DNA from: a virus
Lineage: Duplodnaviria > Heunggongvirae > Uroviricota > Caudoviricetes
IMG/VR virus record: IMGVR_UViG_2693429524_000013
Reading direction: 5' to 3' (one strand)
Length of the DNA: 13,512 bases
Shown here: positions 1 through 13,512 of the stretch, in pieces
Position numbering within the stretch: position 1 is the first letter of the stretch
Layout: every line of letters begins with the position of its first letter
Made by a program: the position numbers and the translations under genes
Notes under the pieces: generated by a model
What the model saw: only the letters and a program-made list of their open reading frames with translations
What the model was told of the DNA's origin: nothing
The model's database searches: none

Positions 1-235
1 GCAGTGATGCACAAACCAGGCAACGATAAACAGGCTAACAGTGATAGCGGCGCTCAATCAGCGCACTAAATCCTAACCAGTCCGGGAAAGAGGCTGGCTC
101 TATCGACCGCTCATGCACGGGACAATGCATACCTGATAAAGGATTCTCACAAGGGACCAATCGCGAGAAAAGAAGTGGAAAGGGGCTGATTTGTGGTGTA
201 TCACTACGGCCTCAAAAGAACACTATTACCTCTTT

Positions 236-694
236 TCAACCTCTCCCCACATTTGACCAGTATTTGATTGCACCGATCAAATCATCATAGTGGCGCATTG
301 CATCATTGAAGCCTTTATAGCTTGCCCATTGTGGTGAAACTTTGTTATTGCTGAATTGCCCACTAATCAGGATAGTCTCCAGAATGTCGGCGTATCGCTT
401 GCCAATTCGCTTCCTGACGGCCTCAGAGCTTCCACCCTTTACGATTGCATTAATCAGGGCTTTTGTGTGTCTCAGGCTCTCATAGAGCATTGCAGCGTGG
501 GCAGATTCCATAAATGAGCGTTTAGGCAAATCACCCCACCCCTCAGAATGAATTGCTGCCAGTGTGGCGTAATTCAGGCCGCTATAGTGTTTCCCGTCAT
601 CCCAGCCAACCGCTACACCTTCCATCTGTGAGAGCTCTTTATGCAGCTTATCCATCATGCGCTTGTCTATGGTGCACCGGACTTTCGGACTCAT
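236..694 (-). CDS. phage virion morphogenesis protein, HK97 gp10-like head-tail joining / tail-completion family (152 aa)
   Basis: Its ATG overlaps the upstream stop (ATGA at 691-694), indicating translational coupling. The segment NYATLAAIHSEGWGDLPKRSFMESA resembles the YA..hEfG...P.RPF motif of HK97 gp10-type proteins. It sits in an operon with capsid genes. Family assignment is from memory only. Confidence 0.55.
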   Translation of the reverse strand: MSPKVRCTIDKRMMDKLHKELSQMEGVAVGWDDGKHYSGLNYATLAAIHSEGWGDLPKRSFMESAHAAMLYESLRHTKALINAIVKGGSSEAVRKRIGKRYADILETILISGQFSNNKVSPQWASYKGFNDAMRHYDDLIGAIKYWSNVGRG

Positions 695-1503
695 TTGTTG
701 ATCTCCGTGATGTCATCAAGCAACATGTTGGCCTTATCAATCATCGTTTCGTGGAACTCATTCGACACAACAGACTTATCACCTGCGGCAATCTTTCCCG
801 CTGCCTCTCCCTGTGCATATTCCCCGCGATGCTTAGCCCTGGTTGATTTCGTAGCAGCATTGCCAGCGTTACTACCCTCTTTAGCACTATTAACAGCACC
901 CTTTTGCTGTGTTTTGTTCACCTTCTTACTGTTAGTGAAAACTCCGGCATTTTCGACCATCTTCACCTTGAAGGTGCGGAATTCTTCAAAGGTGCAATCA
1001 ATAGTGATGCAGTCACCGGAGGAAGAGCTACGCTTAACTTCACATTTCGTCATGATGAAGTTCTCAAGGAGTCCGGCATCTTCACTCACCAGGCTAACAA
1101 GCTGGCGCTTGTCTCTCATTTCCATAAGTGCCTGAACAGCGGCAGCAGGGCGCATAGATTCACGGGGATTATCTGGATCAGTGTTCCGGTCGATGTAGTT
1201 CTCTTTCCGGATGATATGAGGAGAAGAGGTAATAATGCCCGTAAAGCTGACAGATTTATCTTTAATGACGGCATGGTCTGACATGGTGGTGCCATCCTCG
1301 ACCGCATAGCTCGATTTCTCAACAGGGAACGAATAGCTGACATCAGAGATAGAGTCAAAGAAGATAGCCACGTTATCGGTATAGTTGAAGCCATCCATTA
1401 TATTTTTGTTTTGTGAATATCCCCCACACATAACAGTGAATGCAGGAGATCTCGACTCAGCTTGTTTTGCAGCTGTCAGAGCATCATTAGCCATATTAAA
1501 CAT
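691..1503 (-). CDS. hypothetical virion structural protein with a Lys/Ala/Gly-rich C-terminal low-complexity tail (~270 aa from ATG 1503 or 1494; the track ORF extends to a TTG at 1611)
   Basis: Long minus-strand ORF coupled to the downstream gene. The 1611 start is a TTG with no SD. GGAGG lies just upstream of ATG 1503 and ATG 1494. The central segment SFPVEKSSYAVEDGTTMSDHAVIKDKSVSFTGII looks like a beta-rich tail/baseplate-type fold, but no family is recognised with certainty. Confidence 0.6.
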   Translation of the reverse strand: MFNMANDALTAAKQAESRSPAFTVMCGGYSQNKNIMDGFNYTDNVAIFFDSISDVSYSFPVEKSSYAVEDGTTMSDHAVIKDKSVSFTGIITSSPHIIRKENYIDRNTDPDNPRESMRPAAAVQALMEMRDKRQLVSLVSEDAGLLENFIMTKCEVKRSSSSGDCITIDCTFEEFRTFKVKMVENAGVFTNSKKVNKTQQKGAVNSAKEGSNAGNAATKSTRAKHRGEYAQGEAAGKIAAGDKSVVSNEFHETMIDKANMLLDDITEINK

Positions 1504-1699
1504 GCCTCCAAATTGGTCCACTTCTTTCGCTGGCTTAGCCAGGTGACTAAGGTCACCCCTTCGGGCGTGAGTGGATTTAGCTAAAGCTAAACCTGCAAAA
1601 GATGCAGGCAAAATAGAACTTATCGTTGCCCTGCTTAAAATCTGCAGAAAATACAGGGCAGTTATTCGTTAGAATCGCTTATAGCTCTTCCCGAGAGCG

Positions 1700-1951
1700 T
1701 TATTTTGCAAAACGATTATGGGCATTCAGGGCTTTTTTGCGGTCCTGTGCCTGTTTTCGTGCAATAAAATGTTCGAAAGTCTCGGCCCAGGTGCATTTAT
1801 TATATTCACGGTATTTATGCATAGCCTGGCGGCTAACGTCATAGCAGGCGGCAAATGTGGAGATACGCAGGAATTCCGGCAGATCCTCGTCATCGATATG
1901 GATAATATCAAAAGGCACGTCGTCACGGTCGCCGTATAAAACAATTTTCAT
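1700..1951 (-). CDS. small HTH DNA-binding protein (83 aa from ATG 1951; the track start at 1960 is a GTG)
   Basis: GAGGTG SD lies 6 nt upstream of ATG 1951. The segment ISTFAACYDVSRQAMHKY reads as helix-turn-helix. Its position between the capsid gene and the next structural gene is unusual. Confidence 0.6.
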   Translation of the reverse strand: MKIVLYGDRDDVPFDIIHIDDEDLPEFLRISTFAACYDVSRQAMHKYREYNKCTWAETFEHFIARKQAQDRKKALNAHNRFAK

Positions 1952-1983
1952 AAAAGACACCTCAAAAACTTAAGACGGGGATA

Positions 1984-2036
1984 ATAAAAAAAGGGAAGAG
2001 GGAAAGACCTATCCCCGATCTCTCACCTCTTCCCTT
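1984..2036 (-). terminator. strong rho-independent terminator after the major capsid gene
   Basis: Perfect 11-bp stem AAGGGAAGAGG (1991-2001) / CCTCTTCCCTT (2026-2036). On the minus strand it is followed by a run of 7 U (plus-strand A run 1986-1992). The plus side has TGCTTTTATTT, so it may act bidirectionally. Confidence 0.8.
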
Positions 2037-2047
2037 TGCTTTTATTT

Positions 2048-2062
2048 GGCCTTCGAAGAAGG
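2048..2062 (-). repeat. copy of the CCYTC-NNN-GARGG-CC mini-hairpin, immediately 3' of the capsid stop codon
   Basis: The minus strand reads CCTTCTTCGAAGGCC. This matches 14 of 15 positions of 6650-6664 (CCTTCTACGAAGGCC). Confidence 0.6.
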
Positions 2063-2065
2063 ACC

Positions 2066-3112
2066 TTATTTAGCCTTGGCTTTTGCCAGAGCAGCGGCGG
2101 CGGAGTTACTAACACTCACTTTAACCACAACTTCAGGCATCATGTTCATGAAAGCATAAGAGGATTCAATGAAGATTTCTCGTTTACCTCTGGACTCTTC
2201 CATATACATGAAAGCTTCACGTGCAGCGCCGTTTGCAAGCTTCAGGTTGCGAGCGCAAGGGCCGAAAAATTGAGTATAAACGCCCACCATATCGCCTAAC
2301 GCATGTGGCTGGAATTGTGGGACCAGATAAGCAGTATTCTCTGGCAGACTATCCATTTGCACCACACGCAGGGCTAAGCCCGGAATGCGGAAGGTCGGGA
2401 AGCCCGGCAGAATATCCTCAGGGAACATCAGGCCTTTGTCAGTGATATTTTGATTGCCGAACAACAGCACCTTACGGAGCAGTTCATCAGTCTGAATTGC
2501 AGCAAAGAGTTCAGCACGGCAGAACAGGGTGAAACCACGCAGAGCACGAACGACACCACGCTGTTTAACCTTGCTCAGTGCAACCAGGTCCTGCAGCTGT
2601 TTAAGGATATCTTTAGCTAAATCCACTTCTGAAGTGGTTTGCTGTGCGCCCAGCAGTTCGCACACATTCAGTTCTTTACCCTTGGTGAGGATAATTTTGT
2701 TCTCAAAGAGAGCAAGCTGGCGTGCTTCTTCGTGGGTCTGGCGTAAGCCTTCGCCAAGCTGAATAACACGACGAGCGGTTACAGACTCTAAATTCTCTTC
2801 GGAATCTTTGCCCGGAACGCGGATACCCTGCCAGTCAGAAGGATAAATAGCACTTGATGCGGCAGTGAATGCCATATCACCCGTGCCCGTTTCACGCTCA
2901 TCTGCGGTAATGGTCGCCATCTGTTCACCGTAGCGAGGATACTGACCGAAAGCAGATTGTTTCACCTGGCGAACTTTGTCATATTCAAATTTAAAGGTAT
3001 TGCACAGAGCAGTAGTGTTGAAGATATCCATTGCTGAAATAATCTGGTTATCCAGCGGGATGTCTTTAATCAGACCACACAGATCGCGAACTTCGAATTC
3101 TTTCTTAGCCAT
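2066..3112 (-). CDS. major capsid protein, lambda gpE-like family (348 aa from ATG 3112)
   Basis: AAGGAGG SD lies 6 nt upstream of ATG 3112; the track start at 3118 is a TTG. Size (~350 aa), position directly after a decoration-protein gene, and overall sequence character match the phage major capsid protein E family. A strong terminator lies downstream. Confidence 0.8.
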   Translation of the reverse strand: MAKKEFEVRDLCGLIKDIPLDNQIISAMDIFNTTALCNTFKFEYDKVRQVKQSAFGQYPRYGEQMATITADERETGTGDMAFTAASSAIYPSDWQGIRVPGKDSEENLESVTARRVIQLGEGLRQTHEEARQLALFENKIILTKGKELNVCELLGAQQTTSEVDLAKDILKQLQDLVALSKVKQRGVVRALRGFTLFCRAELFAAIQTDELLRKVLLFGNQNITDKGLMFPEDILPGFPTFRIPGLALRVVQMDSLPENTAYLVPQFQPHALGDMVGVYTQFFGPCARNLKLANGAAREAFMYMEESRGKREIFIESSYAFMNMMPEVVVKVSVSNSAAAALAKAKAK

Positions 3113-3123
3113 CTTCAACCTCC

Positions 3124-3459
3124 TTATTGTGCAACACGCAAATCGCCATTGCTGGCAGCGATAACAGCGGCTAAGCCGTCTTTATCCACGTAGGCCGGAT
3201 TGATGTAGCAACCTTTGTTCGCAACAACGATAAAAGCGTCACCAACCTCAGCACGTTCTACAACCAGCAGCGGAGTTTTATCTGTGTGCGTTGCTTTAAC
3301 GAAGGTCTCAACCTCGCCAGCCTCAGTAACCACAACAACAGTGCCAGCCGGAATCTCAGCTTTAACTTTGTTTTTAATCTCAACGTCGCGAATACTAAAT
3401 TGCTCATCTGCGGCGTATGAAATGATGTGTCCGCGTGTGCGGATAGTCATATCTCTCAT
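3124..3459 (-). CDS. head decoration (capsid-stabilising) protein, gpD-like / DUF2190-like (111 aa)
   Basis: 111 aa beta-rich protein encoded immediately upstream of the gpE-like capsid gene, matching the lambda D-E order. AGGTGA SD precedes ATG 3459. The segment LLVVERAEVGDAFIVVANKGCYINPAYV resembles decoration-protein cores. Confidence 0.6.
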   Translation of the reverse strand: MRDMTIRTRGHIISYAADEQFSIRDVEIKNKVKAEIPAGTVVVVTEAGEVETFVKATHTDKTPLLVVERAEVGDAFIVVANKGCYINPAYVDKDGLAAVIAASNGDLRVAQ

Positions 3460-3584
3460 TTGATCACCTGCGATTTAAATTAACTCCCCTCAAAGAGTTC
3501 CGGTATAACCTCTCAAACCGCGACAGGCTCGGGCCGAAAAGTTATGCCGGAAATCTAAAGGGAAATTGATACAAGGAAAGGGAG

Positions 3585-3614
3585 ATAGCCCCGCACCGTC
3601 CAAGCGGGGGCTAT
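3585..3614 (-). terminator. GC-rich stem-loop in the leader of the capsid operon (possible attenuator)
   Basis: ATAGCCCCGC (3585-3594) pairs with GCGGGGGCTAT (3604-3614) with one bulge. On the minus strand it is followed by CUCCCUUUCCUUG, which is only moderately U-rich. Confidence 0.3.
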
Positions 3615-3787
3615 TCCATATGGGGAAAACCAACAACAGTTGGCTGATAGTTCACAGTATGGTTACGGTTACTAGAGAGCACTATCACGAAAGGCACTCC
3701 CCCGAATCAGTTCAGGCTGCGGTCACATCAGCGGGGAAATACCTTTCGGGATAGCTACCCACACAGAAAACCCGCAAAAGAAAACTG

Positions 3788-3796
3788 TGTGGATAA
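3788..3796. promoter_or_regulatory. consensus DnaA box (TGTGGATAA = TTATCCACA)
   Basis: Exact 9/9 match to the R-type DnaA box. It is a single copy in the non-coding leader. Confidence 0.3.
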
Positions 3797-3943
3797 CTAG
3801 CCCAATAGGAGAATTAATCGACCACTCAACGATGATCAGGGTAGTGTTATTTATAAGGCGGCACCGCTACCTGGTCGCCGTTACTTTGGAGGAAAATACG
3901 GCAAATCAAGATCTTCTCACATTGATATTGACGCCATATGTAT

Positions 3944-3972
3944 ATTATATCAGTATTTACTCACATTGTCAA
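3944..3972 (-). promoter_or_regulatory. perfect-consensus sigma70 promoter firing leftward toward the capsid operon
   Basis: The minus strand reads TTGACA (3972-3967), a 17-nt spacer, then TATAAT (3949-3944), with a TGn extended -10 (ctgaTATAAT). The -35 context is TTGACAAT, as in the three rightward promoters. Confidence 0.75.
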
Positions 3973-4070
3973 CACCCTGATTATATAAATTCTAATAATT
4001 AGCGTAGTAACGGTATTTTCAGACCTCTATCAATCCCATCAATACGTCACCCCACCCTTTAGACATATAC

Positions 4071-4101
4071 ATCTATCACTACTTTATAAAGCCTGATAGA
4101 T
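4071..4101. promoter_or_regulatory. operator-like inverted repeat ATCTATCA-N15-TGATAGAT
   Basis: 8-bp perfect arms at 4071-4078 and 4094-4101 with a central TTTATAAA. It is part of a set of five CTATCA/TGATAG hexamers between 4027 and 4222. Confidence 0.35.
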
Positions 4102-4195
4102 ATCCGTTGATCCTGATCAAGGTTTTCCGGGGATTTACCCGGTTATAGTTCGAATCAAGGAAGGGGAGCATTGATAGCACCCAAACCGAACAAAC

Positions 4196-4213
4196 AAATC
4201 AACTTCTCGCAAA
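4196..4213 (+). repeat. 18-nt motif AAATCAACTTCTCGCAAA, copy 1
   Basis: Identical to 4739-4756. It ends exactly 11 nt before ATG 4225. Confidence 0.85.
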
Positions 4214-4224
4214 AGGTGATAGTT

Positions 4225-4347
4225 ATGGGTATCAAGAACAGTGCCAGCGCATGGCAAAAGGCCAGGTTTCATCACCCACACATTGTTAAGGCAATTGAGG
4301 TGGTTGGAGTGTTAGCCCTGATGTTAGCTCTGTGTGTGGAGGTGTGA
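4225..4347 (+). CDS. 40-aa small membrane peptide (MGIKNSASAWQKARFHHPHIVKAIEVVGVLALMLALCVEV)
   Basis: Not in the ORF track because it is under 60 aa. AGGTGA SD lies 7 nt upstream. It has a hydrophobic C-terminal helix. Its stop is followed 1 nt later by another SD-led ATG (4349, 22 codons). Confidence 0.45.
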   Translation: MGIKNSASAWQKARFHHPHIVKAIEVVGVLALMLALCVEV

Positions 4348-4449
4348 GATGGGCAAAGGAGGCAAAGCATTTTTTAATAGGTCTGGCTATCCTGGATGTT
4401 CTACTAATCATGATTGAGCGGAGTTTATGAACAGCATTGAGAGGAGTTT

Positions 4450-4710
4450 ATGACGGGGGCTAAAGATATCAGGAGACTGAGGGAAGAGCTGATAGCTGAA
4501 ATTAAAGCTAAGGCAAAGCAAATGGAGATAGCCGCACAAATGGATGTAGCGGAACAGATGTACAAGATGGTTGAAGAGGGAACACCACGACAGGTTATCG
4601 CTAAAACCTTCGGTGTGGGGATCGCCACCGTGCACAGAAGGCTGAAAGCCTATGCCGACTACCACAACATTGAGAGAGGGGAGGATGGGAGATTTAAGAA
4701 GAATAAATAG
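4450..4710 (+). CDS. small coiled-coil plus C-terminal HTH DNA-binding protein (86 aa)
   Basis: GAGGAG SD is present. The segment TPRQVIAKTFGVGIATVHRRLKAY is a resolvase/sigma-region-4-style HTH. Its ATG overlaps the stop of an 8-codon uORF (4427-4453). GGAGTTTATGA is duplicated at 4420-4430 and 4443-4453. Confidence 0.75.
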   Translation: MTGAKDIRRLREELIAEIKAKAKQMEIAAQMDVAEQMYKMVEEGTPRQVIAKTFGVGIATVHRRLKAYADYHNIERGEDGRFKKNK

Positions 4711-4738
4711 TGTGAACAGTCCAATAGGTTATTAACTT

Positions 4739-4756
4739 AAATCAACTTCTCGCAAA
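4739..4756 (+). repeat. 18-nt motif AAATCAACTTCTCGCAAA, copy 2
   Basis: Identical to 4196-4213. It ends exactly 11 nt before ATG 4768. Confidence 0.85.
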
Positions 4757-4767
4757 GGGGTACCACT

Positions 4768-5289
4768 ATGTTATTCCAGAAAGACAAAGAATCAGTAAAT
4801 AAAAGGCTTTTTAAAGAACTGGTAAAAATGTTCTTTCAGTACACTGCAGCGTTTTTGATAGCCGGGCCTTGGTTAATGGCTATCTGTTTTTACCCTGCTA
4901 CCTTGTTTATTGGCAGTAGCAAGTTCGGCGATGGCCCGTTTCATGTGGATATTGGTTTTATAGATTCTCTCCTGATCCGTCCTATAAATGCTGTTCTCAA
5001 TGCTTTCTACTTCCCAACTAGTCTAGAGGGGTGGGCGGTAACCTGGGGTGTTTTAGGCTTAGCATATGTATATTGGTTGGTTGGCTTTTTGTGGGGTGCA
5101 ATCTGTGCTCTCCTCGATATTGATACAGGATCAAGCCGTAGGAGTAGTGGTAATAATAGCGGAGCGGGTGTATATGCACACGTAGGTACCAGAGGGGTAA
5201 GTATCACCGCAGGTACCCGATTCGCTGGCGGCTGGCTGAGTATAGGCAAACGCGGCGTTAGTTGGAGAAAAAGCAAAAAACTGTTCTGA
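4768..5289 (+). CDS. integral membrane protein (173 aa) with a Gly/Ser/Arg-rich C-terminal tail reminiscent of DUF4236
   Basis: Two long hydrophobic segments are present: FFQYTAAFLIAGPWLMAICFYPATLFI and WAVTWGVLGLAYVYWLVGFLWGAICALL. The tail GTRGVSITAGTRFAGGWLSIGKRGVSWRK resembles DUF4236. A clean terminator follows. Confidence 0.75.
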   Translation: MLFQKDKESVNKRLFKELVKMFFQYTAAFLIAGPWLMAICFYPATLFIGSSKFGDGPFHVDIGFIDSLLIRPINAVLNAFYFPTSLEGWAVTWGVLGLAYVYWLVGFLWGAICALLDIDTGSSRRSSGNNSGAGVYAHVGTRGVSITAGTRFAGGWLSIGKRGVSWRKSKKLF

Positions 5290-5297
5290 CCTACCAG

Positions 5298-5318
5298 GGG
5301 GCCATCACGGCCCCTTTT
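5298..5318 (+). terminator. rho-independent terminator of the accessory cassette
   Basis: GGGGCC (5298-5303), loop ATCAC, GGCCCC (5309-5314), then TTTT. Confidence 0.8.
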
Positions 5319-5342
5319 CTATTTCCAGTCGCTATAGCTCCT

Positions 5343-5414
5343 GAGTAATTCCACTCCCTGAGGTCGTGATCAATTCCACACCCTACCCCCTGATCAATTA
5401 ACCCCTATTTAATG
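5343..5414. repeat. three ~24-bp direct repeats (TGATCAATTCCAC-type)
   Basis: AATTCCAC occurs at 5347-5354 and 5372-5379. TGATCAATT occurs at 5367-5375 and 5391-5399. A related 17-mer CCCCTGATCA(A/T)TTAACC occurs at 5387-5403 and 6284-6300. Confidence 0.6.
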
Positions 5415-5446
5415 GGTATTTAATGCCTATTTATTGATTTAATCCG
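5406..5446. repeat. AT-rich 11-bp phased repeats (TATTTAATG x3-4), resembling a DNA-unwinding element
   Basis: TATTTAATG at 5406-5414 and 5417-5425, TATTTATTG at 5428-5436, ATTTAATCC at 5438-5446. The period is 11 bp. Confidence 0.55.
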
Positions 5447-5514
5447 TTTTATGCCACAACCGCCCGGTTGACAGAGTAAGAGAGAGGGTGTAACCCTTTT
5501 TCGTAATACTAATG

Positions 5515-5530
5515 AAATCAATAAGTTAGC
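5515..5530 (+). repeat. 16-nt motif AAATCAATAAGTTAGC, copy 1 (matches IHF consensus WATCAANNNNTTR)
   Basis: Identical 16-mer at 13259-13274. The core AATCAATAAGTTA fits WATCAA-N4-TTR. Confidence 0.6.
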
Positions 5531-5584
5531 TTAATAGGCCTTTTCTCTATTTTTGTCAAATTTAACATACCCTAAAAAACTGCA

Positions 5585-5618
5585 AAATCTGGCTGCAAGA
5601 TTATCTGCAGCTGGATTT
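5585..5618 (+). other. 34-nt imperfect hairpin
   Basis: AAATCTGGCTGCA pairs with TGCAGCTGGATTT. There are 13 pairs, including two G-T pairs that are wobble only if the plus strand is read as RNA. Confidence 0.4.
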
Positions 5619-6520
5619 CTTACACCTCATTTTGTGGTATCACCCTGACTAGTTTGTGCATAAATTGAACAGTTTTTAACATTTCCTCTTCACCTGGTAA
5701 CCACACAAAAAGCTAAAAACGAGGCACAGATAATCTTAGAGGCCTATTTTCTTGTTATCACTCTGGAAACGTCGTAGAAGTGATTTTGATGAAAGGCGAC
5801 CTACCCTATTACACCCCCATTTTTTGTTATCACAATTGCATCCTGTGTGGCTATATGGCTATGTGCTGAAAGCGGTCTCGGGTGTGGGTGTCAGAAATAT
5901 CCATTAGCGGTATTTGAGCTTATGGGTAACTCGTCTGAGGTGCCAGGCAGGCGCTCCCCTACCTCCCTTTTTTCTTCTAACAATTCTCAAATATCACACC
6001 ACTGCCCACCACGTTGCTATTATGTTAATTCTTAAGCTTTGCTGTATGTTGTGCACATTATTTATTCAGGTGGCTGTACGTAAATTCTGTGCCCACTGAT
6101 CATGATTTTTAAATCAGATTTTGTAGTGCGGTTTCTTAGTGCTGATAAGATCTATTATGTTAAATGCAATTTTCCCAACCCTTCAAATCAATGACTTACA
6201 TGTAAGCATGCACTAACACCACACACAGCACATTAGACGTATAGATGGCTATATCCCACATATTTGATTGTTTTGTAGTCATTCCCCTGATCATTTAACC
6301 AGTATAGTTTGTTATCTGCAGACCACAAAATCGGAATTTACATCTGATTAACATAATCTGTTAGCATGATCACCATTACCCACACAACAATAACCCCATG
6401 TAAGCCTCTTCAGGCAATTTATCGGCGTGTTGGTGTGAACAGTCTTTCATGTTCTTTATGTATCAGTTGTCCTGTGTGGTGATTTGGTGGACTGCCCCAG
6501 GGGCCATACTTATGATGCCC

Positions 6521-6559
6521 GGTCAACATAGCTGTTGATAAAATCAACGGGTGTTGACC
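6521..6559. promoter_or_regulatory. twin palindromic operator-like sites
   Basis: TCAACA-tagc-TGTTGA (6523-6538) and TCAAC-gggt-GTTGA (6544-6557), with centres 20 bp apart. Outer arms GGTCAACA and TGTTGACC also pair. Confidence 0.45.
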
Positions 6560-6632
6560 TGCATATTTCCCACACATGAGAGGAAATCAGAGCAAAGAGA
6601 GAGGAGAGAGGTTTGTTAGTCACATATGGTGA

Positions 6633-6664
6633 TTTGAGCTCATCTCAAACCTTCTACGAAGGCC
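6633..6664 (+). repeat. two-hairpin module, copy A
   Basis: TTTGAG-ctcat-CTCAAA (6633-6649) abuts CCTTC-TAC-GAAGG (6650-6662), followed by CC. The 5' flank is TCACATATG. Confidence 0.65.
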
Positions 6665-6719
6665 TTTGCTAGTCAAAATCAAGTCACATTAGAGTCAAAT
6701 CAGATGCAATCAATCCCCC

Positions 6720-7051
6720 ACCTGTTGGGATTTCCCACATGTTCAACCATACACAGGAGCTAACCTGTTGGGATTTCCTACAACCCCTTTCAGTCATACT
6801 CAGGCACCACACCCCGGTAAATATTTCCCTACTACCCCGGAGAATTTCTCCGCACTACCTGTAAAGAATTTTCACACCTGTGTGTTTATACAATCATACT
6901 CTCCTGTTTTGCAGTCATTGCACCCATGATACACAGCCCTAACCTGTAAAATATTTTTACTACCCCGCCAATAATACGGCCCATACCTGTAAAATATTTT
7001 TACTACTACCTGTCAAAATCTTTTACTACTACCTGTAAAAATATTTGACAC
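6720..7051 (+). repeat. array of nine ~21-23 bp iterons, consensus ACCTGTAAAATATTTTTAC(TAC); candidate replication origin or centromere
   Basis: Units start at 6720, 6763, 6813, 6836, 6857, 6942, 6985, 7008 and 7031. The last three abut with exact 23-bp phasing. Each unit has an internal dyad. Confidence 0.8.
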
Positions 7052-7080
7052 TAATAGATAAAGTAATAGACCACACAATA

Positions 7081-7118
7081 GATCCCCCTAACCCCCCAGG
7101 GGGGAATGGGGAGGGATC
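7081..7118. repeat. G/C palindrome GATCCC...CCCCCC-A-GGGGGG...GGGATC followed by G-tracts
   Basis: C6-A-G6 lies at 7092-7104. Outer arms are GATCCC (7081-7086) and GGGATC (7113-7118). Downstream G-tracts (G6, G4, G3, G4) fit a loose G-quadruplex pattern. Confidence 0.6.
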
Positions 7119-7167
7119 AGAGAGTGGGGAAGGTTTTCTAAGGGAAAAGCTTAACCCACAAATGAAA

Positions 7168-7196
7168 GCCTAAAGAGCATTAGCGACTCTTTAGGC
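7168..7196 (-). terminator. 10-bp perfect hairpin, terminator-like on the minus strand
   Basis: GCCTAAAGAG (7168-7177) pairs with CTCTTTAGGC (7187-7196) across a 9-nt loop. The minus strand continues UUUCAUUUG. There is no U run on the plus side. Confidence 0.45.
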
Positions 7197-7208
7197 AATC
7201 TGTGTGTG

Positions 7209-7243
7209 GGGTGACAATGTATTCCATACATGACACGTCACCC
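7209..7243. other. nested hairpin
   Basis: Outer stem GGGTGAC (7209-7215) pairs with GTCACCC (7237-7243). The inner hairpin is ATGTAT-tcc-ATACAT (7217-7231). Confidence 0.5.
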
Positions 7244-7271
7244 TGCTCACATGTGTGGTCCACTTCGTGGA

Positions 7272-7310
7272 TTTGAGTTCACTCCGTAACTCAAACCCTC
7301 TACGAGGGCC
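7272..7310 (+). repeat. two-hairpin module, copy B (compensatory changes relative to copy A)
   Basis: TTTGAGTT-cactccgt-AACTCAAA (7272-7295) abuts CCCTC-TAC-GAGGG (7296-7308), followed by CC. It is preceded by CCAC-ttc-GTGG (7260-7270) and the flank TCACATGTG. Confidence 0.65.
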
Positions 7311-7356
7311 TTGTGTGGGGAGCGTAGTGCGATAGCACGTAGCTATATAATGTGGA

Positions 7357-7390
7357 GTCCGGATAAGAGACTTCTGTTTCCAATCCGGAC
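7357..7390. other. 8-bp perfect hairpin with an 18-nt loop
   Basis: GTCCGGAT (7357-7364) pairs with ATCCGGAC (7383-7390). Confidence 0.5.
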
Positions 7391-7410
7391 CGTTTAAGCG
7401 AGTGGTTTCT

Positions 7411-7436
7411 CGCGCGCGTGCACGCACACATATATA
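7411..7436. repeat. 26-nt perfectly alternating pyrimidine/purine tract (Z-DNA-prone)
   Basis: CGCGCGCGTGCACGCACACATATATA. It contains the 10-bp palindrome GCGTGCACGC (7416-7425). Confidence 0.7.
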
Positions 7437-7461
7437 AAGGATACACTCATAAATCGAAAAT

Positions 7462-7480
7462 AAGGCCCCTAAATGGCCTT
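7462..7480 (-). terminator. hairpin, terminator-like on the minus strand
   Basis: AAGGCC-cctaaat-GGCCTT. The minus strand continues AUUUUCGAUUU. Confidence 0.4.
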
Positions 7481-7616
7481 CTGGCTGCATTAACTAGTTT
7501 GAGTAGTGTAATTGCATTACCTGATGCTCAAATCGCGTTGTAGGGCCTCTTATGATGTTTGAGTTTAACACCCTCCAAAGTTTTAACAAAAAGTGCTCTC
7601 CCTCCATTGTGGGCCA

Positions 7617-7646
7617 TTGACAATCTTATTGCATAAATGCTATAAG
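7617..7646 (+). promoter_or_regulatory. strong sigma70 promoter P1 (rightward)
   Basis: TTGACA (7617-7622), 18-nt spacer, TATAAG (7641-7646), with TGc extended -10. The -35 context is TTGACAAT. Confidence 0.6.
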
Positions 7647-7744
7647 TTATTCTGTTTTTGACACGGTAGGGGACATTAATAATGCTTACCCCTTTGCTGT
7701 GGACTTGTTTGTACCTATAGCTCGCCTAAATGATAATGATTCCC

Positions 7745-7774
7745 ATTGACAATTGGTTGTCAATATGATAAGAT
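7745..7774 (+). promoter_or_regulatory. sigma70 promoter P2 (rightward) with an overlapping 20-bp palindromic operator
   Basis: TTGACA (7746-7751), 17-nt spacer, TAAGAT (7769-7774), with TGa extended -10. The operator ATTGACAA-ttgg-TTGTCAAT spans 7745-7764. Confidence 0.6.
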
Positions 7775-7936
7775 TATAGATAGTGGGAGAAACAGATCCG
7801 GAGGTCAACGTGGAACTGAGCGACGCTATAGCGATCATCAACCTGGCTGTAATGTGGTGCGGTGTTGCCTACATAGCCGGAGTAACTGCAATCGACAACC
7901 TTGAAGAAAAAATGATAGATAAATACAAAAAGATTG

Positions 7937-7965
7937 TTGACAATCTCGCAAATAGCTGATAAAAT
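7937..7965 (+). promoter_or_regulatory. strong sigma70 promoter P3 (rightward)
   Basis: TTGACA (7937-7942), 17-nt spacer, TAAAAT (7960-7965), with TGa extended -10. The spacer contains TCTCGCAAA (7944-7952), the core of the 18-nt motif. Confidence 0.7.
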
Positions 7966-8016
7966 ATAAAGCATAGGGTAATTCTCATCATAGTGAATTT
8001 TCCTTTAATGAACTGG

Positions 8017-8044
8017 CGGGAGCTATTAGTTCCCGTTTCTTTTT
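8017..8044 (+). terminator. rho-independent terminator/attenuator between P3 and the first early gene
   Basis: CGGGA (8017-8021), 9-nt loop, TCCCG (8031-8035), then TTTCTTTTT. It lies ~50-70 nt downstream of the predicted P3 start and 44 nt upstream of ATG 8088. Confidence 0.6.
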
Positions 8045-8087
8045 AACCCTATATCGCACAGGCGGTGAGCTAACAGGAGATTGAATC

Positions 8088-8297
8088 ATGGCTAAAACCG
8101 GACCGATAAGCCAGCTGGTAAACTGGACTACTGACGAAATCGTCGAGAACGTGCTTAAAGGTAACTTTCGCAAAACTTCCGTTTATGCATTTATTCGAAA
8201 ACATAAAGGAGAATATCCACACATTGAAGCGGCAATAGAAAGATTAAACTTTATTAAACTTGAGCGCCAGCTGGAAAGATATAAACATCTGATTTAA
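8088..8297 (+). CDS. small early protein (69 aa), possible Cro/excisionase-like DNA-binding protein
   Basis: AGGAG SD lies 8 nt upstream. It is the first gene after the tandem promoters. The function call is weak. Confidence 0.7.
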   Translation: MAKTGPISQLVNWTTDEIVENVLKGNFRKTSVYAFIRKHKGEYPHIEAAIERLNFIKLERQLERYKHLI

Positions 8298-8317
8298 TAA
8301 ATAATTGTGAGGGAATT

Positions 8318-9202
8318 ATGGCAAACAATAAACTGGGGGCACATTTCACCCCCATTTTTAAACGTTTTATCAAGTATAATTTTGAAAATCCAATTGCAAA
8401 AACTACAACAGGCAAAGAGAGATTTAATTTAAATGCGACGGAATTGATAATTTACGGGGAAATGGTTGGCTTTCATTTAAACGGCAAAGAAATATTCATC
8501 TCGGAGCAGACCTTAGCAGATGATTGGGATTTTTCAAGACCAACGATTATTAAAGCTATTAAATCTCTAGTAAATGCTGGGATTATTTCTAAAGATAACC
8601 GGAAAGGCAAATCTAACATTTACAAACTGTTAATTACACCTGAGCAGTTTGATAAAATGTGCGATGAGCAGGGTATTAAAACCTTAGACAGTGTGGGAGA
8701 CAGCAAAGAGGCACCTGCTACACAGGCCCAAGATAATCAACAGGAAGCCCCAAAACAAGCCACACAGCAGCCTGAAAAGCCCGAGGCAATGCAATCCCCT
8801 TCCCAACCTAAAAAAGAACACAGAGAACGCCGTAGAGACGCTGGCAAACGTGAAATAGATGAGCACGGTTATCCGATTCTGACAAGCGATGAAATGAATG
8901 CCAGATATAAAGTAATTCAGGCCGCATTTAAAGATCAGAAGAGAATTAAATTATCTGAATTGCGTGATACATTTTACGGGCCGGAGGTGATGGATAAAAT
9001 TAAAGGCACTATTCCTGATAAAATCTGGAAAGAGGAAGATTACTGGCACCTGACAGAGCAGGCCCTTAAGGTAGCTCAACACGTGGTTAAAAGAGGCAAA
9101 TCAATTATTATTGATTCTATTAGTCATGGCTATGATGCACCGAAAGAAAGGTTGTGGAACAACTGCAAGCTTGTAAAAGGCGAATTGACAATTACAAAAT
9201 AA
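8318..9202 (+). CDS. replication initiator candidate: N-terminal winged-HTH (lambda O / replisome-organiser-like), Gln/Pro-rich linker, C-terminal domain (294 aa)
   Basis: The N-terminal segment ISEQTLADDWDFSRPTIIKAIKSLVNAGIISKDNRKGKSNIYKL is a classic wHTH of phage/plasmid initiators. A low-complexity linker APATQAQDNQQEAPKQATQQPEKPEAMQSPSQPKK follows. The three-part architecture resembles lambda O. Confidence 0.6.
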   Translation: MANNKLGAHFTPIFKRFIKYNFENPIAKTTTGKERFNLNATELIIYGEMVGFHLNGKEIFISEQTLADDWDFSRPTIIKAIKSLVNAGIISKDNRKGKSNIYKLLITPEQFDKMCDEQGIKTLDSVGDSKEAPATQAQDNQQEAPKQATQQPEKPEAMQSPSQPKKEHRERRRDAGKREIDEHGYPILTSDEMNARYKVIQAAFKDQKRIKLSELRDTFYGPEVMDKIKGTIPDKIWKEEDYWHLTEQALKVAQHVVKRGKSIIIDSISHGYDAPKERLWNNCKLVKGELTITK

Positions 9203-9240
9203 ACATTCTTATTTTTAAGTTCATCAAAGGAAAATTTAAA

Positions 9241-9387
9241 ATGTATGGCGATTTTGATTATTACCTGGAAAAGGAAAAATATTTTGAAGATGAACTATCA
9301 CAACATTTTTCATATTGGGAAGAATATTGTGGTTGGTTAGCTGAAGATCCAGCAGATGAAGAAAATGATTCTGACATCCCTTATTAA
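9241..9387 (+). CDS. 48-aa hyper-acidic, aromatic-rich early protein (track ORF 9154-9387, trimmed to ATG 9241)
   Basis: AAGGA SD lies 9 nt upstream of ATG 9241; the longer form would overlap the upstream gene by 49 nt. The sequence is MYGDFDYYLEKEKYFEDELSQHFSYWEEYCGWLAEDPADEENDSDIPY, with 16 of 48 residues Asp or Glu. Confidence 0.55.
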   Translation: MYGDFDYYLEKEKYFEDELSQHFSYWEEYCGWLAEDPADEENDSDIPY

Positions 9388-9478
9388 TACCCCCAAATAA
9401 ACCAACAAACTACTAAATAAACTAATTACTAGAACTAGATTGATTGCCCTGATCTTTTAAACGTTCGGAGAATTAATC

Positions 9479-9964
9479 ATGTTCAAATCTGATCTTTCTG
9501 ATTCCCAATTTGAAAAACTGGTAGCACTGCAGAAATACCTCCCCAGTGATGATCAACCAACACGACAGGCCAAACACTTATTAGTCGAGGGCTTTACCCC
9601 TGAATTCGTTGCGGAATATACAGGCGTTAAACTTGAGAAAGTCCAAAAACTATATAATGAGTCCTGGAATCCACGGTGTCGAGTTCCCCTCAGTGTCTAT
9701 AACGACATAGATAGAGATAAAAATGTCTTCGAAGATCGCCGCCGCAAATCTCTTTTAATGTGGAATTGTGGGATGAATATTGAAGAGATAGCAAAAGAAT
9801 TAAAAGTAACCTGCTTTCATATATGGGGCTTGTTGAGCGACCTCCTGCCACGTAAGGAGCTTAATCAACGTTTGCCTAAGCCCGGTAGTCGTGCTTATCG
9901 CGAATTTATATTCATCTACCGCCGCCATAGCAATAAAGTCCGGAAAGCAATGCAGCGCAAATAG
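9479..9964 (+). CDS. double-HTH (sigma-region-4 / LuxR-like repeats) DNA-binding protein (161 aa)
   Basis: GGAG SD is present. Two HTH-like modules are seen: LLVEGFTPEFVAEYTGVKLEKVQKLY and LLMWNCGMNIEEIAKELKVTCFHIWGLL. The C-terminus is basic. Confidence 0.7.
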   Translation: MFKSDLSDSQFEKLVALQKYLPSDDQPTRQAKHLLVEGFTPEFVAEYTGVKLEKVQKLYNESWNPRCRVPLSVYNDIDRDKNVFEDRRRKSLLMWNCGMNIEEIAKELKVTCFHIWGLLSDLLPRKELNQRLPKPGSRAYREFIFIYRRHSNKVRKAMQRK

Positions 9965-10001
9965 CTTATAGCCTTCACATATACCGCAAGTTATTGATTC
10001 T

Positions 10002-10027
10002 GCCGTCCGGTAAATATGCCGGATGGC
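10002..10027 (+). other. intergenic 9-bp hairpin
   Basis: GCCGTCCGG pairs with CCGGATGGC (one G-T pair) across an 8-nt loop. It sequesters the ATG at 10023, arguing that the real start of the next gene is 10053. Confidence 0.5.
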
Positions 10028-10052
10028 TCATATAAATTTTAAGGAATTCCAA

Positions 10053-10496
10053 ATGTCTCAAATCGCTAAATTATTATCCCAGGTTATCAAAGCTATCGAC
10101 GCTGAAGATTCAAAAGTTCGCCAGGATCTTTTAGATGGCAAGTTTACCAACACCCTGGCATTTACCCGTGACAAAGAGCACTTCTTAAAACACAGGCATC
10201 ACGCTTTTGCTGAATGCAAGTCCGCCAATGGTGATGTTTTTTATGTCGATTTGGTGGTTATGGCATGCAGATTGTGGATGATTCAAGACCTTATGCGCCA
10301 GCACGGAGATGATCCCCTCCTCAGCATGTGGGATAACGCCAAGGATGGATTCGTGATCGCGGCGCTATCCAAATCAATGATTGAGGCAGAAGGTGCCAGC
10401 CTTCAAAACATGGCAGACCTCTTCGAAATAAGCGTAGGAATGATGCAGGCCATGCTGCAGGCGGTGAAGCCTCTCAAACTGGTCAATCTTGAATGA
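10053..10496 (+). CDS. hypothetical helical protein (147 aa from ATG 10053; the track start is 10023)
   Basis: AAGGA SD lies 8 nt upstream of ATG 10053, whereas 10023 has no SD. No family is recognised. Confidence 0.7.
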   Translation: MSQIAKLLSQVIKAIDAEDSKVRQDLLDGKFTNTLAFTRDKEHFLKHRHHAFAECKSANGDVFYVDLVVMACRLWMIQDLMRQHGDDPLLSMWDNAKDGFVIAALSKSMIEAEGASLQNMADLFEISVGMMQAMLQAVKPLKLVNLE

Positions 10497-10503
10497 TTAA
10501 TAA

Positions 10504-10534
10504 GCACCCTCAAAAAATGGGGGTGCCTTTATTT
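10504..10534 (+). terminator. rho-independent terminator
   Basis: GCACCC (10504-10509) pairs with GGGTGC (10521-10526), followed by CTTTATTTATCTT. Confidence 0.65.
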
Positions 10535-10570
10535 ATCTTACTTTTCACGTTTATCTAAAAGGATATGCCT

Positions 10571-10954
10571 ATGAATATTGAAGAAATGATAGTTGAATTC
10601 GATGAGGGTGATTTCCTGGAAGATGGGGAGTTTAAATACTCCCGTTTTAAACAGGCGTTATTTAGCAGTGAGGATAAACCACACGTTAGTGATCTTAACG
10701 ATGATGATTTATGTCGCTGGGTATGCACCCGCTTATATGAAGATGGAAAATATACAGGCCAAAACTTTCCAAATCTCTATTTCAAAGCACAAACATTTGA
10801 GGAAGGGCAAAGAGTGAAAAACCTGGTCGATAAAATGCTGTCAGCCGGATATTTGCATAAAGAATTATTAAATCCTAAAGCTGAAAGCAAGCGCCATTAT
10901 ATTTTTGTGTGGACTATTGGCGATAAGTGTCCACTAAGACGCAAAGGCAAATGA
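10571..10954 (+). CDS. acidic hypothetical protein in the tail-assembly-chaperone position (127 aa from ATG 10571; the track start is 10565)
   Basis: AGGA SD lies 7 nt upstream of ATG 10571. The N-terminus is acidic (EEMIVEFDEGDFLEDGEF). It sits two genes upstream of the tape measure gene. Confidence 0.65.
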   Translation: MNIEEMIVEFDEGDFLEDGEFKYSRFKQALFSSEDKPHVSDLNDDDLCRWVCTRLYEDGKYTGQNFPNLYFKAQTFEEGQRVKNLVDKMLSAGYLHKELLNPKAESKRHYIFVWTIGDKCPLRRKGK

Positions 10955-10955
10955 T

Positions 10956-11141
10956 ATGAATACCTACGAAAAGATTTATCAAAAATTAAAAAGTGATAAC
11001 AATGCTCCCGTCATCAAGGGCGGGGCTTCTTCCTCTGGTGACCTCTCAATCGAAGAGCTTGCGGAGAAATATAATATTGATAAAGAGGCCCTGAAAAGAG
11101 CTATTTCATTATCAAAATCTTTAAGACAGGGCGAGGTGTAA
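10956..11141 (+). CDS. 61-aa protein immediately upstream of the tape measure gene (HTH-like segment LSIEELAEKYNIDKEALKRAI)
   Basis: It starts 1 nt after the upstream stop. Its stop overlaps the SD of the tape measure gene. Confidence 0.6.
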   Translation: MNTYEKIYQKLKSDNNAPVIKGGASSSGDLSIEELAEKYNIDKEALKRAISLSKSLRQGEV

Positions 11142-11144
11142 GAG

Positions 11145-13247
11145 ATGGCAATGAAGGAAGTCGCCAGACTAACAAACGTTATTTACTGGGATTCTGATAA
11201 ATCCTCCTGGCGAAAAGAAGTTAAACGGCTTGAGGATTATAAAAAATCCTGGAAGAAAGCCACCGACGATATAGCTAAAGCTGATTTTAAATCTAATCAG
11301 GCTGTGCTCAGAACACAAAGAACACGCGCTAAGGTGGAAGAGCAGATTGCCAGAGCACAGAAGAAACAACGTGCTCAGGCTGTCAGCCGTCTGACCGGGG
11401 GCAATAATCCGGAGCTCTCCTCTATGCGCAAGTTCTATCAGCAGCAAGCCAGAGAAGCCGCCAGACAACAAAAACTGTTAGATCGTAGTGTTGGAGATGT
11501 TCAGCACAGAAAAGCACGTGTAGGGGCCAACAGTGCACGAATCAGCAGCATGTTTGATGGATCCCTGGTTGCTCAGTTCCAATCCAGAATCCAGAGAGTT
11601 AATGCTGATTATGCTAAAGGGGCTATTAACCTGCAGACCTATAATCAGAAAATGGCTCGGCTCAGAGCTGAAATGAAGATGGCAACAGTAGAGGCCGGAA
11701 AATTTCAGAGCAGACTGGATAAACTGGCATCAGGTGCCAGCAAGGTGCATGACAACCTGGGCAAAATCAACTCCACACTAGGCAAGATAGCCATTGGCCT
11801 TACTGCCGCTGGCTGGGGTGTTCAGCGTGCTGTTAGTGGTGCTATGGGTAGCCTTGCAGATCGCAACAGTGCCTACTTCGGTTTGATGGCACAGAACAAG
11901 GATGATAAAGCCAAGACTGACCAGCAGATGGCCTACGTCAAAAGAATCTCTTATGACTATGGGATGGATCAGCGTGAGACCGAAGGCGGCTTTATGCGCT
12001 TTGCTGCAGCCACACCAAGCATAAAAGAGAAAGATAAGCAGGATCTCTTTGAGGCTATGGCGATTAAAGGCCGATCAGTGGGTGCTACTGCGGACCAACA
12101 GAACAGGGCTATCGTTGCACTAGGACAGATATATAGCAAGGGCGGTCGAGTGTATGCGGAAGAGCTTAAGGGCCAGCTGTCAGAAGCCCTGGCAGGTTCT
12201 CAGGTAGATTTCACTAAGGCCGCTATCGATGCCGGAATCATCAAGAAAGAGGAAGAATTTAATAAAGCCCTTGAAGATGGCAAGATCACCATGGACAAGC
12301 TTCTTCCTTCCCTAGTGAAAATCTGGGGTGCTGCAAAAGAAACTAAAGCTTTTGCTGAATCCATGAAACAGCCAGAAGTAGCAATGCAGCGCATGAAAAA
12401 CAGCTTTAACGAGCTGGCGATTCAGTTTATGGGTGTTGTGGATCCTGCCGATGGCGTTGTTAGCTTATCTGAATCTCTGATCTCCATCTTCGAAGACCTC
12501 ACCACTGATATGGACGGCAGCGGGAGCGCGGCAAAACAGTTTGGTGAAGCAGTCGGTGCTGCCATGCGGGAGATCATGTATTGGGTAGGCTTCGCTAAGG
12601 GCTATATCGAGGTCAAGGCTAAAGAGTTCGGCATGACCGGATCAGAGGTTGGCGAGCTTATCGGGAAACTAGTAGTCGGCTTAGCAGGTCTGAAAGTTAT
12701 TACCACACTGCTTTCCCCTCTAACCGGATTTGTTTCACTTGTCACTCAGCTGATAGCCTTGTTAGGCAAAATCCCTGGTATGAGCAAGCTTATGGCATCT
12801 GCCTCAGGTGGAACGGCAACAGGAGCAGCGGTCATCAGTGCAGGATCTAACGCTGAAAGAAGTTTCATTGATGGCAAGACGCAGGAAATGAGTAAGGAGA
12901 ACTCAAAACAGGGCGCTTTGTTTGAGCTGGGGAGATTTGTCAGCAATGCTGGCGCACTGTTCACACCTGGCGGTGATACTGGTCCTTTGTTCGATCAGGT
13001 CAAAGGCTGGTTTAATAAAGGGCCAACATTGACAGTAGACACTGGCATCAGACCAACACCAACAGGCGGCATAGCTATCCAGAATGGTGGATATCAACCA
13101 GTCCAAGTAAATGTAGCCCCACAAGGTGAGATTTCCGGCAAATGGGAGATAACCATCGATGAGGGGGGAATTGCCAGGGTGATCCAGAAGGAAGTCAGCG
13201 ATCAGTTGGATTGGAAAGCCACACAGGAATCTAACCAGCTTTTCTAA
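11145..13247 (+). CDS. tail tape measure protein (700 aa)
   Basis: GAGGTG SD is present. The N-terminus is coiled-coil-like. The segment ALGQIYSKGGRVYAEELKGQLSEALAGSQVDF matches the conserved tape-measure domain core. Hydrophobic segments are present (LVVGLAGLKVITTLLSPLTGFVSLVTQLIALLGKIPG), and the C-terminus is Gly-rich. Confidence 0.85.
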   Translation: MAMKEVARLTNVIYWDSDKSSWRKEVKRLEDYKKSWKKATDDIAKADFKSNQAVLRTQRTRAKVEEQIARAQKKQRAQAVSRLTGGNNPELSSMRKFYQQQAREAARQQKLLDRSVGDVQHRKARVGANSARISSMFDGSLVAQFQSRIQRVNADYAKGAINLQTYNQKMARLRAEMKMATVEAGKFQSRLDKLASGASKVHDNLGKINSTLGKIAIGLTAAGWGVQRAVSGAMGSLADRNSAYFGLMAQNKDDKAKTDQQMAYVKRISYDYGMDQRETEGGFMRFAAATPSIKEKDKQDLFEAMAIKGRSVGATADQQNRAIVALGQIYSKGGRVYAEELKGQLSEALAGSQVDFTKAAIDAGIIKKEEEFNKALEDGKITMDKLLPSLVKIWGAAKETKAFAESMKQPEVAMQRMKNSFNELAIQFMGVVDPADGVVSLSESLISIFEDLTTDMDGSGSAAKQFGEAVGAAMREIMYWVGFAKGYIEVKAKEFGMTGSEVGELIGKLVVGLAGLKVITTLLSPLTGFVSLVTQLIALLGKIPGMSKLMASASGGTATGAAVISAGSNAERSFIDGKTQEMSKENSKQGALFELGRFVSNAGALFTPGGDTGPLFDQVKGWFNKGPTLTVDTGIRPTPTGGIAIQNGGYQPVQVNVAPQGEISGKWEITIDEGGIARVIQKEVSDQLDWKATQESNQLF

Positions 13248-13258
13248 TATTGTGATCT

Positions 13259-13274
13259 AAATCAATAAGTTAGC
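13259..13274 (+). repeat. 16-nt motif AAATCAATAAGTTAGC, copy 2 (IHF-consensus match)
   Basis: Identical to 5515-5530. It lies 12 nt after the tape measure stop. Both copies are preceded by TAATA(C/T). Confidence 0.6.
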
Positions 13275-13296
13275 CTGACCGGATAAACTCCAGGCA

Positions 13297-13329
13297 AGAA
13301 AAAAGCCCCTAAGTGTTAACAAAGGGGCT
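13297..13329 (-). terminator. rho-independent terminator for a leftward (convergent) transcript
   Basis: AGCCCCT (13304-13310) pairs with AGGGGCT (13323-13329) across a 12-nt loop. The minus strand continues UUUUUUCUU. The plus side has no U run. Confidence 0.65.
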
Positions 13330-13350
13330 CTTCTCCGGTATCCTTTTGAT

Positions 13351-13466
13351 GCGGGGCAAAACCTGCTAACAAAAATCAACCTCTCGCGAGACTAATGTTA
13401 GCAGGTTGCCGGAAGGTAAGTCAACTCCGGTCTATAAACCTTAAAGCGACTATAAAATTGCCCCGC
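13351..13466 (-). ncRNA. candidate structured RNA (three helices) ending at the 13297-13329 terminator; strand and function uncertain
   Basis: Outer 9-bp helix: GCGGGGCAA (13351-13359) with TTGCCCCGC (13458-13466). Perfect 12-bp helix: AACCTGCTAACA (13360-13371) with TGTTAGCAGGTT (13396-13407). Third helix: CCGGA (13409-13413) with TCCGG (13426-13430). Confidence 0.3.
13373..13390 (+). repeat. 18-nt motif, diverged copy 3 (AAATCAACCTCTCGCGAG, 15/18)
   Basis: It lies in the 24-nt loop of the 12-bp hairpin. The core has become the 10-bp palindrome TCTCGCGAGA. Confidence 0.6.
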
Positions 13467-13512
13467 CAATTGTGATGATCCGACCTTTGAGGCGGGTCCG
13501 GTGCCCAGGGGG

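Follow-up and report, generated by a model that had tools for sequence, protein, structure and literature searches.

Divergent capsid and tape measure arms on a 13.5-kb Escherichia coli plasmid that is most likely an undescribed phage satellite

Why should a short stretch of E. coli DNA carry capsid genes on one arm and a tape measure gene on the other, on either side of a replication module? The sequence-only reading of the window (the whole stretch of 13,512 nucleotides analysed here) took the arrangement for a scrambled phage layout and named three possible origins, a P1-style phage-plasmid, a capsid-encoding satellite and a mosaic element. The evidence favours the second of these, and the element is most likely an undescribed satellite that resides in the cell as a plasmid.

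The 13.5-kb window is an entire circular E. coli replicon. In megablast searches, bases 1-13512 were covered in circular plasmids of 13.2-13.7 kb and never in chromosomes, and circular E. coli plasmids from independent assemblies (13.2-13.9 kb) matched it end to end with identical gene order. Complete E. coli genomes (n = 5,426) include seven complete circular plasmids of the family, and PLSDB holds five records, partly of the same plasmids. The plasmids come from Chile, Japan, South Africa and the USA, and from human, chicken, bovine and pig hosts. Two metagenome contigs (13.87 and 13.90 kb, one circular) also belong to the family, and a 55-bp terminal overlap circularises a metagenome contig. 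Positions 13512 and 1 adjoin in the circular relatives and, since the window is the whole circle, its two arms run towards each other over the joined ends.

The divergent placement of the capsid and tape measure genes is real. The suspicion that phage and plasmid fragments had been misjoined at 3460-4200, 5300-8100 or 13250-13512 is refuted: complete circles assembled independently, from several continents and hosts, span all three junctions in the same order, the metagenome contigs agree, and relatives align across these intervals except where the iteron/Rep tract within 6600-7650 has undergone allelic replacement. Nothing in favour of a chimera was found; a record of 39.6 kb is a concatemer of three copies, one of which contains errors. 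Nor is the layout scrambled; the same order is standard across the complete plasmids and persists in diverged relatives, down to about 30-40% protein identity. A literature search found no paper describing the plasmid family for which this order is standard.

Besides the iteron/Rep replication module, the plasmid contains five virion genes, for a protein in the decoration position, a major capsid protein (MCP), a tape measure protein (TMP) of 700 aa, a Dit-like tube initiator and a tail-completion/Neck1-like protein (Table 1). On the minus arm, a promoter and a leader of about 480 nt precede the 111-aa gene, the MCP gene, an 86-aa gene, the Dit-like gene and the tail-completion gene. The plus arm runs from a small HTH_7 protein and a membrane protein through a gene-free stretch of about 2.5 kb to Rep, five small ORFs of unknown function and the TMP.

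Table 1. Features of the circular replicon in window coordinates
Feature	Position	Strand	Basis or remark
Convergent intergenic region, second half	1..235		joins 13512 on the circle
Tail-completion/Neck1-like protein, 152 aa	236..694	-	phrog_222 E=7.9e-29
Dit-like tail tube initiator/baseplate hub protein	691..1611	-	PF21821 E=3.3e-25, phrog_5197 E=1.5e-107
Conserved small protein, 86 aa, between capsid and tail genes	1700..1960	-	position; no family assignment
MCP, 350 aa, HK97-fold/gpE type	2066..3118	-	phrog_29 E=8.6e-21
111-aa gene directly 5' of capsid gene	3124..3459	-	decoration protein by position only
Promoter and ~480-nt leader of capsid operon	3460..3972	-	leader 94-99% conserved across family
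Sigma70 promoter, perfect consensus TTGACA-17-TATAAT	3972->3944	-	precedes capsid operon leader
Small ORF (ATG at 4226, 40 aa) with hydrophobic C-terminus	4171..4347	+	AACTTCTCGC 5'-UTR motif upstream
HTH_7 (resolvase-type HTH) DNA-binding protein, 86 aa	4450..4710	+	PF02796 E=3.5e-6
Variable cargo slot, occupied by a predicted membrane protein of 173 aa	4768..5289	+	gene differs among relatives
Gene-free region, ~2.5 kb	5300..7780		conserved block 5400-6450 and iteron array 6720-7050
Promoter/operator region, three TTGACAAT-type sites	7617..7965	+	promoters 7746-7774, 7937-7965
Rep replication initiator, lambda O-like/DnaD_N winged-helix	8318..9202	+	phrog_270 E=1.3e-10, PF13730, PF21984
Two conserved genes, 161 aa and 157 aa	9479..10496	+	no family assignment
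Strong intrinsic terminator directly 5' of TMP gene group	10504..10526	+	9-bp stem, 6 GC pairs, T-run
Pair of small genes (129 aa, 61 aa) at tail-chaperone position directly before TMP	10565..11141	+	position only
TMP, 700 aa	11145..13247	+	phrog_5255 E=6e-154, PF20155 E=1.5e-14
Convergent intergenic region, first half	13248..13512		bidirectional terminator hairpin, third AACCTCTCGC motif

The siphovirus gene order against which the layout had been judged is the wrong yardstick. Four of the five virion proteins have diverged homologues (24-51% amino-acid identity) among the structural proteins of virulent, rV5-like myoviruses (Vequintavirinae), which are contractile-tailed; against MaxTheCat the identities are 51% for the tube initiator, 45% for the tail-completion protein, 26% for the TMP and 24%, over the full length, for the MCP. 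The Dit-like protein (267 aa if the ATG at 1494 is the start, 306 aa with the TTG at 1611) aligns with what is annotated as a tail tube initiator in rV5-like phages, and it also matches the solved phiTE tube initiator (9cuy_K, E=1.6e-34) and Phi92_gp135. The 152-aa protein shares 45-49% identity with rV5-like bas57_0011 and phiTE_219, and its phiTE homologue is absent among all deposited phiTE virion chains. The MCP has no N-terminal delta domain, its weak PDB matches are to 9cul_G, the phiTE MCP, and to 9zbi_A, and its relatives carry PF03864; structure prediction failed for the MCP (pLDDT 33) and for the 152-aa protein (pLDDT 49). The TMP aligns with the 778-aa rV5-like TMP over residues 4-495, its C-terminal ~200 residues have no match, and residues 200-400 form a mosaic segment.

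The decoration and chaperone labels come from gene position only. The order of the 111-aa gene and the MCP gene is that of the decoration and capsid genes in MaxTheCat and phiTE, and the gene is kept in relatives L016 (65%) and L008 (46%), although a profile comparison with the rV5/phiTE decoration proteins gave no significant match. Searches of Pfam, PHROGs and NCBIfam do not support the label of HTH gene that had been given to the 86-aa gene; genes of 53-81 aa occupy its position in L008, L009, L016 and L019. Before the TMP, the 129-aa and 61-aa proteins have no similarity to rV5 chaperones, the latter having a weak YlxM-type HTH match, and no resemblance to the rV5/phiTE tail chaperone was seen for the 157-aa protein. 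Neither it nor the 161-aa protein, which is 46% identical in L017, matched family profiles or the defence library.

Profile searches of the window ORFs (Pfam, PHROGs, NCBIfam) recognised no gene for a portal, terminase, protease, scaffold, tube or sheath, and no terminase small subunit, baseplate or lysis gene was recognised in the window apart from the tube initiator, a baseplate-proximal gene; all ORFs that lack an assignment are of 173 aa or less. A P1-style phage-plasmid is not supported by such a gene set on 13.5 kb. The first reading noted that no distal tail or baseplate genes follow the TMP, where a convergent terminator comes next; a baseplate-proximal gene, the tube initiator, is nevertheless present on the capsid arm.

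One possibility is that the plasmid is a cryptic remnant, left over from a phage-plasmid or prophage through deletion and decay. It would then do no more than replicate, and its structural genes would have no current role. The incomplete virion gene set and the long gene-free stretches (about 3.5 kb of 13.5 kb in total) might be read in this way. However, almost all copies examined have intact virion genes, the exception being a stop codon in the capsid gene of L005, and purifying selection acts on all five (dN/dS 0-0.19, with dS reaching 0.9). The values are 0.05-0.09 for the 111-aa gene, 0.04-0.11 for the MCP, 0.01-0.11 for the Dit-like protein and 0.10-0.19 for the TMP, while the 152-aa protein is unchanged in five of six family plasmids (a single change in the other) at dS up to 0.24; dN/dS is about 0-0.2 for the 86-aa gene and 0.03-0.31 for the 161-aa and 157-aa genes. 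The module of decoration-position, MCP, small and Dit-like genes, with or without the tail-completion gene, lies convergent with the TMP in relatives at 29-81% MCP identity, so the architecture is shared by lineages with as little as 29-40%. The gene-free stretches are as well conserved as the genes, and 50,697 phage records contain no parent phage with close homologues. A remnant is therefore very improbable. The best-conserved DNA of the element is the convergent intergenic region of about 500 bp, with a hairpin and U-run at 13305-13333 and a minus-strand terminator at 169-144; positions 1..235 align to L017 at 75%, though the TMP of L017 has just 39% protein identity.

In our judgement the plasmid is probably, if far from certainly, a satellite that is maintained vertically and needs a helper phage, most probably a virulent rV5-like myovirus, to move between cells; we infer this helper dependence. 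On helper infection, the element's MCP and the small protein encoded upstream would form a small shell, with a capacity suited to about 13-15 kb, as against the T=13 head of the helper with about 135-140 kb. The shell would assemble on the portal, scaffold and protease of the helper and be filled by its terminase. The element's TMP, tube initiator and tail-completion protein would substitute for their helper counterparts, the initiator anchoring the C-terminal end of the TMP within the baseplate, and the helper would supply the remaining tail (tube, sheath, baseplate and fibres). Such a chimeric tail would be about 10 nm shorter (700 versus 778 residues). The position of the capsid genes behind a long leader, which contains a GC hairpin at 3583-3612, and of the TMP group behind a strong terminator suggests read-through or derepression upon infection.

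Contig sizes are consistent with the satellite reading. The module is found again in many deeply diverged elements, mostly on contigs of 13-15 kb. Contigs with Dit-like homologues at 41-66% identity cluster at 13.3-15.2 kb, with a second class at 18.6-21 kb, and a headful or capsid-capacity limit predicts a 13-15 kb class that persists across deep divergence. For the tail there is a parallel in the PLE satellites of ICP1, a virulent myovirus. These satellites encode a TMP, chaperone and baseplate hub with 20, 20 and 41% identity to those of the helper, and their chimeric tails were shown experimentally to be 10 nm shorter (PMC12987554). The Vibrio satellite-plasmids PISP and cf-PISP, of 11.1 and 15.8 kb (PMC13230959), parallel the plasmid lifestyle. 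Several results count against the satellite reading: the searches for matches in IMG/VR viral contigs and for pac or cos candidates found none, no terminase small subunit, protease or scaffold gene was recognised, and the rV5 promoter-like motif is absent from the window. In addition, 24-51% identity to known rV5-like phages is low for co-assembly, and the true helper may belong to an unsequenced lineage.

Alternatively, a satellite-plasmid may depend on a different helper, an unsampled temperate phage or phage-plasmid with structural proteins closer to its own. The low identities to sequenced phages would fit, as would an MCP family that is almost empty outside these elements (just 29 representative clusters among 1.84 billion proteins) and the absence from the window of the rV5 promoter-like motif TGKTAMAATA, of which the rV5-like structural region has seven copies. 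L012 and L019 also carry AntA-type antirepressor genes, typical of elements that communicate with temperate phages. We nevertheless regard this alternative as possible but unlikely, since all four detectable homologies point to one phage group. In a search of 5.8 billion proteins, Dit-like homologues closer than about 51% were all on contigs of 15 kb or less, and phage-size contigs (34-138 kb) came only from the rV5-like clade; moreover, an rV5-like genome was recovered from the same farm sample as a related tail-gene plasmid.

A further explanation, which we consider quite unlikely, is that the plasmid acts as a decoy in defence. Its diverged versions of the capsid, TMP, tube-initiator and tail-completion proteins would poison rV5-like virion assembly, so that the population is protected and the plasmid stays unpackaged. 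Interference with assembly by mobile elements is documented, reportedly for Tai and Tab and also for Rta of PLE11 (PMC12987554), and strong purifying selection fits any protein-level function. Consistent with an unpackaged element, no pac or cos candidate or DNA shared with phages was found (the only match, 35 bp at E=9e-3, is marginal), nor a TerS, and IMG/VR viral contigs gave no match by protein pattern or conserved 30-nt DNA pattern. The variable cargo slot is also reminiscent of defence hotspots in other satellites. Yet a single decoy would suffice, whereas a coherent five-gene set, conserved to about 30-40% identity, specifies shell geometry and the tail core and includes the capsid partner gene. 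A defence plasmid does not predict the tight 13-15 kb size class, and a PADLOC search gave no match. Interference and satellite transfer are compatible and not mutually exclusive.

Elsewhere on the plus arm, the 40-aa ORF has an L016 orthologue with 59% identity, and the HTH_7 protein is a probable regulator; L019 has a full resolvase gene at this position, divergent from its decoration-position and MCP genes. In L004-L006 the cargo slot holds unrelated genes and retains the upstream 5'-UTR motif; the 173-aa protein found here matched neither family profile nor defence libraries. The gene-free region has no ORF above 99 aa, the ORFs tested in it had no family match, and none is annotated in relatives; its first block is 88-99% conserved, and L016, L017 and L019 likewise have gene-free stretches, of 2.2-3.3 kb. 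The promoter/operator region includes the palindrome TTGACAATTGGTTGTCAA at 7746-7763. Rep matched many other O-like PHROGs besides phrog_270. The iterons are ACCTGT-type direct repeats whose zone co-varies with Rep across the family, and Rep alleles (39-82% identity) are swapped together with them.

The element is an autonomous plasmid whose virion genes, an incomplete set kept under selection, are related to genes of rV5-like phages. ORF listing combined with profile searches (Pfam, PHROGs and NCBIfam) recognised five virion genes in the window, and the ORFs and profiles bear out the dispersed, two-armed layout described in the sequence-only reading. The window comprises the entire circular replicon, and its two arms therefore meet convergently where the window ends join. 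No portal, terminase, protease, scaffold, tube, sheath, baseplate wedge, fibre or lysis gene was recognised among the window ORFs with Pfam, PHROGs or NCBIfam, and every ORF left without an assignment is 173 aa or shorter; for the unassigned ORFs, PADLOC and NCBIfam gave nothing usable. The same three profile collections recognised no parA in the window and no integrase, only the 86-aa HTH_7 protein. The other 86-aa gene, on the minus strand after the capsid gene, had been labelled HTH, a label that no match in Pfam, PHROGs or NCBIfam supports. The earlier statement that no distal tail or baseplate genes follow the tape measure gene also needs an addition: a baseplate-proximal gene, encoding a Dit-like tube initiator, is present, but on the capsid arm.

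Coordinates of genes and other features of the plasmid (MCP, major capsid protein; TMP, tape measure protein)
Feature	Position	Strand	Remarks
sigma70 promoter, perfect consensus	3972->3944	minus	TTGACA-17-TATAAT, TG upstream; followed by ~480-nt leader
111-aa gene	3459->3124	minus	first gene after leader
MCP, 350 aa	3118->2066	minus	phrog_29, E=8.6e-21
86-aa gene	1960->1700	minus	without family match
Dit-like protein	1611 or 1494->691	minus	PF21821, E=3.3e-25; phrog_5197, E=1.5e-107
152-aa tail-completion/Neck1-like protein	694->236	minus	phrog_222, E=7.9e-29
86-aa HTH_7 protein	4450-4710	plus	
173-aa membrane protein	4768-5289	plus	
gene-free stretch, ~2.5 kb	5300-7780	plus arm	
replication initiator, O-like/DnaD_N type	8318-9202	plus	profile matches; preceded by small ORFs
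five small ORFs, 77-161 aa by ORF list	between initiator and TMP	plus	first is 48 aa in relatives' annotation
TMP, 700 aa	11145-13247	plus	phrog_5255, E=6e-154; PF20155

The suspicion that this layout is an assembly chimera is refuted: all three junctions at which a misassembly had been suspected are present in every copy, and two of them (3460-4050, and 13250-13512 plus 1-235) count among the most strongly conserved stretches of the plasmid. Megablast of the whole window gave no match among 50,697 phage records; it matched five PLSDB plasmids and seven plasmids among 5,426 complete E. coli genomes, with no chromosomal match. The single-copy records are circular, 13.2-13.7 kb long and ~93% identical to the window, and they align from its first to its last base while covering 80-94% of bases. 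The last and first bases of the window are adjacent in the circular relatives, and the annotated order of 16 genes is identical across the related plasmid records. A JGI/ENA scan added two full-length metagenome members (13,870 and 13,895 bp), one of which has a 55-bp circularising overlap, and no relatives were found in IMG/VR or the GTDB representative genomes that were scanned. Clusters at 90% identity hold 441 member sequences for the capsid protein and 438 for the Dit-like protein, and the plasmid is therefore recurrent, though rare per genome. One record, NZ_CP043822.1 (39,610 bp), contains three tandem copies of the element. Such a record might be taken as a sign of headful multimers, but it is uninformative in this respect, with the same proteins in each copy and frameshifts in one; it is most likely a long-read concatemer artefact, though the multimers may be real.

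The element replicates without a helper, as indicated by its Rep gene and iterons and by its occurrence as a circular plasmid in the seven complete genomes. Direct repeats with an ACCTGT core, which are putative Rep sites, are concentrated at 6720-7050. The iteron zone (6600-7050) and Rep (8250-9200) are the most divergent segments of the family, with flanks at >90% identity and Rep alleles that are 39-82% identical in amino acid sequence, and the two segments covary; as in iteron plasmids, a Rep gene is accompanied by direct repeats that match the Rep allele. This covariation is the pattern that would be expected of incompatibility or specificity switching through module exchange. A phage-plasmid of the P1, SSU5 or N15 type is contradicted by the total size of 13.5 kb, the many missing functions and the lack of a DNA match in the phage records. 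Among the interpretations offered in the sequence-only reading, the satellite option is the one that fits, whereas the phage-plasmid and misassembly options do not.

What kind of phage do the virion genes resemble? In tblastn searches of the window proteins against the 50,697 phage records, the Dit-like protein shared 50-52% identity with the 'tail tube initiator' of rV5-like E. coli phages, the 152-aa protein was 45-49% identical to a neck-module protein of Vequintavirinae, and the TMP was ~26% identical to rV5-like TMPs; the capsid protein had no match at the database-wide threshold. A subsequent local search against the Vequintavirus MaxTheCat aligned the capsid protein over its full length with the phage MCP at 24% identity (E=1.5e-10, a value for a small local database). 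In the same search, the tube initiator was 51% identical to bas57_0019 and the 152-aa protein 45% identical to bas57_0011, while the similarity to the 778-aa MaxTheCat TMP (26%) was confined to residues 4-495 of the plasmid TMP. The decoration gene of MaxTheCat lies directly 5' of the capsid gene, and the plasmid arrangement is alike. Against solved structures, the Dit-like protein matched the phiTE tube initiator (9cuy_K, E=1.6e-34) and Phi92_gp135. Vequintavirinae (rV5, MaxTheCat, phiTE and phi92) thus include the nearest homologues of the plasmid MCP, tube initiator, tail-completion protein and TMP, and share with the plasmid the order of a decoration-position gene followed by the MCP gene. 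Unlike the plasmid, they have virulent genomes of 130-150 kb, T=13 capsids and a full, colinear structural module, and they share no DNA similarity with it by megablast or blastn. Because these relatives are myoviruses, the siphovirus gene order used earlier as a yardstick was the wrong one, and the fitting comparison is with a contractile-tailed virulent phage with a genome of ~135-140 kb.

In phiTE, a Vequintavirinae myovirus, the T=13 head is built of MCP and trimeric DEC, and the TMP spans the length of the tail and has a three-fold C-terminus (PMC11972413). The homologue of the 152-aa protein, phiTE_219, is encoded between phiTE_218 (adaptor) and phiTE_220 (head completion) and is absent from all deposited phiTE chains; 'tail completion/Neck1' is therefore a PHROG label that denotes a putative role. 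Profile-profile comparison of the 111-aa protein with the rV5 and phiTE DEC proteins gave a probability of 0.15, and comparison of the plasmid's 157-aa protein with the rV5 and phiTE tail chaperones gave 0.1; neither a decoration nor a chaperone assignment is made. Genes of 129 and 61 aa occupy the chaperone position before the TMP gene and have no similarity to rV5 chaperones. AlphaFold2 models of the capsid protein (no alignment, pLDDT 33) and of the 152-aa protein (five sequences, pLDDT 49) were too poor for fold searches.

Could the virion genes be a decayed remnant? This reading is contradicted by the selection data and by deep conservation. Computed against six family plasmids, dN/dS was 0.05-0.09 for the 111-aa gene, 0.04-0.11 for the MCP, 0.01-0.11 for the tube initiator, 0.00-0.01 for the 152-aa protein (dS up to 0.24) and 0.10-0.19 for the TMP. 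The sole stop codon among the virion genes of the six plasmids is in the capsid gene of one of them (L005). Within the TMP, whose length in the close family ranges from 643 to 718 aa, residues ~200-400 (window 11745-12345) have a dS of 0.4-1.1 compared with 0.1-0.2 elsewhere in the gene. Positive selection in this segment was considered and rejected, since dS climbs along with dN; the joint rise, with omega at ~0.2, points instead to recombinational replacement and a mosaic segment.

An exhaustive HMMER search of 1.84 billion representative proteins returned only 29 capsid-related clusters. The three nearest capsid relatives (42, 31 and 30% identity) are on short contigs with related layouts: one (L008) has the order 112 aa, MCP, 71 aa, Dit-like and 152 aa; a second (L009) has 107 aa, MCP, 53 aa and Dit-like, followed by a long convergent gene; and the shortest (L010, 2.8 kb) contains only a small gene, the MCP gene and a second small gene. 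All MCP relatives with a readable context (L008, L009 and two further elements, L016 and L019) are on small elements of this kind or short contigs. The Dit-like protein has far more relatives than the capsid protein. The longest contigs of its clusters at 41-66% identity pile up at 13.3-15.2 kb, a second contig class spans 18.6-21 kb, and contigs over 30 kb belong to the rV5-like clade, except for one of 60 kb (P0098) that falls within a small-element clade. Three such elements, L016 (13.3 kb), L017 (14.9 kb) and L019 (15.2 kb), each have a Dit-like gene and a convergent TMP gene, a gene-free stretch of 2.2-3.3 kb and a TMP of 713-725 aa. The decoration-position gene, MCP gene and small gene lie upstream of the Dit-like gene in L016 and L019; that part of L017 falls outside the fetched locus. 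A steady size of ~13-15 kb at 30-60% protein identity is the outcome that a capsid-capacity limit would give. T=4 heads carry the genomes of P4 (11.6 kb) and SaPI1 (~15 kb).

A second, distinct type of small E. coli plasmid, of ~19-21 kb, is represented by CP057043.1 (pRHB39-C22_4, 20,690 bp), and many of the Dit-like clusters belong to this class. Its genes at 7878-11493 encode a Dit-like protein (42% identity), a TMP-like protein of 746 aa and a protein similar to the tail-completion protein (33%), and no capsid gene was detected on it. The plasmid also encodes an AntA antirepressor, an HNH endonuclease and a tyrosine recombinase. A complete rV5-like genome, CP057073.1 (pRHB39-C03_2, 137,565 bp), was deposited as a circular E. 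coli 'plasmid' from the same pooled cattle-faeces series (RHB39), from a different colony. On this circumstantial basis, the two could be a co-occurring candidate helper and candidate satellite.

It is probable that the element is some kind of helper-dependent satellite-plasmid. We lean only slightly towards the full mechanistic statement, in which it is mobilised by an rV5-like helper: the satellite would wait as a plasmid until its host is infected by an rV5-like phage. The MCP and its upstream partner would set the shell and hence the head size, while the TMP, the tube initiator at the baseplate end of the TMP and the tail-completion protein would be the parts tied most closely to the tape measure. 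Nothing in the MaxTheCat TMP corresponds to the last ~200 residues of the plasmid TMP, which fits with the plasmid supplying its own tube initiator. The plasmid TMP is 78 residues shorter than that of MaxTheCat and, at the established relation of ~0.15 nm of tail length per TMP residue, the predicted tail is therefore ~10-12 nm shorter. By analogy, this shortening would be similar to that in the case of ICP1 and its PLE satellites. With respect to regulation, one may speculate that the capsid group is controlled from behind the consensus promoter and its long conserved leader, and the chaperone-position genes and TMP from behind the strong terminator at 10504-10526 that precedes them, with three operator-like TTGACAAT sites flanking the replication-side promoters.

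Several observations weigh against mobilisation by an rV5-like phage. There was no direct sign of packaging, and an IMG/VR search gave nothing; no small terminase was recognised in the window; and neither megablast of the whole window nor blastn of 3460-8100 and the convergent spacer found DNA shared with phages that might serve as pac or cos. The motif TGKTAMAATA (TGGTA(A/C)AATA) occurs seven times in MaxTheCat 1-45000 compared with 0.6 expected, six of these in intergenic spacers of the structural module, and is likely the extended -10 late promoter of the rV5-like group; it has no occurrence in the window. At 24-51% identity, the plasmid proteins may have diverged too far to co-assemble with those of the sequenced rV5-like phages, and the true helper could therefore be an unsampled relative; a helper from another lineage altogether is a further possibility, to be set beside the nearest homologues being those of Vequintavirinae. 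An alternative role, compatible with the satellite reading, is that the plasmid provides defence by acting as a decoy in virion assembly, which is possible but leaves the coherence of the five genes and the size class unexplained. The only blastn match of 3460-8100 was a 35-bp stretch at window 3904-3938 (32/35, E=9e-3), which in ~20 rV5-like records falls in the gene after the capsid gene (e.g., CarlMeissner 7561-7595). As a shared cis site this match was dismissed, since its marginal E value and its position in phage coding sequence suggest that it is probably at chance level.

Among known satellites, the tail genes of a helper-dependent satellite-plasmid find a parallel in PLE, which has a virulent contractile-tailed helper, as proposed for the plasmid, and likewise encodes a TMP and a hub-type protein. 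The PLE TMP, chaperone and baseplate hub are 20, 20 and 41% identical to those of ICP1 and replace the phage proteins, and experiments showed that the resulting chimeric tails are 10 nm shorter (PMC12987554). The pattern of identity to the helper, putative in the case of the plasmid, is alike in the two elements (TMP ~20-26%, hub ~41-51%). According to PMC10002752, PLE has no capsid gene and its TcaP scaffold shrinks the coat of ICP1 itself. In contrast to the plasmid, PLE is an integrated chromosomal island of ~18 kb with an integrase and excises when ICP1 infects; the plasmid, unlike PLE, has an MCP, a partner gene and a tail-completion gene and lacks a recognisable chaperone, and there is no detectable sequence relationship between them. 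The tail module of the plasmid may work like that of PLE, yet the plasmid is not a PLE.

In lifestyle, the plasmid resembles PISP (11.1 kb) and cf-PISP (15.8 kb) of Vibrio, small circles kept outside the chromosome that carry plasmid replication functions and encode a capsid protein of their own. The PISP capsid is of the PF03864 gpE type; PISP also encodes a protease, TerS and a MerR regulator but lacks tail genes, and cf-PISP carries an entire head module of portal, protease, adaptor, HNH and terminases; neither has the tail genes for a full virion, and their combination of plasmid upkeep and satellite spread was proposed in silico, in Vibrio only (PMC13230959). The PF03864 capsid is common to PISP and relatives of the plasmid. 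The plasmid differs in having no portal, protease or terminase, in carrying three tail-core genes and in that parA was not found. It matches the satellite-plasmids in being circular, in the ~11-16 kb range and equipped with replication functions, and departs from them in having neither a protease with TerS nor a full head module. The cf-PICIs of Enterobacteria make their own small capsids and take other virion parts from the helper, as proposed for the plasmid, and some have putative tmp genes (Extended Data Fig. 10 legend, PMC12987554). Unlike the plasmid, cf-PICIs are integrated, encode an integrase, portal, protease, connectors, HNH and terminase, and steal only tails.

P4, an E. coli satellite of P2 with a genome of 11.6 kb, similar in size to the plasmid, can be maintained in plasmid form and travels in a small capsid. 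It has no capsid or tail protein homologues, uses the external scaffold Sid and also Psu on P2 gpN, and its cos sites are of the P2 type; Pfam, PHROGs and NCBIfam revealed no P4-family domain among the window ORFs. The EPIPs of Mycolicibacterium are small-genome satellites that are reported to encode an MCP and a TMP and have smaller capsids and a tail length unlike that of the helper; they depend on a siphovirus prophage, carry a serine integrase, TerS, adaptor and stopper, and were isolated as free particles (PMC12822802). They are unrelated in sequence to the plasmid. Two papers note that no satellite had been reported with a TMP gene before PLE11 and the EPIPs (PMC12822802, PMC12987554). 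By analogy, then, the plasmid would be PLE-like in its tail genes, like cf-PICI and PISP in having its own shell, and like PISP or P4 in its plasmid state in lifestyle. It falls outside the cf-PICI, cf-PISP, PISP, PLE and P4 families because it lacks an integrase, portal, protease, terminase, PLE homology and a P4-type domain, and full-text literature searches found no description of the E. coli plasmid family.

We propose tentatively, and with rather more doubt than for either statement about mobilisation, that with these plasmids a large enterobacterial superfamily of satellite-plasmids, deeply diverged and parasitic on virulent rV5-like myoviruses, is recognised for the first time. The superfamily would comprise two size classes, one of ~13-15 kb that has its own capsid genes and one of ~19-21 kb that lacks them, and would combine self-made small capsids (as in cf-PICI and PISP) with chimeric tails that contain a satellite TMP, tube initiator and tail-completion protein (as in PLE), features until now seen only apart. 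Classification as a satellite or satellite-plasmid would be contingent on proof of mobilisation. If true, satellite-plasmids, until now proposed in Vibrio alone and in silico alone, would extend to E. coli, which would gain its first candidate satellite of large virulent myoviruses. Chimeric-tail piracy, experimentally shown for PLE and ICP1 alone, could be tested for generality in an unrelated element with a satellite-made capsid. The system is tractable, with small elements, sequenced host strains and rV5-like phages that are publicly held (e.g., in the BASEL collection). It raises the questions of how an MCP only 24% identical to that of the helper would exploit the portal, scaffold and protease of the latter to form a head for one-tenth of the genome, and of which partners a TMP has to bring along. 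Phages of the rV5-like group are therapeutic and biocontrol candidates, and a satellite residing in the host could weaken their effect or shuttle plasmid cargo among strains; these plasmids would then be a hidden determinant of infection outcome for a phage group common in E. coli phage cocktails.

The intervals 13248-13512 and 1-235 form a single convergent spacer of ~500 bp that separates the TMP gene from the tail-completion gene and is better conserved than any other DNA of the element: identity is 97-100% within the family and 89-94% to L016, in which the proteins are only 66-81% identical, and the spacer can be aligned at ~75% to L017, in which the TMP is 39% identical. A hairpin in the spacer, CCTGCTAACA...TGTTAGCAGG (13363-13412), has a compensatory change in L017. 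The spacer matched no Rfam family, and blastn against phages returned nothing below E=0.6; across the window and the circular junction, Rfam gave nothing above threshold. The spacer is a candidate for a pac or cos site, an origin or an RNA gene. The motif AACYTCTCGC occurs three times in the window (4201-4210, 4744-4753 and 13378-13387) compared with 0.03 expected. Two copies lie 15-25 nt 5' of start codons, one before a hydrophobic ORF of 40 aa (ATG 4226) and one before the cargo gene (ATG 4768). Both persist in 6/6 plasmids of the close family and in L016, including those with a different gene in the cargo slot. A minus-strand promoter-like site (13424->13395) and a terminator hairpin with a U-run (13334-13296) predict an RNA of ~100 nt (~13388 to ~13292) with complementarity to both 5'-UTR motifs at its 5' end, GCGAGAGGUUGAUUU. 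The RNA is a candidate trans-acting antisense sRNA, with a folding z of only -2.0. On the replication side, 7617-7965 contains three TTGACAAT-type sites, including the palindrome TTGACAATTGGTTGTCAA (7746-7763). The sites overlap the -35 boxes of promoters directed towards the genes on that side and look like an operator array for one of the small HTH proteins.

The cargo slot at 4768-5289 recalls the accessory and defence hotspots of other satellites. The 173-aa membrane-protein gene, which had no PADLOC match, is swapped for unrelated genes in L004, L005 and L006 of the close family and in L016, and these swaps leave the upstream UTR motif and the flanks intact. The gene-free intervals 5400-6450 and 3460-4050 (~1.6 kb) are 88-99% conserved, on par with coding regions. 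The former contains an 11-nt tandem repeat, CCTATTTAATG, at 5404-5433, and conservation extends to L016 in three islands (5398-5448, 5697-5737 and 5971-5996).

Follow-up and report, generated by a model that had tools for sequence, protein, structure and literature searches.

Satellites of bacteriophages keep their virion genes silent until a helper comes, and the helper must then be outcompeted. To our knowledge, the known satellite solutions to these two tasks are protein-based, consisting of repressor-antirepressor pairs, helper activators and capsid-remodelling proteins. The immunity RNAs of the C4 family (P4 CI and P1/P7 c4 RNA) are processed from the leader of the operon that they control. 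In the lambda pR'/6S RNA/tR' module, the transcript ends before the first late gene, and the late genes therefore depend on read-through. The Salmonella prophage BTP1 encodes STnc6030, a highly expressed non-coding antisense RNA of about 500-786 nt, with a seed of ~36 nt directed against a structural gene, that blocks phage infection (PMC7067206).

Here, we describe a locus on a viral DNA of 13,512 nt (the window, to which all positions refer), in which both tasks of a satellite appear to be placed in one RNA: a leader that would gate the capsid genes and has a 5' end complementary to the head-gene message of the probable helper.

Results

A plasmid-like element with homologues in rV5-like phages

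The window is a complete plasmid-like element of ~13.5 kb. We compared 25 related E. coli elements and three diverged clades (L010, L015 and L017), with capsid proteins 82%, 42% and 31% identical, respectively, to that of the window. The distant relatives were recovered solely by exhaustive protein search, and no match was obtained when viral and genome contig collections were queried with the capsid protein. The tail and capsid proteins of the element have their closest homologues in the rV5-like virulent phages (Vequintavirinae), the group used in O157 typing and biocontrol. The tail-tube initiator was 51% identical to its Vequintavirinae homologue, the tape measure protein was also closest there, and the capsid protein displayed 24% identity to that of phage I29 (E 2e-13). 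Several short DNA stretches are common to the satellites and phage I29, in addition to the 35-nt match described below. Pfam and PHROGs scans recognised no terminase, portal, tail tube or sheath among the ORFs of the element, and a tRNA/tmRNA scan detected none; an O/DnaD-like initiator is encoded. As judged from sequence comparisons, the element looks like a plasmid-borne satellite of rV5-like phages, with putative mobilisation, and its helper is probably an rV5-like virulent myophage rather than a lambdoid phage.

The head module is encoded by the minus strand. Its first gene (3124..3459), with a Shine-Dalgarno sequence AGGUGA and an ATG (3457..3469), encodes a protein of 111 aa and occupies the position of a head-decoration gene, on the basis of location; no similarity was found between its product and the decoration protein of the phage. 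The major capsid protein gene lies at 2066..3118 (minus strand; phrog_29 at 8.6e-21), and the capsid proteins of the distant relatives match PF03864.

A conserved promoter and an untranslated leader

The first-pass annotation had placed a TTGACA-N17-TATAAT promoter with a TG extension at 3972-3944 of the minus strand, upstream from the virion genes, and this assignment was borne out. The sigma70 promoter (3944..3972, minus strand) has its -35 TTGACA at 3972-3967, a 17-nt spacer and its -10 TATAAT at 3949-3944, extended by TG at 3952-3951 (TGaTATAAT, 3952-3944). It scored 12/12 in the promoter scan and was the only such site in the window. The total number of promoter-like matches in the window was no higher than in shuffled sequences, and the case for this promoter therefore rests on its perfect match and its conservation. 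Both hexamers are unchanged in 23 of the 25 E. coli relatives, the other two having TACAAT, and the corresponding promoters of the diverged clades are TTGACA-17-TAAAAT with TG (L010), TTGTCA-17-TATAAT (L015) and TTGACA-17-TAATAT with TG (L017). The predicted +1 (~3937) is 478 nt before the ATG at 3459, consistent with the earlier description of an ORF-free leader of ~480 nt: the only ORFs on the transcribed strand are TTG- or GTG-initiated, none exceeds 48 aa and none is conserved. The promoter scan found no promoter-like site on the plus strand between 3460 and 3972.

TGATAG-type repeats, consisting of an inverted pair and a direct pair, are located just upstream of the -35 element (4024..4098, unstranded). 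Eight of the 15 copies in the window fall within 3645-4490, clustering around the promoter, and these repeats may, by inference, be operators. The rV5 late-gene motif TggTAaAAtA was considered as a control signal and rejected, as the window shows no enrichment of it and has no copy from the terminator to the ATG. The leader promoter itself has an extended -10 similar to this motif.

A terminator-like hairpin precedes the head genes in four clades

The GC-rich stem-loop reported earlier at 3585-3614 does fold, as AUAGCCCCCGC-UUGGACG-GUGCGGGGCUAU (3614-3585, minus strand; -17.9 kcal/mol), and is followed by a C/U-rich tail (3584-3568), hairpin and tail together (3568..3614) forming the predicted 3' end of the RNA. 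The tract described as partly U-rich proved degenerate: the tail, CUCCCUUUCCUUGUAUC, is pyrimidine-rich, yet has only three U in its first eight bases. For this reason, the hairpin was not flagged by the terminator scan, and the window's own terminator may be leaky. Canonical intrinsic terminators, with U-runs after the hairpin, were found at the equivalent relative position in L010, L015 and L017. The terminator hairpins of the four clades have stabilities of -17 to -23 kcal/mol and lie 303-443 nt from +1, with U-runs in three clades. The same layout recurs in all four, with capsid identity as low as 31%: a near-consensus sigma70 promoter, an untranslated RNA of 360-440 nt, a terminator hairpin, a spacer of 115-195 nt (~115 nt in the window) and the head genes. 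No promoter scoring at least 10/12 was detected between the terminator and the ATG in the window, L010, L015 or L017. The recurrence of this layout, together with the lack of a comparable promoter before the first head gene, fits a virion operon gated by a terminator.

Downstream from the terminator, the arms previously described as a 10-bp hairpin (3541-3550 with 3500-3509) pair at nine of ten positions, with one C.A mismatch, and constitute the base of a larger hairpin (3498..3552, minus strand; -27.4 kcal/mol). Post-terminator hairpins are present at the matching relative place in L010, L015 and L017. The leader segment CGGCGACC, which matches 8 of the 12 bases of the lambda cos sequence, was rejected as a cos site: neither L010 nor L015 conserves it, and there is no phage DNA match at this place.

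The leader specifies a conserved RNA fold

The leader region is among the most conserved of the element, with indels of 1, 2, 4 and 5 nt among relatives. The first ~360 nt folded far better than shuffled sequences in all four clades, with z values for the transcribed strand of -4.6 (window), -4.5 (L010), -5.3 (L015) and -4.7 (L017); the value for the opposite strand of the window was -2.0. In each of the four clades, the sense strand was more stable than the antisense strand, with 13-18 G.U pairs used. Covariation was evaluated from compensatory pair changes and helix-by-helix folding; MAFFT left the stems of the diverged clades out of register. Helices H1 to H4 are retained in L010 and L015 despite their differing sequence.

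Folding placed hairpin H1, with a pyrimidine-rich loop UUUUCCUCC, at 3877..3902 (minus strand), and its equivalents in L015, L017 and L010 carry the loop UUUUCCCCU or CUUUCUCC. The most conserved motif of the leader, CCAGGUAGCGGUGCCGCC-UUAUAAAUAACA-CUACCC (3839..3874, minus strand), contains a helix GGUAG/CUACC enclosing an invariant GGUG.CG....AUAAAUAACA; in L015, four of the five pairs of this helix are retained through two-sided changes and none is broken. A search of IMG/VR for the H2 motif yielded 12 matches, about the level expected by chance according to a rough estimate, and the motif is missing from phage I29 and L017. Three GC-rich IMG/VR contigs with the H2 motif have extra flanking bases in common, within a 125-nt intergenic spacer.

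The long hairpin H3 (3748..3803, minus strand; -28 kcal/mol) bears a DnaA-box-like sequence, TTATCCACA, in its 5' arm. The DnaA box reported at 3788-3796 is indeed exact and unique in the window (3796-3788), but it was not found in the leaders of L010, L015 and L017. The hairpin with the box in its 5' arm has a stem of 19 bp and is retained in L010, where the sequence is changed and the box is missing. Being clade-specific and inside a hairpin arm, the box is probably incidental. The next long hairpin, H4 (3688..3748, minus strand; -28.6 kcal/mol), keeps its 19-bp stem in L010, where the inner half CCCC/GGGG is replaced by AGGUG/CAUCU. Hairpins H5 and H6 (CCAAC-UGUU-GUUGG) follow at 3630..3688 (minus strand, folding), and CCAAC/GUUGG in H6 is changed to CCGAC/GUCGG within the E. 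coli clade, with pairing preserved.

Rfam searches of the window, its relatives and the phage at gathering and permissive thresholds matched phage tRNAs alone; no family, including C4 and RNAI, matched positions 3300-4500 even at E values up to 10, or matched L010, L015 or L017. The leader has no similarity to any phage DNA outside the 35-nt cassette described below. These comparisons suggest that the leader is a conserved structured RNA without an Rfam family, predicted to be non-coding and ~360 nt long, provided that it is made and ends as predicted. The predicted RNA would have three parts: an exchangeable 5' cassette of 32-43 nt, a conserved multi-hairpin scaffold of ~290 nt and a terminator hairpin.

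A hypervariable 5' cassette is complementary to a phage late gene

The first 35 nt of the transcript form a hypervariable cassette (3904..3938, minus strand) antisense to the Vequintavirus gene 'Inh' (I29 52502-52536). The cassette is identical to the antisense strand of Inh at 32 of 35 positions, and G.U pairing accommodates two of the three differences, giving 33 of 34 pairs with G.U allowed. Inh adjoins the phage capsid gene, just downstream, and the match is on the strand opposite Inh, in the last quarter of the ORF rather than at a ribosome-binding site. The leader matches ~65 Vequintavirus genomes solely over these 35 nt (E 8e-4 in a search of 2.3 Gb; E 1.7e-6 when phage I29 was the only target searched). 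The cassette begins 1-2 nt from the predicted +1 and stops where the invariant scaffold starts.

Seven cassette types were identified among the 25 elements, with flanks ~98% identical. The type C cassette matches the same phage site (33/37), and that of type B matches a different part of Inh at 14/14 positions, on the same strand; extended complementarity on the correct strand was limited to types A and C. No convincing target was found in the phage collection or IMG/VR for the four types B, D, E and F, which account for 14 of the 25 elements; the searches, of the phage collection with types B, D and E and of IMG/VR with types B and D, gave no extended matches. The 5' segments of L010, L015 and L017 yielded chance-level matches only.

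Recombination could have left the 35-nt match as a remnant, because the satellites and phage I29 have other short stretches in common. A gene-remnant origin was rejected, the plus-strand ORF at 3787-4002 having no similarity to the Inh protein. Pairing of the cassette with Inh mRNA in vivo, and an effect of such pairing, are what we infer from the complementarity. Forcing the cassette to be single-stranded in silico did not weaken the terminator hairpin, and this result therefore provides no link between pairing and read-through. When duplexes between the RNA and the downstream leader were predicted without restriction, those obtained were long and meaningless, and for the window no better than those of shuffled sequences.

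Discussion

Our best reading, which we hold tentatively and place a little short of an even chance, is that the locus encodes a terminator-bounded leader RNA that is also an antisense RNA directed against the helper. In the plasmid state, most transcripts would stop at or near the leader hairpin; the leader RNA would accumulate, and the capsid operon, lacking a promoter of its own, would stay low. During the late phase of an rV5-like helper, the 5' cassette would pair with the helper head-operon mRNA inside Inh, the most likely outcome being the cleavage or destabilisation of the helper message, favouring satellite capsid protein. For the satellite head genes to be expressed, the polymerase would then have to read through the leader terminator, with the aid of a factor not carried by the element. 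A bolder version is rather improbable in our view: a programmable riboregulator with a scaffold and a guide cassette, in which pairing would both cripple helper capsid expression and signal terminator read-through for the satellite capsid. The RNA would then be a sensor of helper late transcription, and an arms race with the target site in the helper would drive the diversification of the cassette.

Alternatively, the gate might be driven purely by a protein, as in the proposal of the first-pass annotation, with a helper antiterminator or polymerase modifier freeing a stalled polymerase, the RNA structure serving as a loading or pause platform and the 35-nt match being a scar. The promoter-leader-terminator-head-gene order kept in four clades would be expected, as would head genes without a promoter of their own; other short satellite-phage matches show that DNA is exchanged, and a target is known for only a minority of the cassette types. 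Among the Vequintavirus genes, one is annotated as 'anti-termination protein', but this annotation has no Pfam support and the rV5 paper describes the equivalent gp11 as an Srd-like anti-sigma factor. The element itself encodes no Q-like or N-like protein: scans of its 20 ORFs against Pfam and PHROGs revealed no Q-like or other antiterminator family, in agreement with the first-pass annotation, which had recognised no Q-like gene. A protein gate would also leave unexplained the presence of a phage-derived piece exactly at +1, in antisense orientation, within a sharply bounded hypervariable cassette, and we consider it unlikely. The leader might instead be a structured 5' UTR with a leaky hairpin, transcribed continuously and involving no switch, its hairpins contributing to mRNA stability, RNase III processing or translation of the first gene. 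The window hairpin, with its degenerate U-tract, was not called as a terminator, several helices of 19-22 bp are possible RNase III substrates, and codons 3-5 of the first ORF are predicted pairing partners of the cassette. However, strong canonical terminators occupy this place in the three other clades, with a consensus promoter on a multicopy plasmid, nonstop capsid production would come at a high cost, and the combination of a near-invariant scaffold with a variable cassette would not be accounted for; this explanation seems distinctly unlikely.

The proximity to the head genes would be incidental if the RNA stood alone and served the plasmid, in copy number, maintenance or immunity, in the style of P4 CI/P1 c4 or of a replication primer. 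An RNA gene typically has just such a strong promoter, discrete terminator and conserved structure, and the element replicates as a plasmid, with an O/DnaD-like initiator and, in the window clade, a DnaA box. This box is not conserved, though, no Rfam family (C4 and RNAI included, E up to 10) was matched, the opposite strand has no antisense promoter, and the RNA is always directly upstream of the head genes in four otherwise differing clades, all of which makes such a role very doubtful. The conservation could also reflect protein binding at a DNA site, either a replication origin or a packaging site (cos/pac) for the helper terminase. The element has no terminase and must therefore carry a helper-compatible packaging site somewhere, this region is among its most conserved, and the window has a DnaA box. 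Strand-asymmetric folding with many G.U pairs and stems preserved by compensatory changes argue against a DNA site, however, as do the lack of phage DNA similarity beyond the 35-nt cassette and of a DnaA box in the other clades, and we regard such a site as extremely improbable.

If the interpretation as a leader and antisense RNA is correct, this would be the first RNA-mediated satellite-helper interaction that can be found in the searchable literature and a new structured RNA class that Rfam does not cover. It would also draw attention to a ~13.5-kb E. coli plasmid family of apparent satellites of virulent rV5-like phages. Were the riboregulator version true, it would concern a previously undescribed plasmid-borne satellite of such phages. 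If the cassette match is a recombination scar, there would still be a well-supported new terminator-gated late operon with a conserved leader RNA.

Comparison with known systems

The locus resembles lambda pR'/6S RNA/tR' in having a strong sigma70 promoter upstream of virion genes and, by prediction, a short non-coding transcript that would end before the first late gene, at an intrinsic terminator that is canonical in L010, L015 and L017 and has a poor U-tract in the window. The first-pass annotation had likened the strong promoter and leader terminator to this lambda logic; the layout recurs in four clades, but the Q mechanism is not supported, as the element has neither a Q gene nor a Q-like or other antiterminator domain and, in place of a lambdoid phage, a virulent rV5-like myophage is its probable helper. 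Hexamers resembling a -10 element occur in the early transcribed region, but they are no specific sign of a sigma-dependent promoter-proximal pause, and Q-binding elements vary from one Q family to another. The satellite leader also differs from that of lambda in being twice as long, highly structured and strongly conserved, with a phage-complementary 5' cassette, and the window-clade terminator, unlike tR', has no U-tract. That annotation did not include the leader as a conserved structured RNA or the antisense relationship of its 5' end to a phage late gene.

Comparison with plasmid replication systems revealed, for ColE1-type RNA II/RNA I control, no RNAI match in Rfam and no plus-strand promoter-like site in 3460-3972, the element having its own initiator protein; for a DnaA-dependent origin, there is a single box, in a hairpin arm, absent from L010, L015 and L017. 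By analogy with the antisense-controlled transcription attenuators of pT181 and pIP501 and with synthetic STAR/toehold riboregulators, a trans RNA pairing with the 5' part of the leader could, hypothetically, decide terminator formation; in the satellite, however, over 280 nt separate the paired segment from the terminator, and its sequestration in silico leaves terminator pairing unchanged. Features reminiscent of Hfq-dependent trans-acting sRNAs are the 5' seed, the 3' end at an intrinsic terminator, for which three clades have U-tails, and AUAAAUAACA, an A-R-N-like motif, but the satellite RNA is 3-4 times longer than a typical sRNA, with a 35-nt seed, and has no U-tail in the window clade.

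As in P4 CI/P1 c4, a constitutive promoter, putatively so in the window, and an untranslated leader on an E. coli satellite or plasmid prophage would yield a regulatory RNA, with control by premature termination. The satellite leader nevertheless has no sequence or structure match to the C4 family and no internal complementarity of the seqA/seqB/seqC type was found in it; its operon encodes capsid rather than early or replication functions, and its complementarity is to another genome. STnc6030 is likewise a long RNA of a mobile element complementary to the mRNA of a phage structural gene, a function that is putative for the satellite RNA. Whereas STnc6030 is cis-encoded opposite its own target, with its seed at the 3' end, the satellite RNA is trans-encoded and complementary over its first 35 nt only, the remainder being an unrelated conserved scaffold that is also the leader of the capsid operon.

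A plasmid-borne element and its probable helper

The 13,512-bp window is essentially the whole element. It matched seven complete E. coli plasmids (13.2–13.7 kb) with 92–94% identity across >80% of the window, together with an additional plasmid record that is a 39.6-kb multimer, and searches against chromosomes and the phage collection yielded no match to any chromosome or phage record. The element is circular and plasmid-like (~13.5 kb), with E. coli as its only host so far (the seven plasmids, from RefSeq, and metagenome and read-archive contigs). The comparison set comprised 24 further E. coli-type elements (plasmids, metagenome contigs and read-archive assemblies) and three diverged relatives found via the capsid protein (hereafter referred to as L010, L015 and L017; 82%, 42% and 31% identity, respectively). 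All relatives of the E. coli type have a common gene map. The minus strand carries a 111-aa gene, the major capsid gene (phrog_29; 2066–3118), an 86-aa gene, a Dit-like “tail tube initiator” gene and a tail-completion gene, and the order small gene, capsid gene, small gene, Dit-like gene is maintained in L010, L015 and L017. The plus strand carries a small HTH_7 gene, a 173-aa gene, ~2.4 kb of gene-free DNA, an O/DnaD-like replication initiator gene, several small genes and a tape measure gene. No terminase, portal, sheath, tube or antiterminator was recognized among the genes of the element. A search of 1.84 billion representative proteins gave only 29 clusters for the capsid protein (E < 1e-3), whose family is extremely small and isolated.

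The tail-tube initiator shares 51% identity with its counterpart in the rV5-like virulent myophages (Vequintavirinae), which also encode distant homologues of the tape measure protein (~26% identity) and of the capsid protein (24%, E = 2e-13). The element has the appearance of a plasmid-borne satellite, not previously described, of a lytic myophage, with an rV5-like phage as its probable helper; no paper connecting Vequintavirus with satellites was found in the literature.

Several short stretches are common to the satellites and the rV5-like phage I29. A two-hairpin element of ~46–50 nt, ACGCCCGAAGGGGTGACCTTAGTCACCTGGCTAAGCCAGCGAAAG, at 1523–1568 (minus strand), is 93% identical to ORF-free DNA of I29 (105473–105517), which has a second, diverged copy at 102736–102785. 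It recurs in related satellites (L005 3595–3646 and 10511–10557; L003 8553–8599; L011 573–619) at differing positions, in some cases inside a small ORF, lengthened from 186 to 237 nt. One of its hairpins displays a compensatory change (CTGGC/GCCAG versus CTGCC/GGCAG), and no match was found in Rfam; phage and satellite may here have in common a small structured element of a mobile or regulatory kind. Stretches of 61–68 nt in some relatives (L003 4983–5044, L008 7026–7086, L011 4704–4771), absent from the window, are ~85% identical to I29 63362–63429, an intergenic region near the phage tRNA cluster. Within the gene-poor stretch at 5290–7700, a segment of ~900 bp (5551–6450) has no ORF above 62 aa and is 94–98% identical among 11 elements, with hypervariable stretches on either side; it could be a helper-like origin, a packaging site or a further non-coding RNA. 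Positions 5972–5995, 6398–6418 and 7729–7747 match an ORF-free region of I29 with a repeat period of 594 bp (104.0–104.9 kb).

Layout of the leader

The sequence features previously reported for the leader were all found where they had been placed. The promoter at 3972–3944 (minus strand) combines a 12/12 consensus match with a TG extension, as no other site in the window does. The second-best match (7937–7965, plus strand; TTGACA-17-TAAAAT with TG, 11/12) lies upstream of small genes and the replication initiator gene and is adjoined by overlapping promoter-like sites at 7736–7784. The leader promoter had been called constitutive. TGATAG occurs 15 times in the window, with eight copies clustered in the divergent intergenic region (3645–4490); these include two pairs, one inverted and one direct, shortly before the -35 (4024–4098), and TGATA overlaps the -10. 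The divergent 86-aa HTH_7 protein (4450–4710) may use these repeats as operators, in which case the promoter would be repressible rather than constitutive.

From the predicted +1 (~3937) to ATG 3459, the leader spans ~478 nt; only TTG/GTG ORFs of at most 48 aa occur on the transcribed strand, and indels among relatives are not multiples of three. The arms at 3541–3550 and 3500–3509 pair at nine of their ten positions in the transcript, forming the base of a -27 kcal/mol hairpin. The GC-rich stem-loop at 3585–3614 does fold (-17.9 kcal/mol), but its tail is C/U-rich rather than U-rich, and for this reason a terminator scan made no call there. All four clades have a strong hairpin 303–443 nt from +1, followed in L010, L015 and L017 by a U-run typical of a textbook intrinsic terminator. 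Upstream of the 111-aa/capsid gene pair, the layout is the same in the four clades: a near-consensus promoter ahead of the head genes, an untranslated folding stretch, a strong hairpin, a further hairpin and a ribosome-binding site. No promoter-like site scoring at least 10/12 was found between the terminator and the first gene.

A conserved structured RNA

The leader folds much better than shuffled sequences in the four clades (z from -4.5 to -5.3). Positions 3751–3900 are 98% identical across 11 full-length E. coli-clade elements, equalling the best coding regions and exceeding the capsid gene (89–95%). The transcribed strand out-folds its complement in all four clades, with 13–18 G.U pairs, which argues for an RNA rather than a DNA structure. 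Conserved modules include hairpin H1, whose loop is pyrimidine-rich, a short helix around the invariant GGUG.CG....AUAAAUAACA, a UUCUCC loop and the long hairpins H3 and H4; these modules recur with different sequences in L010 and L015. RNAalifold retained the helix around the invariant motif in L015, with four of five pairs kept through two-sided changes and none broken. H3 and H4 have inner halves of different sequence in L010, with pairing maintained, and among the E. coli-clade elements CCAAC/GUUGG in H6 is replaced by CCGAC/GUCGG. This covariation is suggestive rather than statistical, as the independent lineages number only three or four. The exact DnaA box (3796–3788), present once in the window, forms part of the 5′ arm of H3; we regard it as incidental, because it is missing from the other clades, in which the hairpin is kept. 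No Rfam family matched the leader, even at a permissive threshold. Rather than a mere spacer, the leader is a structured RNA, conserved and so far unclassified.

Three GC-rich IMG/VR phage contigs (L022 3995–4015, L023 4338–4358 and L025 3176–3196) carry CCGCCCAG-N5-GGTGGCGG-N3-ATAAATAACA, with the same spacing as in the most conserved motif of the leader. The site lies within a 125-nt intergenic spacer, where TATAAATA resembles a T4-type late promoter; it is either a chance occurrence or a small shared motif.

A variable 5′ cassette matching the head operon of the probable helper

Permissive searches of the leader against the phage collection (2.3 Gb) matched ~65 Vequintavirus genomes, all over the same 35 nt, namely the 5′-terminal 35 nt of the predicted transcript (3938–3904; 32/35 identity, E = 8e-4, or 1.7e-6 against I29 alone). 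In rV5_ev168 and I29, the match lies on the opposite strand of a gene annotated “Inh” or “inhibitor of prohead protease”, directly downstream of the capsid gene; this orientation would make the satellite RNA antisense to the late head-operon message of the phage. With two of the three differences accommodated as G.U pairs, 33/34 positions pair. An extended gene remnant was rejected, since the similarity ends sharply on both sides and the plus-strand ORF at this position has no similarity to the Inh protein.

This cassette is the one hypervariable part of the leader (seven types of 32–43 nt among 25 elements), flanked by an invariant promoter and an invariant scaffold. Type A, that of the window, is present in four elements; types C and C2 (seven elements) match the same Inh site (33/37), and type B (five elements) has a 14/14 match elsewhere in Inh, on the same strand. 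The E-value of the latter is 0.009 against the 100 kb of I29, and by our own arithmetic chance would be a far less likely explanation given the same gene and strand. No target was found for types D (seven elements), E and F (one element each). Apart from the 14/14 match, no convincing target was obtained for types B, D and E in the phage collection or for types B and D in IMG/VR, and the cassettes of L010, L015 and L017 gave no match. From the matches of the other cassettes, the probable helper is the predicted target of the variable 5′ end. When the full leader is folded thermodynamically, nt 6–14 of the transcript (GUCAAUAUC, 3932–3924, within the cassette) pair with GAUAUGAC (3453–3446, codons 3–5 of the 111-aa ORF) with a probability of ~0.9; this pairing may be due to chance and is not obviously retained in other cassette types.

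Proposed function and alternative explanations

We tentatively favor a dual role, which we consider a serious possibility and which, like all functional statements on the leader RNA, is a prediction: a terminator-bounded RNA would gate the capsid operon and pair with the helper head-operon mRNA, with satellite read-through dependent on a factor from outside the element. The promoter would produce an abundant RNA of ~360 nt, mostly ending at the leader hairpin, thereby keeping the promoterless capsid operon low during the plasmid state. Late in infection, the 5′ cassette would pair with the helper mRNA; RNase III could plausibly cut the resulting 35-bp duplex, which would damage helper capsid expression, favoring the satellite capsid protein. 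The satellite head genes would then be turned on by read-through, through the externally encoded factor. No support was found for a variant in which helper mRNA pairing itself triggers read-through: forcing the cassette to be single-stranded in silico left terminator pairing probabilities unchanged. Gene 11 of I29 (L032 6682–7722) carries the record annotation “anti-termination protein” and is relevant here solely as a candidate for the helper factor; it had no match in Pfam, and the equivalent gp11 of rV5 was described as an Srd-like anti-sigma factor (PMC3606486).

The gate might instead, though we consider this unlikely, be driven by a protein, the cassette match being a recombination scar. 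DNA exchange is real, as the other short stretches common to the satellites and I29 indicate, but this alternative leaves unexplained the presence of an inverted phage coding fragment exactly at +1 in a bounded variable cassette. The weak U-tract of the window would fit a leaky hairpin within an ordinary structured 5′ UTR, an explanation that we regard as quite improbable; the strong terminators of the three other clades are at odds with it. A plasmid-maintenance RNA is highly unlikely. A DNA-level origin or packaging site is extremely unlikely, given the strand-asymmetric folding, the compensatory changes, the non-conservation of the DnaA box and the restriction of phage similarity to the cassette.

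Comparison with known systems

The first-pass annotation proposed a strong promoter plus leader terminator acting as in lambdoid phages. This interpretation is supported in part. The logic of the gate is backed, most strongly by the conserved layout, which resembles that of the lambda pR′-6S-tR′ gate. The Q mechanism is not supported: as that annotation had remarked, no Q-like gene is recognizable in the window, and the probable helper is not lambdoid. The rV5 genome is reported to have sigma70-like promoters throughout and no T4-type late sigma factor, with TggTAaAAtA preceding its late genes (PMC3606486). This motif resembles the extended -10 of the leader promoter (TGaTAtAAtA in the window, TGaTAaAAtA in L010); it shows no enrichment in the window and does not occur after the terminator. 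The leader belongs to neither the C4 family (P1 c4, P4 CI) nor the RNAI family, and such an RNA is described in the title or abstract of none of the four papers found to treat phage satellites, antisense RNA and helper phages together. As a conserved, unclassified RNA with a variable 5′ end apparently aimed at the probable helper, the leader is more interesting than initially described. A precedent for the antisense part of our proposal is provided by STnc6030 of prophage BTP1, a long non-coding RNA by which the phage is excluded, by means of a ~36-nt seed against a structural gene (PMC7067206).

Follow-up and report, generated by a model that had tools for sequence, protein, structure and literature searches.

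A predicted small antisense RNA and its two candidate target boxes on a phage-like plasmid of Escherichia coli

A circular plasmid of E. coli may well code for a small antisense RNA that acts in trans (minus strand, from about 13388 to about 13298). Judging from the sequence, this RNA would pair through its 5' end with 12-15 nt beside two ribosome-binding sites, those of a 40-codon gene (orf40) and of an exchangeable cargo gene. If this is correct, an sRNA that is absent from Rfam and has two targets is added on an undescribed plasmid family, and a pairing of 15 nt becomes a handle on the roles of the 40-aa peptide and the exchangeable cargo genes. It would also open a route to studying how phage-like plasmids keep such genes quiet. 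The mechanism is familiar, being ordinary bacterial gene control, and the chief value of the finding lies in giving access to the biology of this element.

The window, which is the whole stretch of 13,512 nt that was analyzed, is a complete circular E. coli plasmid of ~13.5 kb. It belongs to a large, so far undescribed family, widespread in E. coli and Shigella, that carries phage capsid and tail genes, and the plasmid resembles a phage satellite. The family has several hundred plasmids, e.g. NZ_CP020521.1 and NZ_CP178698.1, and searches of the literature retrieved no description of it. Matches in PLSDB were restricted to E. coli plasmids, and relatives of the capsid were found neither in IMG/VR nor among the GTDB species representatives. 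When the tape-measure protein was searched, the best 120 matches listed were all near-identical. Conservation was assessed with ~30 related plasmids from two lineages, 25 of which were mapped for the analysis of identical runs and bins. Coding DNA of the divergent lineage is 66-77% identical. Three more distant relatives (L047, L048 and L049; 31-42% capsid identity) are represented by short contigs that lack the motif, which is a point against the antisense RNA.

Motif copies on the replicon

The motif AAATCAACTTCTCGCAAA was detected in a scan of the whole window as an exact match at 4196-4213 and 4739-4756, both on the plus strand. As originally predicted, each of these copies ends 11 nt before an ATG (4225 and 4768, respectively), and their flanking sequences are unrelated to each other. 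The third copy proposed at that time was also confirmed. It reads AAATCAACCTCTCGCGAG (13373-13390, plus strand), agrees in 15 of 18 positions (three mismatches), is flanked by the arms of a perfect 12-bp inverted repeat, whose loop has 24 nt (13372-13395), and has the palindrome TCTCGCGAGA at its core. Beyond these three copies, there is no match with up to three mismatches on either strand of the window. Shuffled sequences had a mean of 0.05 matches, and three matches were reached in none of 200 shuffles. We calculate a probability of ~0.009 for one extra match with up to three mismatches in 27 kb. The original prediction had proposed a search of the whole genome, with the distance of each copy to start codons. 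As the window is the whole circular replicon, the scan is already this census, and it gives three copies in total, of which two are placed at -11 relative to a start codon.

One weaker match is of uncertain status:

3477-3494, plus strand: four-mismatch copy AAATTAACTCCCCTCAAA, opposite the leader of the minus-strand capsid operon

This copy is kept in most of the first relatives that were examined; ~0.1 matches with four mismatches are expected by chance (our own calculation).

A 9-mer core of the motif had also been assigned to a promoter spacer:

7944-7952, plus strand: 9-mer TCTCGCAAA in the spacer of a TTGACA-N17-TAAAAT promoter

The 9-mer is indeed present, and its link to the motif is rejected. 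It is found in only 6 of ~30 related plasmids, and the spacer is the least conserved portion of this promoter (0.63-0.64), so that it is best taken as a chance occurrence. An enrichment of AAATCAA on the plus strand (12 copies vs 2.6 expected) was dropped because it is not kept in the divergent lineage.

Two boxes ahead of orf40 and an exchangeable cargo gene

Both exact copies are associated with one gene unit, which has the following features:

4196-4213, plus strand: motif copy 1, first target box (exact match), directly 5' of the Shine-Dalgarno sequence AGGTGA (4214-4219) of orf40
4225-4347, plus strand: orf40, first predicted target, 40 codons long and coding for a small peptide whose C-terminal half is hydrophobic
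4450-4710, plus strand: gene for an 86-aa helix-turn-helix (HTH) protein, between the two boxes (Pfam HTH_7, 27.5 bits vs a cutoff of 23.8)
4739-4756, plus strand: motif copy 2, second target box (exact match), ahead of the cargo gene and after the stop of the HTH gene (4710), immediately preceding the Shine-Dalgarno sequence GGGG
4768-5289, plus strand: variable cargo gene, second predicted target, here coding for a 173-aa polytopic membrane protein
5296-5316, plus strand: intrinsic terminator of the orf40-HTH-cargo unit, with 8 pairs (6 GC) followed by TTCTATTT (terminator scan)

Throughout the ~30 relatives, the core CAACYTCTCGCAAA with a Shine-Dalgarno sequence is always found ahead of two genes, the one for the 40-aa peptide and the swappable cargo gene. 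The core of box 1 is CAACTTCTCGC (4200-4210). Positions 4194-4217 are identical in 25 of 25 mapped plasmids, one of only five such runs of at least 20 nt, and the 20-nt bin 4200-4219 is the sole bin with 100% identity within 3440-5320. Copy 1 is exact even in the lineage with divergent coding DNA. The gene that follows, orf40, has 40 codons in every plasmid and is never exchanged. It occurs in nine amino-acid variants (pN/pS 0.35-0.51) and has no Pfam match; residues 22-40 have a Kyte-Doolittle hydropathy of +2.06.

In relatives, box 2 reads AATTCAACTTCTCGCAAA, AACTCAAC.., or aaatACAACCTCTCGCAAA / CAATCTCTCGCAAA. It is always present, even where the downstream gene belongs to a different family, and fills a gap of 34-57 nt within the operon. 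Three unrelated families of cargo genes follow box 2, with membrane or secreted products. The 173-aa protein, which has no Pfam or PADLOC match, is encoded in only ~23% of the plasmids and is elsewhere replaced by a 195-aa protein with a signal peptide or by a family of 186-236 aa. The swap begins exactly downstream of box 2 plus ATG. The terminator at 5296-5316 is the right edge of the cargo slot, and conservation resumes there. Both boxes are conserved despite a pS of 0.58-0.81 in orf40 and despite the replacement of the cargo gene, which counts in favor of antisense regulation.

Copy 3 and the predicted minus-strand RNA

Copy 3 is located in the intergenic region between the tape-measure and neck genes. 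The minus strand of this region has the following features:

13373-13390, minus strand: copy 3 read as anti-motif, with GCGAGAGGUUGAUUU (13387 to 13373) complementary to AAAUCAACUUCUCGC
13360-13407, no strand: perfect 12-bp inverted repeat with arms AACCTGCTAACA (13360-13371) and TGTTAGCAGGTT (13396-13407)
13395-13424, minus strand: predicted sigma70 promoter of the antisense RNA, TTGACT (13424 to 13419), 18 nt, TG-extended TAACAT (13400 to 13395)
13298-13388, minus strand: predicted small RNA, short form of ~91 nt, with 5' seed, linker and terminator hairpin, as deduced from promoter and terminator
13299-13329, minus strand: intrinsic terminator, stem AGCCCCT/AGGGGCT extended by G-U pairs, followed by U6
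13449-13476, minus strand: alternative upstream promoter candidate, ATCACA-N16-TATAGT, 9/12 (promoter scan of L003)

The predicted promoter scores 9/12 with TG in a promoter scan of the identical sequence of L003, and the predicted transcription start is 13388/13387. The terminator hairpin has -23.2 kcal/mol as minus-strand RNA vs -16.7 as plus-strand RNA, and a U-run is found on the minus strand only. A minus-strand region of 156 nt folds with z = -5.19. From these features we infer that an RNA is made and where it starts. The upstream promoter candidate would give rise to a long form of ~148 nt with a start near 13442; its spacing is not kept in the second allele described below. On the minus strand, the predicted -10 box overlaps with the 5' arm of the inverted repeat, which may be a hairpin that presents the loop, if the long RNA is made, or an operator. 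The anti-motif is invariant wherever the common allele of this region was recovered (all but L012 and L019, which are incomplete). GCGAGAGG is a stretch of the predicted seed, for which GCCUCAGG is named as an altered form for mutation.

The predicted RNA does not belong to any Rfam family at threshold (cmscan of the whole window with E up to 1, and of two sRNA regions with E up to 10), and no C4 family match was reported in the same searches. Subthreshold matches are ctRNA_p42d (RF00489; 23.6 bits vs a gathering threshold of 50), which covers only the terminator hairpin (13294-13334), and ohsC_RNA (RF02495; 19.4 bits, E = 1.2, vs a threshold of 50), mostly over the terminator. The conserved intergenic region has no phage match.

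A second, rare allele of this intergenic region is present in L030 and L042 and has only short blocks in common with the usual allele. Among these are the terminator arm AAAAAGCCCCT, the motif core TCAACTTCTCGC and AAGTCAACTC, which on the minus strand reads GAGTTGACTT, the TTGACT-type promoter block. In both alleles, the complement of copy 3 sits just after this promoter and ahead of a minus-strand intrinsic terminator. The distance from GAGTTGACTT/TTGACT to the seed is 31 vs 29 nt in the two alleles, and the distance from seed to terminator differs. The start is predicted on the first G of GCGAGA because the spacing between TTGACT and seed is nearly the same in both alleles. The similarity between copy 3 and the boxes ends at CGC in both alleles (CGCgag and CGCctg), which is the predicted start, while the boxes continue with AAA(A/G)G.

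The second allele keeps a 12-nt core in a T variant, and a motif match of at least 11 nt arose in 56 of 20,000 shuffles. The palindrome TCTCGCGAGA is lost. The 12-bp inverted repeat is absent as well and is thus not needed for keeping the anti-motif. The rare allele has a weak -10 box (CACACT, 3/6) that was not reported by the promoter scan. In both alleles, GTTGACTT is flanked by a 5-bp stem that differs in sequence between them; it could thus be the loop of an RNA hairpin rather than a -35 box, and the start would then be further upstream. The rare allele was not found in complete E. coli genomes. A metagenome search with a two-block pattern retrieved two plasmids with the common and one with the rare allele, plus chance matches. 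The seven matches to this pattern in IMG/VR were all chance matches and were discarded.

Pairing, alternative explanations and related systems

We propose that copies 1 and 2 are mRNA target boxes and that copy 3 is the gene segment for the matching seed. The RNA would be transcribed from the minus strand (~13388 to ~13298), from TTGACT-N18-TGnTAACAT to the intrinsic terminator, and its 5' end, GCGAGAGGUUGAUUU, would pair with AAAUCAACUUCUCGC just upstream of the Shine-Dalgarno sequences of orf40 and the cargo gene. Seed and box can pair over 15 contiguous nt, one of the pairs being G-U, with a duplex energy of -21.3 kcal/mol; in the rare allele, the pairing comprises 12 nt and is perfect. The locus itself aside, the two boxes are the only sites on either strand of the plasmid where at least 12 nt can pair; the next best sites have 10-11 nt. 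Complementarity, uniqueness on the plasmid, conservation, and a promoter-like and terminator-like context are thus demonstrated. Targets were searched with an ungapped seed scan, which replaced RNAduplex. Duplexes of the full-length RNA with all start regions were uninformative, being long and loop-rich everywhere.

The only substitutions seen in the box core are C/U changes opposite a G of the seed (T/C at position 9, and CAAC to CAAT in L014), and these retain pairing as G-C or G-U. The rare allele has an A at the variable seed position and pairs perfectly with T-type boxes. This covariation is minimal, as it consists of two transition-type changes that could be produced by mutation bias alone. 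Within the short RNA, the seed is predicted to be partly paired (P(unpaired) 0.22). Pairing accounts neither for the conserved AAA 3' of the box core nor for the perfect 12-bp inverted repeat.

The paired stretch of the mRNA, -29 to -15 relative to the start codon, would fall in the 30S binding region. The most likely outcome would be repression of translation, possibly with cleavage of the duplex, so that a membrane peptide that is potentially harmful, together with a cargo protein of the membrane or secreted type, would be kept silent during plasmid carriage. We infer repression rather than activation. The pyrimidine-rich half of the box can, however, pair with the adjacent Shine-Dalgarno sequence (predicted P(unpaired) 0.22-0.43), so that the RNA could activate instead. 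A much more speculative idea, to which we give little credence, is that the RNA and its two boxes are a switch between carriage and exploitation in an undescribed class of plasmid-borne phage satellites, silencing a holin-like or toxic 40-aa peptide together with an exchangeable surface or exclusion cargo. The burst of plus-strand transcription upon helper infection, or the loss of the plasmid, would out-titrate the RNA and both proteins would be released. If true, plasmid addiction, host killing and anti-phage cargo would be coupled to one interaction of 15 nt.

It is rather unlikely that the motif is instead a DNA operator, with a DNA-binding protein of the plasmid, e.g. the 86-aa HTH protein, binding three or four sites and controlling the orf40-HTH-cargo unit and the intergenic region. 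This HTH_7 protein is encoded between copies 1 and 2, and its PHROG matches are families of DNA-binding proteins. An A/T-rich, -10-like hexamer (ACAAAT, TTAAAT, CTAAAT or ATAAAT) abuts the core, so that a bound protein would cover a start site. Copy 3 forms the palindrome, and a related box, AAGTCAACTC, is found ~40 bp from it in both alleles, as for cooperative sites. The boxes themselves are, however, not palindromic, and in the second allele the 12-nt core alone was kept. Strand and distance to Shine-Dalgarno sequence and ATG (11-14 nt) are fixed for the boxes, while there is no fixed distance to a conserved promoter, and box 2 fills an intercistronic gap of just 34 nt in one lineage. The original suggestion of an operator that overlaps a weak sigma70 promoter agrees at best weakly with these data. 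The -35 region varies or is missing (TTGATA, GTGAAA, GGGACA and GGGGAA at copy 1), and no plus-strand promoter was reported in 3400-5450. Conserved -35 and -10 hexamers at proper spacing do not precede both copies.

The role of a conserved 5' leader in translational control, also considered in the original prediction, fits the evidence. Taken as a whole, the original interpretation stands in part. It missed the other strand of the hairpin copy, which is likely the gene for an antisense RNA that pairs with both leaders. We consider it improbable that the leader acts purely in cis, by forming an anti-Shine-Dalgarno hairpin, by recruiting an RNA-binding protein or an RNase, or by enhancing translation, and that copy 3 has no connection with it or serves as a decoy within the 3' UTR of the tape-measure mRNA. 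CUUCUC/CCUCUC can pair with AGGUGA, GGGG or GGAGA across a conserved GCAAA loop, which is consistent with the predicted accessibility of the Shine-Dalgarno sequence given above, and AAA plus Shine-Dalgarno 3' of the core is common to the boxes and not to copy 3. The predicted hairpins have, however, just 4-5 bp, include G-U pairs and differ between the boxes. A cis-acting leader also leaves unexplained why a copy of 12-15 nt is kept on the same strand in two diverged alleles, between a minus-strand promoter-like box and a terminator.

A contiguous promoter for a phage RNA polymerase or sigma-like factor, as initially suggested, or a late-activator site, by which a helper phage would switch on the genes at infection, is very unlikely. 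The motif has a T7-like length (~18 nt, contiguous, upstream of genes) and is followed by G-rich sequence, and helper-dependent control is plausible for a plasmid that resembles a phage satellite. However, profile searches of the ORFs found no RNA polymerase or sigma factor encoded on the replicon, and T7-type promoters precede several units, whereas only two of the three copies are gene-proximal here, one of them inside an operon. In a scan of the whole replicon, the capsid, replication and tape-measure operons were all without the motif. Transcripts that start at the motif would have leaders of at most 14 nt, and transcription from copy 3 would run into a convergent operon at its 3' end. Repeated copies were found in no sequenced phage and in no IMG/VR contig: a 34-nt query against 50,697 phage records gave scattered single weak matches only. 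The exact 18-mer has two matches in IMG/VR, both by chance and inside one unrelated ORF. Finally, a recombination linker at the boundary of an exchangeable cassette is hardly credible: cargo genes are exchanged exactly between box 2 plus ATG and the terminator at 5296-5316, but the gene after box 1 never is, there is no cassette beside copy 3, and no recombinase is encoded, the HTH_7 protein being devoid of a catalytic domain (Pfam).

The predicted antisense RNA resembles those of type I toxin-antitoxin systems with a trans-acting sRNA (zorO/orzO, shoB/ohsC, tisB/istR-1 and ralR/ralA). There, the sRNA pairs by its 5' end with 15-19 nt in the 5' UTR of a transcript that codes for a small hydrophobic peptide. 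OrzO uses its 5' end to bind 18 nt of the zorO 5' UTR, 15 continuous pairs being sufficient, and the 5' ends of OhsC and IstR-1 likewise act on transcripts that encode small hydrophobic peptides (PMC3919570). For RalA, complementarity in trans amounts to 16 nt (PMC4041452). As in these systems, orf40 codes for a hydrophobic protein of <60 aa, and continuous complementarity is in the range of ~15-19 nt (15 contiguous pairs; 12 perfect ones in the rare allele) for an sRNA that is itself predicted. The sRNA gene is, however, neither adjacent nor divergent, as the seed (13377-13387) is ~4.3 kb from orf40 (4225-4347) across the circle junction. The site abuts the Shine-Dalgarno sequence rather than being far upstream, and there is a second target ahead of an exchangeable cargo gene. 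There is no similarity in sequence or by covariance model, and toxicity of orf40 is only putative.

The immunity RNAs c4 of phages P1 and P7 and CI of P4 (Rfam C4 family), the latter being an E. coli satellite phage also able to persist as a plasmid, are small RNAs that recognize two short boxes on their own transcripts (a2/b2 in P1, seqA/seqC in P4). They are processed from the transcript that carries the targets and act by occlusion of the ribosome site with Rho termination, or by premature termination. The RNA proposed here would share with them the two boxes, the phage or satellite-plasmid context and the silencing of genes that are kept off during carriage, but its gene is on the other strand and at a great distance from the targets. 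Enterobacterial Hfq-type sRNAs, e.g. RybB and OmrA/B, have conserved 5' seeds. Similarly, promoter box, 5' seed and terminator are conserved between the alleles here while the body varies, and the terminator is Rho-independent with a U-tail. Unlike RybB and OmrA/B, the RNA is plasmid-borne, and the targets identified so far are on the plasmid only.

A further observation in favor of the proposed antisense RNA concerns the replication operon. Its leader (7989-8014) and the start region at 9218-9243 are complementary to each other and show covariation across four sequence variants, so that RNA pairing to ribosome-binding regions recurs in this plasmid family.

The motif and its copies

Two exact copies of the 18-mer AAATCAACTTCTCGCAAA are found on the plus strand of the window, and an imperfect third copy lies far from them:

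4196-4213, plus strand: copy 1 (box 1), preceding orf40
4225-4347, plus strand: orf40, a 40-codon peptide gene
4739-4756, plus strand: copy 2 (box 2), preceding the cargo gene
4768-5289, plus strand: cargo gene, exchangeable between plasmids
13373-13390: copy 3, AAATCAACCTCTCGCGAG, with three mismatches

As originally noted, both exact copies end 11 nt before an ATG (4225 and 4768) and have unrelated flanks. Nothing but a Shine-Dalgarno sequence (AGGTGA for copy 1, GGGG for copy 2) separates them from the start codon. The description of copy 3 also holds: it is a 15/18 match that lies in the 24-nt loop between the arms of a perfect 12-bp inverted repeat (13360-13371/13396-13407), and it includes the palindrome TCTCGCGAGA. 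No further match with up to three mismatches exists on either strand of the window, and three matches were reached in none of 200 dinucleotide shuffles. The motif is real, and chance falls far short of explaining it. The additional 9-mer at 7944-7952 is indeed in the spacer of a promoter (TTGACA-N17-TAAAAT), but it could not be upheld as part of the system. Of the roughly 30 related plasmids, only six have it, and the spacer is where that promoter is conserved least; it is thus treated as a chance occurrence.

The boxes were compared among about 30 plasmids, including a divergent lineage (L012-L016) whose capsid protein shares 82% identity, and whose coding DNA shares 66-77% identity, with that of the window. 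Copy 1 is exact in all of them. It lies within one of the five invariant runs of at least 20 nt on the plasmid (4194-4217), and 4200-4219 is the sole fully conserved 20-nt bin within 3440-5320. This conservation persists despite a synonymous divergence of 0.58-0.81 between lineages in the adjoining downstream gene. The orf40 gene has 40 codons in every plasmid and occurs in nine amino acid variants (pN/pS 0.35-0.51); the C-terminal half of its product is strongly hydrophobic.

Copy 2 is constant in position, after the stop codon of a gene for an HTH_7 protein (86-89 aa) and before the next start codon, and in one lineage the gap that holds it is just 34 nt long. The gene that follows is exchangeable, with three unrelated families at this position in different plasmids: a polytopic membrane protein (173-176 aa), a signal-peptide protein (195 aa) and a third family (186-236 aa). 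The slot is bounded on the left by box 2 and the ATG and on the right by a terminator (5296-5316). Its occupants are membrane or secreted protein families, and none of the three has a match in Pfam or PADLOC. Over all copies, the consensus is CAACYTCTCGCAAA(A/G)G. Within the core, just two changes were seen: one position alternates between T and C, and CAAC is replaced by CAAT in L014, a member of the divergent lineage.

A predicted antisense RNA

Copy 3 is part of an intergenic region of about 480 nt that extends from the stop codon of the tape-measure gene (13247) to that of the neck gene (236). No other part of the plasmid is as well conserved. Identity between lineages is 94% and 90% (66-77% in genes), and the region is near-invariant in 13 aligned plasmids. 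Two plasmids from independent samples (L030 and L042) carry a very different, rare allele, which has only short same-strand blocks in common with the common allele. These are AAAAAGCCCCT (one arm of a hairpin beside the tape-measure stop), TCAACTTCTCGC (the T form of the motif core), AAGTCAACTC, GATAAACAGGC, TACCTGATAAAG and TTGATGCGG, the latter being out of order relative to the others. A motif match of at least 11 nt arose in 56 of 20,000 shuffles of the rare-allele region. This allele lacks both the 12-bp inverted repeat and the palindrome. The region may be a packaging (cos/pac) site. In its part spanning 13285-13512 and 1-235, GATAAACAGGC, TACCTGATAAAG and CCCCGCATCAAA are also present in the distant relatives L047 and L048 (31-42% capsid identity), at times shorter by 1-2 bases.

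The best-supported reading, held with moderate confidence from sequence comparison, is that the boxes are a pair of target sites for a predicted plasmid-encoded antisense sRNA. This kind of regulator is already well known; the element in which it lies is an undescribed phage-like plasmid. The complement of copy 3, GCGAGAGGTTGATTT, forms 15 contiguous pairs, one of them G-U, with AAAUCAACUUCUCGC (duplex -21.3 kcal/mol). The seed of the rare allele forms 12 perfect pairs (-18.7 kcal/mol). When the first 26 nt of the predicted RNA were scanned without gaps against both plasmid strands, the two boxes paired at 15 nt and all other sites at 11 nt or less. Such pairing would explain why variation in the box core is limited to C/U opposite G.

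Ahead of the seed on the minus strand, TTGACT-N18-TAACAT with a TG extension is found in the common allele, followed after 6 nt by (C)GCGAGAGG; this candidate promoter scored 9/12 with TG in a scan of the identical sequence from a related plasmid (L003). The rare allele has TTGACT-N17-CACACT and, after 6 nt, GCGAGAAG. Its -10 box is weak and absent from the scan output. TTGACT lies 31 nt (common) or 29 nt (rare) from the seed, so that the predicted start is the first seed G in both alleles. The likeness between copy 3 and the boxes stops at ...CGC in both alleles, as would be expected if the sequence beyond is promoter DNA and not RNA.

A GC-rich hairpin with a U-run begins on the minus strand 47 nt (common) or 0 nt (rare) past the seed. 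It is more stable in the minus-strand RNA than on the plus strand (-23.2 versus -16.7 kcal/mol in the common allele, -19.7 versus -17.7 in the rare allele), and only the minus-strand RNA has U residues after it. Conservation of the promoter box, the 5' seed and the terminator around a variable body is what enterobacterial base-pairing sRNAs usually show. In Rfam scans, no family membership was reached: ctRNA_p42d (23.6 bits) and ohsC (19.4 bits) stayed below thresholds of 50 and matched the terminator only, and C4 was absent from the output.

The small RNA would be transcribed from the minus strand, with a short form starting at about 13388 and ending at about 13298. Use of a further promoter (ATCACA-N16-TATAGT) could yield a long form that starts at about 13442 and whose hairpin loop would display the seed; in the short RNA, the seed is predicted to be partly paired. 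The 156-nt region for the long form has a fold z of -5.19. In both alleles, GTTGACTT is flanked by a 5-bp stem of differing sequence (CCGGA/TCCGG versus AGAGA/TCTCT), and thus may be a loop in a longer RNA instead of a -35 box.

On both target mRNAs, orf40 and cargo, the RNA would pair beside the ribosome-binding site. Repression is the favoured outcome, perhaps with cleavage by RNase III or RNase E, since the paired stretch (-29 to -15) overlaps the contact region of the 30S subunit. The pyrimidine half of the box is, however, predicted to pair weakly with the neighbouring Shine-Dalgarno sequence (P(unpaired) 0.22-0.43), so that RNA binding could instead open the site and activate translation. 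The two-box logic is reminiscent of P1 c4 and P4 CI. Among characterized systems, the trans-encoded sRNAs that serve as type I antitoxins come closest. OrzO uses its 5' end to pair with an 18-nt stretch of the zorO leader, 15 continuous pairs being enough; OhsC (19 nt) and IstR-1 likewise act via their 5' ends, and the targets of all three are mRNAs for small hydrophobic peptides (PMC3919570). RalA pairs over 16 nt in trans (PMC4041452).

Other readings of the motif

The perfect 12-bp inverted repeat and a conserved AAA 3' of the core are outside what sRNA pairing explains. An operator for the HTH_7 protein is possible, but the boxes are asymmetric and tied to the Shine-Dalgarno sequence rather than to any conserved promoter, and the palindrome of copy 3 is dispensable. 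A purely cis-acting leader element would leave unexplained why the third copy persists in both alleles with the same transcriptional surroundings. A cassette linker fits box 2 alone. The proposed promoter for a phage polymerase, here that of a helper phage, is poorly supported: the plasmid has no polymerase gene, the structural and replication operons have no preceding copies, and repeated copies were found in no phage searched.

The plasmid family and further RNA pairing

No nucleotide match was found among 50,697 phage records. The window aligns over its full length, at 89-94% identity, to circular non-mobilizable E. coli plasmids of 13.2-13.7 kb, and further such plasmids are present in complete RefSeq genomes. 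The relatives are continuous over its end-to-start junction; thus, the window is the whole replicon. It is organized as follows:

236-3459, minus strand: neck/tail-completion, Dit-like baseplate, small, major capsid and 111-aa proteins
4225-5289, plus strand: small proteins
5320-7780: about 2.4 kb without a listed ORF above 99 aa; ACCTGTAAAATATTTTTACTAC-like iterons at 6700-7050
8318-9202, plus strand: replication initiator
elsewhere, plus strand: several unknown proteins and a 700-aa tape-measure protein

The region 5320-7780 also contains an invariant block (5697-5718), and CCACACA recurs in it many times (12 copies on the plus and 8 on the minus strand). The capsid protein is lambda-gpE-like, and the family (plasmids of 13.2-14.3 kb) lacks terminase and portal. 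Capsid, Dit-like, neck, tape-measure and replication initiator genes in this setting make it a candidate plasmid-borne phage satellite. The family is large (412 protein clusters in a tape-measure search, the matches listed being on E. coli or Shigella contigs of about 13-14 kb) and isolated in sequence. The capsid protein has 29 relatives in 1.8 billion cluster representatives and none in IMG/VR or among GTDB species representatives. A literature search found no paper on this family, which is apparently undescribed.

Some minor observations concern the window and its relatives. A consensus sigma70 promoter with TG (TTGACA-N17-TATAAT; 3944-3972, minus strand) points toward the capsid operon and would give it a leader of roughly 480 nt; the divergent lineage has a visible equivalent (TTGACA-N17-TAAAAT). 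Opposite this leader, at 3477-3494 and 18 nt from the ATG at 3459, is a four-mismatch copy of the motif, kept in most of the first relatives examined (about 0.1 such matches expected by chance). On the capsid mRNA it resembles the predicted sRNA seed and could pair with the boxes. Within the same operon, a 20-nt inverted repeat (1570-1589/2608-2627; 95% complementary) has one arm within the capsid gene and its second arm upstream of the gene for the Dit-like protein, with about 0.005 expected by chance according to our own estimate. Another exact repeat is the 16-nt AAATCAATAAGTTAGC, found at 5515-5530 and 13259-13274, and AAATCAA occurs 12 times on the plus strand (2.6 expected); the divergent lineage keeps neither the repeat nor the enrichment. 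L009 (NZ_CP043822.1, 39,610 bp) is a plasmid record with about three tandem copies of the element, one degraded, perhaps as a multimer or through an artefact of assembly.

Complementarity to start regions is also seen elsewhere. Positions 7989-8014, in the 5' leader of the replication operon, are complementary (22/26) to 9218-9243, where a 48-aa ORF 1.2 kb downstream has its Shine-Dalgarno sequence and start region. Both segments covary, with four sequence variants among relatives, which suggests that long-range or trans RNA pairing controls this ORF. The divergent intergenic region of L048 (31% capsid identity) contains an 18-nt perfect complement of the Shine-Dalgarno sequence and ATG of its Dit gene (1564-1581/3745-3762), which may be another trans antisense arrangement. 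Taken with the covariation in the replication leader, this makes RNA pairing to start regions look like a recurring device in these elements.

Follow-up and report, generated by a model that had tools for sequence, protein, structure and literature searches.

A conserved two-unit operon with membrane peptides, a Hin-type HTH protein and an exchangeable envelope-protein slot in a phage-like E. coli plasmid family

In phage lambda the cI-rexA-rexB immunity operon is transcribed from P_RM, divergently from the lytic promoter, while morons and superinfection-exclusion envelope proteins are exemplified by P1 Sim, T4 Imm, HK97 gp15 and P22 SieA. Positions 4196-5318 of the window, by which we mean the whole stretch of 13,512 nucleotides that was analysed, have an arrangement that would fit a lambda-type one, in which a putative regulator gene lies divergent from the capsid promoter with a conserved GATTAT block as candidate rightward promoter. 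A preliminary description of the window had presented this interval as a self-contained accessory cassette of moron type, and the sequence features that it reported are indeed present at the positions it gave. In the present analysis the interval was read against 17 related elements, whose family loci are named L001 and so on. It is a real, conserved operon that forms the rightward arm of a divergent promoter region, and it consists of two translation units that share, at their 5' ends, a 15-18-nt element joined to a Shine-Dalgarno sequence, with a conserved terminator closing the operon. The features discussed below are the following.

3944..3984, no single strand: overlapping divergent promoter region, with the leftward capsid promoter and a candidate rightward promoter
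4196..4213, + strand: copy 1 of the shared element, AAATCAACTTCTCGCAAA, directly followed by the Shine-Dalgarno sequence AAGGTGA, with its end 11 nt 5' of the pepA ATG
4225..4347, + strand: pepA, 40 aa, basic at the N-terminus and with a predicted C-terminal membrane helix (tail-anchored)
4349..4417, + strand: pepB', the frameshifted remnant of pepB, with one T too many in the run at 4370-4375; the ancestral frame continues as far as the TGA at 4428-4430
4413..4453, + strand: 23-nt tandem duplication of the junction between the pepB stop and the HTH start (4413-4430 and 4436-4453, repeat D12), which makes an 8-codon uORF at 4427-4453
4450..4710, + strand: 86-aa HTH protein, predicted to bind DNA, with a long N-terminal helix (3-42) and HTH helices 47-54 and 58-72
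4739..4756, + strand: copy 2 of the shared element, ending 11 nt 5' of an ATG and forming the upstream boundary of the exchangeable slot
4768..5289, + strand: slot-2 gene, type I allele, 173 aa, an inner-membrane protein as predicted from hydropathy and charge
5296..5326, + strand: intrinsic terminator with an 8-bp stem (6 G-C pairs) and a T-rich tail behind it, forming the downstream slot boundary
13373-13390, within the hairpin 13360..13407, + strand: copy 3 of the shared element, AAATCAACCTCTCGCGAG, in the 24-nt loop of a 12-bp hairpin

The window as a whole is a complete circular E. coli plasmid of ~13.5 kb, phage-like and rare. Indeed, seven complete circular E. coli plasmids of 13.2-13.7 kb match it, and its gene content comprises capsid, tape-measure, Dit-like, tail-completion and Rep genes. 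A nucleotide search of the whole window against a phage collection gave no match, no tRNAs were found, Rfam at E <= 1 returned nothing in or near the cassette, and no publication on this plasmid family was found in the literature by protein accession, plasmid name or topic. Scans of metagenomes and genomes with the HTH profile added one family member (L017) and one irrelevant match. The gene order of pepA, pepB, HTH, element, membrane protein and terminator recurs in lineages whose HTH proteins are only 40-45% identical, and the retention of peptide-HTH unit, 5' element and tail-family protein over that distance makes these parts core to the element. The proposal that the whole cassette is accessory was therefore not upheld: judged by this retention, only the last gene appears moron-like, the remainder of the cassette being core to the plasmid. 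The contents themselves, small membrane peptides with an HTH protein and a membrane protein, are as had been described.

The interval is bounded, as reported, by the divergent capsid promoter on one side and by a clean, conserved terminator, located at 5296-5316, on the other. The leftward promoter of the capsid operon is strong (TTGACA-17-TATAAT, - strand, 3972..3944, 12/12 match) and conserved in all lineages examined (L011, L013, L014). A candidate weak rightward promoter was read by eye in the same stretch, with TTTACT at 3956-3961, a 17-nt spacer and GATTAT at 3979-3984, and matches the consensus at 8/12 positions in the window. Its GATTAT -10 block is invariant in a six-lineage alignment, and the version in L013, TTGGCA-16-GATTAT with a TG, passes the promoter scan. 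We infer from these data a rightward promoter for the cassette. No consensus sigma-70 promoter was found ahead of the operon in promoter scans of the window, L011, L013 and L014, and in the window none of sigma-70 type was detected in the stretch from the HTH gene to the slot. Hence the cassette is self-contained as far as its terminator is concerned, an equivalent of which stands behind the homologous gene in L011, L013 and L014, but not in having a consensus promoter of its own.

The conserved element TCAACTTCTCGCAAA opens each unit just 5' of the Shine-Dalgarno sequence, and its family core, AACYTCTCGCA, is invariant across lineages. Two genes had been said to carry this 18-nt motif; the repeat is present at both places, but each copy lies outside the gene, 11 nt before the ATG, and the third copy had been missed. 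Each genome has three copies, all on the + strand. With up to 3 mismatches allowed the 18-nt motif has 3 matches in the window against 0.05 expected, and 0/200 shuffles reached 3. Copy 3 lies downstream of the terminator of the tape-measure gene and no ORF follows it. Its hairpin folds as RNA with -22.9 kcal/mol (z -2.5), and in L011/L012 the stem is kept with different and flipped arms (GCTGTTAG/CTAACAGC). The RNA around copies 1 and 2 is predicted to be unstructured (z 0 to +1.6), while a hairpin is found ahead of copy 2 in L004 and L011. A Shine-Dalgarno-sequestering hairpin was rejected because the 5'-UTR copies do not exceed shuffled sequences in predicted structure, and an antisense partner because searches allowing 3 mismatches over 18 nt, or 1 over 12 nt, found no complementary copy of the element. 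Sigma-54, sigma-E and sigma-28 promoters, a T7/T3-type promoter, the T7 epsilon translational enhancer and boxA do not appear to fit the invariant core either. Other conserved words are equally good candidates for a binding site of the HTH protein, namely CCACACA (20 copies, with family-wide enrichment), the palindrome TTGATC/GATCAA at 4107-4120 and the inverted repeat ATCTATCA/TGATAGAT. The word AAATCAA occurs 12 times on the + strand and 2 times on the - strand, a total of 14 where 4.4 would be expected; an unbiased 7-mer scan gave it no significance after correction as a genome-wide signal, and in distant relatives it does not figure in the top lists.

Codon spacing shows unit 1 to be a translationally coupled chain of pepA, a second peptide and the Hin-type HTH protein. 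Its stops and starts are separated by no more than 1 nt or overlap: the pepA TGA occupies 4345-4347 and the pepB ATG starts at 4349, and ATGA overlaps are found at 4427 and 4450. The 40-aa ORF at 4225-4347 is as described, with its hydrophobic segment at the C-terminal residues 18-40, and is intact in 15/15 family loci that have element copy 1. In L011/L013 pepA is only 20 aa long with the same C-terminus, CVE[VL]. Between the window and L014 there are 11.5 synonymous changes over 25.7 sites and 11.5 non-synonymous changes over 97.3 sites in pepA, corresponding to a pN/pS of ~0.26. The word CCACACA is found twice inside the gene, at 4276-4282 (+) and 4333-4339 (-), and since the conserved C-terminus coincides with a copy of the enriched word TGTGTGG, its conservation may be partly at the DNA level.

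Downstream of pepA, the reported 22-codon ORF does lie at 4349-4417 behind GGAGGTG, but its frame is not conserved. The T-run at 4370-4375 is T6 in the window and in L016, T5 in most relatives and T4 in L007. The conserved pepB is a hydrophobic membrane peptide of 26-28 aa, MGKGGKAFLIGLAxLDxxLIxIExSL in its 26-aa form, found in distant relatives too, with a pN/pS of ~0.36 between L003 and L014. The 22-codon ORF is thus a frameshifted copy of pepB, which the additional T (+1) would inactivate in the window. With 3 of about 17 elements having a broken pepB, the peptide must be dispensable or variable. L012 is devoid of both pepA and pepB, and further small membrane peptides, pepC and pepD, are encoded in L011-L013. 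The 8-codon uORF is likewise present, with its TGA overlapping the ATG at 4450 and an 18-nt block repeated 23 nt apart, but it is a by-product of the duplication, which is absent from L001, L002 and L007, where the pepB TGA directly overlaps the HTH ATG (ATGA). The junction in L014/L015 differs. Compared across the family, the 22-codon ORF and the uORF are mutational by-products and not designed coupled micro-ORFs.

The assignment of the 86-aa protein as an HTH protein was confirmed, residues 30-65 matching Pfam HTH_7 with 27.5 bits against a gathering cut-off of 23.8, and the DNA-binding domain of Hin (1hcr) was matched with an E of 3.6e-4. The AlphaFold2 and Foldseek check that had been proposed gave a confident model (mean pLDDT 83.6), which retrieved generic HTH folds alone, at E >= 0.2. 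The gene shows a synonymous excess (pN/pS 0.19) and its homologues are confined to this plasmid family. No resolvase-domain match, and hence no serine-recombinase catalytic domain, was found with Pfam, and no repressor-type C-terminal domain is recognisable in the protein.

Comparison of sibling plasmids shows unit 2 to be an exchangeable slot that takes envelope proteins. With one and the same 5' element ahead of it and one and the same terminator behind, the slot holds unrelated predicted envelope proteins of 173, 195 or 236 aa, while its flanks are ~95% identical among siblings and the adjoining HTH gene is 90-96% identical; for this gene the moron-type assignment holds, which it does not for the core remainder. 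One of the alternative proteins has a signal peptide and another has 2 TM helices and a periplasmic domain. The 173-aa ORF at 4768-5289 contains the two hydrophobic segments reported. According to the positive-inside rule, its topology would comprise a basic N-terminus, TM1 at ~28-48, a loop, TM2 at ~90-116 and a basic Gly-rich tail at 132-173, the latter predicted to be beta-rich and cytoplasmic with a net charge of ~+8. Of the 33 invariant columns of the family, 28 fall in these last 42 residues. The AlphaFold2 model of the protein is unreliable (pLDDT 48.8).

Relatives of the 173-aa protein are few. It had no family match in any library searched, and a profile search among 1.84 billion representatives yielded only 7 cluster representatives of the family; the search added one informative relative, P0021 (1 TM and the same tail), and two spurious repeat proteins. 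The 173-, 195- and 236-aa slot proteins and P0021 gave no tblastn match against phages, and a scan of viral contigs with the 173-aa protein found no relative. Outside the plasmid family, tail-family relatives (L010, L019) lie among small early phage genes, one of them exactly at a synteny break with rV5-like phages. The tail had been described as DUF4236-like, with which it has in common a Gly/Arg/Ser-rich composition, predicted to be beta-rich. However, DUF4236 (PF14020) was not matched by the 173-aa protein at E <= 0.1 or at E <= 10, nor by L011, L013, P0019, P0020 or P0021; no Pfam match at all was obtained for the protein or its relatives at E <= 10, a limit at which the HMMER filters drop most matches above E ~0.1. 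No DUF4236 proteins were retrieved by the profile search of the 1.84 billion representatives.

The tiny membrane peptides, the small putative DNA-binding regulator and the swappable envelope protein are all orphans, without known relatives. The cassette contains no detectable member of a DUF4236, holin, defence or toxin family and no Sie/Abi family match was found, in agreement with the earlier statement that no known defence family can be recognised: searches with PADLOC, Pfam, PHROGs and NCBIfam gave negative or only generic results. PADLOC gave two marginal matches, both in the HTH region (E 8e-4 and 2e-3), and nothing for the peptides and the slot proteins.

Tentatively, we favour a control or immunity-type operon in which a regulator is combined with envelope-acting accessory proteins, for instance for superinfection exclusion, as a possible rather than a probable function. 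Transcription would most likely start from the weak promoter, whose overlap with the strong leftward one of the capsid operon would set the two in competition, much like a phage genetic switch. As the possible regulator of the element, the HTH protein would act on this switch, on the shared 5' element or on both. Peptides and slot protein would be produced along with the HTH protein during plasmid carriage and would act on the cell envelope, where the most plausible action is that the entry of incoming phages is blocked or that infection is aborted. The shared element could co-regulate both units, either as an operator for the HTH protein or as a single-stranded 5'-UTR signal. If so, the operon would serve a very small family of phage-like E. 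coli plasmids as its arm for control and immunity. The minimal Hin-type regulator, the mutable 5' element, the T5/T6 on/off polymorphism and the swap slot would then offer handles on element silencing and envelope effects, and the near-invariant 42-residue tail suggests a specific partner for the slot protein. The cassette alone is a moderately interesting orphan operon and holds no surprise.

Other explanations can be set against the same data. With its two TM helices, predicted N-in/C-in topology and strongly basic tail at the C-terminus, the 173-aa protein resembles a class-II-type holin as generically described, so that the operon could be a lysis module with the peptides as antiholin- or pinholin-like timers and the HTH protein as timing control. 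The several small membrane peptides (pepA and pepB, with pepC and pepD in L011-L013) would suit such a module, and the 13.5 kb element has no further recognisable lysis gene. However, no ORF of the element matches a lysis-enzyme family and neither an endolysin nor a spanin is detectable, the sole 'endolysin' PHROG match being a weak secondary one on the Dit-like protein. Moreover, the gene adjoins the regulator, divergent from the structural operon and not at the end of a late operon, 173 aa is long for the class, and siblings swap the gene for the signal-peptide protein or the protein with 2 TM helices and a periplasmic domain, which is unexpected for an essential holin; the lysis explanation is thus quite unlikely. 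The peptides could instead be toxins of the Hok/Ibs/TisB kind, restrained by the HTH protein and/or the 5' element, in a plasmid addiction or stress module that stabilises the plasmid. They are 20-45 aa long, very hydrophobic and under purifying selection, and the plasmid is a low-abundance replicon that lacks annotated maintenance genes and any recognisable partition or toxin-antitoxin system. Against this, the peptides match no toxin family and are coupled to translation of the regulator, not separately controlled, pepB is frameshifted in three natural elements, and L012 does without both. A check for a type I antitoxin found no antisense promoter above the scan threshold inside pepA or pepB of the window, while the weak promoter-like antisense sites within pepA of L011 and L014 reach only 9/12. 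An addiction module therefore seems unlikely.

Two further explanations concern the element as a whole and the small ORFs themselves. If the plasmid were a satellite, the operon could be its interface with a helper phage, which on infection would turn the operon on via the 5' element, the membrane proteins then manipulating the timing of helper lysis or DNA entry. The element has capsid, tape-measure, Dit-like and tail-completion genes, with no ORF besides the tape-measure one long enough for a large terminase or portal, and no consensus host promoter is found upstream of the operon. Furthermore, rV5-like phages are the nearest phage relatives of the tape-measure protein, and a minimal tail-family protein is encoded in an rV5-like phage fragment. 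Yet the tape-measure similarity is only ~26%, no helper is known, the element motif is unlike any phage promoter that could be compared, and the AAATCAA enrichment provides no significant, family-wide signal, so that we regard this explanation as rather improbable. Decidedly improbable is the proposal that the operon is the control and host-interface module of an undescribed element class, a plasmid-borne tailed-phage satellite with its own capsid and tail genes, in which AACYTCTCGCA would be a new cis-signal coupling synthesis of the peptides and the envelope protein to a trans factor (the Hin-type HTH protein or a helper product), the hairpin-loop copy a decoy or sensor, and the basic tail a new membrane-anchored effector domain against incoming or helper phage. 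Lastly, the small ORFs could be chance frames in a regulatory leader, with only the HTH and 173-aa genes being real. This would agree with the PGAP annotation, which in each RefSeq copy has only these two genes of the interval, with the lack of conservation of the 22-codon frame and the 8-codon uORF, and with the two copies of the enriched word within pepA. It is nevertheless highly improbable: pepA is intact wherever motif copy 1 occurs, pepA and pepB have Shine-Dalgarno sequences, coupled stops and starts and a synonymous excess, and their hydrophobic homologues are found in the lineages with HTH proteins 40-45% identical.

Compared with known systems, the 86-aa protein has in common with Hin, Gin and resolvases (HTH_7, 1hcr) an HTH sequence above the Pfam cut-off; unlike the serine recombinases, it has a 40-residue helix in place of the catalytic domain. 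A Hin-type three-helix HTH binds a non-palindromic half-site of ~12-13 bp, a size compatible with the 15-18-nt element. The peptides resemble the type I toxins Ibs, Hok and TisB in being very small (20-45 aa) and very hydrophobic, but no antisense RNA gene or family match was found for pepA and pepB, they are translationally coupled to a regulator gene, and one of them is naturally inactivated in several elements. With class II holins and pinholins such as S21 68, the 173-aa protein shares two membrane helices, the predicted N-in/C-in topology and a charged C-terminal tail, whereas it is more than twice as long, has neither an endolysin or spanin partner nor a late operon, and is swapped with non-holin-like proteins.

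The preferred reading, a control or immunity-type operon, brings the locus closest to the two groups of systems named at the outset. Like morons and the superinfection-exclusion proteins, the slot gene encodes a small predicted envelope protein, is followed by a terminator and is replaced by unrelated proteins in siblings, and its relatives are scattered among early genes of other phages. The 173-aa protein is without homology to Sim, Imm, gp15 and SieA, has no detected promoter of its own, and differs from them in its invariant basic Gly-rich tail, predicted to be cytoplasmic. The exclusion action proposed here would parallel that of lambda cI-rexAB and P1 sim. In lambda cI-rexAB, too, a regulator is co-transcribed with membrane or exclusion functions, as is proposed here, from a weak promoter abutting an opposed strong lytic one, where the present locus has a candidate promoter only; both operons are closed by a terminator, and expression during carriage would match. 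The likeness is one of arrangement, with no relationship in sequence or fold, the 86-aa Hin-type HTH protein having no CI-like C-terminal domain. In contrast to lambda, the plasmid operon places coupled micro-peptides ahead of its regulator, ends in an exchangeable gene and has a 15-18-nt element shared by both of its units.

A comparison with 5,426 complete E. coli genomes yielded seven complete circular plasmids, 13.2-13.7 kb in size, that align with the window over its whole length (coverage 81-94%, identity 92-94%), and five PLSDB records match it as well. Judged by these alignments, the window represents an entire circular E. coli plasmid (~ 13.5 kb) and not a piece of a large phage. The comparison set comprised 17 related elements, in which L001-L009 are annotated plasmids and L011-L017 contigs from Logan, NCBI or ENA, with L011-L013 forming a distant lineage. 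One of the plasmids, L009 (NZ_CP043822.1, 39,610 bp), consists of three 13.5 kb units joined head to tail, one of them degraded, and represents a concatemer or else an artefact of assembly. The plasmid carries the following genes and signals:

236-694, - strand, tail-completion protein
691-1611, - strand, Dit-like baseplate protein
2066-3118, - strand, major capsid protein
4196-4213, + strand, 18-nt repeat, copy 1
4225-4347, + strand, 40-aa ORF (pepA)
4349-4417, + strand, 22-codon ORF
4427-4453, + strand, 8-codon uORF
4450-4710, + strand, 86-aa HTH protein
4739-4756, + strand, 18-nt repeat, copy 2
4768-5289, + strand, 173-aa protein, last gene of the operon
5296-5316, + strand, terminator
8318-9202, + strand, DnaD/O-type replication initiator
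11145-13247, + strand, tape-measure protein
13373-13390, + strand, 18-nt repeat, copy 3

The tape-measure protein alone among the window's ORFs exceeds 350 aa, leaving no evident candidate for a large terminase or portal, and lysis genes could not be recognised in the window either. Neither nucleotide relatives in the phage collection nor papers on this plasmid family in the literature were found. The plasmid, which has capsid and tail genes and ~ 3 kb of conserved non-coding DNA, with neither a terminase nor a portal being evident, is more unusual than the cassette, which itself is of moderate interest. Its possible identities are a tailed-phage satellite residing on a plasmid and a defective phage-plasmid of very small size; according to a 2025 review (PMC12282955), hardly any tailed-phage satellites in plasmid form are known. 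Among phages, the tape-measure protein is closest to those of rV5-like (Vequintavirinae) and Felixounavirus myoviruses, at ~ 26% identity. Together with P0021, an 87-aa relative of the 173-aa protein encoded in an rV5-like fragment, these ties hint at gene flow with the rV5-like group or at a helper relationship.

All the features listed for the cassette in the preliminary description (peptide, micro-ORFs, HTH protein, membrane protein and terminator) are present at the coordinates given there, and the observation is largely real once the repeat position is corrected, the 22-codon ORF is read as frameshifted and the uORF as a by-product. Throughout the family the operon follows one order in two units. 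The 18-nt element with its Shine-Dalgarno sequence, pepA, pepB, pepC, the HTH protein and pepD form the first, and a further element with Shine-Dalgarno sequence, an envelope protein and an intrinsic terminator form the second. Both pepC and pepD, the latter a membrane peptide of 38-39 aa, are restricted to the distant lineage, and the terminator is conserved in four lineages (window, L011, L013 and L014).

The 40-aa ORF proved to be a real gene. Indeed, pepA is intact in every element carrying copy 1 of the repeat and, compared with the 85%-identical lineage L014, shows a synonymous excess (11.5 synonymous changes in 25.7 sites, 11.5 non-synonymous changes in 97.3 sites). A 20-aa version is kept in the distant lineage, and its hydrophobic C-terminus is the same (...MCVEL; ...LCVEV in the window). 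The 22-codon ORF is also present, but its frame is not conserved and represents a frameshifted pepB: the T-run at 4370-4375 has six T in the window and L016, five in most relatives and four in L007, and the five-T frame encodes MGKGGKAFLIGLAxLDxxLIxIExSL, a 26-aa membrane peptide. Homologues of pepB are clear in L014 (28 aa) and in L011/L013 (...FFIALIIFNxLMIALYE...), and its pN/pS is ~ 0.36. As for the 8-codon uORF, its stop does overlap the next ATG, but it is a by-product of a 23-nt tandem duplication (4413-4430 and 4436-4453) and is not conserved in L001, L002 and L007. In these three plasmids, which lack the duplication, the pepB TGA directly overlaps the HTH ATG; the unbroken chain of coupled stops and starts happens to survive the duplication. 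That the small ORFs as a whole arose by chance is very improbable: this explanation holds for the 22-codon frame and the uORF and is rejected for pepA and pepB.

Homologues of the HTH protein are confined to this plasmid family. It matches Pfam HTH_7 at 27.5 bits (cut-off 23.8) and the Hin DNA-binding domain with an E of 3.6e-4, and its confident model (pLDDT 83.6) consists of one 40-residue helix followed by a helix-turn-helix, for which Foldseek retrieved generic HTH folds and nothing further. The distant-lineage protein has a C-terminal extension (177-250 aa in total) and 45% identity across the shared part.

The 18-nt repeat is much too frequent for chance: the window has three matches at up to 3 mismatches where 0.05 are expected, and three were reached in 0 of 200 shuffles. 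It had been assigned to two of the genes; the repeat is found there, but outside the coding sequences, copies 1 and 2 each stopping 11 nt short of the ATG and abutting the Shine-Dalgarno sequence, as they do in every relative. Variants TTAACCTCTCGCAAA and TTAACTTCTCGCAAG occupy this position in the distant lineage, and the family core AACYTCTCGCA is invariant across lineages. Copy 3, also conserved, lies in the loop (24 nt) of a hairpin with 12 bp at 13360-13407, 3' of the tape-measure terminator; the stem of this hairpin is retained in L011 and L012 with different and flipped arm sequences. Each genome has three copies, all on the + strand, and no complementary copy was found. RNA folding predicts copies 1 and 2 to be unstructured (z 0 to +1.6), with copy 3 in its hairpin loop. 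We infer that the element is a cis-regulatory signal co-regulating both translation units. It may be an operator or half-site bound by the Hin-type HTH protein, whose recognition helix (ATVHRR) is invariant like the element core; alternatively, it may be a single-stranded RNA signal beside the ribosome-binding site, with copy 3 as a decoy.

A second repeated word, AAATCAAT(A/G)AGTTA, is found at 5515-5530 and 13259-13274, after the ends of the cassette and the tape-measure gene, as well as in L011 near 7720 and in L012 near 7826, 7866 and 8044, lying in L012 immediately 5' of a Shine-Dalgarno sequence. It has AAATCAA in common with the 18-nt element; this heptamer occurs 12 times on the + and twice on the - strand of the window and was not significant in an unbiased scan.

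In the four lineages examined (window, L011, L013 and L014) no consensus sigma-70 promoter was found on the + strand, and a near-perfect leftward promoter is present in all, being TTGACA-17-TATAAT at 3972..3944 in the window. A GATTAT block (3979-3984) is invariant in the six-lineage alignment of the intergenic region and forms with TTTACT (3956-3961) an 8/12 rightward promoter candidate overlapping the leftward one; the L013 version, with an extended -10 TG, attains the scan threshold. Given the invariant block, the 8/12 match and the L013 version, a weak rightward promoter would compete with the strong capsid promoter and be followed by a leader of ~ 230 nt, in which CTATCAA, TGATAGA and GATC-rich palindromes at 4107-4120 are also conserved. 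With its putative start site, such a layout would resemble a phage genetic switch.

The perfect palindrome at 4107-4120 (TTGATC-CT-GATCAA) contains two Dam (GATC) sites and may serve as an operator or as a site sensitive to methylation; a GATC cluster, GAGATCGATCAAAGATTGATCA, lies at the equivalent place in the distant lineage. Upstream of copy 1, hairpin-containing leader insertions of 56 nt (L003, L004 and L009) and 48 nt (L003 and L004 only) are found at window 4068/4069 and 4175/4176, and in L004 a further hairpin insertion of 49 nt separates the HTH gene from copy 2; all of them resemble small hairpin modules that are mobile or duplicated. On the - strand, the ~ 480-nt leader between the leftward promoter and the first capsid-operon gene (3460-3944) exceeds coding regions in conservation among close relatives, includes a perfect 8-bp inverted repeat at 3759-3792 (CCACACAG-N18-CTGTGTGG) and could be a structured leader RNA or an operator set.

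In the window, as in L011, L013 and L014, no 7-mer is more over-represented than CCACACA/TGTGTGG, with 10-12 occurrences per strand against ~ 1.2 expected; it is about tenfold enriched in every lineage, mostly in non-coding DNA. The 20 copies in the window include those at 3759, 3786, 4276, 4333, 5701, 5844, 6219, 6380, 6473, 6570, 7071, 7203, 7252, 7312 and 8217, two copies being inside pepA, where one encodes the conserved C-terminal CVE. The word is possibly the binding site of a plasmid-encoded protein and is the main conserved word competing with the 18-nt element as candidate HTH target. Eleven of these words fall in 5320-7500, ~ 2.2 kb without an annotated gene in any RefSeq copy or a match in Rfam, which also holds several long imperfect inverted repeats and five 20-23-nt iterons at 6856-7049 (TACCTGTAAAATATTTTTAC), probably a replication origin. 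The ~ 500-nt convergent intergenic region between the tape-measure and tail-completion genes (13248-13512 and 1-235) is conserved even in the distant lineage (e.g. GACCTTTGAGGCGGGTC). It contains the copy-3 hairpin loop and, at 163-171, an inverted TTCTCGCGA site; candidate roles for the region are packaging site, resolution site and non-coding RNA.

The 173-aa protein has a basic N-terminus, hydrophobic helices at ~ 28-48 and ~ 90-116 and a tail of net charge ~ +8, for which the positive-inside rule predicts an N-in/C-in topology; its structure model is unreliable. In nine homologues the last 42 residues hold 28 of the 33 invariant columns (GxYxHxGTRGxSxTxGxRxAGGWLSxGKRGxxWRKSKxxF) and the membrane part is free to vary, P0021 having one helix and the same tail. 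The family is tiny (7 cluster representatives among 1.84 billion), and the protein has no match in Pfam, PHROG, PADLOC, NCBIfam or PDB. The proposed DUF4236-like character of the tail found no support, neither the protein nor its relatives matching Pfam, the only available test. Among plasmids with HTH genes 90-96% identical, similarity collapses a few codons past the ATG at 4768 and resumes at the terminator stem, and three types of protein fill this slot:

Type I (window), 172-179 aa, two membrane helices and a basic tail
Type II, 195 aa, signal peptide
Type III, 236 aa, two N-terminal helices and a periplasmic domain

All are envelope proteins and orphans, types II and III having a C-terminal domain in common (E 2e-6). 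Beyond the plasmid family, tail-type proteins are encoded in other phages (L010 and L019), in the company of small early genes, and the P0021 gene (region 3844-4820 of L019) starts exactly where the rV5-like similarity ends. Because three proteins occur between the same flanks and relatives are scattered in phages, the last gene appears to be a genuine hot-spot or moron-type gene. The preliminary description, in which the whole cassette was moron-like, is thus partly supported: this holds for the last gene only, and the peptides, the HTH protein and the 18-nt element are, from their distribution, core parts of the plasmid.

The best-supported reading, which we hold tentatively, is that of an immunity-type unit, in which a regulator and envelope-acting accessory proteins are co-expressed during plasmid carriage; the slot protein would most plausibly exclude, or interfere with, other phages. 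A membrane-toxin addiction module would suit the peptides but is unlikely, given that no antisense RNA was found and that pepB is broken in three elements. The topology is compatible with a lysis module as well, yet there is no endolysin, the gene is exchangeable and the location is wrong, making this explanation improbable. It is likewise doubtful that the operon is a helper-responsive satellite interface: the gene content suggests a satellite, but no helper is known. As for the favoured immunity-type unit, no description was found elsewhere of the same architecture, in which coupled micro-peptides are combined with a minimal Hin-type HTH protein and a swap slot and united by a shared 5' element. 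Still, it fits a known kind of arrangement, that of a regulator and envelope accessory genes next to a lytic promoter.

Follow-up and report, generated by a model that had tools for sequence, protein, structure and literature searches.

The window analyzed in this study, a stretch of 13,512 nucleotides, contains a long gene-poor region. On its left border lies an intrinsic terminator-like hairpin (5296-5316, + strand; an 8-bp stem with six GC pairs, then a T-run) that appears to end the orf173 transcription unit. On the right, outside the locus itself, orf69 (8088-8297) and the replication initiator gene rep (8318-9202) are encoded on the + strand and represent the trans-acting partners of the origin described below. 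A first-pass annotation had found no credible gene at 5320-8087. Our analysis agreed with this for 5320-7809 but not for 7810-7959, where a 49-aa gene, orf49, starts on the + strand with a GTG at 7810 preceded by the SD sequence GGAGG (7800-7804). The product of orf49 is probably a membrane protein and is conserved as a protein, with 8, 10 and 17 variable sites at the three codon positions; in relatives it is annotated by PGAP as WP_157794903. Within the gene-free stretch PGAP annotated nothing in any relative, and none of the 51 ORFs of at least 20 codons combined conservation, an SD and third-position bias. In 5400-6620, all six frames contained 19-32 stops in the window and in all nine complete relatives, and the variable alignment columns showed no codon phase (67/69/73, p=0.875), as compared to 130/19/40 (p=1e-24) for a real gene, the major capsid protein gene (MCP). 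We regard a decayed pseudogene or an unannotated gene as barely conceivable here. An open frame of 96-105 codons (5717-6005/6032) does occur in eight of the nine relatives, but its sites are unbiased in phase (16/12/16), it lacks an SD, and its product would be Cys/His-rich. The other longest open frame (5917-6102) is likewise unbiased in phase and Cys/His-rich, and both frames are interrupted in L007 as well as in the window. The region is also poor in indels yet without 3-periodicity, and an intact gene at this position, which would have overturned the original finding, was seen in none of the nine relatives. The earlier observation was confirmed in part, and the interpretation attached to it was partly supported.

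The two ends of the window adjoin one another in relatives, indicating that it is a whole circle and a full-length member of a family of circular E. coli plasmids of ~13.5 kb. The nine complete relatives (13.2-13.7 kb) were all plasmids, with no chromosomal copy; all are ~90% identical, which limits the power of the comparisons. Of 5426 complete E. coli genomes, 7 contained the plasmid. It was not found among IMG/VR viral contigs, and public data contained 441 MCP variants on 13.4-14.4-kb contigs. Four plasmid proteins are homologous to those of the Vequintavirus rV5, namely the Ne1 neck protein (45% identity), the tail-tube initiator (51%), the MCP (23%) and the tape-measure protein TMP (26%). 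The first-pass annotation had taken the locus for part of a densely packed phage genome and had suggested a phage-plasmid lifestyle. Neither view was supported, since the window is the entire 13.5-kb plasmid and no terminase, portal or lysis gene was present anywhere in it.

The right half of the locus (6620-8087) resembles a plasmid replication origin. What had been described as a nine-copy iteron array was confirmed, with 11 direct iteron-like units of ~23 bp at 6719-7052 (+ strand), each an imperfect palindrome with an AT-rich center. All eight occurrences of the motif ACCTGT on one strand of the element fell within 6720-7036. Four units at 6941-7052 are of type A (TACCTGTAAAATATTTTTAC), three of them with 23-bp spacing, and the array also includes units of types that serve as the main iteron in other family members. 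The Rep protein has HTH_36 and DnaD_N domains, which are mosaic, and its PHROG match is to replication initiation, O-like. We found that the recognition helix of Rep tracked the iteron type in nine out of nine elements: SRPT(I/V)I occurred with type A, TEKTVR with G, DRGKIV with T, SDRKI(R/I) with E/E2 and TPKTVR with the L008 type. L009 encodes an unrelated Rep and carries a 560-bp insertion with its own three iterons. Next to the array are an AT-rich stretch (7053-7083; 74% A+T) and the previously noted C/G palindrome, CCCCCTAACCCCCCAGGGGGGAATGGGGAGGG (7084-7116), both conserved in all relatives; 7053-7116 is probably the unwinding region and origin boundary. The assignment of this part as an origin is well supported. 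The idea of a plasmid-like replication and incompatibility control region therefore holds for the right half, given the iteron-Rep co-variation, the separate iterons of L009 and the plasmid-only occurrence. The partition function proposed with it does not, as neither a ParA/ParB gene nor a centromere-like array was identified.

A cluster of very stable hairpins occupies both strands at 7081-7440 and is partly mosaic between relatives, with two alleles at 7310-7400. The hairpin run reported earlier at 7081-7520 was confirmed by folding z-scores of -3 to -5 on both strands over 6961-7440 and by an MFE of -170 kcal/mol for 7081-7520, where other non-coding pieces of 440 nt gave -97 to -114. The cluster includes a terminator-like hairpin on the - strand (7168-7196), and the 26-nt alternating purine/pyrimidine tract noted at 7411-7436 proved to be the longest in the window (in 500 shuffles the longest tract averaged 14 nt and never exceeded 25). 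Two copies of a hairpin module, at 6620-6672 and 7244-7316, do differ by compensatory changes, as the first-pass annotation had implied, but they are ~50-bp insertions in the window and one relative rather than family features. The first (~52 bp) is present in the window only; the second forms three hairpins, is common to the window and L008 only, and had no match in E. coli complete genomes. At 7462-7480 is a conserved terminator-like hairpin for leftward transcripts (AAGGCCATTTAGGGGCCTT followed by a T-run; - strand).

Three tandem promoters had been proposed downstream, two of which are conserved. P1 (7617-7646, +; TTGACA-18-TATAAG) is deleted in four of the nine relatives (L002, L003, L004 and L007), indicating that it is dispensable. 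The rightward P2 (7746-7774; TTGACA-17-TAAGAT with an extended -10) belongs to a divergent pair at 7736-7774 that is conserved in all relatives and whose leftward partner (7763-7736) shares with it the palindrome TTGACAATTGGTTGTCAA (7746-7763). P3 (7937-7965, +; TTGACA-17-TAAAAT), also conserved, matches at 11 of 12 positions, has an extended -10, lies within the 3' end of orf49 and is predicted to drive the orf69-rep operon. The leader of this operon has an attenuator or terminator hairpin with a U-run (8015-8046, +) that is kept in all 10 elements, with an unrelated stem sequence in L008; its G-U pairs point to RNA of the + strand.

Ahead of the left half (5400-6620) lies a variable segment (5320-5400) containing two 24-bp repeats (5336-5359 and 5361-5384). 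Apart from the window, L004 alone has the whole segment and L009 a part of it; most relatives lack it. It is followed by three 11-bp phased AT-rich repeats (CCTATTTAATG; 5404-5436; TRF period 11, 2.7 copies), with one extra copy in some relatives, which are candidates for intrinsically bent DNA. Twin palindromes of the form RTCAAC-N4-GTTGAY at 6521-6559 (two copies) have an operator-like look; in L001 and L004 the first of them is not preserved. These three repeat families had all been recorded before and were found at 5336-5384, 5404-5433 and 6521-6559. The non-coding block 5400-6620 is conserved: 19% of its columns vary overall and 7-13% in its conserved islands, against a range of 20-46% for third codon positions. 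Its rate of change is roughly half that of synonymous sites, which indicates purifying selection. The most conserved island, 5540-5760 (7% variable columns), holds TCAAATTTAACATACC and ACCACACAAA.

Conservation without coding capacity would fit a block that encoded one or more long or small non-coding RNAs, and the sequence at 5585-5616 could fold into a hairpin of 12 bp, two of them G-U pairs, in + strand RNA only. We nevertheless consider such RNAs very improbable. Folding z-scores over 5400-6600 were ordinary on both strands (-2.5 to +1.9), so that the description of the region as saturated with hairpins was wrong for this part. Rfam gave no match to the block even at E<=1, and strong promoter/terminator pairs were absent from it. 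Conservation was instead concentrated in segments common with phage DNA, on either strand. The long structured RNAs suggested initially thus found neither an Rfam match nor excess folding in the conserved block.

The phage DNA in question is the terminus of rV5-like phages. The block 5400-6620 and the 3-kb terminus window of rV5 had 21 12-mers in common (genome mean 1.4, z=6.9), compared with at most seven for other plasmid regions. All 14 exact plasmid-phage matches of at least 11 nt fell within 5410-6579. Six out of 33 blast hits of at least 25 bits lay within 700 nt on either side of the start of the direct terminal repeat (DTR), an interval equal to 1% of the genome (shuffle control: mean 0.25, maximum 2). 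Within the block, segments that match the phage were better conserved than the remainder (Fisher p=0.001). The earlier suggestion of a genome-end region was therefore supported in an unexpected form, with the left half carrying a copy of rV5-like DTR boundary sequence.

DTRs in this subfamily are reported to be 458-514 bp long, and packaging to be of the T7 type (PMC6563267; PMC9862379). Three phage records begin at GGCGGACG, and GCTGCCA precedes it in the concatemer. The plasmid counterpart of this physical left end is TGCCA|GGC at 5941-5948 (+), with a predicted cut between 5945 and 5946. The cut lies 26 nt upstream of a 24-nt motif, TTCTTCTAACAATTCTCAAATATC (5972-5995, +), and the offset in the phage is identical. 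This motif is identical at 23 of 24 positions to nt 27-50 of the Vequintavirus DTR (E=0.002 against rV5, the best match in the 136-kb genome). About 110 Vequintavirus genomes carry it, at nt 27-50 where the record begins at the physical end, and in Gotham it is annotated as a repeat_region. Identity between plasmid and phage was 11/13 around the cut, 3/18 in the 18-nt spacer and 23/24 in the motif, a bipartite match that is specific at the level of sequence. Both sites were invariant in 14 plasmid copies (10 plasmids and four metagenome copies), and the 20 nt neighboring them form the most variable patch of the block. Invariant sites amid variable neighbors point to present-day recognition by a factor common to the phage. 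Other short sites are also common to both. The sequence at 5324-5344 matches, inverted and at 19 of 21 positions, the 21 nt just outside the DTR boundary (-29 to -9). TCAAATTTAACATACC and ACCACACAAA also occur 400-520 nt upstream of the phage DTR, and ATGTAAGCCTCTTCAGGCAAT (6398-6418) has 19 of 21 positions in common with a phage motif ~210-250 nt upstream of the DTR, of which the phage has a second copy ~1.3 kb upstream. The common motifs are scrambled in order and orientation in the plasmid relative to the phage, and the right DTR boundary had no plasmid match, so that only the left boundary has a counterpart. A weaker paralogue of the 24-mer lies at 116.9 kb in rV5, so that some phage protein different from terminase might be what binds the motif. 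We propose that the block 5400-6620 is a helper-interaction module that mimics the phage terminus or its packaging signals.

Motifs of the CCACAC(A) type are repeated and enriched in both the block (13 copies in 5376-7313) and the gene-poor phage terminus, whose windows are the richest in the phage genome, and iteron-like TGTTTACAC repeats directly follow the phage DTR. The block might accordingly be a copy of a phage replication origin or enhancer, which may adjoin the terminus in gene-poor DNA, and phage proteins would then amplify the plasmid on infection from this second origin. We think this improbable, as the phage's physical end gives the best match of all, at a distance from the cut that is kept exactly, and the plasmid already has a complete iteron origin.

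The block also contains a dif/cer-like XerCD site, AGTGCTGATAA-GATCTA-TTATGTTAAAT (6138-6165, +). Its XerD arm is identical to that of E. coli dif and, together with the 6-bp spacer, is invariant across all copies; the XerC arm is degenerate, matching at 8 of 11 positions in the window and 7 of 11 in relatives. ArgR/PepA-type accessory boxes were not identified at the site. It is probably a multimer-resolution or monomerization site at which XerCD would act. The phage DTR too has a dif-like site (GGTGCGCATAA-TGGGTA-TTATGTTAAAT, nt 169-196); compared with the phage, the plasmid site is inverted relative to the 24-mer.

Such a site would also belong to a region with no role beyond plasmid housekeeping, made up of an origin, control of copy number, Xer resolution and perhaps sites that are partition-like or bind host factors. 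The rV5 likeness would then survive from an rV5-like ancestor, through descent or recombination, and the plasmid would not interact with phages today. The right half is fully explained in this way by iteron-Rep co-variation and plasmid-only occurrence, the structural genes show that the element is phage-derived, and the common motifs are short and scrambled. However, with rV5 protein identity at only 23-51%, unconstrained non-coding DNA of that age should keep nothing, yet 23 of the 24 positions of the 24-mer are identical and the octamer at the cut site has kept its offset, both without variation in the 14 copies beside the most variable 20 nt. We therefore regard a pure housekeeping role as unlikely, if still worth weighing.

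Our favored explanation, to which we give somewhat better than an even chance, is that the locus is a cis-acting control region put together from two modules, on a circular E. coli plasmid of ~13.5 kb that behaves like an extrachromosomal satellite of virulent rV5-like (Vequintavirus) myoviruses. One module (~6620-8087) would serve plasmid replication and its control. A dimeric lambda-O-like Rep (8318-9202) would bind the palindromic 23-bp iterons at 6719-7052 and open the AT-rich stretch adjoining the G/C palindrome, while the rep operon would be transcribed from P2 and P3 and throttled by the leader hairpin with its U-run. Swapping of iteron/Rep specificities among family members would generate incompatibility types. 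The other module (~5400-6620) would interact with the helper by reproducing its left DTR boundary signals: the cut site TGCCA|GGC, the 18-nt spacer, the 24-nt motif and several other short sites. In an infected cell, plasmid concatemers may be recognized by the phage's terminase, or by an accessory protein that binds the end, then cut at 5945|5946 and packaged, presumably into small capsids made of the plasmid's own capsid protein. The dif-like site at 6138-6165 would yield monomers, either by resolving multimers or by re-circularizing incoming DNA. The phage-end likeness suggests that the plasmid hitch-hikes in rV5-like phage particles. Against a packaging mimic stand the absence of the plasmid from IMG/VR viral contigs and the extent of the 1.2-kb block, of which the assigned sites cover the smaller part and leave out the most conserved island (5540-5760). 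The helper would, moreover, be a virulent phage, in whose infection the DNA of host and plasmid may be degraded or shut off. The best reading of the sequence data is nonetheless that the locus serves a satellite of a virulent phage, borne on a plasmid and so far undescribed.

The same sequence evidence would fit an anti-phage decoy, in which packaging and assembly of rV5 are titrated or poisoned by the copies of the end site and by variant forms of the neck, tube-initiator, capsid and tape-measure proteins, so that the population is protected but the plasmid itself is not transferred. The plasmid does encode diverged copies of assembly proteins, and orf173, a variable membrane protein adjoining the block, resembles a cargo or defense slot. 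Interference with tail assembly has been described as a strategy of defense (PMC11364771). We hold a decoy role on its own to be quite unlikely, since hundreds of copies fall within the tight range of 13.2-14.4 kb, which suggests that packaging constrains their size, and a complete capsid protein with a decoration-like neighbor and a full tape measure suggest the building of particles and not interference alone. The role is, moreover, not exclusive of the packaging that we propose: known satellites do both, interfering with their helpers and building particles.

We searched the gene-free stretch against 50,697 phage records by BLASTN, in near and distant modes at normal thresholds, and found no match; the phage link surfaced only through protein homology and a relaxed search for short DNA matches. 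The region matched circular E. coli plasmids of 13.2-13.7 kb at 85-92% identity. The two ends of the window adjoin each other in these relatives, indicating that the 13,512 nt are one complete copy of the element. Seven of 5,426 complete E. coli genomes contained the region, on a plasmid every time and never on the chromosome (0 of 10 places), and the element has no integrase. Across 5.8 billion proteins searched, the capsid protein (MCP) was confined to E. coli, with all relatives at least 82% identical; the closest 90%-identity cluster held 441 sequence variants on contigs of 13.4-14.4 kb. MCP searches of GTDB genomes and IMG/VR gave no more distant relatives for covariation, and the element was found in IMG/VR neither by MCP nor by a scan with its terminus motif. 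P0018, the most divergent lineage, is represented by a 4.9-kb contig that lacks the gene-free region.

The approximately 16 genes of the element include MCP with a small upstream gene placed like the head-decoration gene of rV5 (Vequintavirus), a neck protein, a Dit-like tail-tube initiator, a tape-measure protein (TMP) with its upstream genes, an O-like/DnaD-like replication initiator and some small HTH or membrane proteins; genes for terminase, portal, protease, sheath, baseplate, fibres and lysis are all missing. The tube initiator, Ne1 neck protein, TMP and MCP are homologous to proteins of rV5-like lytic myoviruses (51%, 45%, 26% and 23% identity, respectively). The first-pass annotation had assumed a tightly packed phage genome, a premise that the circular plasmid relatives and this inventory showed to be wrong, since the element is a small plasmid that carries an incomplete set of phage genes.

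Several features of individual family members were noted. One relative, L003 (NZ_CP043822.1, 39.6 kb), is a head-to-tail trimer with small inter-unit differences, which could reflect either true multimerisation or faulty long-read assembly. A 30-kb contig (NTNY01000053.1), larger than the usual size range of the family, has the same backbone with an insertion at 13452-21041 between the neck and tape-measure genes; it contains strA/strB-like aminoglycoside phosphotransferase, DDE transposase and tet-type regulator genes, indicating that the backbone can carry resistance genes. Directly left of the gene-free stretch, orf173 (4768-5289) encodes a hydrophobic protein with several length variants (173-236 aa). 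No other gene of the element varies as much (358 of 522 columns), and its appearance is that of a slot for changing cargo, possibly with a role in exclusion or defence. None of the relatives has an equivalent of approximately 85 nt near the 5' end of the Dit-like gene (~1513-1597; 8% identity, 92% gaps), and this extra segment makes the Dit-like ORF 306 aa long in the window as compared to 255-267 aa in the relatives.

We next to this counted variable columns by codon position in a whole-element alignment of ten copies, namely the window and nine complete plasmid relatives (L001-L009). MCP gave 130/19/40 (p=1e-24), the third-position pile-up of real genes, while the distribution in 5400-6620 was flat (67/69/73, p=0.875) and each copy had 19-32 stops in every frame there. 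The longest recurrent open frames (5717-6005 and 5917-6102) are Cys/His-rich, have no phase bias and are interrupted in the window and in L007. A small-ORF screen found conservation, an SD and phase bias together in none of 51 ORFs of at least 20 codons, and a tRNA/tmRNA search found none. A hidden gene or pseudogene was ruled out by the stop counts, the codon-phase tests, the relatives' ORFs and this screen. The initial reading that 5320-8087 holds no credible gene stands for 5320-7809, where no intact gene is annotated in any relative, and the counter-case named with that reading therefore did not overturn it. It fails beyond that point, having overlooked a 49-aa gene (GTG start at 7810, end at 7959) that is preceded by a GGAGG SD, conserved at the protein level and annotated in the relatives.

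The ten-copy alignment also showed that the two halves of the stretch evolve in opposite manner. The left half (5400-6620) is nearly free of indels, with ~19% of columns variable and only 7% in 5540-5760. Since third codon positions of the element's genes are 20-46% variable, this block is under purifying selection. On the other hand, alternative sequences and indels make up a mosaic in 6620-7700, and the rep gene is mosaic in the same way. We read the stretch as a composite cis region, in which the iteron origin and expression control are well supported; for the helper-terminus-like module and the Xer site in the left half the similarity is specific and the functions discussed below are putative.

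In the right half, ACCTGT occurs eight times on one strand within 6720-7036 and nowhere else on that strand. The array at 6719-7052 has 11 direct units of ~23 bp, each an imperfect palindrome with an AT-rich centre, and is closed by four near-identical type-A units, three of them at 23-bp spacing. It is followed by 7053-7083 (74% A+T) and then a G/C palindrome, which are kept in all relatives. Three features of an iteron origin were found: at least three direct repeats of 17-23 bp with helical phasing in the array, an adjacent, probable AT-rich unwinding region at 7053-7083, and a cognate wHTH initiator, Rep (8318-9202), with specificity that co-varies with the iterons. Rep matched PHROG O-like initiators (E=1e-10 to 1e-8) and HTH_36; it scored below the Pfam gathering score for every initiator family, Phage_rep_O and the plasmid Rep families included (DnaD_N, 21.5 bits, cut-off 27), and only HTH_36 passed (26.7 bits, cut-off 25). 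The array contains no perfect DnaA box (TTATCCACA), the sole one being at 3788.

The tandem iterons differ between family members, and the predicted recognition helix of Rep tracked the iteron type in 9 of 9 elements without exception. Type A occurs with SRPT(I/V)I (window and L004), type G with TEKTVR (L007 and L003), type T with DRGKIV (L001 and L006), types E and E2 with SDRKI(R/I) (L005 and L002), and the L008 type with TPKTVR. L009 has an unrelated Rep and a 560-bp insertion beside the array that brings in a new iteron, present three times. Whole-domain Rep identities had seemed at odds with iteron type, with an apparent mismatch for L004 and L009, both explained by the recognition helix and the L009 insertion. 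Together these observations are strong comparative evidence for the array as the putative Rep-binding origin, and the plasmid-like replication control region suggested earlier is borne out for the right half by the array layout and the Rep-iteron co-variation. Each array (6719-6900 in the window, and those of L001-L009) also contains single units of the main tandem iteron types of other members, which could be incompatibility decoys or recombination relics. The iteron-Rep mosaic is a natural series of specificity swaps for incompatibility studies.

Downstream of the array, the hairpin cluster described at 7081-7520 proved real, with folding z-scores of -3 to -5 on both strands at 6961-7440 and an MFE of -170 kcal/mol for 7081-7520, and the 26-nt alternating Pu/Py tract was also confirmed. 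Three tandem promoters had been proposed; P2 (7746-7774) and P3 (7937-7965) are conserved, but P1 is deleted in four relatives. P2 shares an operator-like palindrome with a leftward promoter (7763-7736). Between P3 and orf69 (8088-8297)/rep, every copy has a GC hairpin and then a U-run (8015-8046 in the window), the L008 stem being unrelated in sequence, and this conserved arrangement indicates a putative leader attenuator. Long structured non-coding RNAs were a rival explanation for the stretch. Outside the hairpin cluster, z-scores in 5400-6600 were ordinary (-2.5 to +1.9, no excess on either strand), and Rfam gave zero hits at gathering thresholds (up to E=1, only L20_leader at E=0.72); structured RNA in the conserved block was dismissed on these results.

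Two further structured features were observed. A two- or three-hairpin module of 50-70 nt lies at 6620-6672 and 7244-7316 of the window, and in L008 at the second of these sites and near its gap 3. Its order is CCAC..GTGG, TTTGAG..CTCAAA or TTAGC..GCTAA, CCYTC..GARGG and a terminal CCTT. The copies are insertions at varying places in some family members only and show compensatory differences. A search of complete E. coli genomes found no copy of the two-hairpin module, which therefore does not belong to any known E. coli repeat family and may represent a miniature mobile element made of hairpins. A second non-coding gap of ~1 kb (3460-4449, minus strand; variable-column phase p=0.39) contains a perfect 12/12 sigma-70 promoter at 3972-3944 on the minus strand. 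Downstream of this promoter folding z-scores were -4.8 to -5.9 on the minus strand versus -0.3 to -2.1 on the plus strand, and this downstream segment (3480-3945, minus strand) has the appearance of a structured leader, ~480 nt long, for the orf111/capsid operon. Variation in the leader alignment is mainly in unpaired columns, with 4 compensatory pairs, and the perfect DnaA box (TGTGGATAA, 3788) lies within one of its stems.

The protein link to rV5 led us to perform the relaxed DNA search. We found that 5972-5995 is identical at 23 of 24 positions to rV5 DNA within the phage's own gene-poor region. The 24-mer occurs in ~110 Vequintavirus genomes, every time in unannotated DNA. In Gotham, HdK5 and bov22_2, whose records start at the physical end, it is found at nt 27-50 and twice per genome, and in Gotham the terminal repeat annotated at 459 bp includes it. 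Published terminal redundancies are 458 bp for HdK5 and EdH4 (PMC6563267), and 514-bp direct terminal repeats (DTRs) with T7-type packaging have been reported for a related genus (PMC9862379). With the cut marked by a slash, the phage concatemer junction reads GCTGCCA/GGCGGACG...(N18)...TTCTTATAAYAATTCTCAAATATC, and the terminus-like site of all ten plasmids reads GGTGCCA/GGCAGGCG...(N18)...TTCTTCTAACAATTCTCAAATATC. In this bipartite match, 11 of 13 positions agree at the cut, 3 of 18 across the spacer and 23 of 24 over the motif; the spacing is identical to that of the phage and places the predicted cut in the plasmid between 5945 and 5946. The site was unchanged in four more plasmid copies from metagenomes. 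No counterpart of the right DTR boundary was found in the plasmid.

The terminus motif was the best match of the query in the whole 136-kb rV5 genome. Six of the 33 matches of at least 25 bits fell within ±700 nt of the repeat start (1% of the genome), whereas 40 shuffled queries averaged 0.25 such matches and never exceeded 2. The block had 21 exact 12-mers in common with a 3-kb phage terminus window relative to a genome mean of 1.4 (z=6.9), and other plasmid parts, coding or not, had at most 7 in common anywhere in the phage. Exact matches of 11 nt or longer numbered 14, and every one of them lies in 5410-6579, with none in the origin half. Phage-matching segments were 9% variable versus 20% in the rest of the block (p=0.001), and a CCACAC(A)-type motif was enriched in both the block and the phage terminus region. 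The order of the shared sites is not collinear between plasmid and phage, suggesting that the relation is a common set of short sites and not an alignable homologue. A rival explanation is a housekeeping region with relic similarity to the rV5 terminus. However, the proteins are only 23-51% identical while the non-coding 24-mer is nearly identical, which implies present-day recognition by a factor common to phage and plasmid. Because the 24-mer abuts the physical end at conserved spacing, this factor would most likely be the end-generating (terminase) machinery of the phage.

When the terminus motif was scanned against GTDB genomes there were 0 matches; IMG/VR gave one, a phage fragment, and the matches in metagenomes were confined to this plasmid family, phages and one unrelated sequence. 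A weak paralogue of the 24-mer at 116.9 kb in rV5 was set aside as evidence since its score (20) is within the random-segment range (maximum 22), and a match of 7450-7483 to 'inverted repeat B' of the T5 terminal repeat (E=9) was taken as chance. In rV5-like phages, ~3.5 kb of gene-poor DNA surrounds the terminal repeat (rV5_ev147 102500-106000; Gotham 460-1470). CCACAC/CACACA density reaches its genome maximum in this DNA, and iteron-like TGTTTACAC repeats occur just after the terminal repeat.

The block also contains a XerCD-type site at 6138-6165, AGTGCTGATAA-GATCTA-TTATGTTAAAT, with 11-bp arms and a 6-bp spacer. The XerD arm (6155-6165) is exactly that of E. coli dif, and this arm and the spacer are invariant in all copies. 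The XerC arm agrees with GGTGCGCATAA at 8/11 positions in the window and at 7/11 in the relatives (AGTGTAGATAA). Inspection of the upstream sequence by eye revealed no ArgR/PepA or ArcA accessory boxes, and a palindrome at 6104-6117 (TGATTTTTAAATCA) was a poor fit to the ARG box. The phage DTR carries a site with both arms identical to dif, GGTGCGCATAA-TGGGTA-TTATGTTAAAT, once per genome (Gotham 169-197; HdK5 170-197; rV5_ev147 104517-104544); we found no description of a dif-like site in an rV5-like DTR. Relative to the 24-mer, the plasmid site is inverted as compared to the phage site. Most simply, the plasmid site would resolve multimers or monomerise concatemeric DNA. By analogy with Cre-lox in P1, XerCD may circularise the incoming phage genome at the dif-like site.

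The best single explanation of these sequence features is that the element would be an extrachromosomal satellite of virulent rV5-like phages, because it combines a partial, diverged rV5-type structural gene set with a narrow size range (13.2-14.4 kb) and no packaging genes. As in a satellite, the virion and packaging gene set is incomplete, and the bipartite match to the left DTR boundary would provide the helper's packaging or end signal. A defensive decoy is a rival account of the same terminus-like module, and an origin activated by the helper is another. More tentatively, and with somewhat more doubt than confidence, we propose a new satellite class: a free iteron plasmid that parasitises virulent rV5-like myoviruses. 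The plasmid would copy the left DTR boundary of its helper, which would be the first case of a satellite signal for T7-type DTRs; small particles would be built from its own diverged capsid, neck, tube-initiator and tape-measure proteins; and helper and satellite would both use host XerCD at dif-like sites beside the terminus to circularise or monomerise DNA after entry. We found no description of a Vequintavirinae satellite in the literature, and a 2025 review regards plasmid satellites as almost unknown. Virulent phages can serve as satellite helpers, as for PLE/ICP1 and PICMI (PMC10803314). If the proposal is true, a common 'cryptic, non-mobilizable' E. coli plasmid gains a transfer route via lytic rV5-like phages, which are in use for O157 typing and proposed for therapy, and one family member already has strA/strB and tet genes. 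The system would be tractable in E. coli K-12, using phages already in collections, and could address how DTR-type terminases recognise ends, how a plasmid-borne satellite exploits a virulent helper and whether Xer recombination circularises phage and satellite genomes.

Compared with known replicons, the array has the layout of lambda ori. Lambda ori/O, pSC101, R6K and P1 oriR also have several direct ~20-bp dyad sites at about two-helical-turn spacing, and there, too, the repeats lead into AT-rich DNA and a palindrome. Rep shares with lambda O-type initiators an N-terminal wHTH whose specificity changes in step with the iterons, as well as a C-terminal domain that can be exchanged; modular initiator/iteron swapping is also found among lambdoid phages. 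Unlike lambda ori, where the iterons are inside the gene, and plasmids with adjacent iterons, the iterons here lie 1.3 kb upstream of rep, and several iteron types are mixed per array. The plasmid Xer site has the 11-bp arm, 6-bp spacer, 11-bp arm layout of dif, cer, psi, CloDF13 parB and IMEX attP, and its XerC arm ends in GATAA, as in CloDF13 parB. Like other XerCD plasmid sites it is on a small multicopy plasmid in need of multimer resolution, but its XerC arm is degenerate (7-8/11) and a related site with both dif arms is present in the DTR of the presumed helper.

The phage-plasmids P1, N15 and SSU5 also combine phage structural genes with a plasmid replicon on one extrachromosomal molecule. 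Unlike these, the element is 13.5 kb in total with a partial virion module, and terminase, portal, protease, sheath, baseplate, fibre, lysis and partition genes are absent; it cannot be an autonomous phage, and the phage-plasmid lifestyle suggested in the first-pass annotation was abandoned for want of a complete morphogenesis, packaging and lysis module. A parallel to the terminus-like module is the P4 cos, a copy of that of its helper P2, and the cos/pac mimicry of PICI, PLE and PICMI, in which a small terminase-less element carries a near-exact helper end signal; in such mimicry the copied signal leads to packaging by the helper machinery. The element size would also fit a small, T=4-class capsid, for which P4 and SaPI provide the analogy. 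In contrast to P4, PICI, PLE and PICMI, the element exists as a free plasmid and has an iteron replicon of its own; with no integrase and no chromosomal copy ever found, it is not a member of the PICI, P4 or PLE families. It also differs from them in having its own capsid, neck, tube-initiator and tape-measure homologues. Finally, while the helpers of those satellites are of the cos or headful kind, the presumed helper here has short DTRs of the T7 type.

Follow-up and report, generated by a model that had tools for sequence, protein, structure and literature searches.

A stretch of about 170 bp (positions 5400-5570) in the window, by which we mean the whole 13,512-bp DNA analysed, appears to be a separate, conserved cis-acting site under strong constraint. 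An earlier note on this DNA had placed an origin-like module at 5343-5560, distinct from the main iteron origin. Most of the sequence features it listed are present, and the distinctness is borne out by motifs and spacings that are invariant in approximately 21 relatives. What is new is a predicted IHF-bent repeat-array site, which is a variant of a known architecture.

The plasmid element and its genes

The window represents a complete plasmid element of ~13.5 kb. Circular, non-mobilizable plasmids of 13.2-13.7 kb match it end to end at 92-94% identity; they are found in 7 of 5,426 complete E. coli genomes and in 5 PLSDB records, and one 39.6-kb record among them is a trimer. All the known relatives are from E. 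coli and are closely related overall. A search of the literature by protein accession and by subject recovered no published description of this plasmid family. Nucleotide searches (megablast/blastn against phages, plasmids and 5,426 E. coli genomes) with 4700-6700, 5290-5650 and 5400-6620 likewise returned only the same family and one 50-nt match at the Xer site described below, with no similarity between 5290-5650 and phage records. The gapped pattern of the module's invariant motifs had no match in 185,579 species genomes or in IMG/VR.

The minus strand codes for a tail-completion/Neck1-like protein (236-694), a Dit-like 'tail tube initiator' (691-1611) and a major capsid protein (2066-3118). 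Further along are an 86-aa protein with a Pfam HTH_7 domain (4450-4710, plus strand), a variable membrane-protein 'cargo' gene (4768-5289), an O/DnaD-like replication initiator (Rep; 8318-9202) and a 700-aa tape measure, the last of the tail genes (11145-13247). The tube initiator and the neck protein are respectively 51% and 45% identical to their counterparts in the rV5-like Vequintavirinae, which are virulent myoviruses of 135-140 kb. Among 5.8 billion proteins, the capsid protein is found in 18 clusters and the 86-aa HTH protein in 9, in both cases only from this plasmid family on E. coli contigs of ~13-14 kb. Family scans of the ORFs revealed no terminase, portal, protease, sheath or baseplate gene on the element. 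Since it has rV5-related capsid, tube-initiator, neck and tape-measure genes but neither terminase nor portal, a helper would have to package it, and the element is probably a plasmid-borne satellite of rV5-like phages.

An invariant geometry around a phased repeat array

We aligned approximately 21 family members taken from complete plasmids, from NCBI and Logan assemblies and from metagenome contigs; four members are divergent, with a non-coding block that is only ~80% identical. Across this set the module retains a single order: an array of 5-8 units of 11 bp of the TATTTAW type ending in TATTTATTGATTTAAT, a gap of 13 or 23 bp, GTTGACA, 41 bp, the island AAATCAATA-NN-TTA, 30 bp, and finally TGTCAAATTTAACAT. 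A T4 run is also conserved within it. The sequence between these islands diverges freely, almost completely so in two of the divergent relatives (L030 and L033), and the neighboring coding genes differ by 15-40% between members.

In the window the array consists of the helically phased units TATTTAATGGG, TATTTAATGCC, TATTTATTGA and TTTAATCCG (5406-5446, plus strand), as recovered both by TRF and in the alignments. TRF reports a period of 11 with 2.7 copies at 5404-5433, and by eye four units start at 5406, 5417, 5428 and 5438; the phased repeats of the earlier note are thus confirmed. The final 16 nt of the array, TATTTATTGATTTAAT (5428-5443), are invariant in the family alignment, and the array falls in the 0.5% of 40-bp windows with the lowest stability. 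In most relatives it begins directly at the T-run of the predicted intrinsic terminator (5296-5316, plus strand) that closes the rightward HTH/cargo operon and is conserved in all relatives whatever the cargo gene.

To the right of the array, GTTGACA (5467-5473, plus strand) is invariant and lies exactly 41 bp before the IHF-like core, while its distance from the array takes only two values that differ by exactly 10 bp, i.e. one helical turn. The gap between GTTGACA and the core contains a weak hairpin with a 4-bp stem, GGGT-GTA-ACCC (5486-5496, plus strand), and then five T residues (5497-5501). The hairpin and T5 that had been described at 5485-5501 therefore exist, but the stem is only 4 bp long and its palindrome is lost, replaced or shifted by ~10 nt in L030 and L033, such that only TTTT (5498-5501) is invariant. 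The last island, TGTCAAATTTAACAT (5554-5568, plus strand), begins exactly 30 bp after the core. Inspection by eye shows that, in reverse complement, it agrees with 10 of the 11 positions of the XerD-arm consensus. We rejected this XerD-arm-like sequence (5559-5569) as a full Xer site, since no XerC arm adjoins it and the site scan lists none.

The central island is the predicted IHF site. The core AATCAATAAGTTA (5516-5528, plus strand), a regular-expression match that is conserved in all relatives, is preceded by TAATACTAATGA, an A/T-rich 5' flank. The match of AAATCAATAAGTTAGC (5515-5530) to the IHF consensus WATCAANNNNTTR, as originally proposed, holds. The conserved island at 5515-5528 coincides with this consensus, and variation between members occurs only at its N positions (TAAG, TAGC, TAAC), which supports the interpretation of 5515-5530 as a likely IHF site. 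The window as a whole has 4 consensus matches as against 1.1 expected, a number reached by 10 of 300 shuffles. One of these, AATCAATGACTTA (6186-6198, plus strand), lies 20 bp to the right of the Xer site and had also been predicted; the consensus search and the relatives both uphold it. Another is part of an exact second copy of AAATCAATAAGTTAGC (13259-13274, plus strand) detected in the repeat search, which follows directly after the stop codon of the tape-measure gene near the cumulative GC-skew maximum. The IHF-like sites at 6186 and 13260 are kept in all family members. Further, TTATTGATTT (5431-5440) within the array is the inverted partner of AAATCAATAA (5515-5524) at the IHF-like site of the module. 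Taken together, the fixed and helically quantised spacing, the phased array and the IHF-like core are marks of a folded nucleoprotein complex.

The 24-bp units are a facultative insertion

The repeat search and the family alignments define three units of ~24 bp carrying TGATCAATT (5336-5359, 5361-5384 and 5385-5408), with TGATCA/GATC sites at 5367 and 5391 and AATTCCAC at 5347 and 5372. Units 1 and 2 are 79% identical; unit 3 is only ~58% identical as counted by hand, yet has TGATCAATT in common with them, and TRF at a score of at least 30 does not report the array. They are present in 8 and absent in 12 of the 20 tabulated members, with the entry for one member (L003) coming from a separate alignment, and where present they sit as an insertion within the 11-bp array. 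Hence, of the three 24-bp repeats with Dam sites that the earlier note described, the units and their GATC sites are real, but the third is poorly matched and the whole set is missing from most members. They are a facultative insertion and not a conserved part of the module. Related units recur in some relatives, and so they are not a product of chance. A 22-nt repeat copy related to the third unit, CCCCTGATCA(A/T)TTAACC (6284-6305, plus strand), was also found by the repeat search; the related 17-mer noticed earlier at 6284-6300 is part of this repeat, which is 86% identical.

The module is not read by the replication initiator

The main origin of the element (6720-7083, plus strand) comprises approximately 8 iterons of ~20-23 bp and then an AT-rich stretch, and it varies together with Rep. 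Its iteron array (6720-7050), accompanied by a GC-rich palindrome and by an AT-rich flank of its own, is indeed 1.3 kb from the module, as the earlier note had it. The iterons change in step with Rep, with the types ACCTGTAAAA, ACCTGTTGGAATT, CCCCGGTAAATATT, TACCCCGGAAGATTT and TTTACCGGGGT, and the module (5400-5570) is identical across members that have at least five iteron/Rep types. As the module stays unchanged while the Rep/iteron cassette switches, Rep does not read it, and this speaks against a Rep-dependent second origin or incompatibility array. In 5343-5560 the best match to the main iteron falls below 13 of 20 positions, and the interval has no DnaA box (TTWTNCACA, allowing at most one mismatch). 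The nearest consensus DnaA box, at 5655-5663, is lost in L030. Stability over 100 bp is lowest at the main iterons (6983-7082), where the cumulative GC-skew minimum also lies; among 40-bp windows, 5404-5443 and 5497-5536 in the module both rank in the ten least stable of the element. Since most relatives lack the 24-bp units and the module neither matches the iterons, nor contains a DnaA box, nor covaries with Rep, the classical theta-type origin that had been suggested, whether as a Rep-driven second origin or as an incompatibility locus, is not supported.

The module is comparable to the origins of pSC101, R6K gamma, P1 oriR and lambda ori, which also combine an AT-rich, easily melted stretch with an IHF consensus and nearby direct repeats. 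The module differs from them in that its repeats are not Rep iterons and are dispensable, in that it has no DnaA box and does not covary with Rep, and in that the real iteron array, with its own AT-rich flank, lies 1.3 kb off. The case also provides a caution: repeats, an AT-rich tract and an IHF site are together not diagnostic of an origin. Here, the comparison across the family strips away the supposed 'iterons' and leaves an architectural site that is independent of the replication protein.

The adjoining gene-free block and its likeness to rV5-like phages

The module forms the left edge of a nearly invariant gene-free block of ~1.08 kb (5540-6620), recognized in conservation profiles, which lies between the variable cargo slot and the variable Rep/iteron cassette and is among the most conserved stretches of the aligned region 4450-8500. 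Within it is a predicted dif/cer-like XerC/XerD site, AGTGCTGATAA-GATCTA-TTATGTTAAAT (6138-6165, plus strand), whose arms match dif at 19 of 22 positions around a 6-bp center, in agreement with the XerCD site consensus. Like dif, cer and psi it has an 11-bp XerC arm, a 6-bp center and an 11-bp XerD arm, the last identical to that of dif; it differs from them in its XerC arm, where no more than 7-8 of the 11 positions agree. Within the family, neither the XerD arm nor the center varies. A KOPS-like polarity of CCACACA around the Xer site was sought and seen in neither the satellite nor the phage.

The block also shares short words with the gene-free region of the rV5-like phage MaxTheCat, a stretch of 2.5 kb (90,051-92,584) in the phage genome. 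Of the 62 shared positions of 12-mers common to the block and this phage, 16 fall in that region as against an expectation of 1.9%, while for other regions of the satellite the fraction is 0-6%. In the best match 23 of 24 nt agree, and a profile alignment spanning 57 nt reaches E=0.003. The rV5-like gene-free region lies at a GC-skew maximum and has a dif-like site. No significant match to MaxTheCat lies inside 5343-5560.

We also considered several other contents for this part of the element. The promoter scan called none in 5200-5740, and the perfect -35 hexamer TTGACA was rejected as part of a sigma-70 promoter because no -10 element is conserved with it, the hexamer at 17 bp being TAACCC, TCACCC, TAAAGC or TGGAGC in different members. 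The hairpin with T5 was rejected as an intrinsic terminator on account of its short stem, the lack of a call by the scan and the shift or loss of its palindrome in L030 and L033. Hidden small genes were rejected too, as none of the ORFs of at least 20 aa in 5400-6700 combines an intact frame in every member with third-position bias. Likewise for a large structured RNA in the gene-free block: Rfam gave no match with E<0.1, and folding z-scores relative to shuffles are ~0 across 5540-6620 on both strands. Only 5380-5620 on the plus strand reaches z-scores of -2.6 to -3.5, and this mildly low folding energy is due to the inverted repeat formed by TTATTGATTT and AAATCAATAA.

A tentative role in packaging or another helper-phase transaction

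The independence from Rep and the adjacency to the helper-related block suggest that the partner of the module is constant across the family, which would make it the host (via IHF), the helper phage or the element's own proteins. Accordingly, we posit that 5400-5570 may be a Rep-independent protein-assembly site with a fixed geometry. In such a site, the AT cores of the 5-8 units of 11 bp would all face one side of the helix, a sequence-specific binder of ATTTAA/ATCAA motifs would occupy the phased array, and IHF would bend the DNA sharply at 5516-5528, a bend that would fold the array against the conserved block on the right. The resulting complex would be a recognition site for a DNA transaction in the helper phase, for which our first choice is the initiation of packaging in the manner of a pac or cosB site. 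We propose this role because the element looks like a plasmid-borne satellite of rV5-like headful-packaging phages. An IHF-bent assembly site for packaging or another helper-phase transaction is the foremost of the readings considered here while itself being tentative, with low confidence.

The most plausible binder of the array would be the element's own 86-aa protein, encoded 700 bp upstream. It has a helical N-terminal part and a Hin-like C-terminal HTH (E=3.6e-4 to the Hin DNA-binding domain in PDB 1HCR) that is invariant across the family. The half-sites of Hin contain TTATCAA/TTGATAA; TTGAT/ATCAA occurs in the invariant motifs of the module, and the element shows a threefold enrichment of AAATCAA. 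Hence, the Hin-like HTH, the motifs and the enrichment together make the 86-aa protein a plausible candidate for binding the ATCAA/ATTTAA motifs.

The module resembles lambda cosB (R3-I1-R2-R1) and P1 pac in having repeated protein-binding elements beside an IHF site, where in the known systems the bend assembles the packaging-recognition complex. P1 pac moreover has TGATCA/Dam hexamers, as do the 24-bp units of the window. A narrower P1-pac-like reading of these hexamers was rejected, since the two TGATCA of the window have no counterpart in 12 of the 20 tabulated relatives and the units are facultative. The differences from cosB and P1 pac are the headful helper, the lack of a visible cosN-like nick site and the lack of a detected small-terminase homologue; in particular, no resemblance to small terminases could be detected in the 86-aa protein. 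For a headful-packaging phage to package its satellite, the satellite must be recognized, and cosB and pac both pair repeats with an IHF site, which is why we rank a pac-like role first. Headful packaging is implied for rV5 by its circularly permuted DNA (PMC3606486).

Several observations argue for the packaging proposal: the module does not change with the Rep/iteron type, it has a small HTH gene with an invariant HTH just upstream, and it adjoins the gene-free stretch where conservation in the element is highest, a stretch that has short motifs in common with the rV5-like gene-free region. Conversely, 5343-5560 itself has only chance-level 10-11-mers in common with the rV5-like genome, and a centromere, an operator array or an accessory region of an origin would fit the same architecture equally well. 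Moreover, T4 packages DNA without sequence specificity, and a helper that did the same would need no pac site.

Regulatory, centromere and origin alternatives

Next in rank, and rather unlikely in our estimate, is a regulatory site, namely an operator, silencer or insulator array for the HTH protein, IHF and perhaps H-NS, which would control transcription from behind the operon terminator into the block and the origin, or else serve an activator-dependent promoter. The position of the module directly behind the terminator suits this reading, as does the perfect and invariant TTGACA with a phased AT-rich array upstream and a spacer quantised by 10 bp, as in class I activator sites. AAATCAA occurs in 14 copies (4.6 expected), also ahead of three small ORFs, as might be expected of a regulator with many sites. 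The supposed promoter, however, lacks a conserved -10 element and is not called by the scan, and it would have neither an ORF nor a structured RNA to transcribe for 2 kb downstream.

A centromere-like stability site, one of the alternatives offered in the earlier note, is less likely still. Under this alternative an adaptor would coat the 11-bp array, as ParR does parC and StbA does stbS, IHF would fold the resulting assembly as it does at P1 parS, and this assembly would position or segregate the plasmid. The resemblance is close in places: R1 parC and R388 stbS have short direct repeats with an 11-bp period bound by a small adaptor, like the contiguous, helical-turn repeats of variable copy number in the module, and P1 parS, in which short AT-rich boxes lie on either side of an IHF site, accepts changes in spacing by whole turns only, recalling the phase-sensitive spacing here. 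A small HTH protein is encoded in the same operon region, and scans of the ORFs with Pfam, PHROGs and NCBIfam name no other partition function. However, of the features of repeat-array centromeres, only the helical-period direct repeats (5-8 units of 11 bp) are found and the pair of NTPase and adaptor genes is not: none of the ORFs scanned matched a ParA, ParM or TubZ-type NTPase family, and there is just the gene of the small HTH protein, 700 bp upstream. The array sits behind a terminator and does not overlap the promoter of this putative adaptor gene, unlike parC and stbS, and the TATTTAW motifs match none of the known boxes. In addition, the O-type replicon and the Xer site give the element the look of a multicopy plasmid that segregates at random, which would probably need no centromere.

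We give the same low probability to the one surviving form of the origin reading, a 'lytic' origin dependent on the helper, as the earlier note had also suggested, or an accessory unwinding site for the phage replisome, as opposed to one served by the plasmid Rep. As noted above, both the array and the IHF region melt readily, so that by composition they may serve in unwinding, an IHF consensus site is present, and the module adjoins the block that shares motifs with the rV5-like gene-free region. The origins of T7 consist of a promoter and an AT-rich region. The replisome of rV5-like phages is of the T7 type and includes PolA and a gp4-like primase-helicase (PMC3606486). Against this stand all the findings that removed the Rep-driven version: 5343-5560 has neither Rep iterons nor a DnaA box, most relatives do without the 24-bp repeats, the module does not covary with Rep type, and the main iterons hold both the minimum of GC skew and the 100-bp window of lowest stability. 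That main origin is already provided with iterons, an AT-rich stretch and a palindrome, as in lambda ori, and the rV5-like gene-free region, at a GC-skew maximum with its dif-like site, looks terminus-like rather than origin-like.

Finally, it is improbable that the region has no dedicated function and is merely a slippage-prone AT-rich spacer behind a terminator whose motifs are conserved by recent common ancestry: the number of units does vary, unrelated 24-bp units have been inserted and the known E. coli relatives are close, but five motifs and two spacings are invariant while the intervening sequence has almost wholly diverged in L030 and L033 and the adjacent genes have accumulated their 15-40% differences.

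A possible cis interface between a plasmid satellite and its helper

Returning to the packaging proposal, the module and the ~1.1-kb block might together form the cis interface of a previously undescribed plasmid satellite that exploits rV5-like myoviruses, used for packaging recognition, for helper-driven replication or for both. Such a satellite would build its own capsid shell and inner tail, and satellite and helper would each have their own dif-like Xer site. We hold this wider picture as tentatively as the role of the module itself. A 2025 review cites only one phage satellite that has been shown to be a plasmid (PMC12282955). If the module is indeed a handle for the helper or the host, it would offer a defined target of ~170 bp for the study of how a plasmid satellite of a virulent E. 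coli phage is packaged or maintained.

A gene-free block that shares motifs with a phage region

The gene-free block at 5540-6620 of the window (~1.08 kb) is among the most conserved stretches of the aligned region (4450-8500), and a search of the block for a conserved ORF, an Rfam match or a folding signal found none of these. It has short motifs in common with one specific part of the rV5-like virulent phage MaxTheCat, a gene-free region of 2.5 kb: 16 of the 62 positions of 12-mers shared by the block and the MaxTheCat genome fall in this region, against an expected 1.9%, and the best match, at 5972-5995 of the window, extends over 23 of 24 nucleotides. The heptamer CCACACA/TGTGTGG is present 20 times in the window against an expected 1.3, mostly in non-coding stretches (e.g. 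at 3759, 3786, 4276, 5701, 5844, 6380, 6473, 6570, 7203, 7252 and 7312), and seven times within that 2.5-kb phage region; strand polarity of these heptamers about the Xer site was looked for and none was seen. A second heptamer, AAATCAA, has 14 copies in the window where 4.6 are expected, 12 of them on the plus strand.

The block also holds a putative dif/cer-like XerCD recombination site at 6138-6165 (AGTGCTGATAA-GATCTA-TTATGTTAAAT), which agrees with dif in 19 of its 22 arm positions, is kept across the family of related elements and has an IHF-consensus site 20 bp to its right. The XerD-arm-like TATGTTAA occurs four times at 5559-6357, as opposed to 0.6 expected copies. The rV5-like virulent phages, too, have a dif-like site (L018:41429-41456, i.e. 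MZ501094.1 91429-91456; GGTGCGCATAA-TGGGTA-TTATGTTAAAT), with both the XerC and the XerD arm perfect. This phage site lies within the gene-free region, with the cumulative GC-skew maximum about 700 bp away, and about 120 phage records have it at 95% conservation or more. The final ORF ahead of the gene-free region in phage pangalan (87 aa) is annotated as 'DNA translocase FtsK'.

Origin cassette, operon boundaries and cargo slot

Two copies of a double-hairpin element, at 6633-6666 (CTCAAACCTTCTACGAAGGCCTT) and 7257-7312 (CTCAAACCCTCTACGAGGGCCTT), flank a variable origin cassette on both sides; the second hairpin shows a T>C/A>G double change that preserves pairing. Every iteron variant, both in the window (6720-7050) and in the relatives, contains GTAAA(A/T)AT within a short palindrome, which resembles TggTAaAAtA, the motif proposed as a late promoter in the rV5 genome paper (PMC3606486). 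This likeness could be a coincidence, or it could link late transcription of the helper to the origin or to the tail operon.

A second stretch of ~1 kb lacking annotated genes, at 3460-4450, separates the divergent capsid and HTH operons. Here, a perfect DnaA box (3788-3796) coincides with one of the CCACACA/TGTGTGG copies and lies inside a 25-nt inverted repeat (3742-3809); TATAAATA, the T4 late-promoter consensus, is found at 3848-3855 on the minus strand, oriented toward the capsid operon. Three copies of AAATCAACYTCTCGC, at 4196-4216, 4739-4759 and 13373-13393, each end 10-20 nt upstream of the ATG with which a small or cargo ORF begins and may represent a common leader or operator.

The gene at 4768-5289, coding for a 173-aa membrane protein, occupies a variable cargo slot, which in the relatives contains unrelated ORFs of 179, 195, 225, 236 or 239 aa. 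The borders of the slot are constant across the relatives, with one conserved leader before it and one terminator after it, an arrangement that recalls the defence hotspots in P4-like satellites.

The element as a whole

The window (1-13512) is a complete circular E. coli plasmid of ~13.5 kb. Its family is confined to E. coli and present in 7 of 5,426 complete genomes; the cluster of its HTH protein (P0020) is found on 111 contigs. In one complete-genome record (L009, NZ_CP043822.1), three slightly degraded copies of the element are joined head to tail into a 39.6-kb trimer, reflecting either multimers in vivo or faulty assembly. The plasmid combines an O/DnaD-like Rep and iterons with capsid, tube-initiator, neck and tape-measure genes, which have relatives in rV5-like virulent myoviruses; terminase, portal, sheath and baseplate genes are absent from the 13.5-kb window. 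The element thus appears to be a phage satellite in plasmid form that is as yet undescribed.

Follow-up and report, generated by a model that had tools for sequence, protein, structure and literature searches.

The REP/BIME sequences of enterobacteria consist of single imperfect hairpins with a conserved GTAG head, exist in hundreds of chromosomal copies and are associated with a RAYT gene. The Rickettsia palindromic elements (RPE), reportedly described by Ogata et al. in 2000, are said to be chromosomal and 100-150 bp in length, and the PeSL sequences of T4-type phages, reportedly presented by Arbiol et al. in 2010 as 'mobile regulatory cassettes', are said to carry an early promoter and to flank shuffled genes. 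The put sites of phage HK022 are ~70-nt two-stem RNAs which act in cis on the beta' subunit of RNA polymerase, and they are located on the transcribed strand, downstream of the early promoter and upstream of the terminators that are suppressed. Hairpin signals are also read on single-stranded DNA (ssDNA), including the N4 virion-RNAP promoters, the ends of IS200/IS605 and the integron attC sites, and the C-GNA-G motif is known as a very stable DNA mini-hairpin. In two reviews, MITEs and other small mobile sequences of bacteria are described as short, non-autonomous and flanked by direct repeats (PMC2229807, PMC11602168).

In this study, we analyzed a window of 13,512 nucleotides, which is a whole circular E. 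coli plasmid (~13.5 kb) with phage capsid and tail genes. A sequence-only reading of this DNA had proposed a repeated two-hairpin module (copies A and B) as a functional RNA or ssDNA element, with put-like antitermination among its candidate roles. Cassettes of this kind were counted in a family sample of 26 genomes, whereas 21 genomes entered the multi-genome alignment and 22 the strict shuffle test. The family genomes are closely related, so the copies are not independent events.

Results

The satellite genome

The window belongs to a group of 13-14-kb plasmid-borne phage satellites of E. coli that is apparently undescribed. Its gene content includes its own capsid, Dit-like and tape-measure proteins, and Rep plus iterons. 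The iteron array (6720-7050, no strand assigned; repeat families D1, D2, D4, D10 and D11) lies outside the cassettes and presumably forms the plasmid origin at which the Rep/O-like protein (gene at 8318-9202) acts; copies A and B sit on either side of this array. The capsid family was found only in E. coli contigs of 13-14 kb. The capsid protein had no match among phage records, a capsid-based locus search of genome contigs and IMG/VR found nothing, and megablast of the non-coding region against phages gave no match. Neither a transposase, HUH protein, tyrosine recombinase, RAYT nor Y1 protein is encoded by the satellite, N4-type RNA polymerase, Y1 transposase and integrase are not present, and the sole recombination-related match is a resolvase-type HTH of 86 aa.

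Structure of copies A and B

Copy A (6620-6664, plus strand; covariance-model match of 29 bits) is composed of three abutting perfect hairpins, H0 (6620-6632, TCAC-ATATG-GTGA), H1 (6633-6649, TTTGAG-CTCAT-CTCAAA) and H2 (6650-6662, CCTTC-TAC-GAAGG), followed by CC. Copy B (7259-7311, plus strand; 35.6 bits) has the same organization, with H0 at 7259-7271 (TCCAC-TTC-GTGGA), H1 at 7272-7295 (TTTGAGTT-CACTCCGT-AACTCAAA) and H2 at 7296-7308 (CCCTC-TAC-GAGGG), followed by CCT. Hairpins I and II of the sequence-only reading, with the CC after them, were thus correctly placed as H1 and H2, but the abutting 5' hairpin H0 had been overlooked and the module has three hairpins rather than two. The 23-mer CTCAAACCYTCTACGARGGCCTT common to both copies occurs exactly twice in the window (0 of 200 shuffles), and its two differences are the two sides of a single pair in H2 (T:A to C:G), which confirms the double compensatory change that had been noticed; the stem of H1 is likewise longer in copy B by two pairs. 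The shared 5' flank TCACAT(A/G)TG proved not to be homologous, being part of H0 and the insert in copy A and pre-existing target DNA, present in insert-free genomes, in copy B.

Copy A is followed by CCTTTGCTAG and copy B by CCTTGTGTGG. Since no U-tract follows the hairpins, the cassettes are not intrinsic terminators; a rho-independent terminator was considered for the G+C-rich hairpins of A and B and rejected on this ground, and neither copy was reported by a terminator scan. A search of the whole window against Rfam (E <= 1) gave three weak irrelevant matches, none of them at the modules, and copy B with its flanks gave only chance-level short matches against phages.

Insertion footprints in sister genomes

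The footprint of copy A (6612-6675, no strand assigned) consists of direct repeats on either side of a 42-nt insert, TTTGTTAGTCA at 6612-6622 and TTTGCTAGTCA at 6665-6675, and cassette-free genomes carry GGTTTGTTAGTCAAAATC unbroken at this site. The site is empty in 19 of the 21 aligned genomes and filled only in the window and in L011. Copy B (footprint 7252-7318, no strand assigned) is bracketed by TGTGTGG at 7252-7258 and 7312-7318; the empty allele in L006 and L009 has one TGTGTGG, L005 has a different cassette variant at this site, and the sequence variant of copy B is known from one genome only. The breakpoints of the alignment between the window and its relatives fall exactly at 6622/6665 and 7258/7312. 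As judged from these aligned alleles, A and B are insertions relative to the sister genomes, although without an outgroup many of the indels in the family could be deletions instead. TGTGTGG was also considered as a promoter element and rejected, as the 20 copies examined had no extended consensus around them.

Pairs of filled and empty alleles exist at more than 12 sites, the inserts being 48-56 nt long, and ~15 of the 50 mid-size indel blocks in the 21-genome alignment are cassettes. The direct repeats at the junctions measure 2, 3-4, 4, 6, 7, 8-9, 10 or 11 nt depending on the site. The cassettes are dispensable units with short direct repeats on either side, and near-identical genomes differ at many sites by their gain or loss.

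Other copies in the window and in the family

A third full copy, designated type G, is located on the plus strand at 1530-1565 (CTGGC-TTA-GCCAG, GTGAC-TAAG-GTCAC and CCC-TTC-GGG), within the 5' leader of the Dit-like tail gene. It splits a host cassette (1517-1608, plus strand; 22.6-bit covariance-model match on the minus strand), and the nesting is visible in the DNA fold: the type G cassette lies within the loop of the host H0, the arms of which are TCCAC (1517-1521) and GTGGA (1571-1575), followed by H1 (1576-1591, TTTAGC-TAAA-GCTAAA) and H2 (1592-1608, CCTGC-AAAAGAT-GCAGG). Both were absent from the earlier inventory. The recurrence of hairpin II on the minus strand at 2048-2062 (CCTTC-TTC-GAAGG, then CC), which had been included in it, is real; this lone H2-type hairpin lies 3 nt past the capsid stop (RNA fold z = -2.85) and corresponds to a 22-24-nt indel that is missing in 5 of 21 genomes, with a full three-hairpin cassette in its place in L003. 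Besides this H2 after the capsid gene, partial copies include a CCCGAGG remnant in the Rep gene of the window. The presumed degenerate relatives at 5909-5940 and 3510-3536 proved not to be indels, lacked paired arms in relatives and gave no covariance-model match, and they were discarded.

Across the 26 family genomes, ~80 cassettes occupy ~18-20 sites in both orientations, including intergenic positions, positions directly after stop codons, in-frame positions in two genes and, once, the inside of another cassette. The number of copies per genome ranges from 0 to 6, which shows that the cassettes are dispensable: the complete 13.9-kb contig L016 has none, and other satellite genomes have a single copy far from the origin. 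Strict triple hairpins numbered 79 in the 22 genomes tested, as against 0.3 +/- 0.5 in shuffles, and a chance origin is excluded. The main hotspot, at 7200-7320, includes tandem copies, further hotspots are located at 13245, 10996 and 4172, and the commonest occupied site is directly after the tape-measure stop (13242-13249; at least 14 of 26 family loci). The in-frame insertions are in the Rep gene of L004 and in the gene for a 61-aa protein in L003, L005, L007 and L008; the latter gene measures 186 nt where the cassette is absent and 237 or 249 nt where it is present, the frame being preserved, and the Rep gene uses the same cassette frame (PEGVT-I/V-GHL...). The ends of the cassettes, with leaders such as GTGGGA or TTCA and trailers such as CCTGT or TGTCT, are not mutual inverted repeats.

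Among 5,426 complete E. coli genomes no copy was found in a chromosome, and all 7 places found were on satellite plasmids. In IMG/VR, one rV5-like contig with a cassette was identified, and the pattern of another variant, type T, had zero matches. Two general ideas were considered and rejected, namely type G as an essential cis site kept in every genome (seven complete genomes lack type G) and a replication-strand logic for orientation (both orientations occur on either side of the iterons).

Base pairing and predicted folds

Each of the 12 pairs tested varies on both of its sides, and pairing holds in 96.7% of cells, a percentage inflated by the fact that most copies in the alignment came via a perfect-hairpin scan; among the copies found by sequence similarity alone, perfect stems are present in 76 of 80. 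The covariation score is 0.888 versus 0.24 in shuffles, and 0 of 500 shuffles reach it. In paralogues that share all three stems (GTCCT / CTTAGC / CCC), the differences are limited to the loops. The cassettes can sit in genes and inside one another, and Watson-Crick stems are kept while the stem sequences change. Such structure-preserving variation indicates that the single-strand fold matters, and to this extent the signature of a functional RNA or ssDNA stands, but not the specific roles proposed with it. Operator sites for dimeric proteins, that is, inverted repeats bound by a dimer, were rejected, as the arm sequences covary and are not conserved, and cruciform extrusion in duplex DNA would be unlikely for 5-bp arms.

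Only 2 of 334 cells are G-U, and this near absence of wobble pairs points to a constraint on the palindrome at the DNA level. With DNA parameters, the three hairpins are the minimum-energy structure on both strands (z = -3.2 to -4.2), copy A folding exactly into H0, H1 and H2 (z = -3.3) and copy B giving z = -4.2. The three-hairpin fold of copy B is of minimum energy with DNA parameters but not with RNA parameters, under which an alternative rod fold is preferred, and as RNA copy A is not more stable than shuffles (z = -1.4). The near absence of G-U/G-T pairs together with the DNA-only minimum-energy fold of copy B favours ssDNA over RNA.

Relation to rV5-like phages

In a 138-kb rV5 genome, matches to the cassettes are confined to the non-coding region. 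Sites in Vequintavirinae genomes match the type G cassette at 86-93% identity, and a cassette in the non-coding DNA of rV5-like phages matches it at 93% when its flanks are included (1523-1568). Type G is present in all six rV5-like non-coding regions examined, at one fixed place within 2.5 kb of non-coding DNA, directly beside an iteron array; a function there is hinted at by this fixation in all of the rV5-like phages examined. The type T cassette is polymorphic in the rV5-like non-coding region, where a CCTGTAGGTC repeat brackets the copy of rV5_ev168 and Murica lacks the cassette at that site. The tape measure protein of the satellite is ~26% identical to those of the rV5 type, and the non-coding regions of satellite and rV5 have in common a 24-mer (23/24 identity), a dif-like site and an enrichment of TGTGTGG. 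The rV5-like (Vequintavirus) phages are the probable helpers of the satellite. Phages of this type are used in phage therapy and biocontrol, and rV5 encodes several EndoVII-type nucleases and a primase-helicase. Our literature search on an rV5 satellite, or on triple-hairpin or palindromic cassettes in phages, found nothing specific.

Discussion

We propose, with a probability of a little under 0.6, that copies A and B are ~50-nt non-autonomous, hairpin-dependent mobile cassettes exchanged between the satellite and its helper. Each cassette starts with a short leader and ends with a short trailer, between which three perfect hairpins directly abut: H0 has a 5-bp stem and a 3-nt loop, H1 a 5-8-bp stem, and H2 a G+C-rich stem of 3-5 bp and a 3-nt loop, then CC. 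The family has proliferated within one group of 13-14-kb satellites and also occurs in the rV5-like non-coding region. The selected property may be the fold of the single-stranded DNA, and on one strand most of the loops read C-GNA-G. This fold would enable the cassette to be copied and pasted, possibly while the helper drives replication and recombination, by template switching or by repair guided by microhomology, or alternatively via a putative structure-specific nuclease. As the satellite encodes no transposase, HUH protein or tyrosine recombinase and the lengths of the junction repeats, at 2-11 nt, are not fixed as in the target duplications of transposases, the mechanism of mobilization is purely inferred; a classical transposase is an unlikely mobilizer, and we know of no parent insertion sequence. 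Copy B has H1 and H2 of the copy-A type, shares its H0 with other cassettes and has the appearance of a recent paste within the genome. Protection of RNA 3' ends, proximity to the origin and other effects on the satellite would be secondary.

The same observations could be carried further, to a previously undescribed class of ultra-small mobile elements that consist only of hairpins and move within and between a virulent phage of the rV5 type and its plasmid satellite by ssDNA-hairpin-dependent copy-and-paste, with no element-encoded transposase; this broader reading we regard as tentative and, on balance, doubtful. Structure-specific nucleases of the helper could provide the route, or else template switching at hairpins. 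Elements of this kind could target hairpin loops, survive in genes as in-frame peptide inserts, and perhaps double as structural tags for the helper machinery near the origin.

The fixed place of type G beside the iterons in 6 of 6 rV5-like phages, the flanking of the satellite iterons by A and B and the hotspot at 7200-7320 would also suit cis-acting DNA sites, recognized as extruded or single-stranded hairpins by machinery of the helper such as a T7-like replisome or primase-helicase, an endonuclease VII-type junction nuclease or the packaging machinery. The satellite would then mimic a signal of the helper's origin region, and the copies near the iterons (A and B) would be functional and the rest by-products. 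The other short motifs common to both non-coding regions, the EndoVII-type nucleases and primase-helicase of rV5 and the DNA-type, Watson-Crick-only stems are in keeping with this explanation. However, one complete satellite is without a cassette, in others the single copy is located far away from the origin, copy A was seen in just 2 of 21 genomes and the B variant in only one, copies occur in both orientations in coding regions and 3' of genes, and recognition would need to be purely structural because the stem sequences are not conserved, so that we consider such sites an unlikely general explanation.

Elements for RNA stability or processing, that is, protective clusters at 3' ends (capsid, tape measure) or 5'-leader structures that spread by recombination because they are useful, would account for the commonest site directly after the tape-measure stop (at least 14 of 26 loci), for the other directly after the capsid stop and for the copy at 1530 in a 5' leader, with the Shine-Dalgarno sequence 20-30 nt downstream of it; the helices would form in RNA too, and one variant (CCCTC-TTCG-GAGGG) carries, in the sense of the mRNA, a C(UUCG)G tetraloop. 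This role is nevertheless quite improbable, given that orientation relative to local transcription is mixed (~6 sites in one sense, 3 in the other), that G-U pairs are almost absent despite heavy covariation, that as RNA copy A does no better than shuffles (z = -1.4) and copy B prefers a rod fold, and that neither a U-tract after the hairpins nor a predicted promoter reading into the A/B region is present. Promoter prediction reported none reading into A or B, and none is evident in the cassettes. The put-like antitermination RNAs that had been suggested, with A and B modifying RNA polymerase in cis as putL/putR of HK022 do, share with the cassettes a superficial anatomy, namely neighbouring hairpins that occur twice in a large non-coding region of regulatory appearance, but are hardly credible here: the modules have three hairpins in ~45 nt and not ~70 nt, they are insertions missing from most sister genomes, and the best predicted sigma-70-like promoters of the rightward operon, on the plus strand at 7620-7965, lie further downstream than copy B. 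The same cassette family is polymorphic at ~18-20 sites, lies within genes and after stop codons on both strands at 0-6 copies per genome, is wholly lacking in one family genome and has no Rfam match.

If A and B are indeed mobile cassettes, ~26 near-identical 13.5-kb genomes with 0-6 copies each would provide a clean natural system, and a model for the spread of very short palindromic DNA without an obvious transposase. The cassettes are a molecular fingerprint that ties a plasmid satellite of E. coli, apparently not described before, to virulent helper phages of the rV5-like type, and they make up a substantial share of the indel variation in the family; as some of them are inserted within genes, they will be misread by annotation pipelines and in comparative analyses. 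As a caution, compensatory change alone is no indication that a repeated hairpin is a regulatory RNA.

Comparison with known systems

With HK022 put the cassettes have in common adjacent stem-loops in two copies within a phage-related regulatory region, but they differ in position, orientation, dispensability, size and family behaviour. As with MITEs, presence/absence polymorphism and multiple copies are observed between close relatives, and the sequences can be common to parasite and host genomes; unlike MITEs, which have terminal inverted repeats matching a parent insertion sequence and target-site duplications of fixed length, the cassettes have junction repeats of 2-11 nt and no terminal inverted repeats, and at ~50 nt they are at or below the usual MITE size. 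The PeSL sequences are similar in being short stem-loop-type repeats in genomes of virulent myoviruses that mark recombination junctions and mosaic boundaries, and in both cases short flanking homologies could drive insertion, whereas in the cassettes no promoter is evident and the cassette itself is the moving unit. Like the RPE, the cassettes include a palindromic repeat in frame in open reading frames that adds a peptide segment (Rep of L004 and the 61-aa gene), but they are smaller, unrelated in sequence and mostly non-coding.

REP/BIME resemble the cassettes in being short palindromic repeats with compensatory changes that keep the hairpin (12/12 pairs and, with the inflation noted above, 96.7% of cells here), in their many, mostly intergenic copies, often after stop codons, and, probably, in being handled as ssDNA hairpins. 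The cassettes differ from them in having three abutting perfect hairpins, in residing on a phage satellite and a virulent phage, with no chromosomal copies in the 5,426 complete E. coli genomes, and in the lack of a RAYT or Y1 gene. As with N4 promoters, IS200/IS605 ends and attC, recognition would be by fold and not by sequence, although the cassettes do not have the flanking consensus of these systems and their orientation is not strand-consistent. Finally, the 5-bp stems and 3-nt loops, reading C-GNA-G on one strand (for example CCC-GAA-GGG, CCTTC-GTA-GAAGG and TCCAC-GAA-GTGGA), are like the stable DNA mini-hairpins of the d(GCGAAGC) type.

Results

Copies A and B

Alignments of the window to its sister genomes break exactly at 6622/6665 around copy A (6620-6664) and at 7258/7312 around copy B (7259-7311), and by this comparison both hairpin modules are insertions relative to those genomes. 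At site A, where the relatives carry GGTTTGTTAGTCAAAATC, an insert of 42 nt and, after it, a second TTTG(C)TAGTCA are present in the window; at site B a single TGTGTGG in the relatives is duplicated in the window, flanking a 46-nt insert. Among the 26 genomes of the family, copy A was common only to the window and L011, and the sequence of copy B was found in no other genome, a different cassette occupying the same spot in L005.

For copies A and B, the hairpin sequences and the coordinates (6633-6664 and 7272-7310, respectively) taken from the sequence-only reading were correct on re-check. The 23-mer common to both, CTCAAACCYTCTACGARGGCCTT, occurs exactly twice in the window and never in 200 shuffles, and the two positions at which its occurrences differ belong to a single base pair. 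Both hairpins of the described module are present, but a third, abutting them on the 5' side, had been missed in each copy, so that the unit is a cassette of about 50 nt with three abutting hairpins, H0, H1 and H2 from 5' to 3'; H0 is TCAC-ATATG-GTGA (6620-6632) in copy A and TCCAC-TTC-GTGGA (7259-7271) in copy B. Folded with energy parameters for DNA, either strand of A or B has exactly these three hairpins as its structure of lowest energy (z = -3.2 to -4.2); folded as RNA, copy A does not stand out (z = -1.4) and copy B prefers an alternative rod-like fold. The supposedly shared 5' flank is non-homologous, being part of the insert in A and, in B, target DNA also present in insert-free genomes. 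The minus-strand hairpin after the capsid stop codon (2048-2062) is real. The presumed degenerate copies at 5909-5940 and 3510-3536 are no copies: neither is an indel, neither has paired arms across relatives, and neither is detected by a covariance model for which 28 cassettes were used.

Number, distribution and variants of cassettes

The 26 family genomes were scanned for three abutting perfect hairpins and searched separately by sequence similarity only. Combined, the two approaches place about 80 copies at some 18-20 sites; the strict triple-hairpin scan yielded 79 matches in 22 genomes versus 0.3 +/- 0.5 in shuffles. Sites lie, in window coordinates, at about 1530, 1950-1990, 2049, 4065, 4175, 4715, 6620, 7154, 7209-7317 (a hotspot, at times with two cassettes in tandem), 7409, 7565, 8782, 10540, 10930, 11000 and 13245. 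Each genome carries 0-6 cassettes (0 in the complete 13.9-kb contig L016), and about 15 of the 50 indel blocks of 30-130 columns in a 21-genome alignment are cassettes. Family inserts measure 48-56 nt, with junction direct repeats of 2 to 11 nt. Cassettes occur in both orientations, among other places directly 3' of the tape-measure and capsid stop codons and in a 5' leader. They also lie in frame inside genes at two sites: the product of a gene for a 61-aa protein thereby reaches 78 or 82 aa, and in L004 the insert in the Rep gene is read in the same peptide frame.

Two subfamilies were distinguished, type T, with H1 being TTTGAG, TTTAGC, TTAAGC or CTTAGC, and type G, CTGGC-TTA-GCCAG / GTGAC-loop-GTCAC / CCC-TTC-GGG. 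The type G copy of the window (1530-1565) is situated inside the H0 loop of another cassette (arms 1517-1521 and 1571-1575). In copy B the H0 is that of the L005 cassette at 7154 and the other two hairpins, H1 and H2, are of the copy-A type; judged from such sequences, hairpin units recombine between cassettes. In L022 and L023 (site near window 1987) and in L003 (10143-10188), an extra hairpin GCTC(T/C)C-AGCCC-GAGAGC, bracketed by GCTAA repeats, lies inside H1 of a cassette; nesting is thus seen a second time, which hints at movement of single hairpin units too.

Conservation of the stems

When 28 distinct cassettes were aligned, each of the 12 base pairs in H0 and H1 was found to vary on both sides and 96.7% of cells pair, a value inflated because most aligned cassettes came from the perfect-hairpin scan. 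The covariation score was 0.888 versus 0.24 +/- 0.03 in shuffles, none of 500 shuffles reached it, and the signal was lost when partners were slid. When BLAST similarity was the sole criterion, 80 copies were recovered, 76 of them with perfect stems. Paralogues at different sites have the same stems, and only the loops set them apart, as in the GTCCT / CTTAGC / CCC cassettes at 1987, 4710 and 10943. G-U/G-T pairs fill only 2 of 334 stem cells and many stem changes are G-C to C-G flips, as a constraint on a DNA palindrome with both strands folding, rather than on an RNA helix, predicts. On one strand the majority of 3-nt loops are GNA with a closing C-G pair, which is the very stable DNA mini-hairpin of the d(GCGAAGC) type.

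The element and its non-coding region

The window is a complete circular 13.5-kb E. coli plasmid-like element and, from its gene content and DNA links to rV5-like phages, looks like a plasmid-borne satellite of these virulent phages. Seven plasmids matched it among 5,426 complete E. coli genomes searched; circular complete 'plasmids' of 13.2-13.7 kb show ~90-94% identity over 79-89% of length. On the minus strand the element has the gene for a major capsid protein (2066-3118); further genes are those for a Dit-like distal tail protein, a tail-completion-like protein, a tape measure protein of 700 aa (11145-13247), a Rep/O-like protein with HTH_36/DnaD_N (8318-9202) and a small resolvase-type HTH protein. 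Terminase, portal, sheath and tube genes are absent. Capsid homologues were found only on 13-14-kb E. coli contigs, and the tape measure protein has ~26% identity to those of rV5-like phages (Vequintavirinae). The searchable literature gave no account of the satellite, which is apparently undescribed.

L003 (NZ_CP043822.1, 39.6 kb) is a head-to-tail trimer of the element with differing monomers, in one of which the structural region is truncated or rearranged and genes are frameshifted. In one assembly, L024 (13452-21041), the element lies on a 30-kb contig beside aminoglycoside phosphotransferase (APH) genes, a DDE transposase and a TetR-family gene, pointing either to cointegration with resistance DNA or to an assembly error. 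The ORF at 4768-5289, downstream of the HTH_7 gene, ranges from 173 to 239 aa among relatives via internal indels, and neither it nor its orthologues had a Pfam or PHROG hit.

The non-coding stretch of 2.5 kb (5290-7800) contains an iteron array (6720-7050) of five TACCTGTAAAATATTTTTAC-like 20-23-mers, two ACCTGTTGGGATTTCCCACA and two ACCCCGGTAAATATTTCCCTACT, very variable in number and order among relatives. Between the iterons and copy B lie a G/C-run palindrome, CCCCCTAACCCCCCAGGGGGGAATGGGGAGGG (7084-7115), and a minus-strand terminator-like hairpin with an 11-bp stem (7168-7196), both conserved in several relatives. An 18-nt patch (5915-5932) has three sharply differing alleles of equal length, TGAGCTTATGGGTAAC, AATACCCGTCAGATGT and AATATCCGTCGGAGAT, in genomes otherwise about 95% identical, and resembles a specificity segment that has been replaced. 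In the window the heptamer TGTGTGG/CCACACA is present in 20 copies versus about 1.6 expected (sites include 3759, 3786, 4276, 4333, 5701, 5844, 6219, 6380, 6473, 6570, 7071, 7203, 7252 and 7312) and is clustered in the rV5 non-coding region too; it brackets cassettes at the 7200-7320 hotspot, and no extended consensus was found around the window copies.

Cassettes in rV5-like phages

Intergenic DNA in about 55 Vequintavirinae-type records is 86-93% identical to the type G cassette and its flanks, the window and rV5_ev168 copies agreeing at 43 of 46 positions. In these phages the cassette has a single position, directly adjoining an iteron array, within a 2.5-kb stretch that is free of genes and lies between convergent gene blocks. 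A type T cassette in rV5_ev168 has the repeat CCTGTAGGTC on both sides, and the same spot is empty in phage Murica. A hairpin scan and the covariance model found no convincing cassettes outside the gene-free region of the 138-kb rV5_ev168 genome. Other sources yielded cassettes very rarely: IMG/VR gave one match, on an rV5-like contig, and the chromosomes of complete E. coli genomes gave none.

The satellite and rV5 non-coding regions have further short motifs in common: a 24-mer, a dif-like site and the TGTGTGG excess. In the stretch at window 5942-5995 the 24-mer TTCTTCTAACAATTCTCAAATATC matches the non-coding region of the rV5-like locus L026 (3645-3715) at 23 of 24 positions, on the opposite strand, and the adjacent motif GCCAGGCAGGCGCTCC recurs there too, which suggests that the satellite region mimics that of the helper, or is related to it, in rearranged form. 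The dif/cer-like Xer site of the window (6136-6165) is AGTGCTGATAA-GATCTA-TTATGTTAAAT, its XerD arm being identical to that of E. coli dif; the rV5-like non-coding region (L026, 3497-3524) has a still closer dif-like site, GGTGCGCATAA-TGGGTA-TTATGTTAAAT, which is odd for a virulent phage.

Discussion

The cassette is a repeated, structurally constrained and dispensable unit, polymorphic for presence or absence, and is common to the satellite and its probable helper. The leading idea of the sequence-only reading, a two-hairpin antitermination RNA like HK022 putL/putR, is contradicted by where the cassettes lie, by their orientation, by their dispensability and by their behaviour as a family. 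As to movement, the satellite encodes no transposase and junction repeats vary in length; we therefore favour hairpin-promoted template switching, or microhomology-guided copy-and-paste, which would take place while the helper drives replication and recombination. A structure-specific enzyme is also possible. Two less likely alternatives are that origin-proximal copies, A and B included, are read by helper machinery, for which the fixed type G copy adjoining the phage iterons speaks, and that copies 3' of stop codons stabilise mRNA 3' ends.

Among known elements, the closest kinds are REP/BIME elements, MITEs, Rickettsia palindromic elements and T4 PeSL cassettes. The present cassettes have one or two properties in common with each but lack defining features of all four, and we therefore class them as a further variety of small mobile palindromic repeats.

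Follow-up and report, generated by a model that had tools for sequence, protein, structure and literature searches.

A Probable Replication Origin With Dyad Iterons of Several Specificity Classes in a 13.5-kb Phage-Like Plasmid of Escherichia coli

Results

A Small Plasmid With Phage Structural Genes and a Large Gene-Free Region

The stretch of DNA analyzed here (the window; 13,512 bp) represents essentially an entire circular replicon, a 13.5-kb plasmid of Escherichia coli that carries phage capsid and tail genes. These encode a tail-completion protein (236-694), a Dit-like baseplate protein (691-1611), the major capsid protein (2066-3118, minus strand), and a tape-measure protein (11145-13247); the plasmid family also encodes a few small proteins, and neither a terminase nor a portal protein is recognized among its genes. 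Plasmids of 13.2-13.7 kb, covering 81-94% of the window at 92-94% identity, occur in seven complete E. coli genomes, and as a 13-14 kb phage-like element the family is widespread in E. coli, Shigella, and E. albertii. One record, L002 (NZ_CP043822.1, 39,610 bp), consists of a head-to-tail trimer of a unit of about 13.2 kb, which may be a multimer formed in vivo or an assembly artefact. Five such plasmids are listed in PLSDB, all of them as non-mobilizable, and replicon typing is reported for none of the PLSDB records of the family.

The replicon resembles a phage satellite residing on a plasmid or else a strongly reduced phage-plasmid, and the family is possibly a satellite. Comparison of its non-coding region (megablast/blastn) and of its capsid protein and candidate initiator Rep (tblastn) with a phage collection gave no match, and no helper or parent phage was identified in this way. 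Scanning of viral contigs with a conserved 161-aa protein retrieved no relative, a scan of genome contigs for relatives yielded only spurious matches in Alkalihalobacterium, and a literature search on the plasmid family and its accessions found no description. The comparisons reported below include the window plasmid and 35 sister plasmids. Nine relatives came from annotated collections, five from metagenomes, and 25 from contigs encoding diverse homologues of the 294-aa protein Rep; for the most divergent Rep homologue (P0101), the contigs retrieved were too short for an array.

All members of the family contain a gene-free stretch of 2.3-2.8 kb (about 5290-7780 in the window), inside of which lies the repeat array. 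In an alignment of ten plasmids, the segment from about 5400 to 6615 is 95-100% identical and the array segment (6616-7200) is hypervariable, entire units being exchanged, gained, or missing. The 1.2-kb segment 5400-6615 is conserved beyond its flanking genes and the adjacent array. It holds no annotated gene in any relative, its only ORFs are shorter than 62 aa, and it has no match in Rfam or in the phage collection; one may ask whether it encodes a large RNA or contains a packaging site.

Nine Phased Dyad Units Between Positions 6720 and 7053

Nine phased units had been proposed for this region from its letters, and a repeat search of the window recovers them at 6720-7053. The consensus ACCYSKNDRRWWHTYYBMS matches exactly these nine units and nothing else on either strand of the 13.5 kb, whereas 0.03 matches are expected and 0 of 200 shuffled sequences reach nine, a comparison that is partly circular because the consensus was derived from the same units. 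Seven of the unit starts given in the original prediction stand, but for units 3 and 4 a better register begins at 6811 and 6834 (ACCCCGG...), and the spacings are corrected accordingly to 43, 48, 23, 23, 85, 43, 23, and 23 bp, the remainder being as first described. Aligned at their centers, the units are 23-mers beginning at 6720, 6763, 6811, 6834, 6857, 6942, 6985, 7008, and 7031. Common to all of them are ACC at the left edge, an A/T-rich center, and a tendency to AC at the right; the arms differ from unit to unit and are symmetric.

At least seven classes of units can be distinguished in the arrays of the 36 plasmids, with the typical cores TGTTGG[G/A]ATTTCCCACA (class A), CGGTAAATATT[T/A]CCG (class B), CGGAGAATTTCTCCG (class C), TGTAAAATATTTTTAC (class D), TGT[G/A]AAGAATTTTCACA (class E), and CTGA[A/G][G/A]ATTTCTCA (class F), and with class G as a B-like variant. 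In the window, all on the plus strand, unit 1 (ACCTGTTGGGATTTCCCACATGT; 6720-6742) and unit 2 (6763-6785, 43 bp after unit 1) belong to class A, which is non-cognate for the resident Rep as defined below; the array opens with a class-A unit in every plasmid examined. Unit 3 (ACCCCGGTAAATATTTCCCTACT; 6811-6833) belongs to class B, the cognate class of the Rep helices TEKTVRSAIKTL and TPKTVRTAIHSL in sister plasmids. Unit 4 (CCGGAGAATTTCTCCG; 6834-6856) is a perfect palindrome of class C, the cognate class of the Rep helix SDRKIRDSIKSL, and its 23-mer is identical to a cognate unit in sister plasmids with this helix. Unit 5 (ACCTGTAAAGAATTTTCACACCT; 6857-6879) differs by three mismatches from the class-D consensus and represents class E, which is present as a single copy in most plasmids regardless of their Rep and for which no cognate Rep was found among the sister plasmids. 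The remaining four units (CTGT[A/C]AAAATATTTTTAC; 6942, 6985, 7008, and 7031, together 6942-7053) are of class D and are spaced 43-23-23.

The nine units had been treated as one set, yet only these last four match the class of the resident protein. The last four units share one class and a 43-23-23 spacing in 36 of 36 plasmids. They are preceded by a variable set, which begins at its left edge with one, two, or three class-A units and continues with single units of classes B, C, E, and sometimes D. In the window, this variable set consists of units 1-5 (A, A, B, C, and E; 6720-6879). For at least four of these five, the class (A, B, or C) is one that makes up the four-unit cluster of some sister plasmids, class A doing so in plasmids whose Rep has the helix KDRGKI[VA]SAIKSL. 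Array lengths range from 284 to 590 bp inside one class. Class-D sites are confined to the array and are not found at the promoters of the rep operon; the sole class-D-like site outside the array (9273-9289, minus strand; CTTCAAAATATTTTTCC), with three mismatches and located just past the rep stop codon, is probably due to chance.

Several smaller features lie between or close to the units. A short dyad 19 bp to the right of unit 5 (6878-6893), CTGTA-N6-TACAG in relatives, has a degenerate form in the window (CTGTGTGTTTATACAA), and a CAGTCAT(AC) motif is present in three copies between units (6791-6801, 6891-6901, and 6909-6918); neither is listed in the original prediction, and no partner was found for either. 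DnaA-box-like 9-mers (TTTCCCACA, ATTTTCACA) lie on the plus strand at 6566, 6731, and 6868, and also at 6376 and 6616. All are matches with one mismatch, two of them lie inside units 1 and 5, and their number, about 7 where about 2 are expected, is a rough estimate only. An ORF at 6768-6929 was rejected as protein-coding, since the arrays of relatives differ there in length and unit content, and the nine annotated relatives show no gene here.

Sequences Adjoining the Array

Directly 3' of the fourth class-D unit follows an AT-rich block (TAATAGATAAAGTAATAGACCACACAATAGAT; 7050-7083, plus strand) with 26% GC and three AATAGA repeats, which is found at this place in 36 of 36 plasmids and is proposed here as a putative unwinding element. 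Next to it lies a palindrome composed of a C-run and a G-run (CCCCCTAACCCCCCAGGGGGGAATGGGGAGGG; 7084-7115, plus strand), the position of which is conserved while the homopolymers vary in length. Depending on the plasmid, there are 5-8 C or G, and the same element is also predicted as a minus-strand terminator-like hairpin. The cumulative GC skew has its global minimum at about 6900-7500 and its maximum diametrically opposite on the circle, a profile that suffers from noise in a replicon of 13.5 kb and from the confounding effect of gene orientation.

From the end of the array at 7053 to the start of rep at 8318, two small ORFs and promoters are encountered, and the gene for the winged helix-turn-helix (wHTH) protein lies, as had been noted, outside the array, 1.27 kb downstream. 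The stretch 7150-7460, between the array and the rep operon, is variable and hairpin-rich, with long inverted repeats and a minus-strand terminator-like stem-loop (7196-7168), and it is overlapped by an unannotated ORF of 99 aa (7191-7490, minus strand).

Rep, a Hypervariable Winged-Helix Protein

The candidate initiator Rep (294 aa; 8318-9202, plus strand) consists of an N-terminal wHTH domain (aa ~40-118), a low-complexity linker (120-177, with PQEAPKQATQQ), and a C-terminal domain (180-294) of one of two types. In an AlphaFold model with a mean pLDDT of 70, both domains are mostly above 75 and the linker is disordered; helix 3 of the wHTH comprises residues 74-86 (RPTIIKAIKSLVN) and the wing residues 90-104. 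Among eight proteins compared in ten plasmids, Rep is the sole hypervariable one (20-99% identity); identity is 84-100% for most of the others, with more variation just in two small proteins, p69 and p61. In the model, the variable residues of Rep map to the turn and to the N-terminal half of helix 3. The turn and recognition helix (FSRPTIIKAIKSLVN) are encoded by codons 72-86 (8531-8575, plus strand), the segment that co-varies with the class of the units.

Profile searches of Pfam with Rep match HTH_36 with 26.7 bits (cut-off 25) and DnaD_N and GntR at E<=0.01; they give no match to Phage_rep_O, RepA_N, or Rep_3, and no curated Rep family was matched in NCBIfam. Since neither Phage_rep_O nor a curated Rep family is matched, Rep is not a member of the phage O family by sequence. 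Among PHROG families, matches (1e-10 to 1e-8) are obtained with families annotated as replication initiation, O-like, and DnaD-like, those with the O-like families at 1e-8. Comparison with the sequences of solved structures retrieves only generic wHTH matches, and the fold neighbors of the model include plasmid initiator-DNA complexes (5kbj, 4pt7), DnaD-N (2v79), and many models of phage replication initiators, with Foldseek E-values of 0.01-0.04 for 4pql, 4pt7, and 5kbj. No other Rep candidate or other repeat set was found in the window plasmid, and no gene for a P-like loader was recognized in it.

The commonest fold and sequence neighbors of Rep are, at the same time, repressors of the MarR, GntR, and CodY types, and palindromic dimer sites are typical of operators. 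One could therefore regard the array as an operator region and the wHTH protein as its repressor, acting in an immunity or induction switch of a phage satellite; one relative even carries the annotation MarR family regulator for this gene, but this is L006, the Rep of which is unrelated in sequence. However, no good promoter overlaps the units, the best candidate (6871-6900) scoring 9/12, and the strong promoters of the rep operon (7746-7774 and 7937-7965), located in sequence that is about 95% conserved in the ten-plasmid alignment, are devoid of a class-specific site. Moreover, four phased sites next to an AT-rich block constitute the layout of an origin, and an operator function of the array seems quite unlikely to us.

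The Recognition Helix of Rep Co-varies With the Class of the Four-Unit Cluster

Wherever Rep is of the family type, the start of its recognition helix correctly predicts the class of the four-unit cluster (35 of 35 plasmids), seven or eight helix types corresponding to seven half-sites, whereby the seven classes amount to few independent events. The helix SRPT[I/V]I[K/N][A/S]IKSL goes together with the half-site TGTAAAA in eight plasmids including the window plasmid, TEKTVRSAIKTL with CGGTAAA in three, TPKTVRTAIHSL with cGGTAAA in four, SDRKIRDSIKSL with CGGAGAA in six, SDRKIIESIKTL with cTGAGAA in five, KDRGKIVSAIKSL with TGTTGGAA in five, and KDRGKIASAIKSL with TGCTGGAA in three plasmids. 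Between the C-type and the F-type helix a single R to I replacement (KIRDS versus KIIES) is accompanied by a symmetric change from CGG..CCG to CTG..CA, that is, from G to T in the outer arm.

This match is independent of the wing, class C being found with two wing types (L007 versus L030), of the left part of the array, and also of the C-terminal domain: in L001 and L005 the N-terminal domains are 93-100% identical, the C-terminal domains are of different types, and the iterons are the same. The DNA between array and rep shows 89.3% identity in pairs of the same class (minimum 75.8%) versus 86.3% in pairs of different classes, and p69, a product of this DNA, has the same sequence in the class-D window plasmid as in class-A L005, and likewise one sequence is shared by class-C L007 and class-F L008. 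The match of helix and iteron persists on a heavily shuffled background and is thus what is expected of a functional pair and not of mere linkage.

Four products had been suggested as possible binders of the units. With a recognition helix that co-varies perfectly with the class in 35 plasmids, the product of 8318-9202 qualifies as their partner; those of 9479-9964 and 4450-4710 are nearly invariant across plasmids with different arrays, and the alleles of 8088-8297 disagree with the iteron class, so that these three are not retained. The co-variation supports an iteron-like role of the units for a dimeric winged-helix initiator and points to the 8318-9202 protein as this initiator, whose recognizable homology is weak (HTH_36 near the cut-off) and which is otherwise suggested by its context.

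Symmetry Is Maintained While Sequence Changes

The dyads TGGGA-TT-TCCCA, CGGAGAA-T-TTCTCCG, and GTAAAA-TAT-TTTTAC, on which the initial description was based, are present. In units 3, 5, 8, and 9, the dyad is imperfect, with 4-6 of 10 symmetric pairs. On direct reading, positions 4/12 and 5/11 switch together from G:C to A:T between copy 1 and copy 5, as stated, and compensatory changes of this kind were counted in the homologous arrays of the 36 plasmids. Among 87 distinct units, in which about seven classes and not 87 units represent the independent events, positions +-3, 4, 6, and 7 are complementary in 76-89%, compared with 39-48% in column shuffles. The observed complementarity was reached by 0 of 1000 shuffles, and 2-3 types of complementary pairs occur per position. 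The shuffle test therefore confirms the central observation of the original prediction, namely that symmetry is kept while the sequence drifts. Several units in relatives are even perfect 21-bp palindromes, for example CCCCGGTAAATTTTACCGGGG.

Two explanations had been offered for this behavior, several specificity classes of a dimeric binding protein or recognition of a hairpin or cruciform. According to the latter, the dyads would act as hairpins of single-stranded DNA or RNA or as cruciforms, and their symmetry would be kept for folding and not for a dimer on duplex DNA. Compensatory symmetric changes are indeed also expected of a conserved stem, and the predicted folding energies are -5.1 kcal/mol (z -4.1) for unit 4 and -2.5 kcal/mol for each of units 6 and 7. 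These three, however, are the only units that fold clearly better than shuffled sequences; of the other six, five lie at 0 to -2 kcal/mol and do not surpass shuffled sequences, and the sixth, unit 9 (-0.5 kcal/mol, z -0.24), does so only marginally. A dyad center of a single base is too short for a viable loop, the region has no match to an Rfam family in a scan of the whole window, no promoter is evident at the units, and the fact that class identity tracks the recognition helix of a protein is not predicted from a folding constraint. Recognition as hairpins therefore appears most improbable. As hairpin stability is not conserved, and as the class co-varies with the recognition helix, the reading as specificity classes of a dimeric protein is supported instead: a symmetric dimer can take on a new specificity only if both half-sites change in the same way, and for this reason the dyad is kept while its sequence varies.

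Foreign Units, Rep Paralogs, and One Exchanged Rep

In three plasmids (L010, L036, and L037), an entire foreign cluster is located upstream of the cognate one. Foreign units are as symmetric as cognate ones (5.74 versus 5.66 of 8 pairs), and this lack of symmetry decay in non-cognate units sits poorly with their being pure relics. In some siblings, intact paralogs that consist only of the N-terminal domain of Rep are encoded directly upstream of full-length rep. Those of L027 (3604-3990) and L033 (3603-3989) comprise 128 aa and have a class-B helix, and the arrays of these plasmids are free of B units. In L001, an ORF between p69 and rep encodes such a paralog of 121 aa, whose helix SRKSVKNAIQSL was seen in no full-length Rep.

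Foreign clusters and N-terminal-only paralogs together suggest a repeated stacking of origin/initiator modules by recombination between siblings, and the heterologous units most likely arrived through such repeated exchange or stacking between sister plasmids. A more speculative idea, which we advance only tentatively, is that the foreign iterons are not remnants but working parts of conflict or cooperation between plasmids, and that these sites, together with the N-terminal-only paralogs of foreign specificity found in some siblings, would titrate, block, or exploit the initiator of a co-resident competitor. Each plasmid may then keep one or two intact sites for the initiators of its rivals, and diversifying selection may have produced the seven or more pairs of helix and iteron specificities. 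The seven complete genomes contain only one such plasmid per strain and thus give no instance of co-residence.

The one exception to the co-variation is L006 (NZ_CP020521.1), in which Rep is unrelated in sequence and the class-B cluster is retained. A cluster can therefore persist without its partner. The protein at the Rep position, of 303 aa and annotated as MarR family, has only the linker PQEAPKQ in common with the other Reps. Just downstream of its origin, L006 has gained three ATATCAAnnTGATAT repeats, which may serve its new Rep. Truncated versions of the L006-type protein (164-172 aa) are encoded upstream of rep in other siblings (L023, 3482-3982; L030, 3485-3982; L032, 3464-3982; L041, 2581-3075), where the ATATCAAnnTGATAT repeats are absent.

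Discussion

The four cognate dyad iterons, the AT-rich block, and the palindrome, situated near the minimum of the GC skew, together with the co-variation of Rep, suggest that the region is probably a vegetative (theta-type) origin of the lambda type, with four cognate and five heterologous iterons and with Rep as its initiator. Rep dimers would bind the four class-D dyads (6942-7053) through the N-terminal recognition helix, and the resulting nucleoprotein complex would open the adjoining AT-rich block at 7050-7083. The C-terminal domain of Rep may then recruit a helicase, and the upstream units (6720-6879) would represent iterons of other specificity classes. Counting against this proposal are the location of the array, which lies 1.27 kb from rep and not inside it, the weakness of the homology to known initiators, and the class-B cluster that L006 retains beside an unrelated Rep.

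At the lambda origin, four 19-bp iterons, each of them an imperfect inverted repeat, are bound by O dimers next to an adjoining AT-rich tract, and in Stx phages two further iterons are needed in spite of being bound only weakly (PMC7466680). The earlier statement that ordinary iterons conserve sequence and not symmetry thus holds only in part, as it overlooks lambda-type origins, in which every iteron is an imperfect inverted repeat (PMC7466680). The array described here is similar in having four tandem imperfect inverted repeats of about 19-21 bp with A/T-rich centers beside an AT-rich tract, and its additional iterons are reminiscent of those that Stx phages have beyond the strongly bound four. 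In lambda, a palindrome adjoins the AT-rich tract, and here a G/C palindrome follows the AT-rich block. In lambdoid phages, type-specific N-terminal halves of O are matched to type-specific iterons; likewise, Rep seems to be a two-domain initiator in which iteron specificity would reside in the N-terminal part, with matched pairs differing among members of the family. Unlike the lambda origin, which is located inside the initiator gene, the array lies 1.27 kb upstream of rep, and several iteron specificities are found side by side in one origin region. In contrast to lambda O, Rep has no match to Pfam Phage_rep_O and is similar only at the levels of the wHTH and of PHROG families. Finally, no gene for a P-like loader is recognized, and what replicates here is a stable plasmid of 13.5 kb that carries phage structural genes.

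A second likeness exists to initiators of the RepA_N type (RepA of pSK41 and pTZ2162) and to DnaD, where a DnaD-N-like N-terminal wHTH domain binds iterons and a separate C-terminal domain is present. It is reflected in the fold matches (4pql, 4pt7, 5kbj, and 2v79) and in the weak match to Pfam DnaD_N, but there is no match to Pfam RepA_N and the E-values of the fold matches are about 0.01-0.05. Origins of the RepA_N type lie inside rep in plasmids of Firmicutes. Plasmids of the Rep_3 type (F RepE, R6K pi, pSC101, and pPS10) also have phased repeats of about two helical turns next to an AT-rich region. Their iterons, however, are asymmetric direct repeats of one specificity that are bound by monomers, whereas all units are dyads in the present case, the specificity of the extra units is not that of the resident Rep, and no Rep_3 domain was found.

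In Rep_3 plasmids and in loci of the P1 incA type, copy number and incompatibility can be under the control of further iteron sets located beyond the minimal origin, and the sopC locus of F has a repeat spacing of 43 bp with an inner inverted repeat of the TGGGA..TCCCA type. Both the 43-bp spacing and a TGGGA..TCCCA dyad recur in the array. It is conceivable, then, that the array serves as a partition centromere or as a copy-control locus of the wHTH protein, acting by handcuffing or titration as in sopC, tubC, or P1 incA, with the origin elsewhere. Besides its phased repeats with inner dyads and the recurrent spacing that recall sopC, and besides the known use of extra iteron sets as copy-control devices, there is the centromere-binding TubR, also a wHTH protein, which among solved structures comes closest to Rep in sequence, although weakly (E 0.015-0.2; fold match 3m8e). 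Yet no NTPase of the ParA, ParM, or TubZ type was found in the window ORFs scanned or in nine annotated relatives, and unlike in F, genes resembling sopA and sopB are missing. The units co-vary with an initiator-like protein that comprises two domains and has matches in families with a replication-initiator annotation, and the cluster adjoins a conserved AT-rich block at the GC-skew minimum in a plasmid that offers no other Rep candidate or repeat set. We therefore consider a centromere or copy-control locus unlikely.

If the array is the origin, as we favor, it is an unusual one, as we have not seen an origin region described that carries intact iterons of several foreign specificities beside its own. 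The analysis places a candidate origin and a candidate initiator in a family of plasmids that replicon typing leaves unclassified. It also reveals a natural series of at least seven matched pairs of recognition helices and half-sites, some of which are one residue and one base pair apart, and this series offers a ready system for studying how the specificity of initiators for origins, and hence incompatibility, evolves. The foreign iterons, if they are functional, would represent a new form of cross-talk between related replicons.

Follow-up and report, generated by a model that had tools for sequence, protein, structure and literature searches.

Hairpins beside a putative lambda-type origin in a satellite-like E. 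coli plasmid: one RNA gene or a composite non-coding region?

Between positions 7081 and 7520 of the DNA analysed here, ten hairpins and related structures follow one another almost back to back, bounded by two terminator-like structures on the minus strand. A first-pass annotation, made from the sequence alone, had proposed that these ~440 nt encode a structured non-coding RNA (ncRNA). This locus therefore raises the question of whether such a run of hairpins is one RNA gene, or whether its parts have separate origins and roles. In the following, 'the window' is the whole 13,512-nt stretch, filed in IMG/VR as the virus record IMGVR_UViG_2693429524_000013 (Caudoviricetes).

The host element and its hairpins

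The window represents a circular plasmid of E. coli, ~13.5 kb in size and similar to a phage satellite. It matches only circular E. coli plasmids of 13.2-13.7 kb (seven of 5426 complete genomes, and no chromosome). Among its genes are those for a major capsid protein, a Dit-like tail protein, a tail completion protein and a tape measure protein, and it also encodes an O-like Rep (8318-9202), which matches several PHROG 'replication initiation O-like' families (E 1e-8 to 1e-10) as well as Pfam HTH_36. The Rep family comprises 101 clusters with 38-100% identity, nearly all from contigs of 13.3-14.4 kb. Small HTH proteins are encoded at 4450-4710, 8088-8297 and 9479-9964. About 28% of the window is non-coding DNA; it holds no Chi site, and ARAGORN found no tRNA or tmRNA. 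Searches for homologues outside the plasmid family gave no match in 50,697 phage records, in near or distant mode, or in E. coli chromosomes, pattern scans of IMG/VR returned chance matches only, and full-text literature searches yielded no description of the plasmid family or of the three-hairpin module discussed below.

All ten structures of the earlier list are present where it had placed them:

7081-7118: GC-rich palindrome GATCCC...C6-A-G6...GGGATC, with a GATC site at each end and four G-runs
7168-7196: 10-bp hairpin
7209-7243: nested hairpin
7260-7270: hairpin CCAC-ttc-GTGG
7272-7310: module B, as first listed
7327-7338: hairpin GTGC-gata-GCAC
7357-7390: hairpin GTCCGGAT/ATCCGGAC
7411-7436: alternating purine/pyrimidine tract
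7462-7480: hairpin AAGGCC/GGCCTT
7508-7520: hairpin GTAAT-tgc-ATTAC

Their density is not random, and the comparison with dinucleotide shuffles that the annotation had proposed as a check was passed by both strands. Their folding energy is -170.4 kcal/mol for the 440 nt of the plus strand (shuffles -129.8 +/- 7.1; z -5.68; none of 100 as good) and -156.1 kcal/mol for those of the minus strand (z -5.61). In a 150-nt sliding scan of 3001-8775, the strongest z values fell at 7051-7425 (-6.0, -5.9, -3.9 and -4.1), with other peaks only near 3600-3825 and 3976-4125. Since z is equal on both strands, folding energy is uninformative for the choice between them. No Rfam 15 family matched the whole window at the gathering threshold, nor did any match 6600-7900 on either strand at E <= 1.

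A comparison with ~35 relatives (34-37 in the decomposition into cassettes) revealed a mosaic and not one conserved RNA. We read 7081-7520 as a composite non-coding region between the origin and the rep-operon promoter, consisting of the flank of a lambda-type origin, a landing pad for palindromes that contains a dispersed module, a block that comes in two forms, and the probable 3' end of a leftward transcript; to this reading we assign a probability of roughly 0.55. The idea of one ~440-nt structured ncRNA finds no support, on several counts: the parts evolve independently, the cassettes at 7209-7310 are gained, lost and reordered among relatives, the block at 7321-7420 has an unstructured alternative, and module B is dispersed and has nearly all-Watson-Crick stems. 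A conserved structured ncRNA should be one homologous unit that keeps the same helices and shows G·U intermediates on one strand, a pattern that 7081-7520 as a whole lacks and that the stretch 7455-7545 displays weakly on the minus strand.

The region also contains a minus-strand ORF (7191-7490), which does exist and is 99 aa long. It is not a conserved gene, because it spans cassette presence/absence polymorphisms; relatives differ within it by whole cassettes and by unrelated alternative forms, and we rejected it as a protein gene. A hammerhead-like three-helix ribozyme was likewise dropped, as the sequence between the hairpins has no conserved core nucleotides and Rfam gave no match. Type III toxin-antitoxin RNA repeats or a CRISPR array do not fit either: the cassettes share no unit but the 7-9-nt TGTGTGGG and differ from one another, long identical repeats are absent, and no toxin or cas ORF adjoins the array.

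The origin flank and a possible leftward transcript

To the left of the hairpins, and reaching into them, lie the following features:

6720 and 6763 (starts): iterons of the ACCTGTTGGGATTTCC type
6856, 6941, 6984, 7007 and 7030 (starts): iterons of the TACCTGTAAAATATTTTTAC type
7045-7080: AT-rich spacer with three AATAGA repeats, right after the last iteron; candidate DNA-unwinding region
7124-7159: imperfect hairpin GTGGGGAAGGTTTTCTAAGGGAAAAGCTTAACCCAC, present in the minimum-free-energy structures of both strands

The iterons, recovered as the direct-repeat families D1, D2 and D8 and taken to extend over 6720-7049, all have internal dyad symmetry, and the last three follow each other at a spacing of 23 bp. 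Across 27 elements, the iteron sequence type switches with the N-terminal domain of Rep, five iteron types going with five types of the Rep N-terminus. The AT-rich spacer begins with CTAATAGATAAA in all relatives. Next to it, the palindrome at 7081-7118 is nearly invariant among 35 leader variants except for the length of its C/G run, and the imperfect hairpin, which occurs at this position only, is invariant in nearly all relatives and replaced in two (L002 and L041). As a whole, the block 7051-7200 is nearly invariant in the 35 variants while Rep drops to ~40% identity.

In lambda, a palindrome stands to the right of the AT-rich region of the origin, and the origin itself sits within the O gene. 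The present locus shares with lambdoid origins an O-like initiator, iterons that are imperfect inverted repeats (four to seven in lambdoid origins) and match the specificity of the initiator, and an AT-rich region alongside, in the same order as here at 6720-7080 (PMC7466680). Unlike in lambda, the origin does not lie inside the initiator gene: the iterons are ~1.3 kb upstream of rep, which starts at 8318, the hairpin region and a promoter/operator separate the two, and no P-like loader gene was recognised. Judged by anatomy and conservation, the palindrome at 7081-7118 and the spacer at 7045-7080 read as part of a lambda-type origin, and 7045-7200 would be its conserved right flank, the palindromic iterons being bound by the O-like Rep. 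From left to right, this flank would consist of the AT-rich spacer, the GC palindrome, the imperfect hairpin that is invariant and, last, t2, a terminator-like hairpin for leftward transcription, which would halt transcription heading into the origin.

The hairpin t2 is one of several signals that would belong to leftward transcription:

7196-7168, minus strand: t2, a 10-11-bp hairpin (11 pairs in the terminator scan) with a TTTCATTTGT tail, just right of the origin
7480-7462, minus strand: t1, AAGGCC-N7-GGCCTT, ATTTTCGATTT on the minus strand (six pairs and tail ATTTTCGATT in the terminator scan)
7506-7522, minus strand: 5-bp hairpin with a 3-nt loop
7736-7774: divergent promoter-like sites from a promoter scan, around the palindrome TTGACAATTGGTTGTCAA (7746-7763)
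P_rep, plus strand, among these: TTGACA-17-TAAGAT with TG
P_left, 7763-7736, minus strand, among these: TTGACA-16-AATCAT

That t1 and t2 resemble terminators on the minus strand had been noticed from the sequence, and the consensus scan bears this out: both combine a GC-containing stem with a U-rich tail on that strand only, and both are conserved in relatives. The stem of t2 is invariant and its loop alone varies (35 variants); the tail of t1 is not T-rich in some relatives. Read on the minus strand, pairs of the t1 stem vary between A-U and G·U and between C-G and U·G, for which the plus-strand equivalent is C·A, and the second pair of the hairpin at 7506-7522 is U-A in the window, U·G in 19 sequences and C-G in nine. 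For t1 and 7506-7522 together, RNAalifold accordingly predicted 20 pairs (-3.86) on the minus strand vs five (-1.34) on the plus strand, where t1 was not predicted, an asymmetry that depends on three or four independent substitutions only. The divergent promoter-like sites are kept in all relatives; P_left matches the consensus at 10 of 12 positions, and the region gives 10 such matches vs 8.0 expected in shuffles.

That the t1 stem varies through G·U on the minus strand alone makes it plausible that a leftward transcript ends at this hairpin. From this asymmetry and the promoter and terminator consensus, we infer that a leftward non-coding transcript, which would run from the promoter-like sequence 7763-7736 to t1, probably has its 3' end in 7455-7545. 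The suggestion that leftward units end in this region thus retains support, but not in the form of a single ~440-nt RNA. In ColE1 RNA I and R1 CopA, short structured RNAs are made opposite to rep, near the origin, and end in an intrinsic terminator. The putative leftward RNA would resemble them in all these respects; unlike them, it neither overlaps the rep mRNA made from P_rep nor is significantly complementary to it. Antisense pairing was rejected, the complementarity to the rep-operon start regions being no better than in shuffles (z +0.2 to +1.7).

The palindrome array and the dispersed module

Between t2 and t1, the region is built from cassettes, one of which has a second copy further left:

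7203-7211, plus strand: first copy of the punctuation motif TGTGTGGGG
7252-7258 and 7312-7320: further copies of the punctuation motif
7209-7243: cassette A, nested hairpin GGGTGAC[AATGTAT-tcc-ATACAT]GACACGTCACCC
7259-7308: cassette B, TCCAC-ttc-GTGGA; TTTGAGTT-N8-AACTCAAA; CCCTC-tac-GAGGG (R1 match of 40.1 bits, E 1e-6)
6620-6662: the three-hairpin module again, 600 nt further left and beyond the limits of 7081-7520 (R1 E 6e-4; direct repeat D4)
7321-7420: block C, form C1, with hairpins 7321-7344, 7357-7390 and 7398-7413
7411-7436: alternating purine/pyrimidine tract CGCGCGCGTGCACGCACACATATATA

Here, R1 is a covariance model of the three-hairpin module, next to which a strict structural descriptor was used.

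The array consists of zero to three short perfect palindromes, which sit between copies of the punctuation motif and each carry a terminal TGTGTGGG (TGTGTGG(G)). The order of the cassettes differs among relatives. Cassette A occurs in this array only, in about 20 of the 27 elements, and is missing from the others; L007, the empty site, has neither A nor B, which makes both dispensable. TGTGTGG is the top-ranked 7-mer of the window, with 20 copies vs 2.4 expected, and tends to switch strands from one side of the origin to the other, each side having copies in both orientations. It is not simply a DnaA box, since a perfect TTATCCACA is found in one copy only (3788-3796) and the others share only CCACA. 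Like the stoperators of cluster A mycobacteriophages, the 13-bp sites of a known repressor, TGTGTGG is a short asymmetric motif that recurs 15-22 times per small genome, mostly in intergenic regions, at conserved positions and with an orientation bias. The present motif differs in its length of 7-9 bp, in having no known binding protein and in that it also borders cassettes. Taken together, 7203-7320 may represent a hypervariable landing pad, in which short perfect DNA palindromes were inserted between copies of TGTGTGGG.

To the right of the array, C1 is found at this position only and is replaced in 9 of the 27 elements by a second and unrelated form, C2. A common fold of the two was rejected, as C2 is unstructured (folding z +0.2 and -0.5, vs -3.4 and -4.2 for C1). 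The adjoining tract keeps its alternating purine/pyrimidine character in relatives despite a different sequence, so that 7321-7440 would comprise a two-form block and an alternating tract. Cassettes A and C and the invariant block are all confined to this position and to one orientation, as a transcript-level function predicts.

Module B, by contrast, is found inverted and elsewhere. The strict descriptor recognised 61 copies in 27 elements vs none in shuffles, and R1 located copies at many map positions, including other intergenic regions, and in both orientations, with an inverted copy in the leader of L002. A covariance-model search, as had been suggested for the region, thus traced dispersed copies of this module through our own model, but no Rfam family. 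In the window, the second copy goes with a 53-nt insertion (6623-6675), which has the flanks TTTGTTAGTCA (6612-6622) and TTTGCTAGTCA (6665-6675). This site is empty in most relatives and carries an R1 match in L022, L025, L029, L048 and L056. Filled and empty sites were likewise found behind the stop codon of the tape-measure gene, within the 5'UTR of rep, beside 7608 and in the array; the window carries the empty alleles at the first two of these, and relatives are empty at 6620 and in the array. The difference between filled and empty alleles includes an imperfect duplication of the flank, of 5, 6, 8-9 or 11 nt. One further copy is an in-frame insertion of 48 nt (16 aa) in the Rep linker, present in P0092 only among eight aligned Rep proteins. 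The module is therefore polymorphic for insertion, and it shows the non-homologous sites, the filled and empty alleles and the two orientations that characterize a dispersed mobile repeat.

In the alignment of module copies, 97.5% of 922 cells are paired, with changes on both sides at 16 of 17 pairs (seed alignment: 99.3%, 15 of 17); this high pairing arises partly by construction, because the copies had been preselected by the perfect-hairpin descriptor or by a model derived from such copies, and a site contributes both of its strands as rows. G·U accounts for only 13 of the 922 cells (~1%), and pairing is almost purely Watson-Crick. Together with the dispersed copies in both orientations, the flank duplications and the in-frame copy in Rep, this favours DNA palindromes and a mobile mini-element over RNA domains. 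Cassette B (~43 nt) would propagate as DNA, by a duplicative insertion that leaves an imperfect 5-11-nt copy of the upstream flank, and its stems may have stayed Watson-Crick because copying or recognition depends on the structure itself, which is most likely a hairpin in single-stranded DNA. Short, imperfect and variable in length, the flank duplications fit no known transposase; microhomology-mediated recombination or template switching is possible instead. A scan of the ten largest ORFs gave no transposase-like match, and no candidate for a mobilising enzyme was found in the element.

Known palindromic repeats offer partial parallels. The REP sequences of enterobacterial chromosomes each form one imperfect hairpin of ~35 nt, have a conserved GTAG-type head and are associated with RAYT transposases. 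Like REP/BIME, the module is a short extragenic palindrome in variable mosaic arrays with conserved linker motifs, has many dispersed copies, and has stems kept by compensatory change. It differs in being three adjacent perfect hairpins (~43 nt) in one plasmid family only, in its flank duplications and in occurring once inside an ORF; it is no single imperfect palindrome with a GT(A/G)G head, and no RAYT was seen among the ten largest plasmid ORFs. RPEs, from Rickettsia, are palindromic elements of about 100-400 bp that can land in frame in protein genes and are tolerated there. MITEs are of similar size, about 100-400 bp, with terminal inverted repeats and target duplications of fixed length (PMC10969869). 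The module resembles both as a small, non-autonomous palindromic insertion whose presence varies between relatives, with an in-frame gene insertion tolerated, and differs in its size of about 43-53 nt, its lack of terminal inverted repeats and its imperfect duplications of variable length (5-11 nt), which set it apart from MITEs. We tentatively entertain, as a possibility that is more likely wrong than right, that it represents a new class of ultra-small, non-autonomous mobile DNA elements, recognisable by hairpin architecture and not by sequence, which would leave variable flank duplications, insert often at or near TGTGTGG and sometimes in frame, and owe their movement to an enzyme of the helper phage or the host that works in trans on single-stranded DNA. 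Insertion would then favour the array next to the origin as a landing pad, and TGTGTGG would be the binding or nicking site of that machinery.

Competing readings and what the region implies

An RNA role for any part of 7081-7520 is possible, and its fullest version would be one or more leftward structured ncRNAs from 7763-7736: one RNA of ~270 nt ending at t1 and, through partial readthrough across the cassettes, one of ~560 nt ending at t2, with hairpins as RNA domains between C/A-rich CCCCACACA linkers and a role in copy-number control, immunity or helper sensing. The minus-strand terminator-like hairpins at both ends (t2 being invariant), the minus-strand G·U at t1 and 7506-7522 and a cassette A variant in L004, whose plus-strand A·C is a minus-strand G·U, are in keeping with it, as are the purine-rich (GNA-type) hairpin loops of the minus strand, the fixed orientation and position of cassettes A and C and of the hairpin at 7124-7159, and the strong folding z-scores. 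These scores do not distinguish the strands, however, and the content between t1 and t2 varies by element, from zero to three cassettes and with two unrelated C forms, one of them unstructured. Module B also appears inverted, elsewhere and within the rep ORF, with stems in which G·U is nearly absent, no Rfam family matches, the complementarity to rep-operon translation starts is that of shuffled sequence, and P_left is a 10-of-12 consensus match of a kind that shuffles yield about as often. We therefore consider these RNAs doubtful. It is less likely still that the structures act in cis as DNA, for replication or stability, be it as cruciforms, single-strand hairpins, G-quadruplex or Z-DNA that form in negatively supercoiled DNA or on the template of the lagging strand, as ssi-like priming signals, or as a gyrase/topology site like pSC101 par. 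The region immediately adjoins iterons and the AT-rich region, its palindromes are perfectly Watson-Crick with 3-4-nt loops, the alternating tract is kept despite sequence change, the invariant block holds four G-runs, and TGTGTGG shows its strand tendency across the origin, albeit with both orientations on each side. Yet at 4-8 bp the stems are short for extrusion as cruciforms, L007 does without cassettes A and B, and the module also lies at sites that have nothing to do with the origin, one of them within a coding region. The par locus of pSC101 has a defined extent of 375 bp, comprises three related segments and plays a documented role in gyrase action and supercoiling; it, too, is a cis region that encodes no protein, has many inverted repeats and adjoins an iteron origin, but relatives can dispense with part of the present region.

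Least probable of all, to the point that we give it very little weight, is a packaging signal, in which the GC-rich palindrome and the AT-rich flank (7045-7200) would be a cos or pac site for a helper phage terminase. It would account for the constancy of the block while Rep and iterons diverge, and it agrees with near-invariance across elements whose Rep proteins are just 40-50% identical, with the GC-richness and partial two-fold symmetry of the site, and with the failure to recognise a terminase among the ten largest ORFs. In 27 assemblies, however, contig junctions are scattered, many have k-mer overlaps as circular molecules do, and none falls at 7081-7118, for which a cos site was rejected; a different GC-rich site lies at the window's own ends, within 11 nt of another contig's end, and the block directly abuts the iterons, as expected of an origin component.

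On the composite reading, the lesson of this locus is that dense and statistically significant hairpins beside a plasmid origin need not mean an RNA gene, and that comparative data can correct a plausible interpretation by separating origin DNA from passenger palindromes and from a probable terminator. The host element is noteworthy in itself, as a rare extrachromosomal plasmid that carries capsid and tail genes. If truly mobile, the module would be among the smallest bacterial insertion elements seen. Since the plasmids measure 13.5 kb, filled and empty sites abound in nature and an essential gene carries one insertion, the module makes a tractable system, well suited to the question of how DNA elements that are defined by their structure spread.

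Structure of the 7081-7520 region

The 7081-7520 region is best read as a composite, and its interpretation as a single structured ncRNA finds only partial support. The first-pass annotation had described this stretch as back-to-back hairpins, all of which we found at the positions it assigned them. Over the full 440 nt, both strands fold much better than dinucleotide-preserving shuffles (plus strand: MFE -170.4 kcal/mol, shuffle mean -129.8, z -5.68; minus strand: MFE -156.1 kcal/mol, shuffle mean -120.9, z -5.61), and no shuffle matched the native fold on either strand. In a 150-nt sliding scan of 3001-8775, the chief structural hot spot was 7051-7425, with further signals only at 3600-3825 and 3976-4125. 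A consensus scan called the two terminator-like hairpins, 7196-7168 and 7480-7462, on the minus strand only, as had been proposed. The hairpins are real and more probably form a mosaic than a single ncRNA; an Rfam covariance-model search for a known RNA family gave no match.

Proposed parts of the region and landmarks used in the text
7045-7200: putative origin flank
7168-7196, minus strand: t2, terminator-like hairpin
7203-7320: putative landing pad for palindromic cassettes, including a dispersed, apparently mobile three-hairpin mini-element
7209-7243: cassette A
7259-7308: cassette B, with the three-hairpin module B
7321-7440: two-form block (block C, 7321-7420) and alternating Pu/Py tract
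7455-7545: probable 3' terminus of a transcript running leftward
7462-7480, minus strand: t1, terminator-like hairpin

Alignment and decomposition of the related elements revealed zero to three short cassettes between t2 and block C, each with TGTGTGG(G) as its terminal part. L007 has none (it reads ...AATATG TGTGTGGG TCCGGCG...), L001 has one, the window two and L048 three; their order varies among elements, and recombinant cassettes combine hairpins from different subtypes. Block C likewise comes in two forms that are unrelated to each other: C1, the form of the window, is structured (z -3.4 and -4.2), and C2, carried by 9 of the 27 elements, is unstructured (z about 0). Given this variation in the cassettes and the lack of structure in C2, evolution is not preserving a single conserved 440-nt RNA. 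Folding energy does not discriminate between the strands of 7081-7520. Three rival readings are less probable, in descending order: a leftward multi-domain RNA, structural DNA elements serving replication or topology, and a packaging site.

A dispersed three-hairpin element and its bordering motif

All B variants carry three adjacent perfect hairpins, the first of about 5 bp with a 3-nt loop, the second of about 7 bp with a 3-4-nt loop (8 bp and an 8-nt loop in the window) and the third of 3-5 bp with a 3-4-nt loop. A strict three-hairpin descriptor retrieved 61 units in 27 elements, against 0 in shuffled copies. With a covariance model built from eight descriptor units, module copies were found at many map positions, in the window at 7259-7308 (E 1e-6), at 6620-6662 (E 6e-4) and, weakly, at 1572-1608. 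Filled and empty versions of the same site differ by the module and a short flank duplication.

Filled and empty module sites (site; filled in; empty in; duplication)
6620; window and five relatives; other relatives; TTTGTTAGTCA / TTTGCTAGTCA
After the tape-measure stop codon; L026, L002; window; CTAAT / CTGAT
rep 5'UTR; L054; window; GAATA (approximate)
Beside TGTGGG at 7608; L058; window; TGTGG / TTTGGG
Array site beside t2; L001 and others; L007; TGTGTGGG

An inverted copy, bounded by the motif in reverse complement, occurs in the leaders of L002 and L041. A 48-nt copy in L047, with its three-hairpin module at 3269-3305 and a 6-nt flank duplication, lies in frame in the disordered linker of the Rep protein P0092, adding 16 residues of the HPEGLASLNSPRECG type that are absent from the seven other Rep proteins in the alignment.

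Pairing extends to 99.3% of the cells in the seed alignment, where 15 of 17 pairs have changed on both sides; in the 56 distinct model-aligned rows, the values are 97.5% and 16 of 17. At most 4 of 500 shuffles of these 56 rows reached the observed value on four of five measures, while the fifth, the count of further pair types, was not above shuffles; slid controls were at most 45% paired. Because selection of the copies was structure-based and the rows include both strands of a site, the high pairing arises partly by construction, but the diversity of the stem sequences and the zero shuffle count are independent of this selection. G·U pairs make up just 13 of 922 cells. These Watson-Crick-only stems, together with the occurrence in both orientations and the tolerance inside an ORF, point to a spreading DNA palindrome rather than an RNA domain with local function. 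Module B is dispersed and apparently a mobile palindromic element; its nearest counterparts in type are REP/BIME and Rickettsia-type palindromic elements, from which it differs in size, architecture, flank duplication and distribution. No mobilising enzyme was found for it, and since the variable duplication length matches no classical transposase, microhomology-mediated copying is an alternative route of spread.

The bordering motif, TGTGTGG/CCACACA, ranks first among 7-mers in the window by over-representation (20 copies, 2.4 expected), with 15 of the 20 copies intergenic; sites include 1424, 3075, 3759, 3786, 4276, 4333, 5701, 6219, 6380, 6570, 7071, 7203, 7252, 7312, 10906 and 13219. In every relative, the motif recurs 12-22 times, and its map positions are conserved. 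Besides bordering cassettes, the motif often lies 15-45 nt from module copies elsewhere. In most elements, top-strand copies predominate over the ~4.4 kb to the right of the origin and bottom-strand copies over the remaining circle, so that the motif's orientation tends to switch at the origin and at the far end of this ~4.4-kb stretch; exceptions occur on both sides, among them two pairs of inverted copies in the other gene-free region. In these respects the motif is similar to polar motifs of the stoperator or KOPS kind. Its consensus does not extend further except for a subsequent G, whose run varies from G2 to G7 among isolates. The motif is not Chi, which is absent, nor, with the exception of one copy, a DnaA box.

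Origin, putative leftward transcription and other non-coding regions

To the left of the hairpins, at 6720-7049, lie repeats of 20-23 bp, every copy with internal dyad symmetry. Across 27 elements, they fall into five sequence types, which change in step with the Rep N-terminal domain, as is expected when initiator and iterons are paired. An AT-rich segment (7045-7080) comes after the last iteron, and then the GC palindrome (7081-7118). In lambda, too, a palindrome lies past the AT-rich tract of the origin. Lambdoid origins have imperfect-inverted-repeat iterons flanked by an AT-rich tract (PMC7466680), an arrangement shared by the window, although its origin, unlike that of lambda, lies outside the initiator gene. 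Among 35 sequence variants, 7051-7200 is almost invariant except for homopolymer lengths and the t2 loop, even where Rep is at about 40-50% identity. In the palindrome (7092-7104), the homopolymers range over C5-C10 and G5-G6 among isolates; such length variation could be true slippage or sequencing error.

At the other end, RNAalifold on 35 variants of 7415-7545 gave 20 pairs on the minus strand (-3.86) versus 5 on the plus strand (-1.34). Variation in the t1 stem (A-U/G·U and C-G/U·G) and in the 7506-7522 hairpin (U-A, U·G in 19 sequences, C-G in 9) retains pairing on the minus strand and produces mismatches on the plus strand, an asymmetry that depends on few substitutions. A leftward promoter-like site, TTGACA-16-AATCAT, lies at a conserved palindrome (7746-7763) that also bears a strong rightward promoter-like site of the rep operon. 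Together, pairing asymmetry and promoter-like site make it plausible that an RNA of about 270 nt runs leftward and terminates at t1, and t2 may plausibly act as a back-stop ahead of the origin. Complementarity of this putative RNA to rep-operon start regions was no better than random. The -35 boxes of the divergent sites overlap this perfect palindrome, TTGACAATTGGTTGTCAA. It occurs in two forms across the family, independent of Rep type, which suggests an operator of a conserved regulator other than Rep. Nearby, an optional module (7613-7700) combines a strong promoter-like site, TTGACA-18-TATAAG (7619-7648, plus strand), with a GGGG/CCCC hairpin. The window shares it with many relatives, and it is cleanly missing in L003, L006, L007 and L042.

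A second gene-free region of ~1 kb (3460-4450) separates the leftward capsid operon from the rightward HTH gene. Its minus strand is strongly structured at 3601-3825 (z to -5.5) and 3976-4125 (z -4.0). Two TGTGTGG pairs in inverted arrangement lie in this region (3759/3786 and 4276/4333), as does a perfect DnaA box, TTATCCACA, read as the reverse complement of 3788-3796. In relatives, three-hairpin modules occur in this region; the window lacks them. The ORF-free 1.3-kb block at 5290-6620 is 88-92% identical among relatives with very different Rep; its structure is not unusual, and it contains IHF-consensus-like repeats, AAATCAATAAGTTA (5515) and AAATCAATGACTTA (6185). The ORF directly to its left (4768-5289) varies in length among relatives (173, 176, 195, 233, 236 and 239 aa) with a conserved start.

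The plasmid family

The window belongs to a rare family of circular E. coli plasmids of 13.2-13.7 kb, carried by 7 of the 5426 complete E. coli genomes and never in the chromosome; a literature search returned no published description of it. The element encodes a major capsid protein, Dit-like tail protein, tail completion protein, tape measure protein, small HTH proteins and Rep, which matches Pfam HTH_36 and PHROGs of the 'replication initiation O-like' type. Among the ten largest ORFs scanned, neither a terminase nor a portal could be recognised. Non-coding DNA makes up about 28% of the element. A Rep search yielded 101 clusters (38-100% identity), nearly all located on contigs of 13.3-14.4 kb in E. 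coli, Shigella and E. albertii. In about 40 elements drawn from these clusters, gene order is identical, and all share a gene-free stretch of ~2.3-2.8 kb (5290-8088 in the window). Terminal k-mer overlaps in many contigs, with scattered junctions, indicate circular molecules. The window terminus (13490-13512 and 1-10) is GC-rich, GAGGCGGGTCCGGTGCCCAGGGGG|GCAGTG, and could mark either a cos-like terminus or a weak spot of the assembly; the contig end of L051 falls 11 nt from it. Plasmid p3RM10740 (NZ_CP043822.1, L007 region; 39,610 bp) matches the non-coding region in three places, which would fit a head-to-tail trimer built from a ~13.2-kb unit, a length that a helper-sized capsid would hold.

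As a whole, 1-13512 has the appearance of a complete extrachromosomal element of ~13.5 kb, similar to a phage satellite and from a family that is rare in complete E. coli genomes yet diverse.
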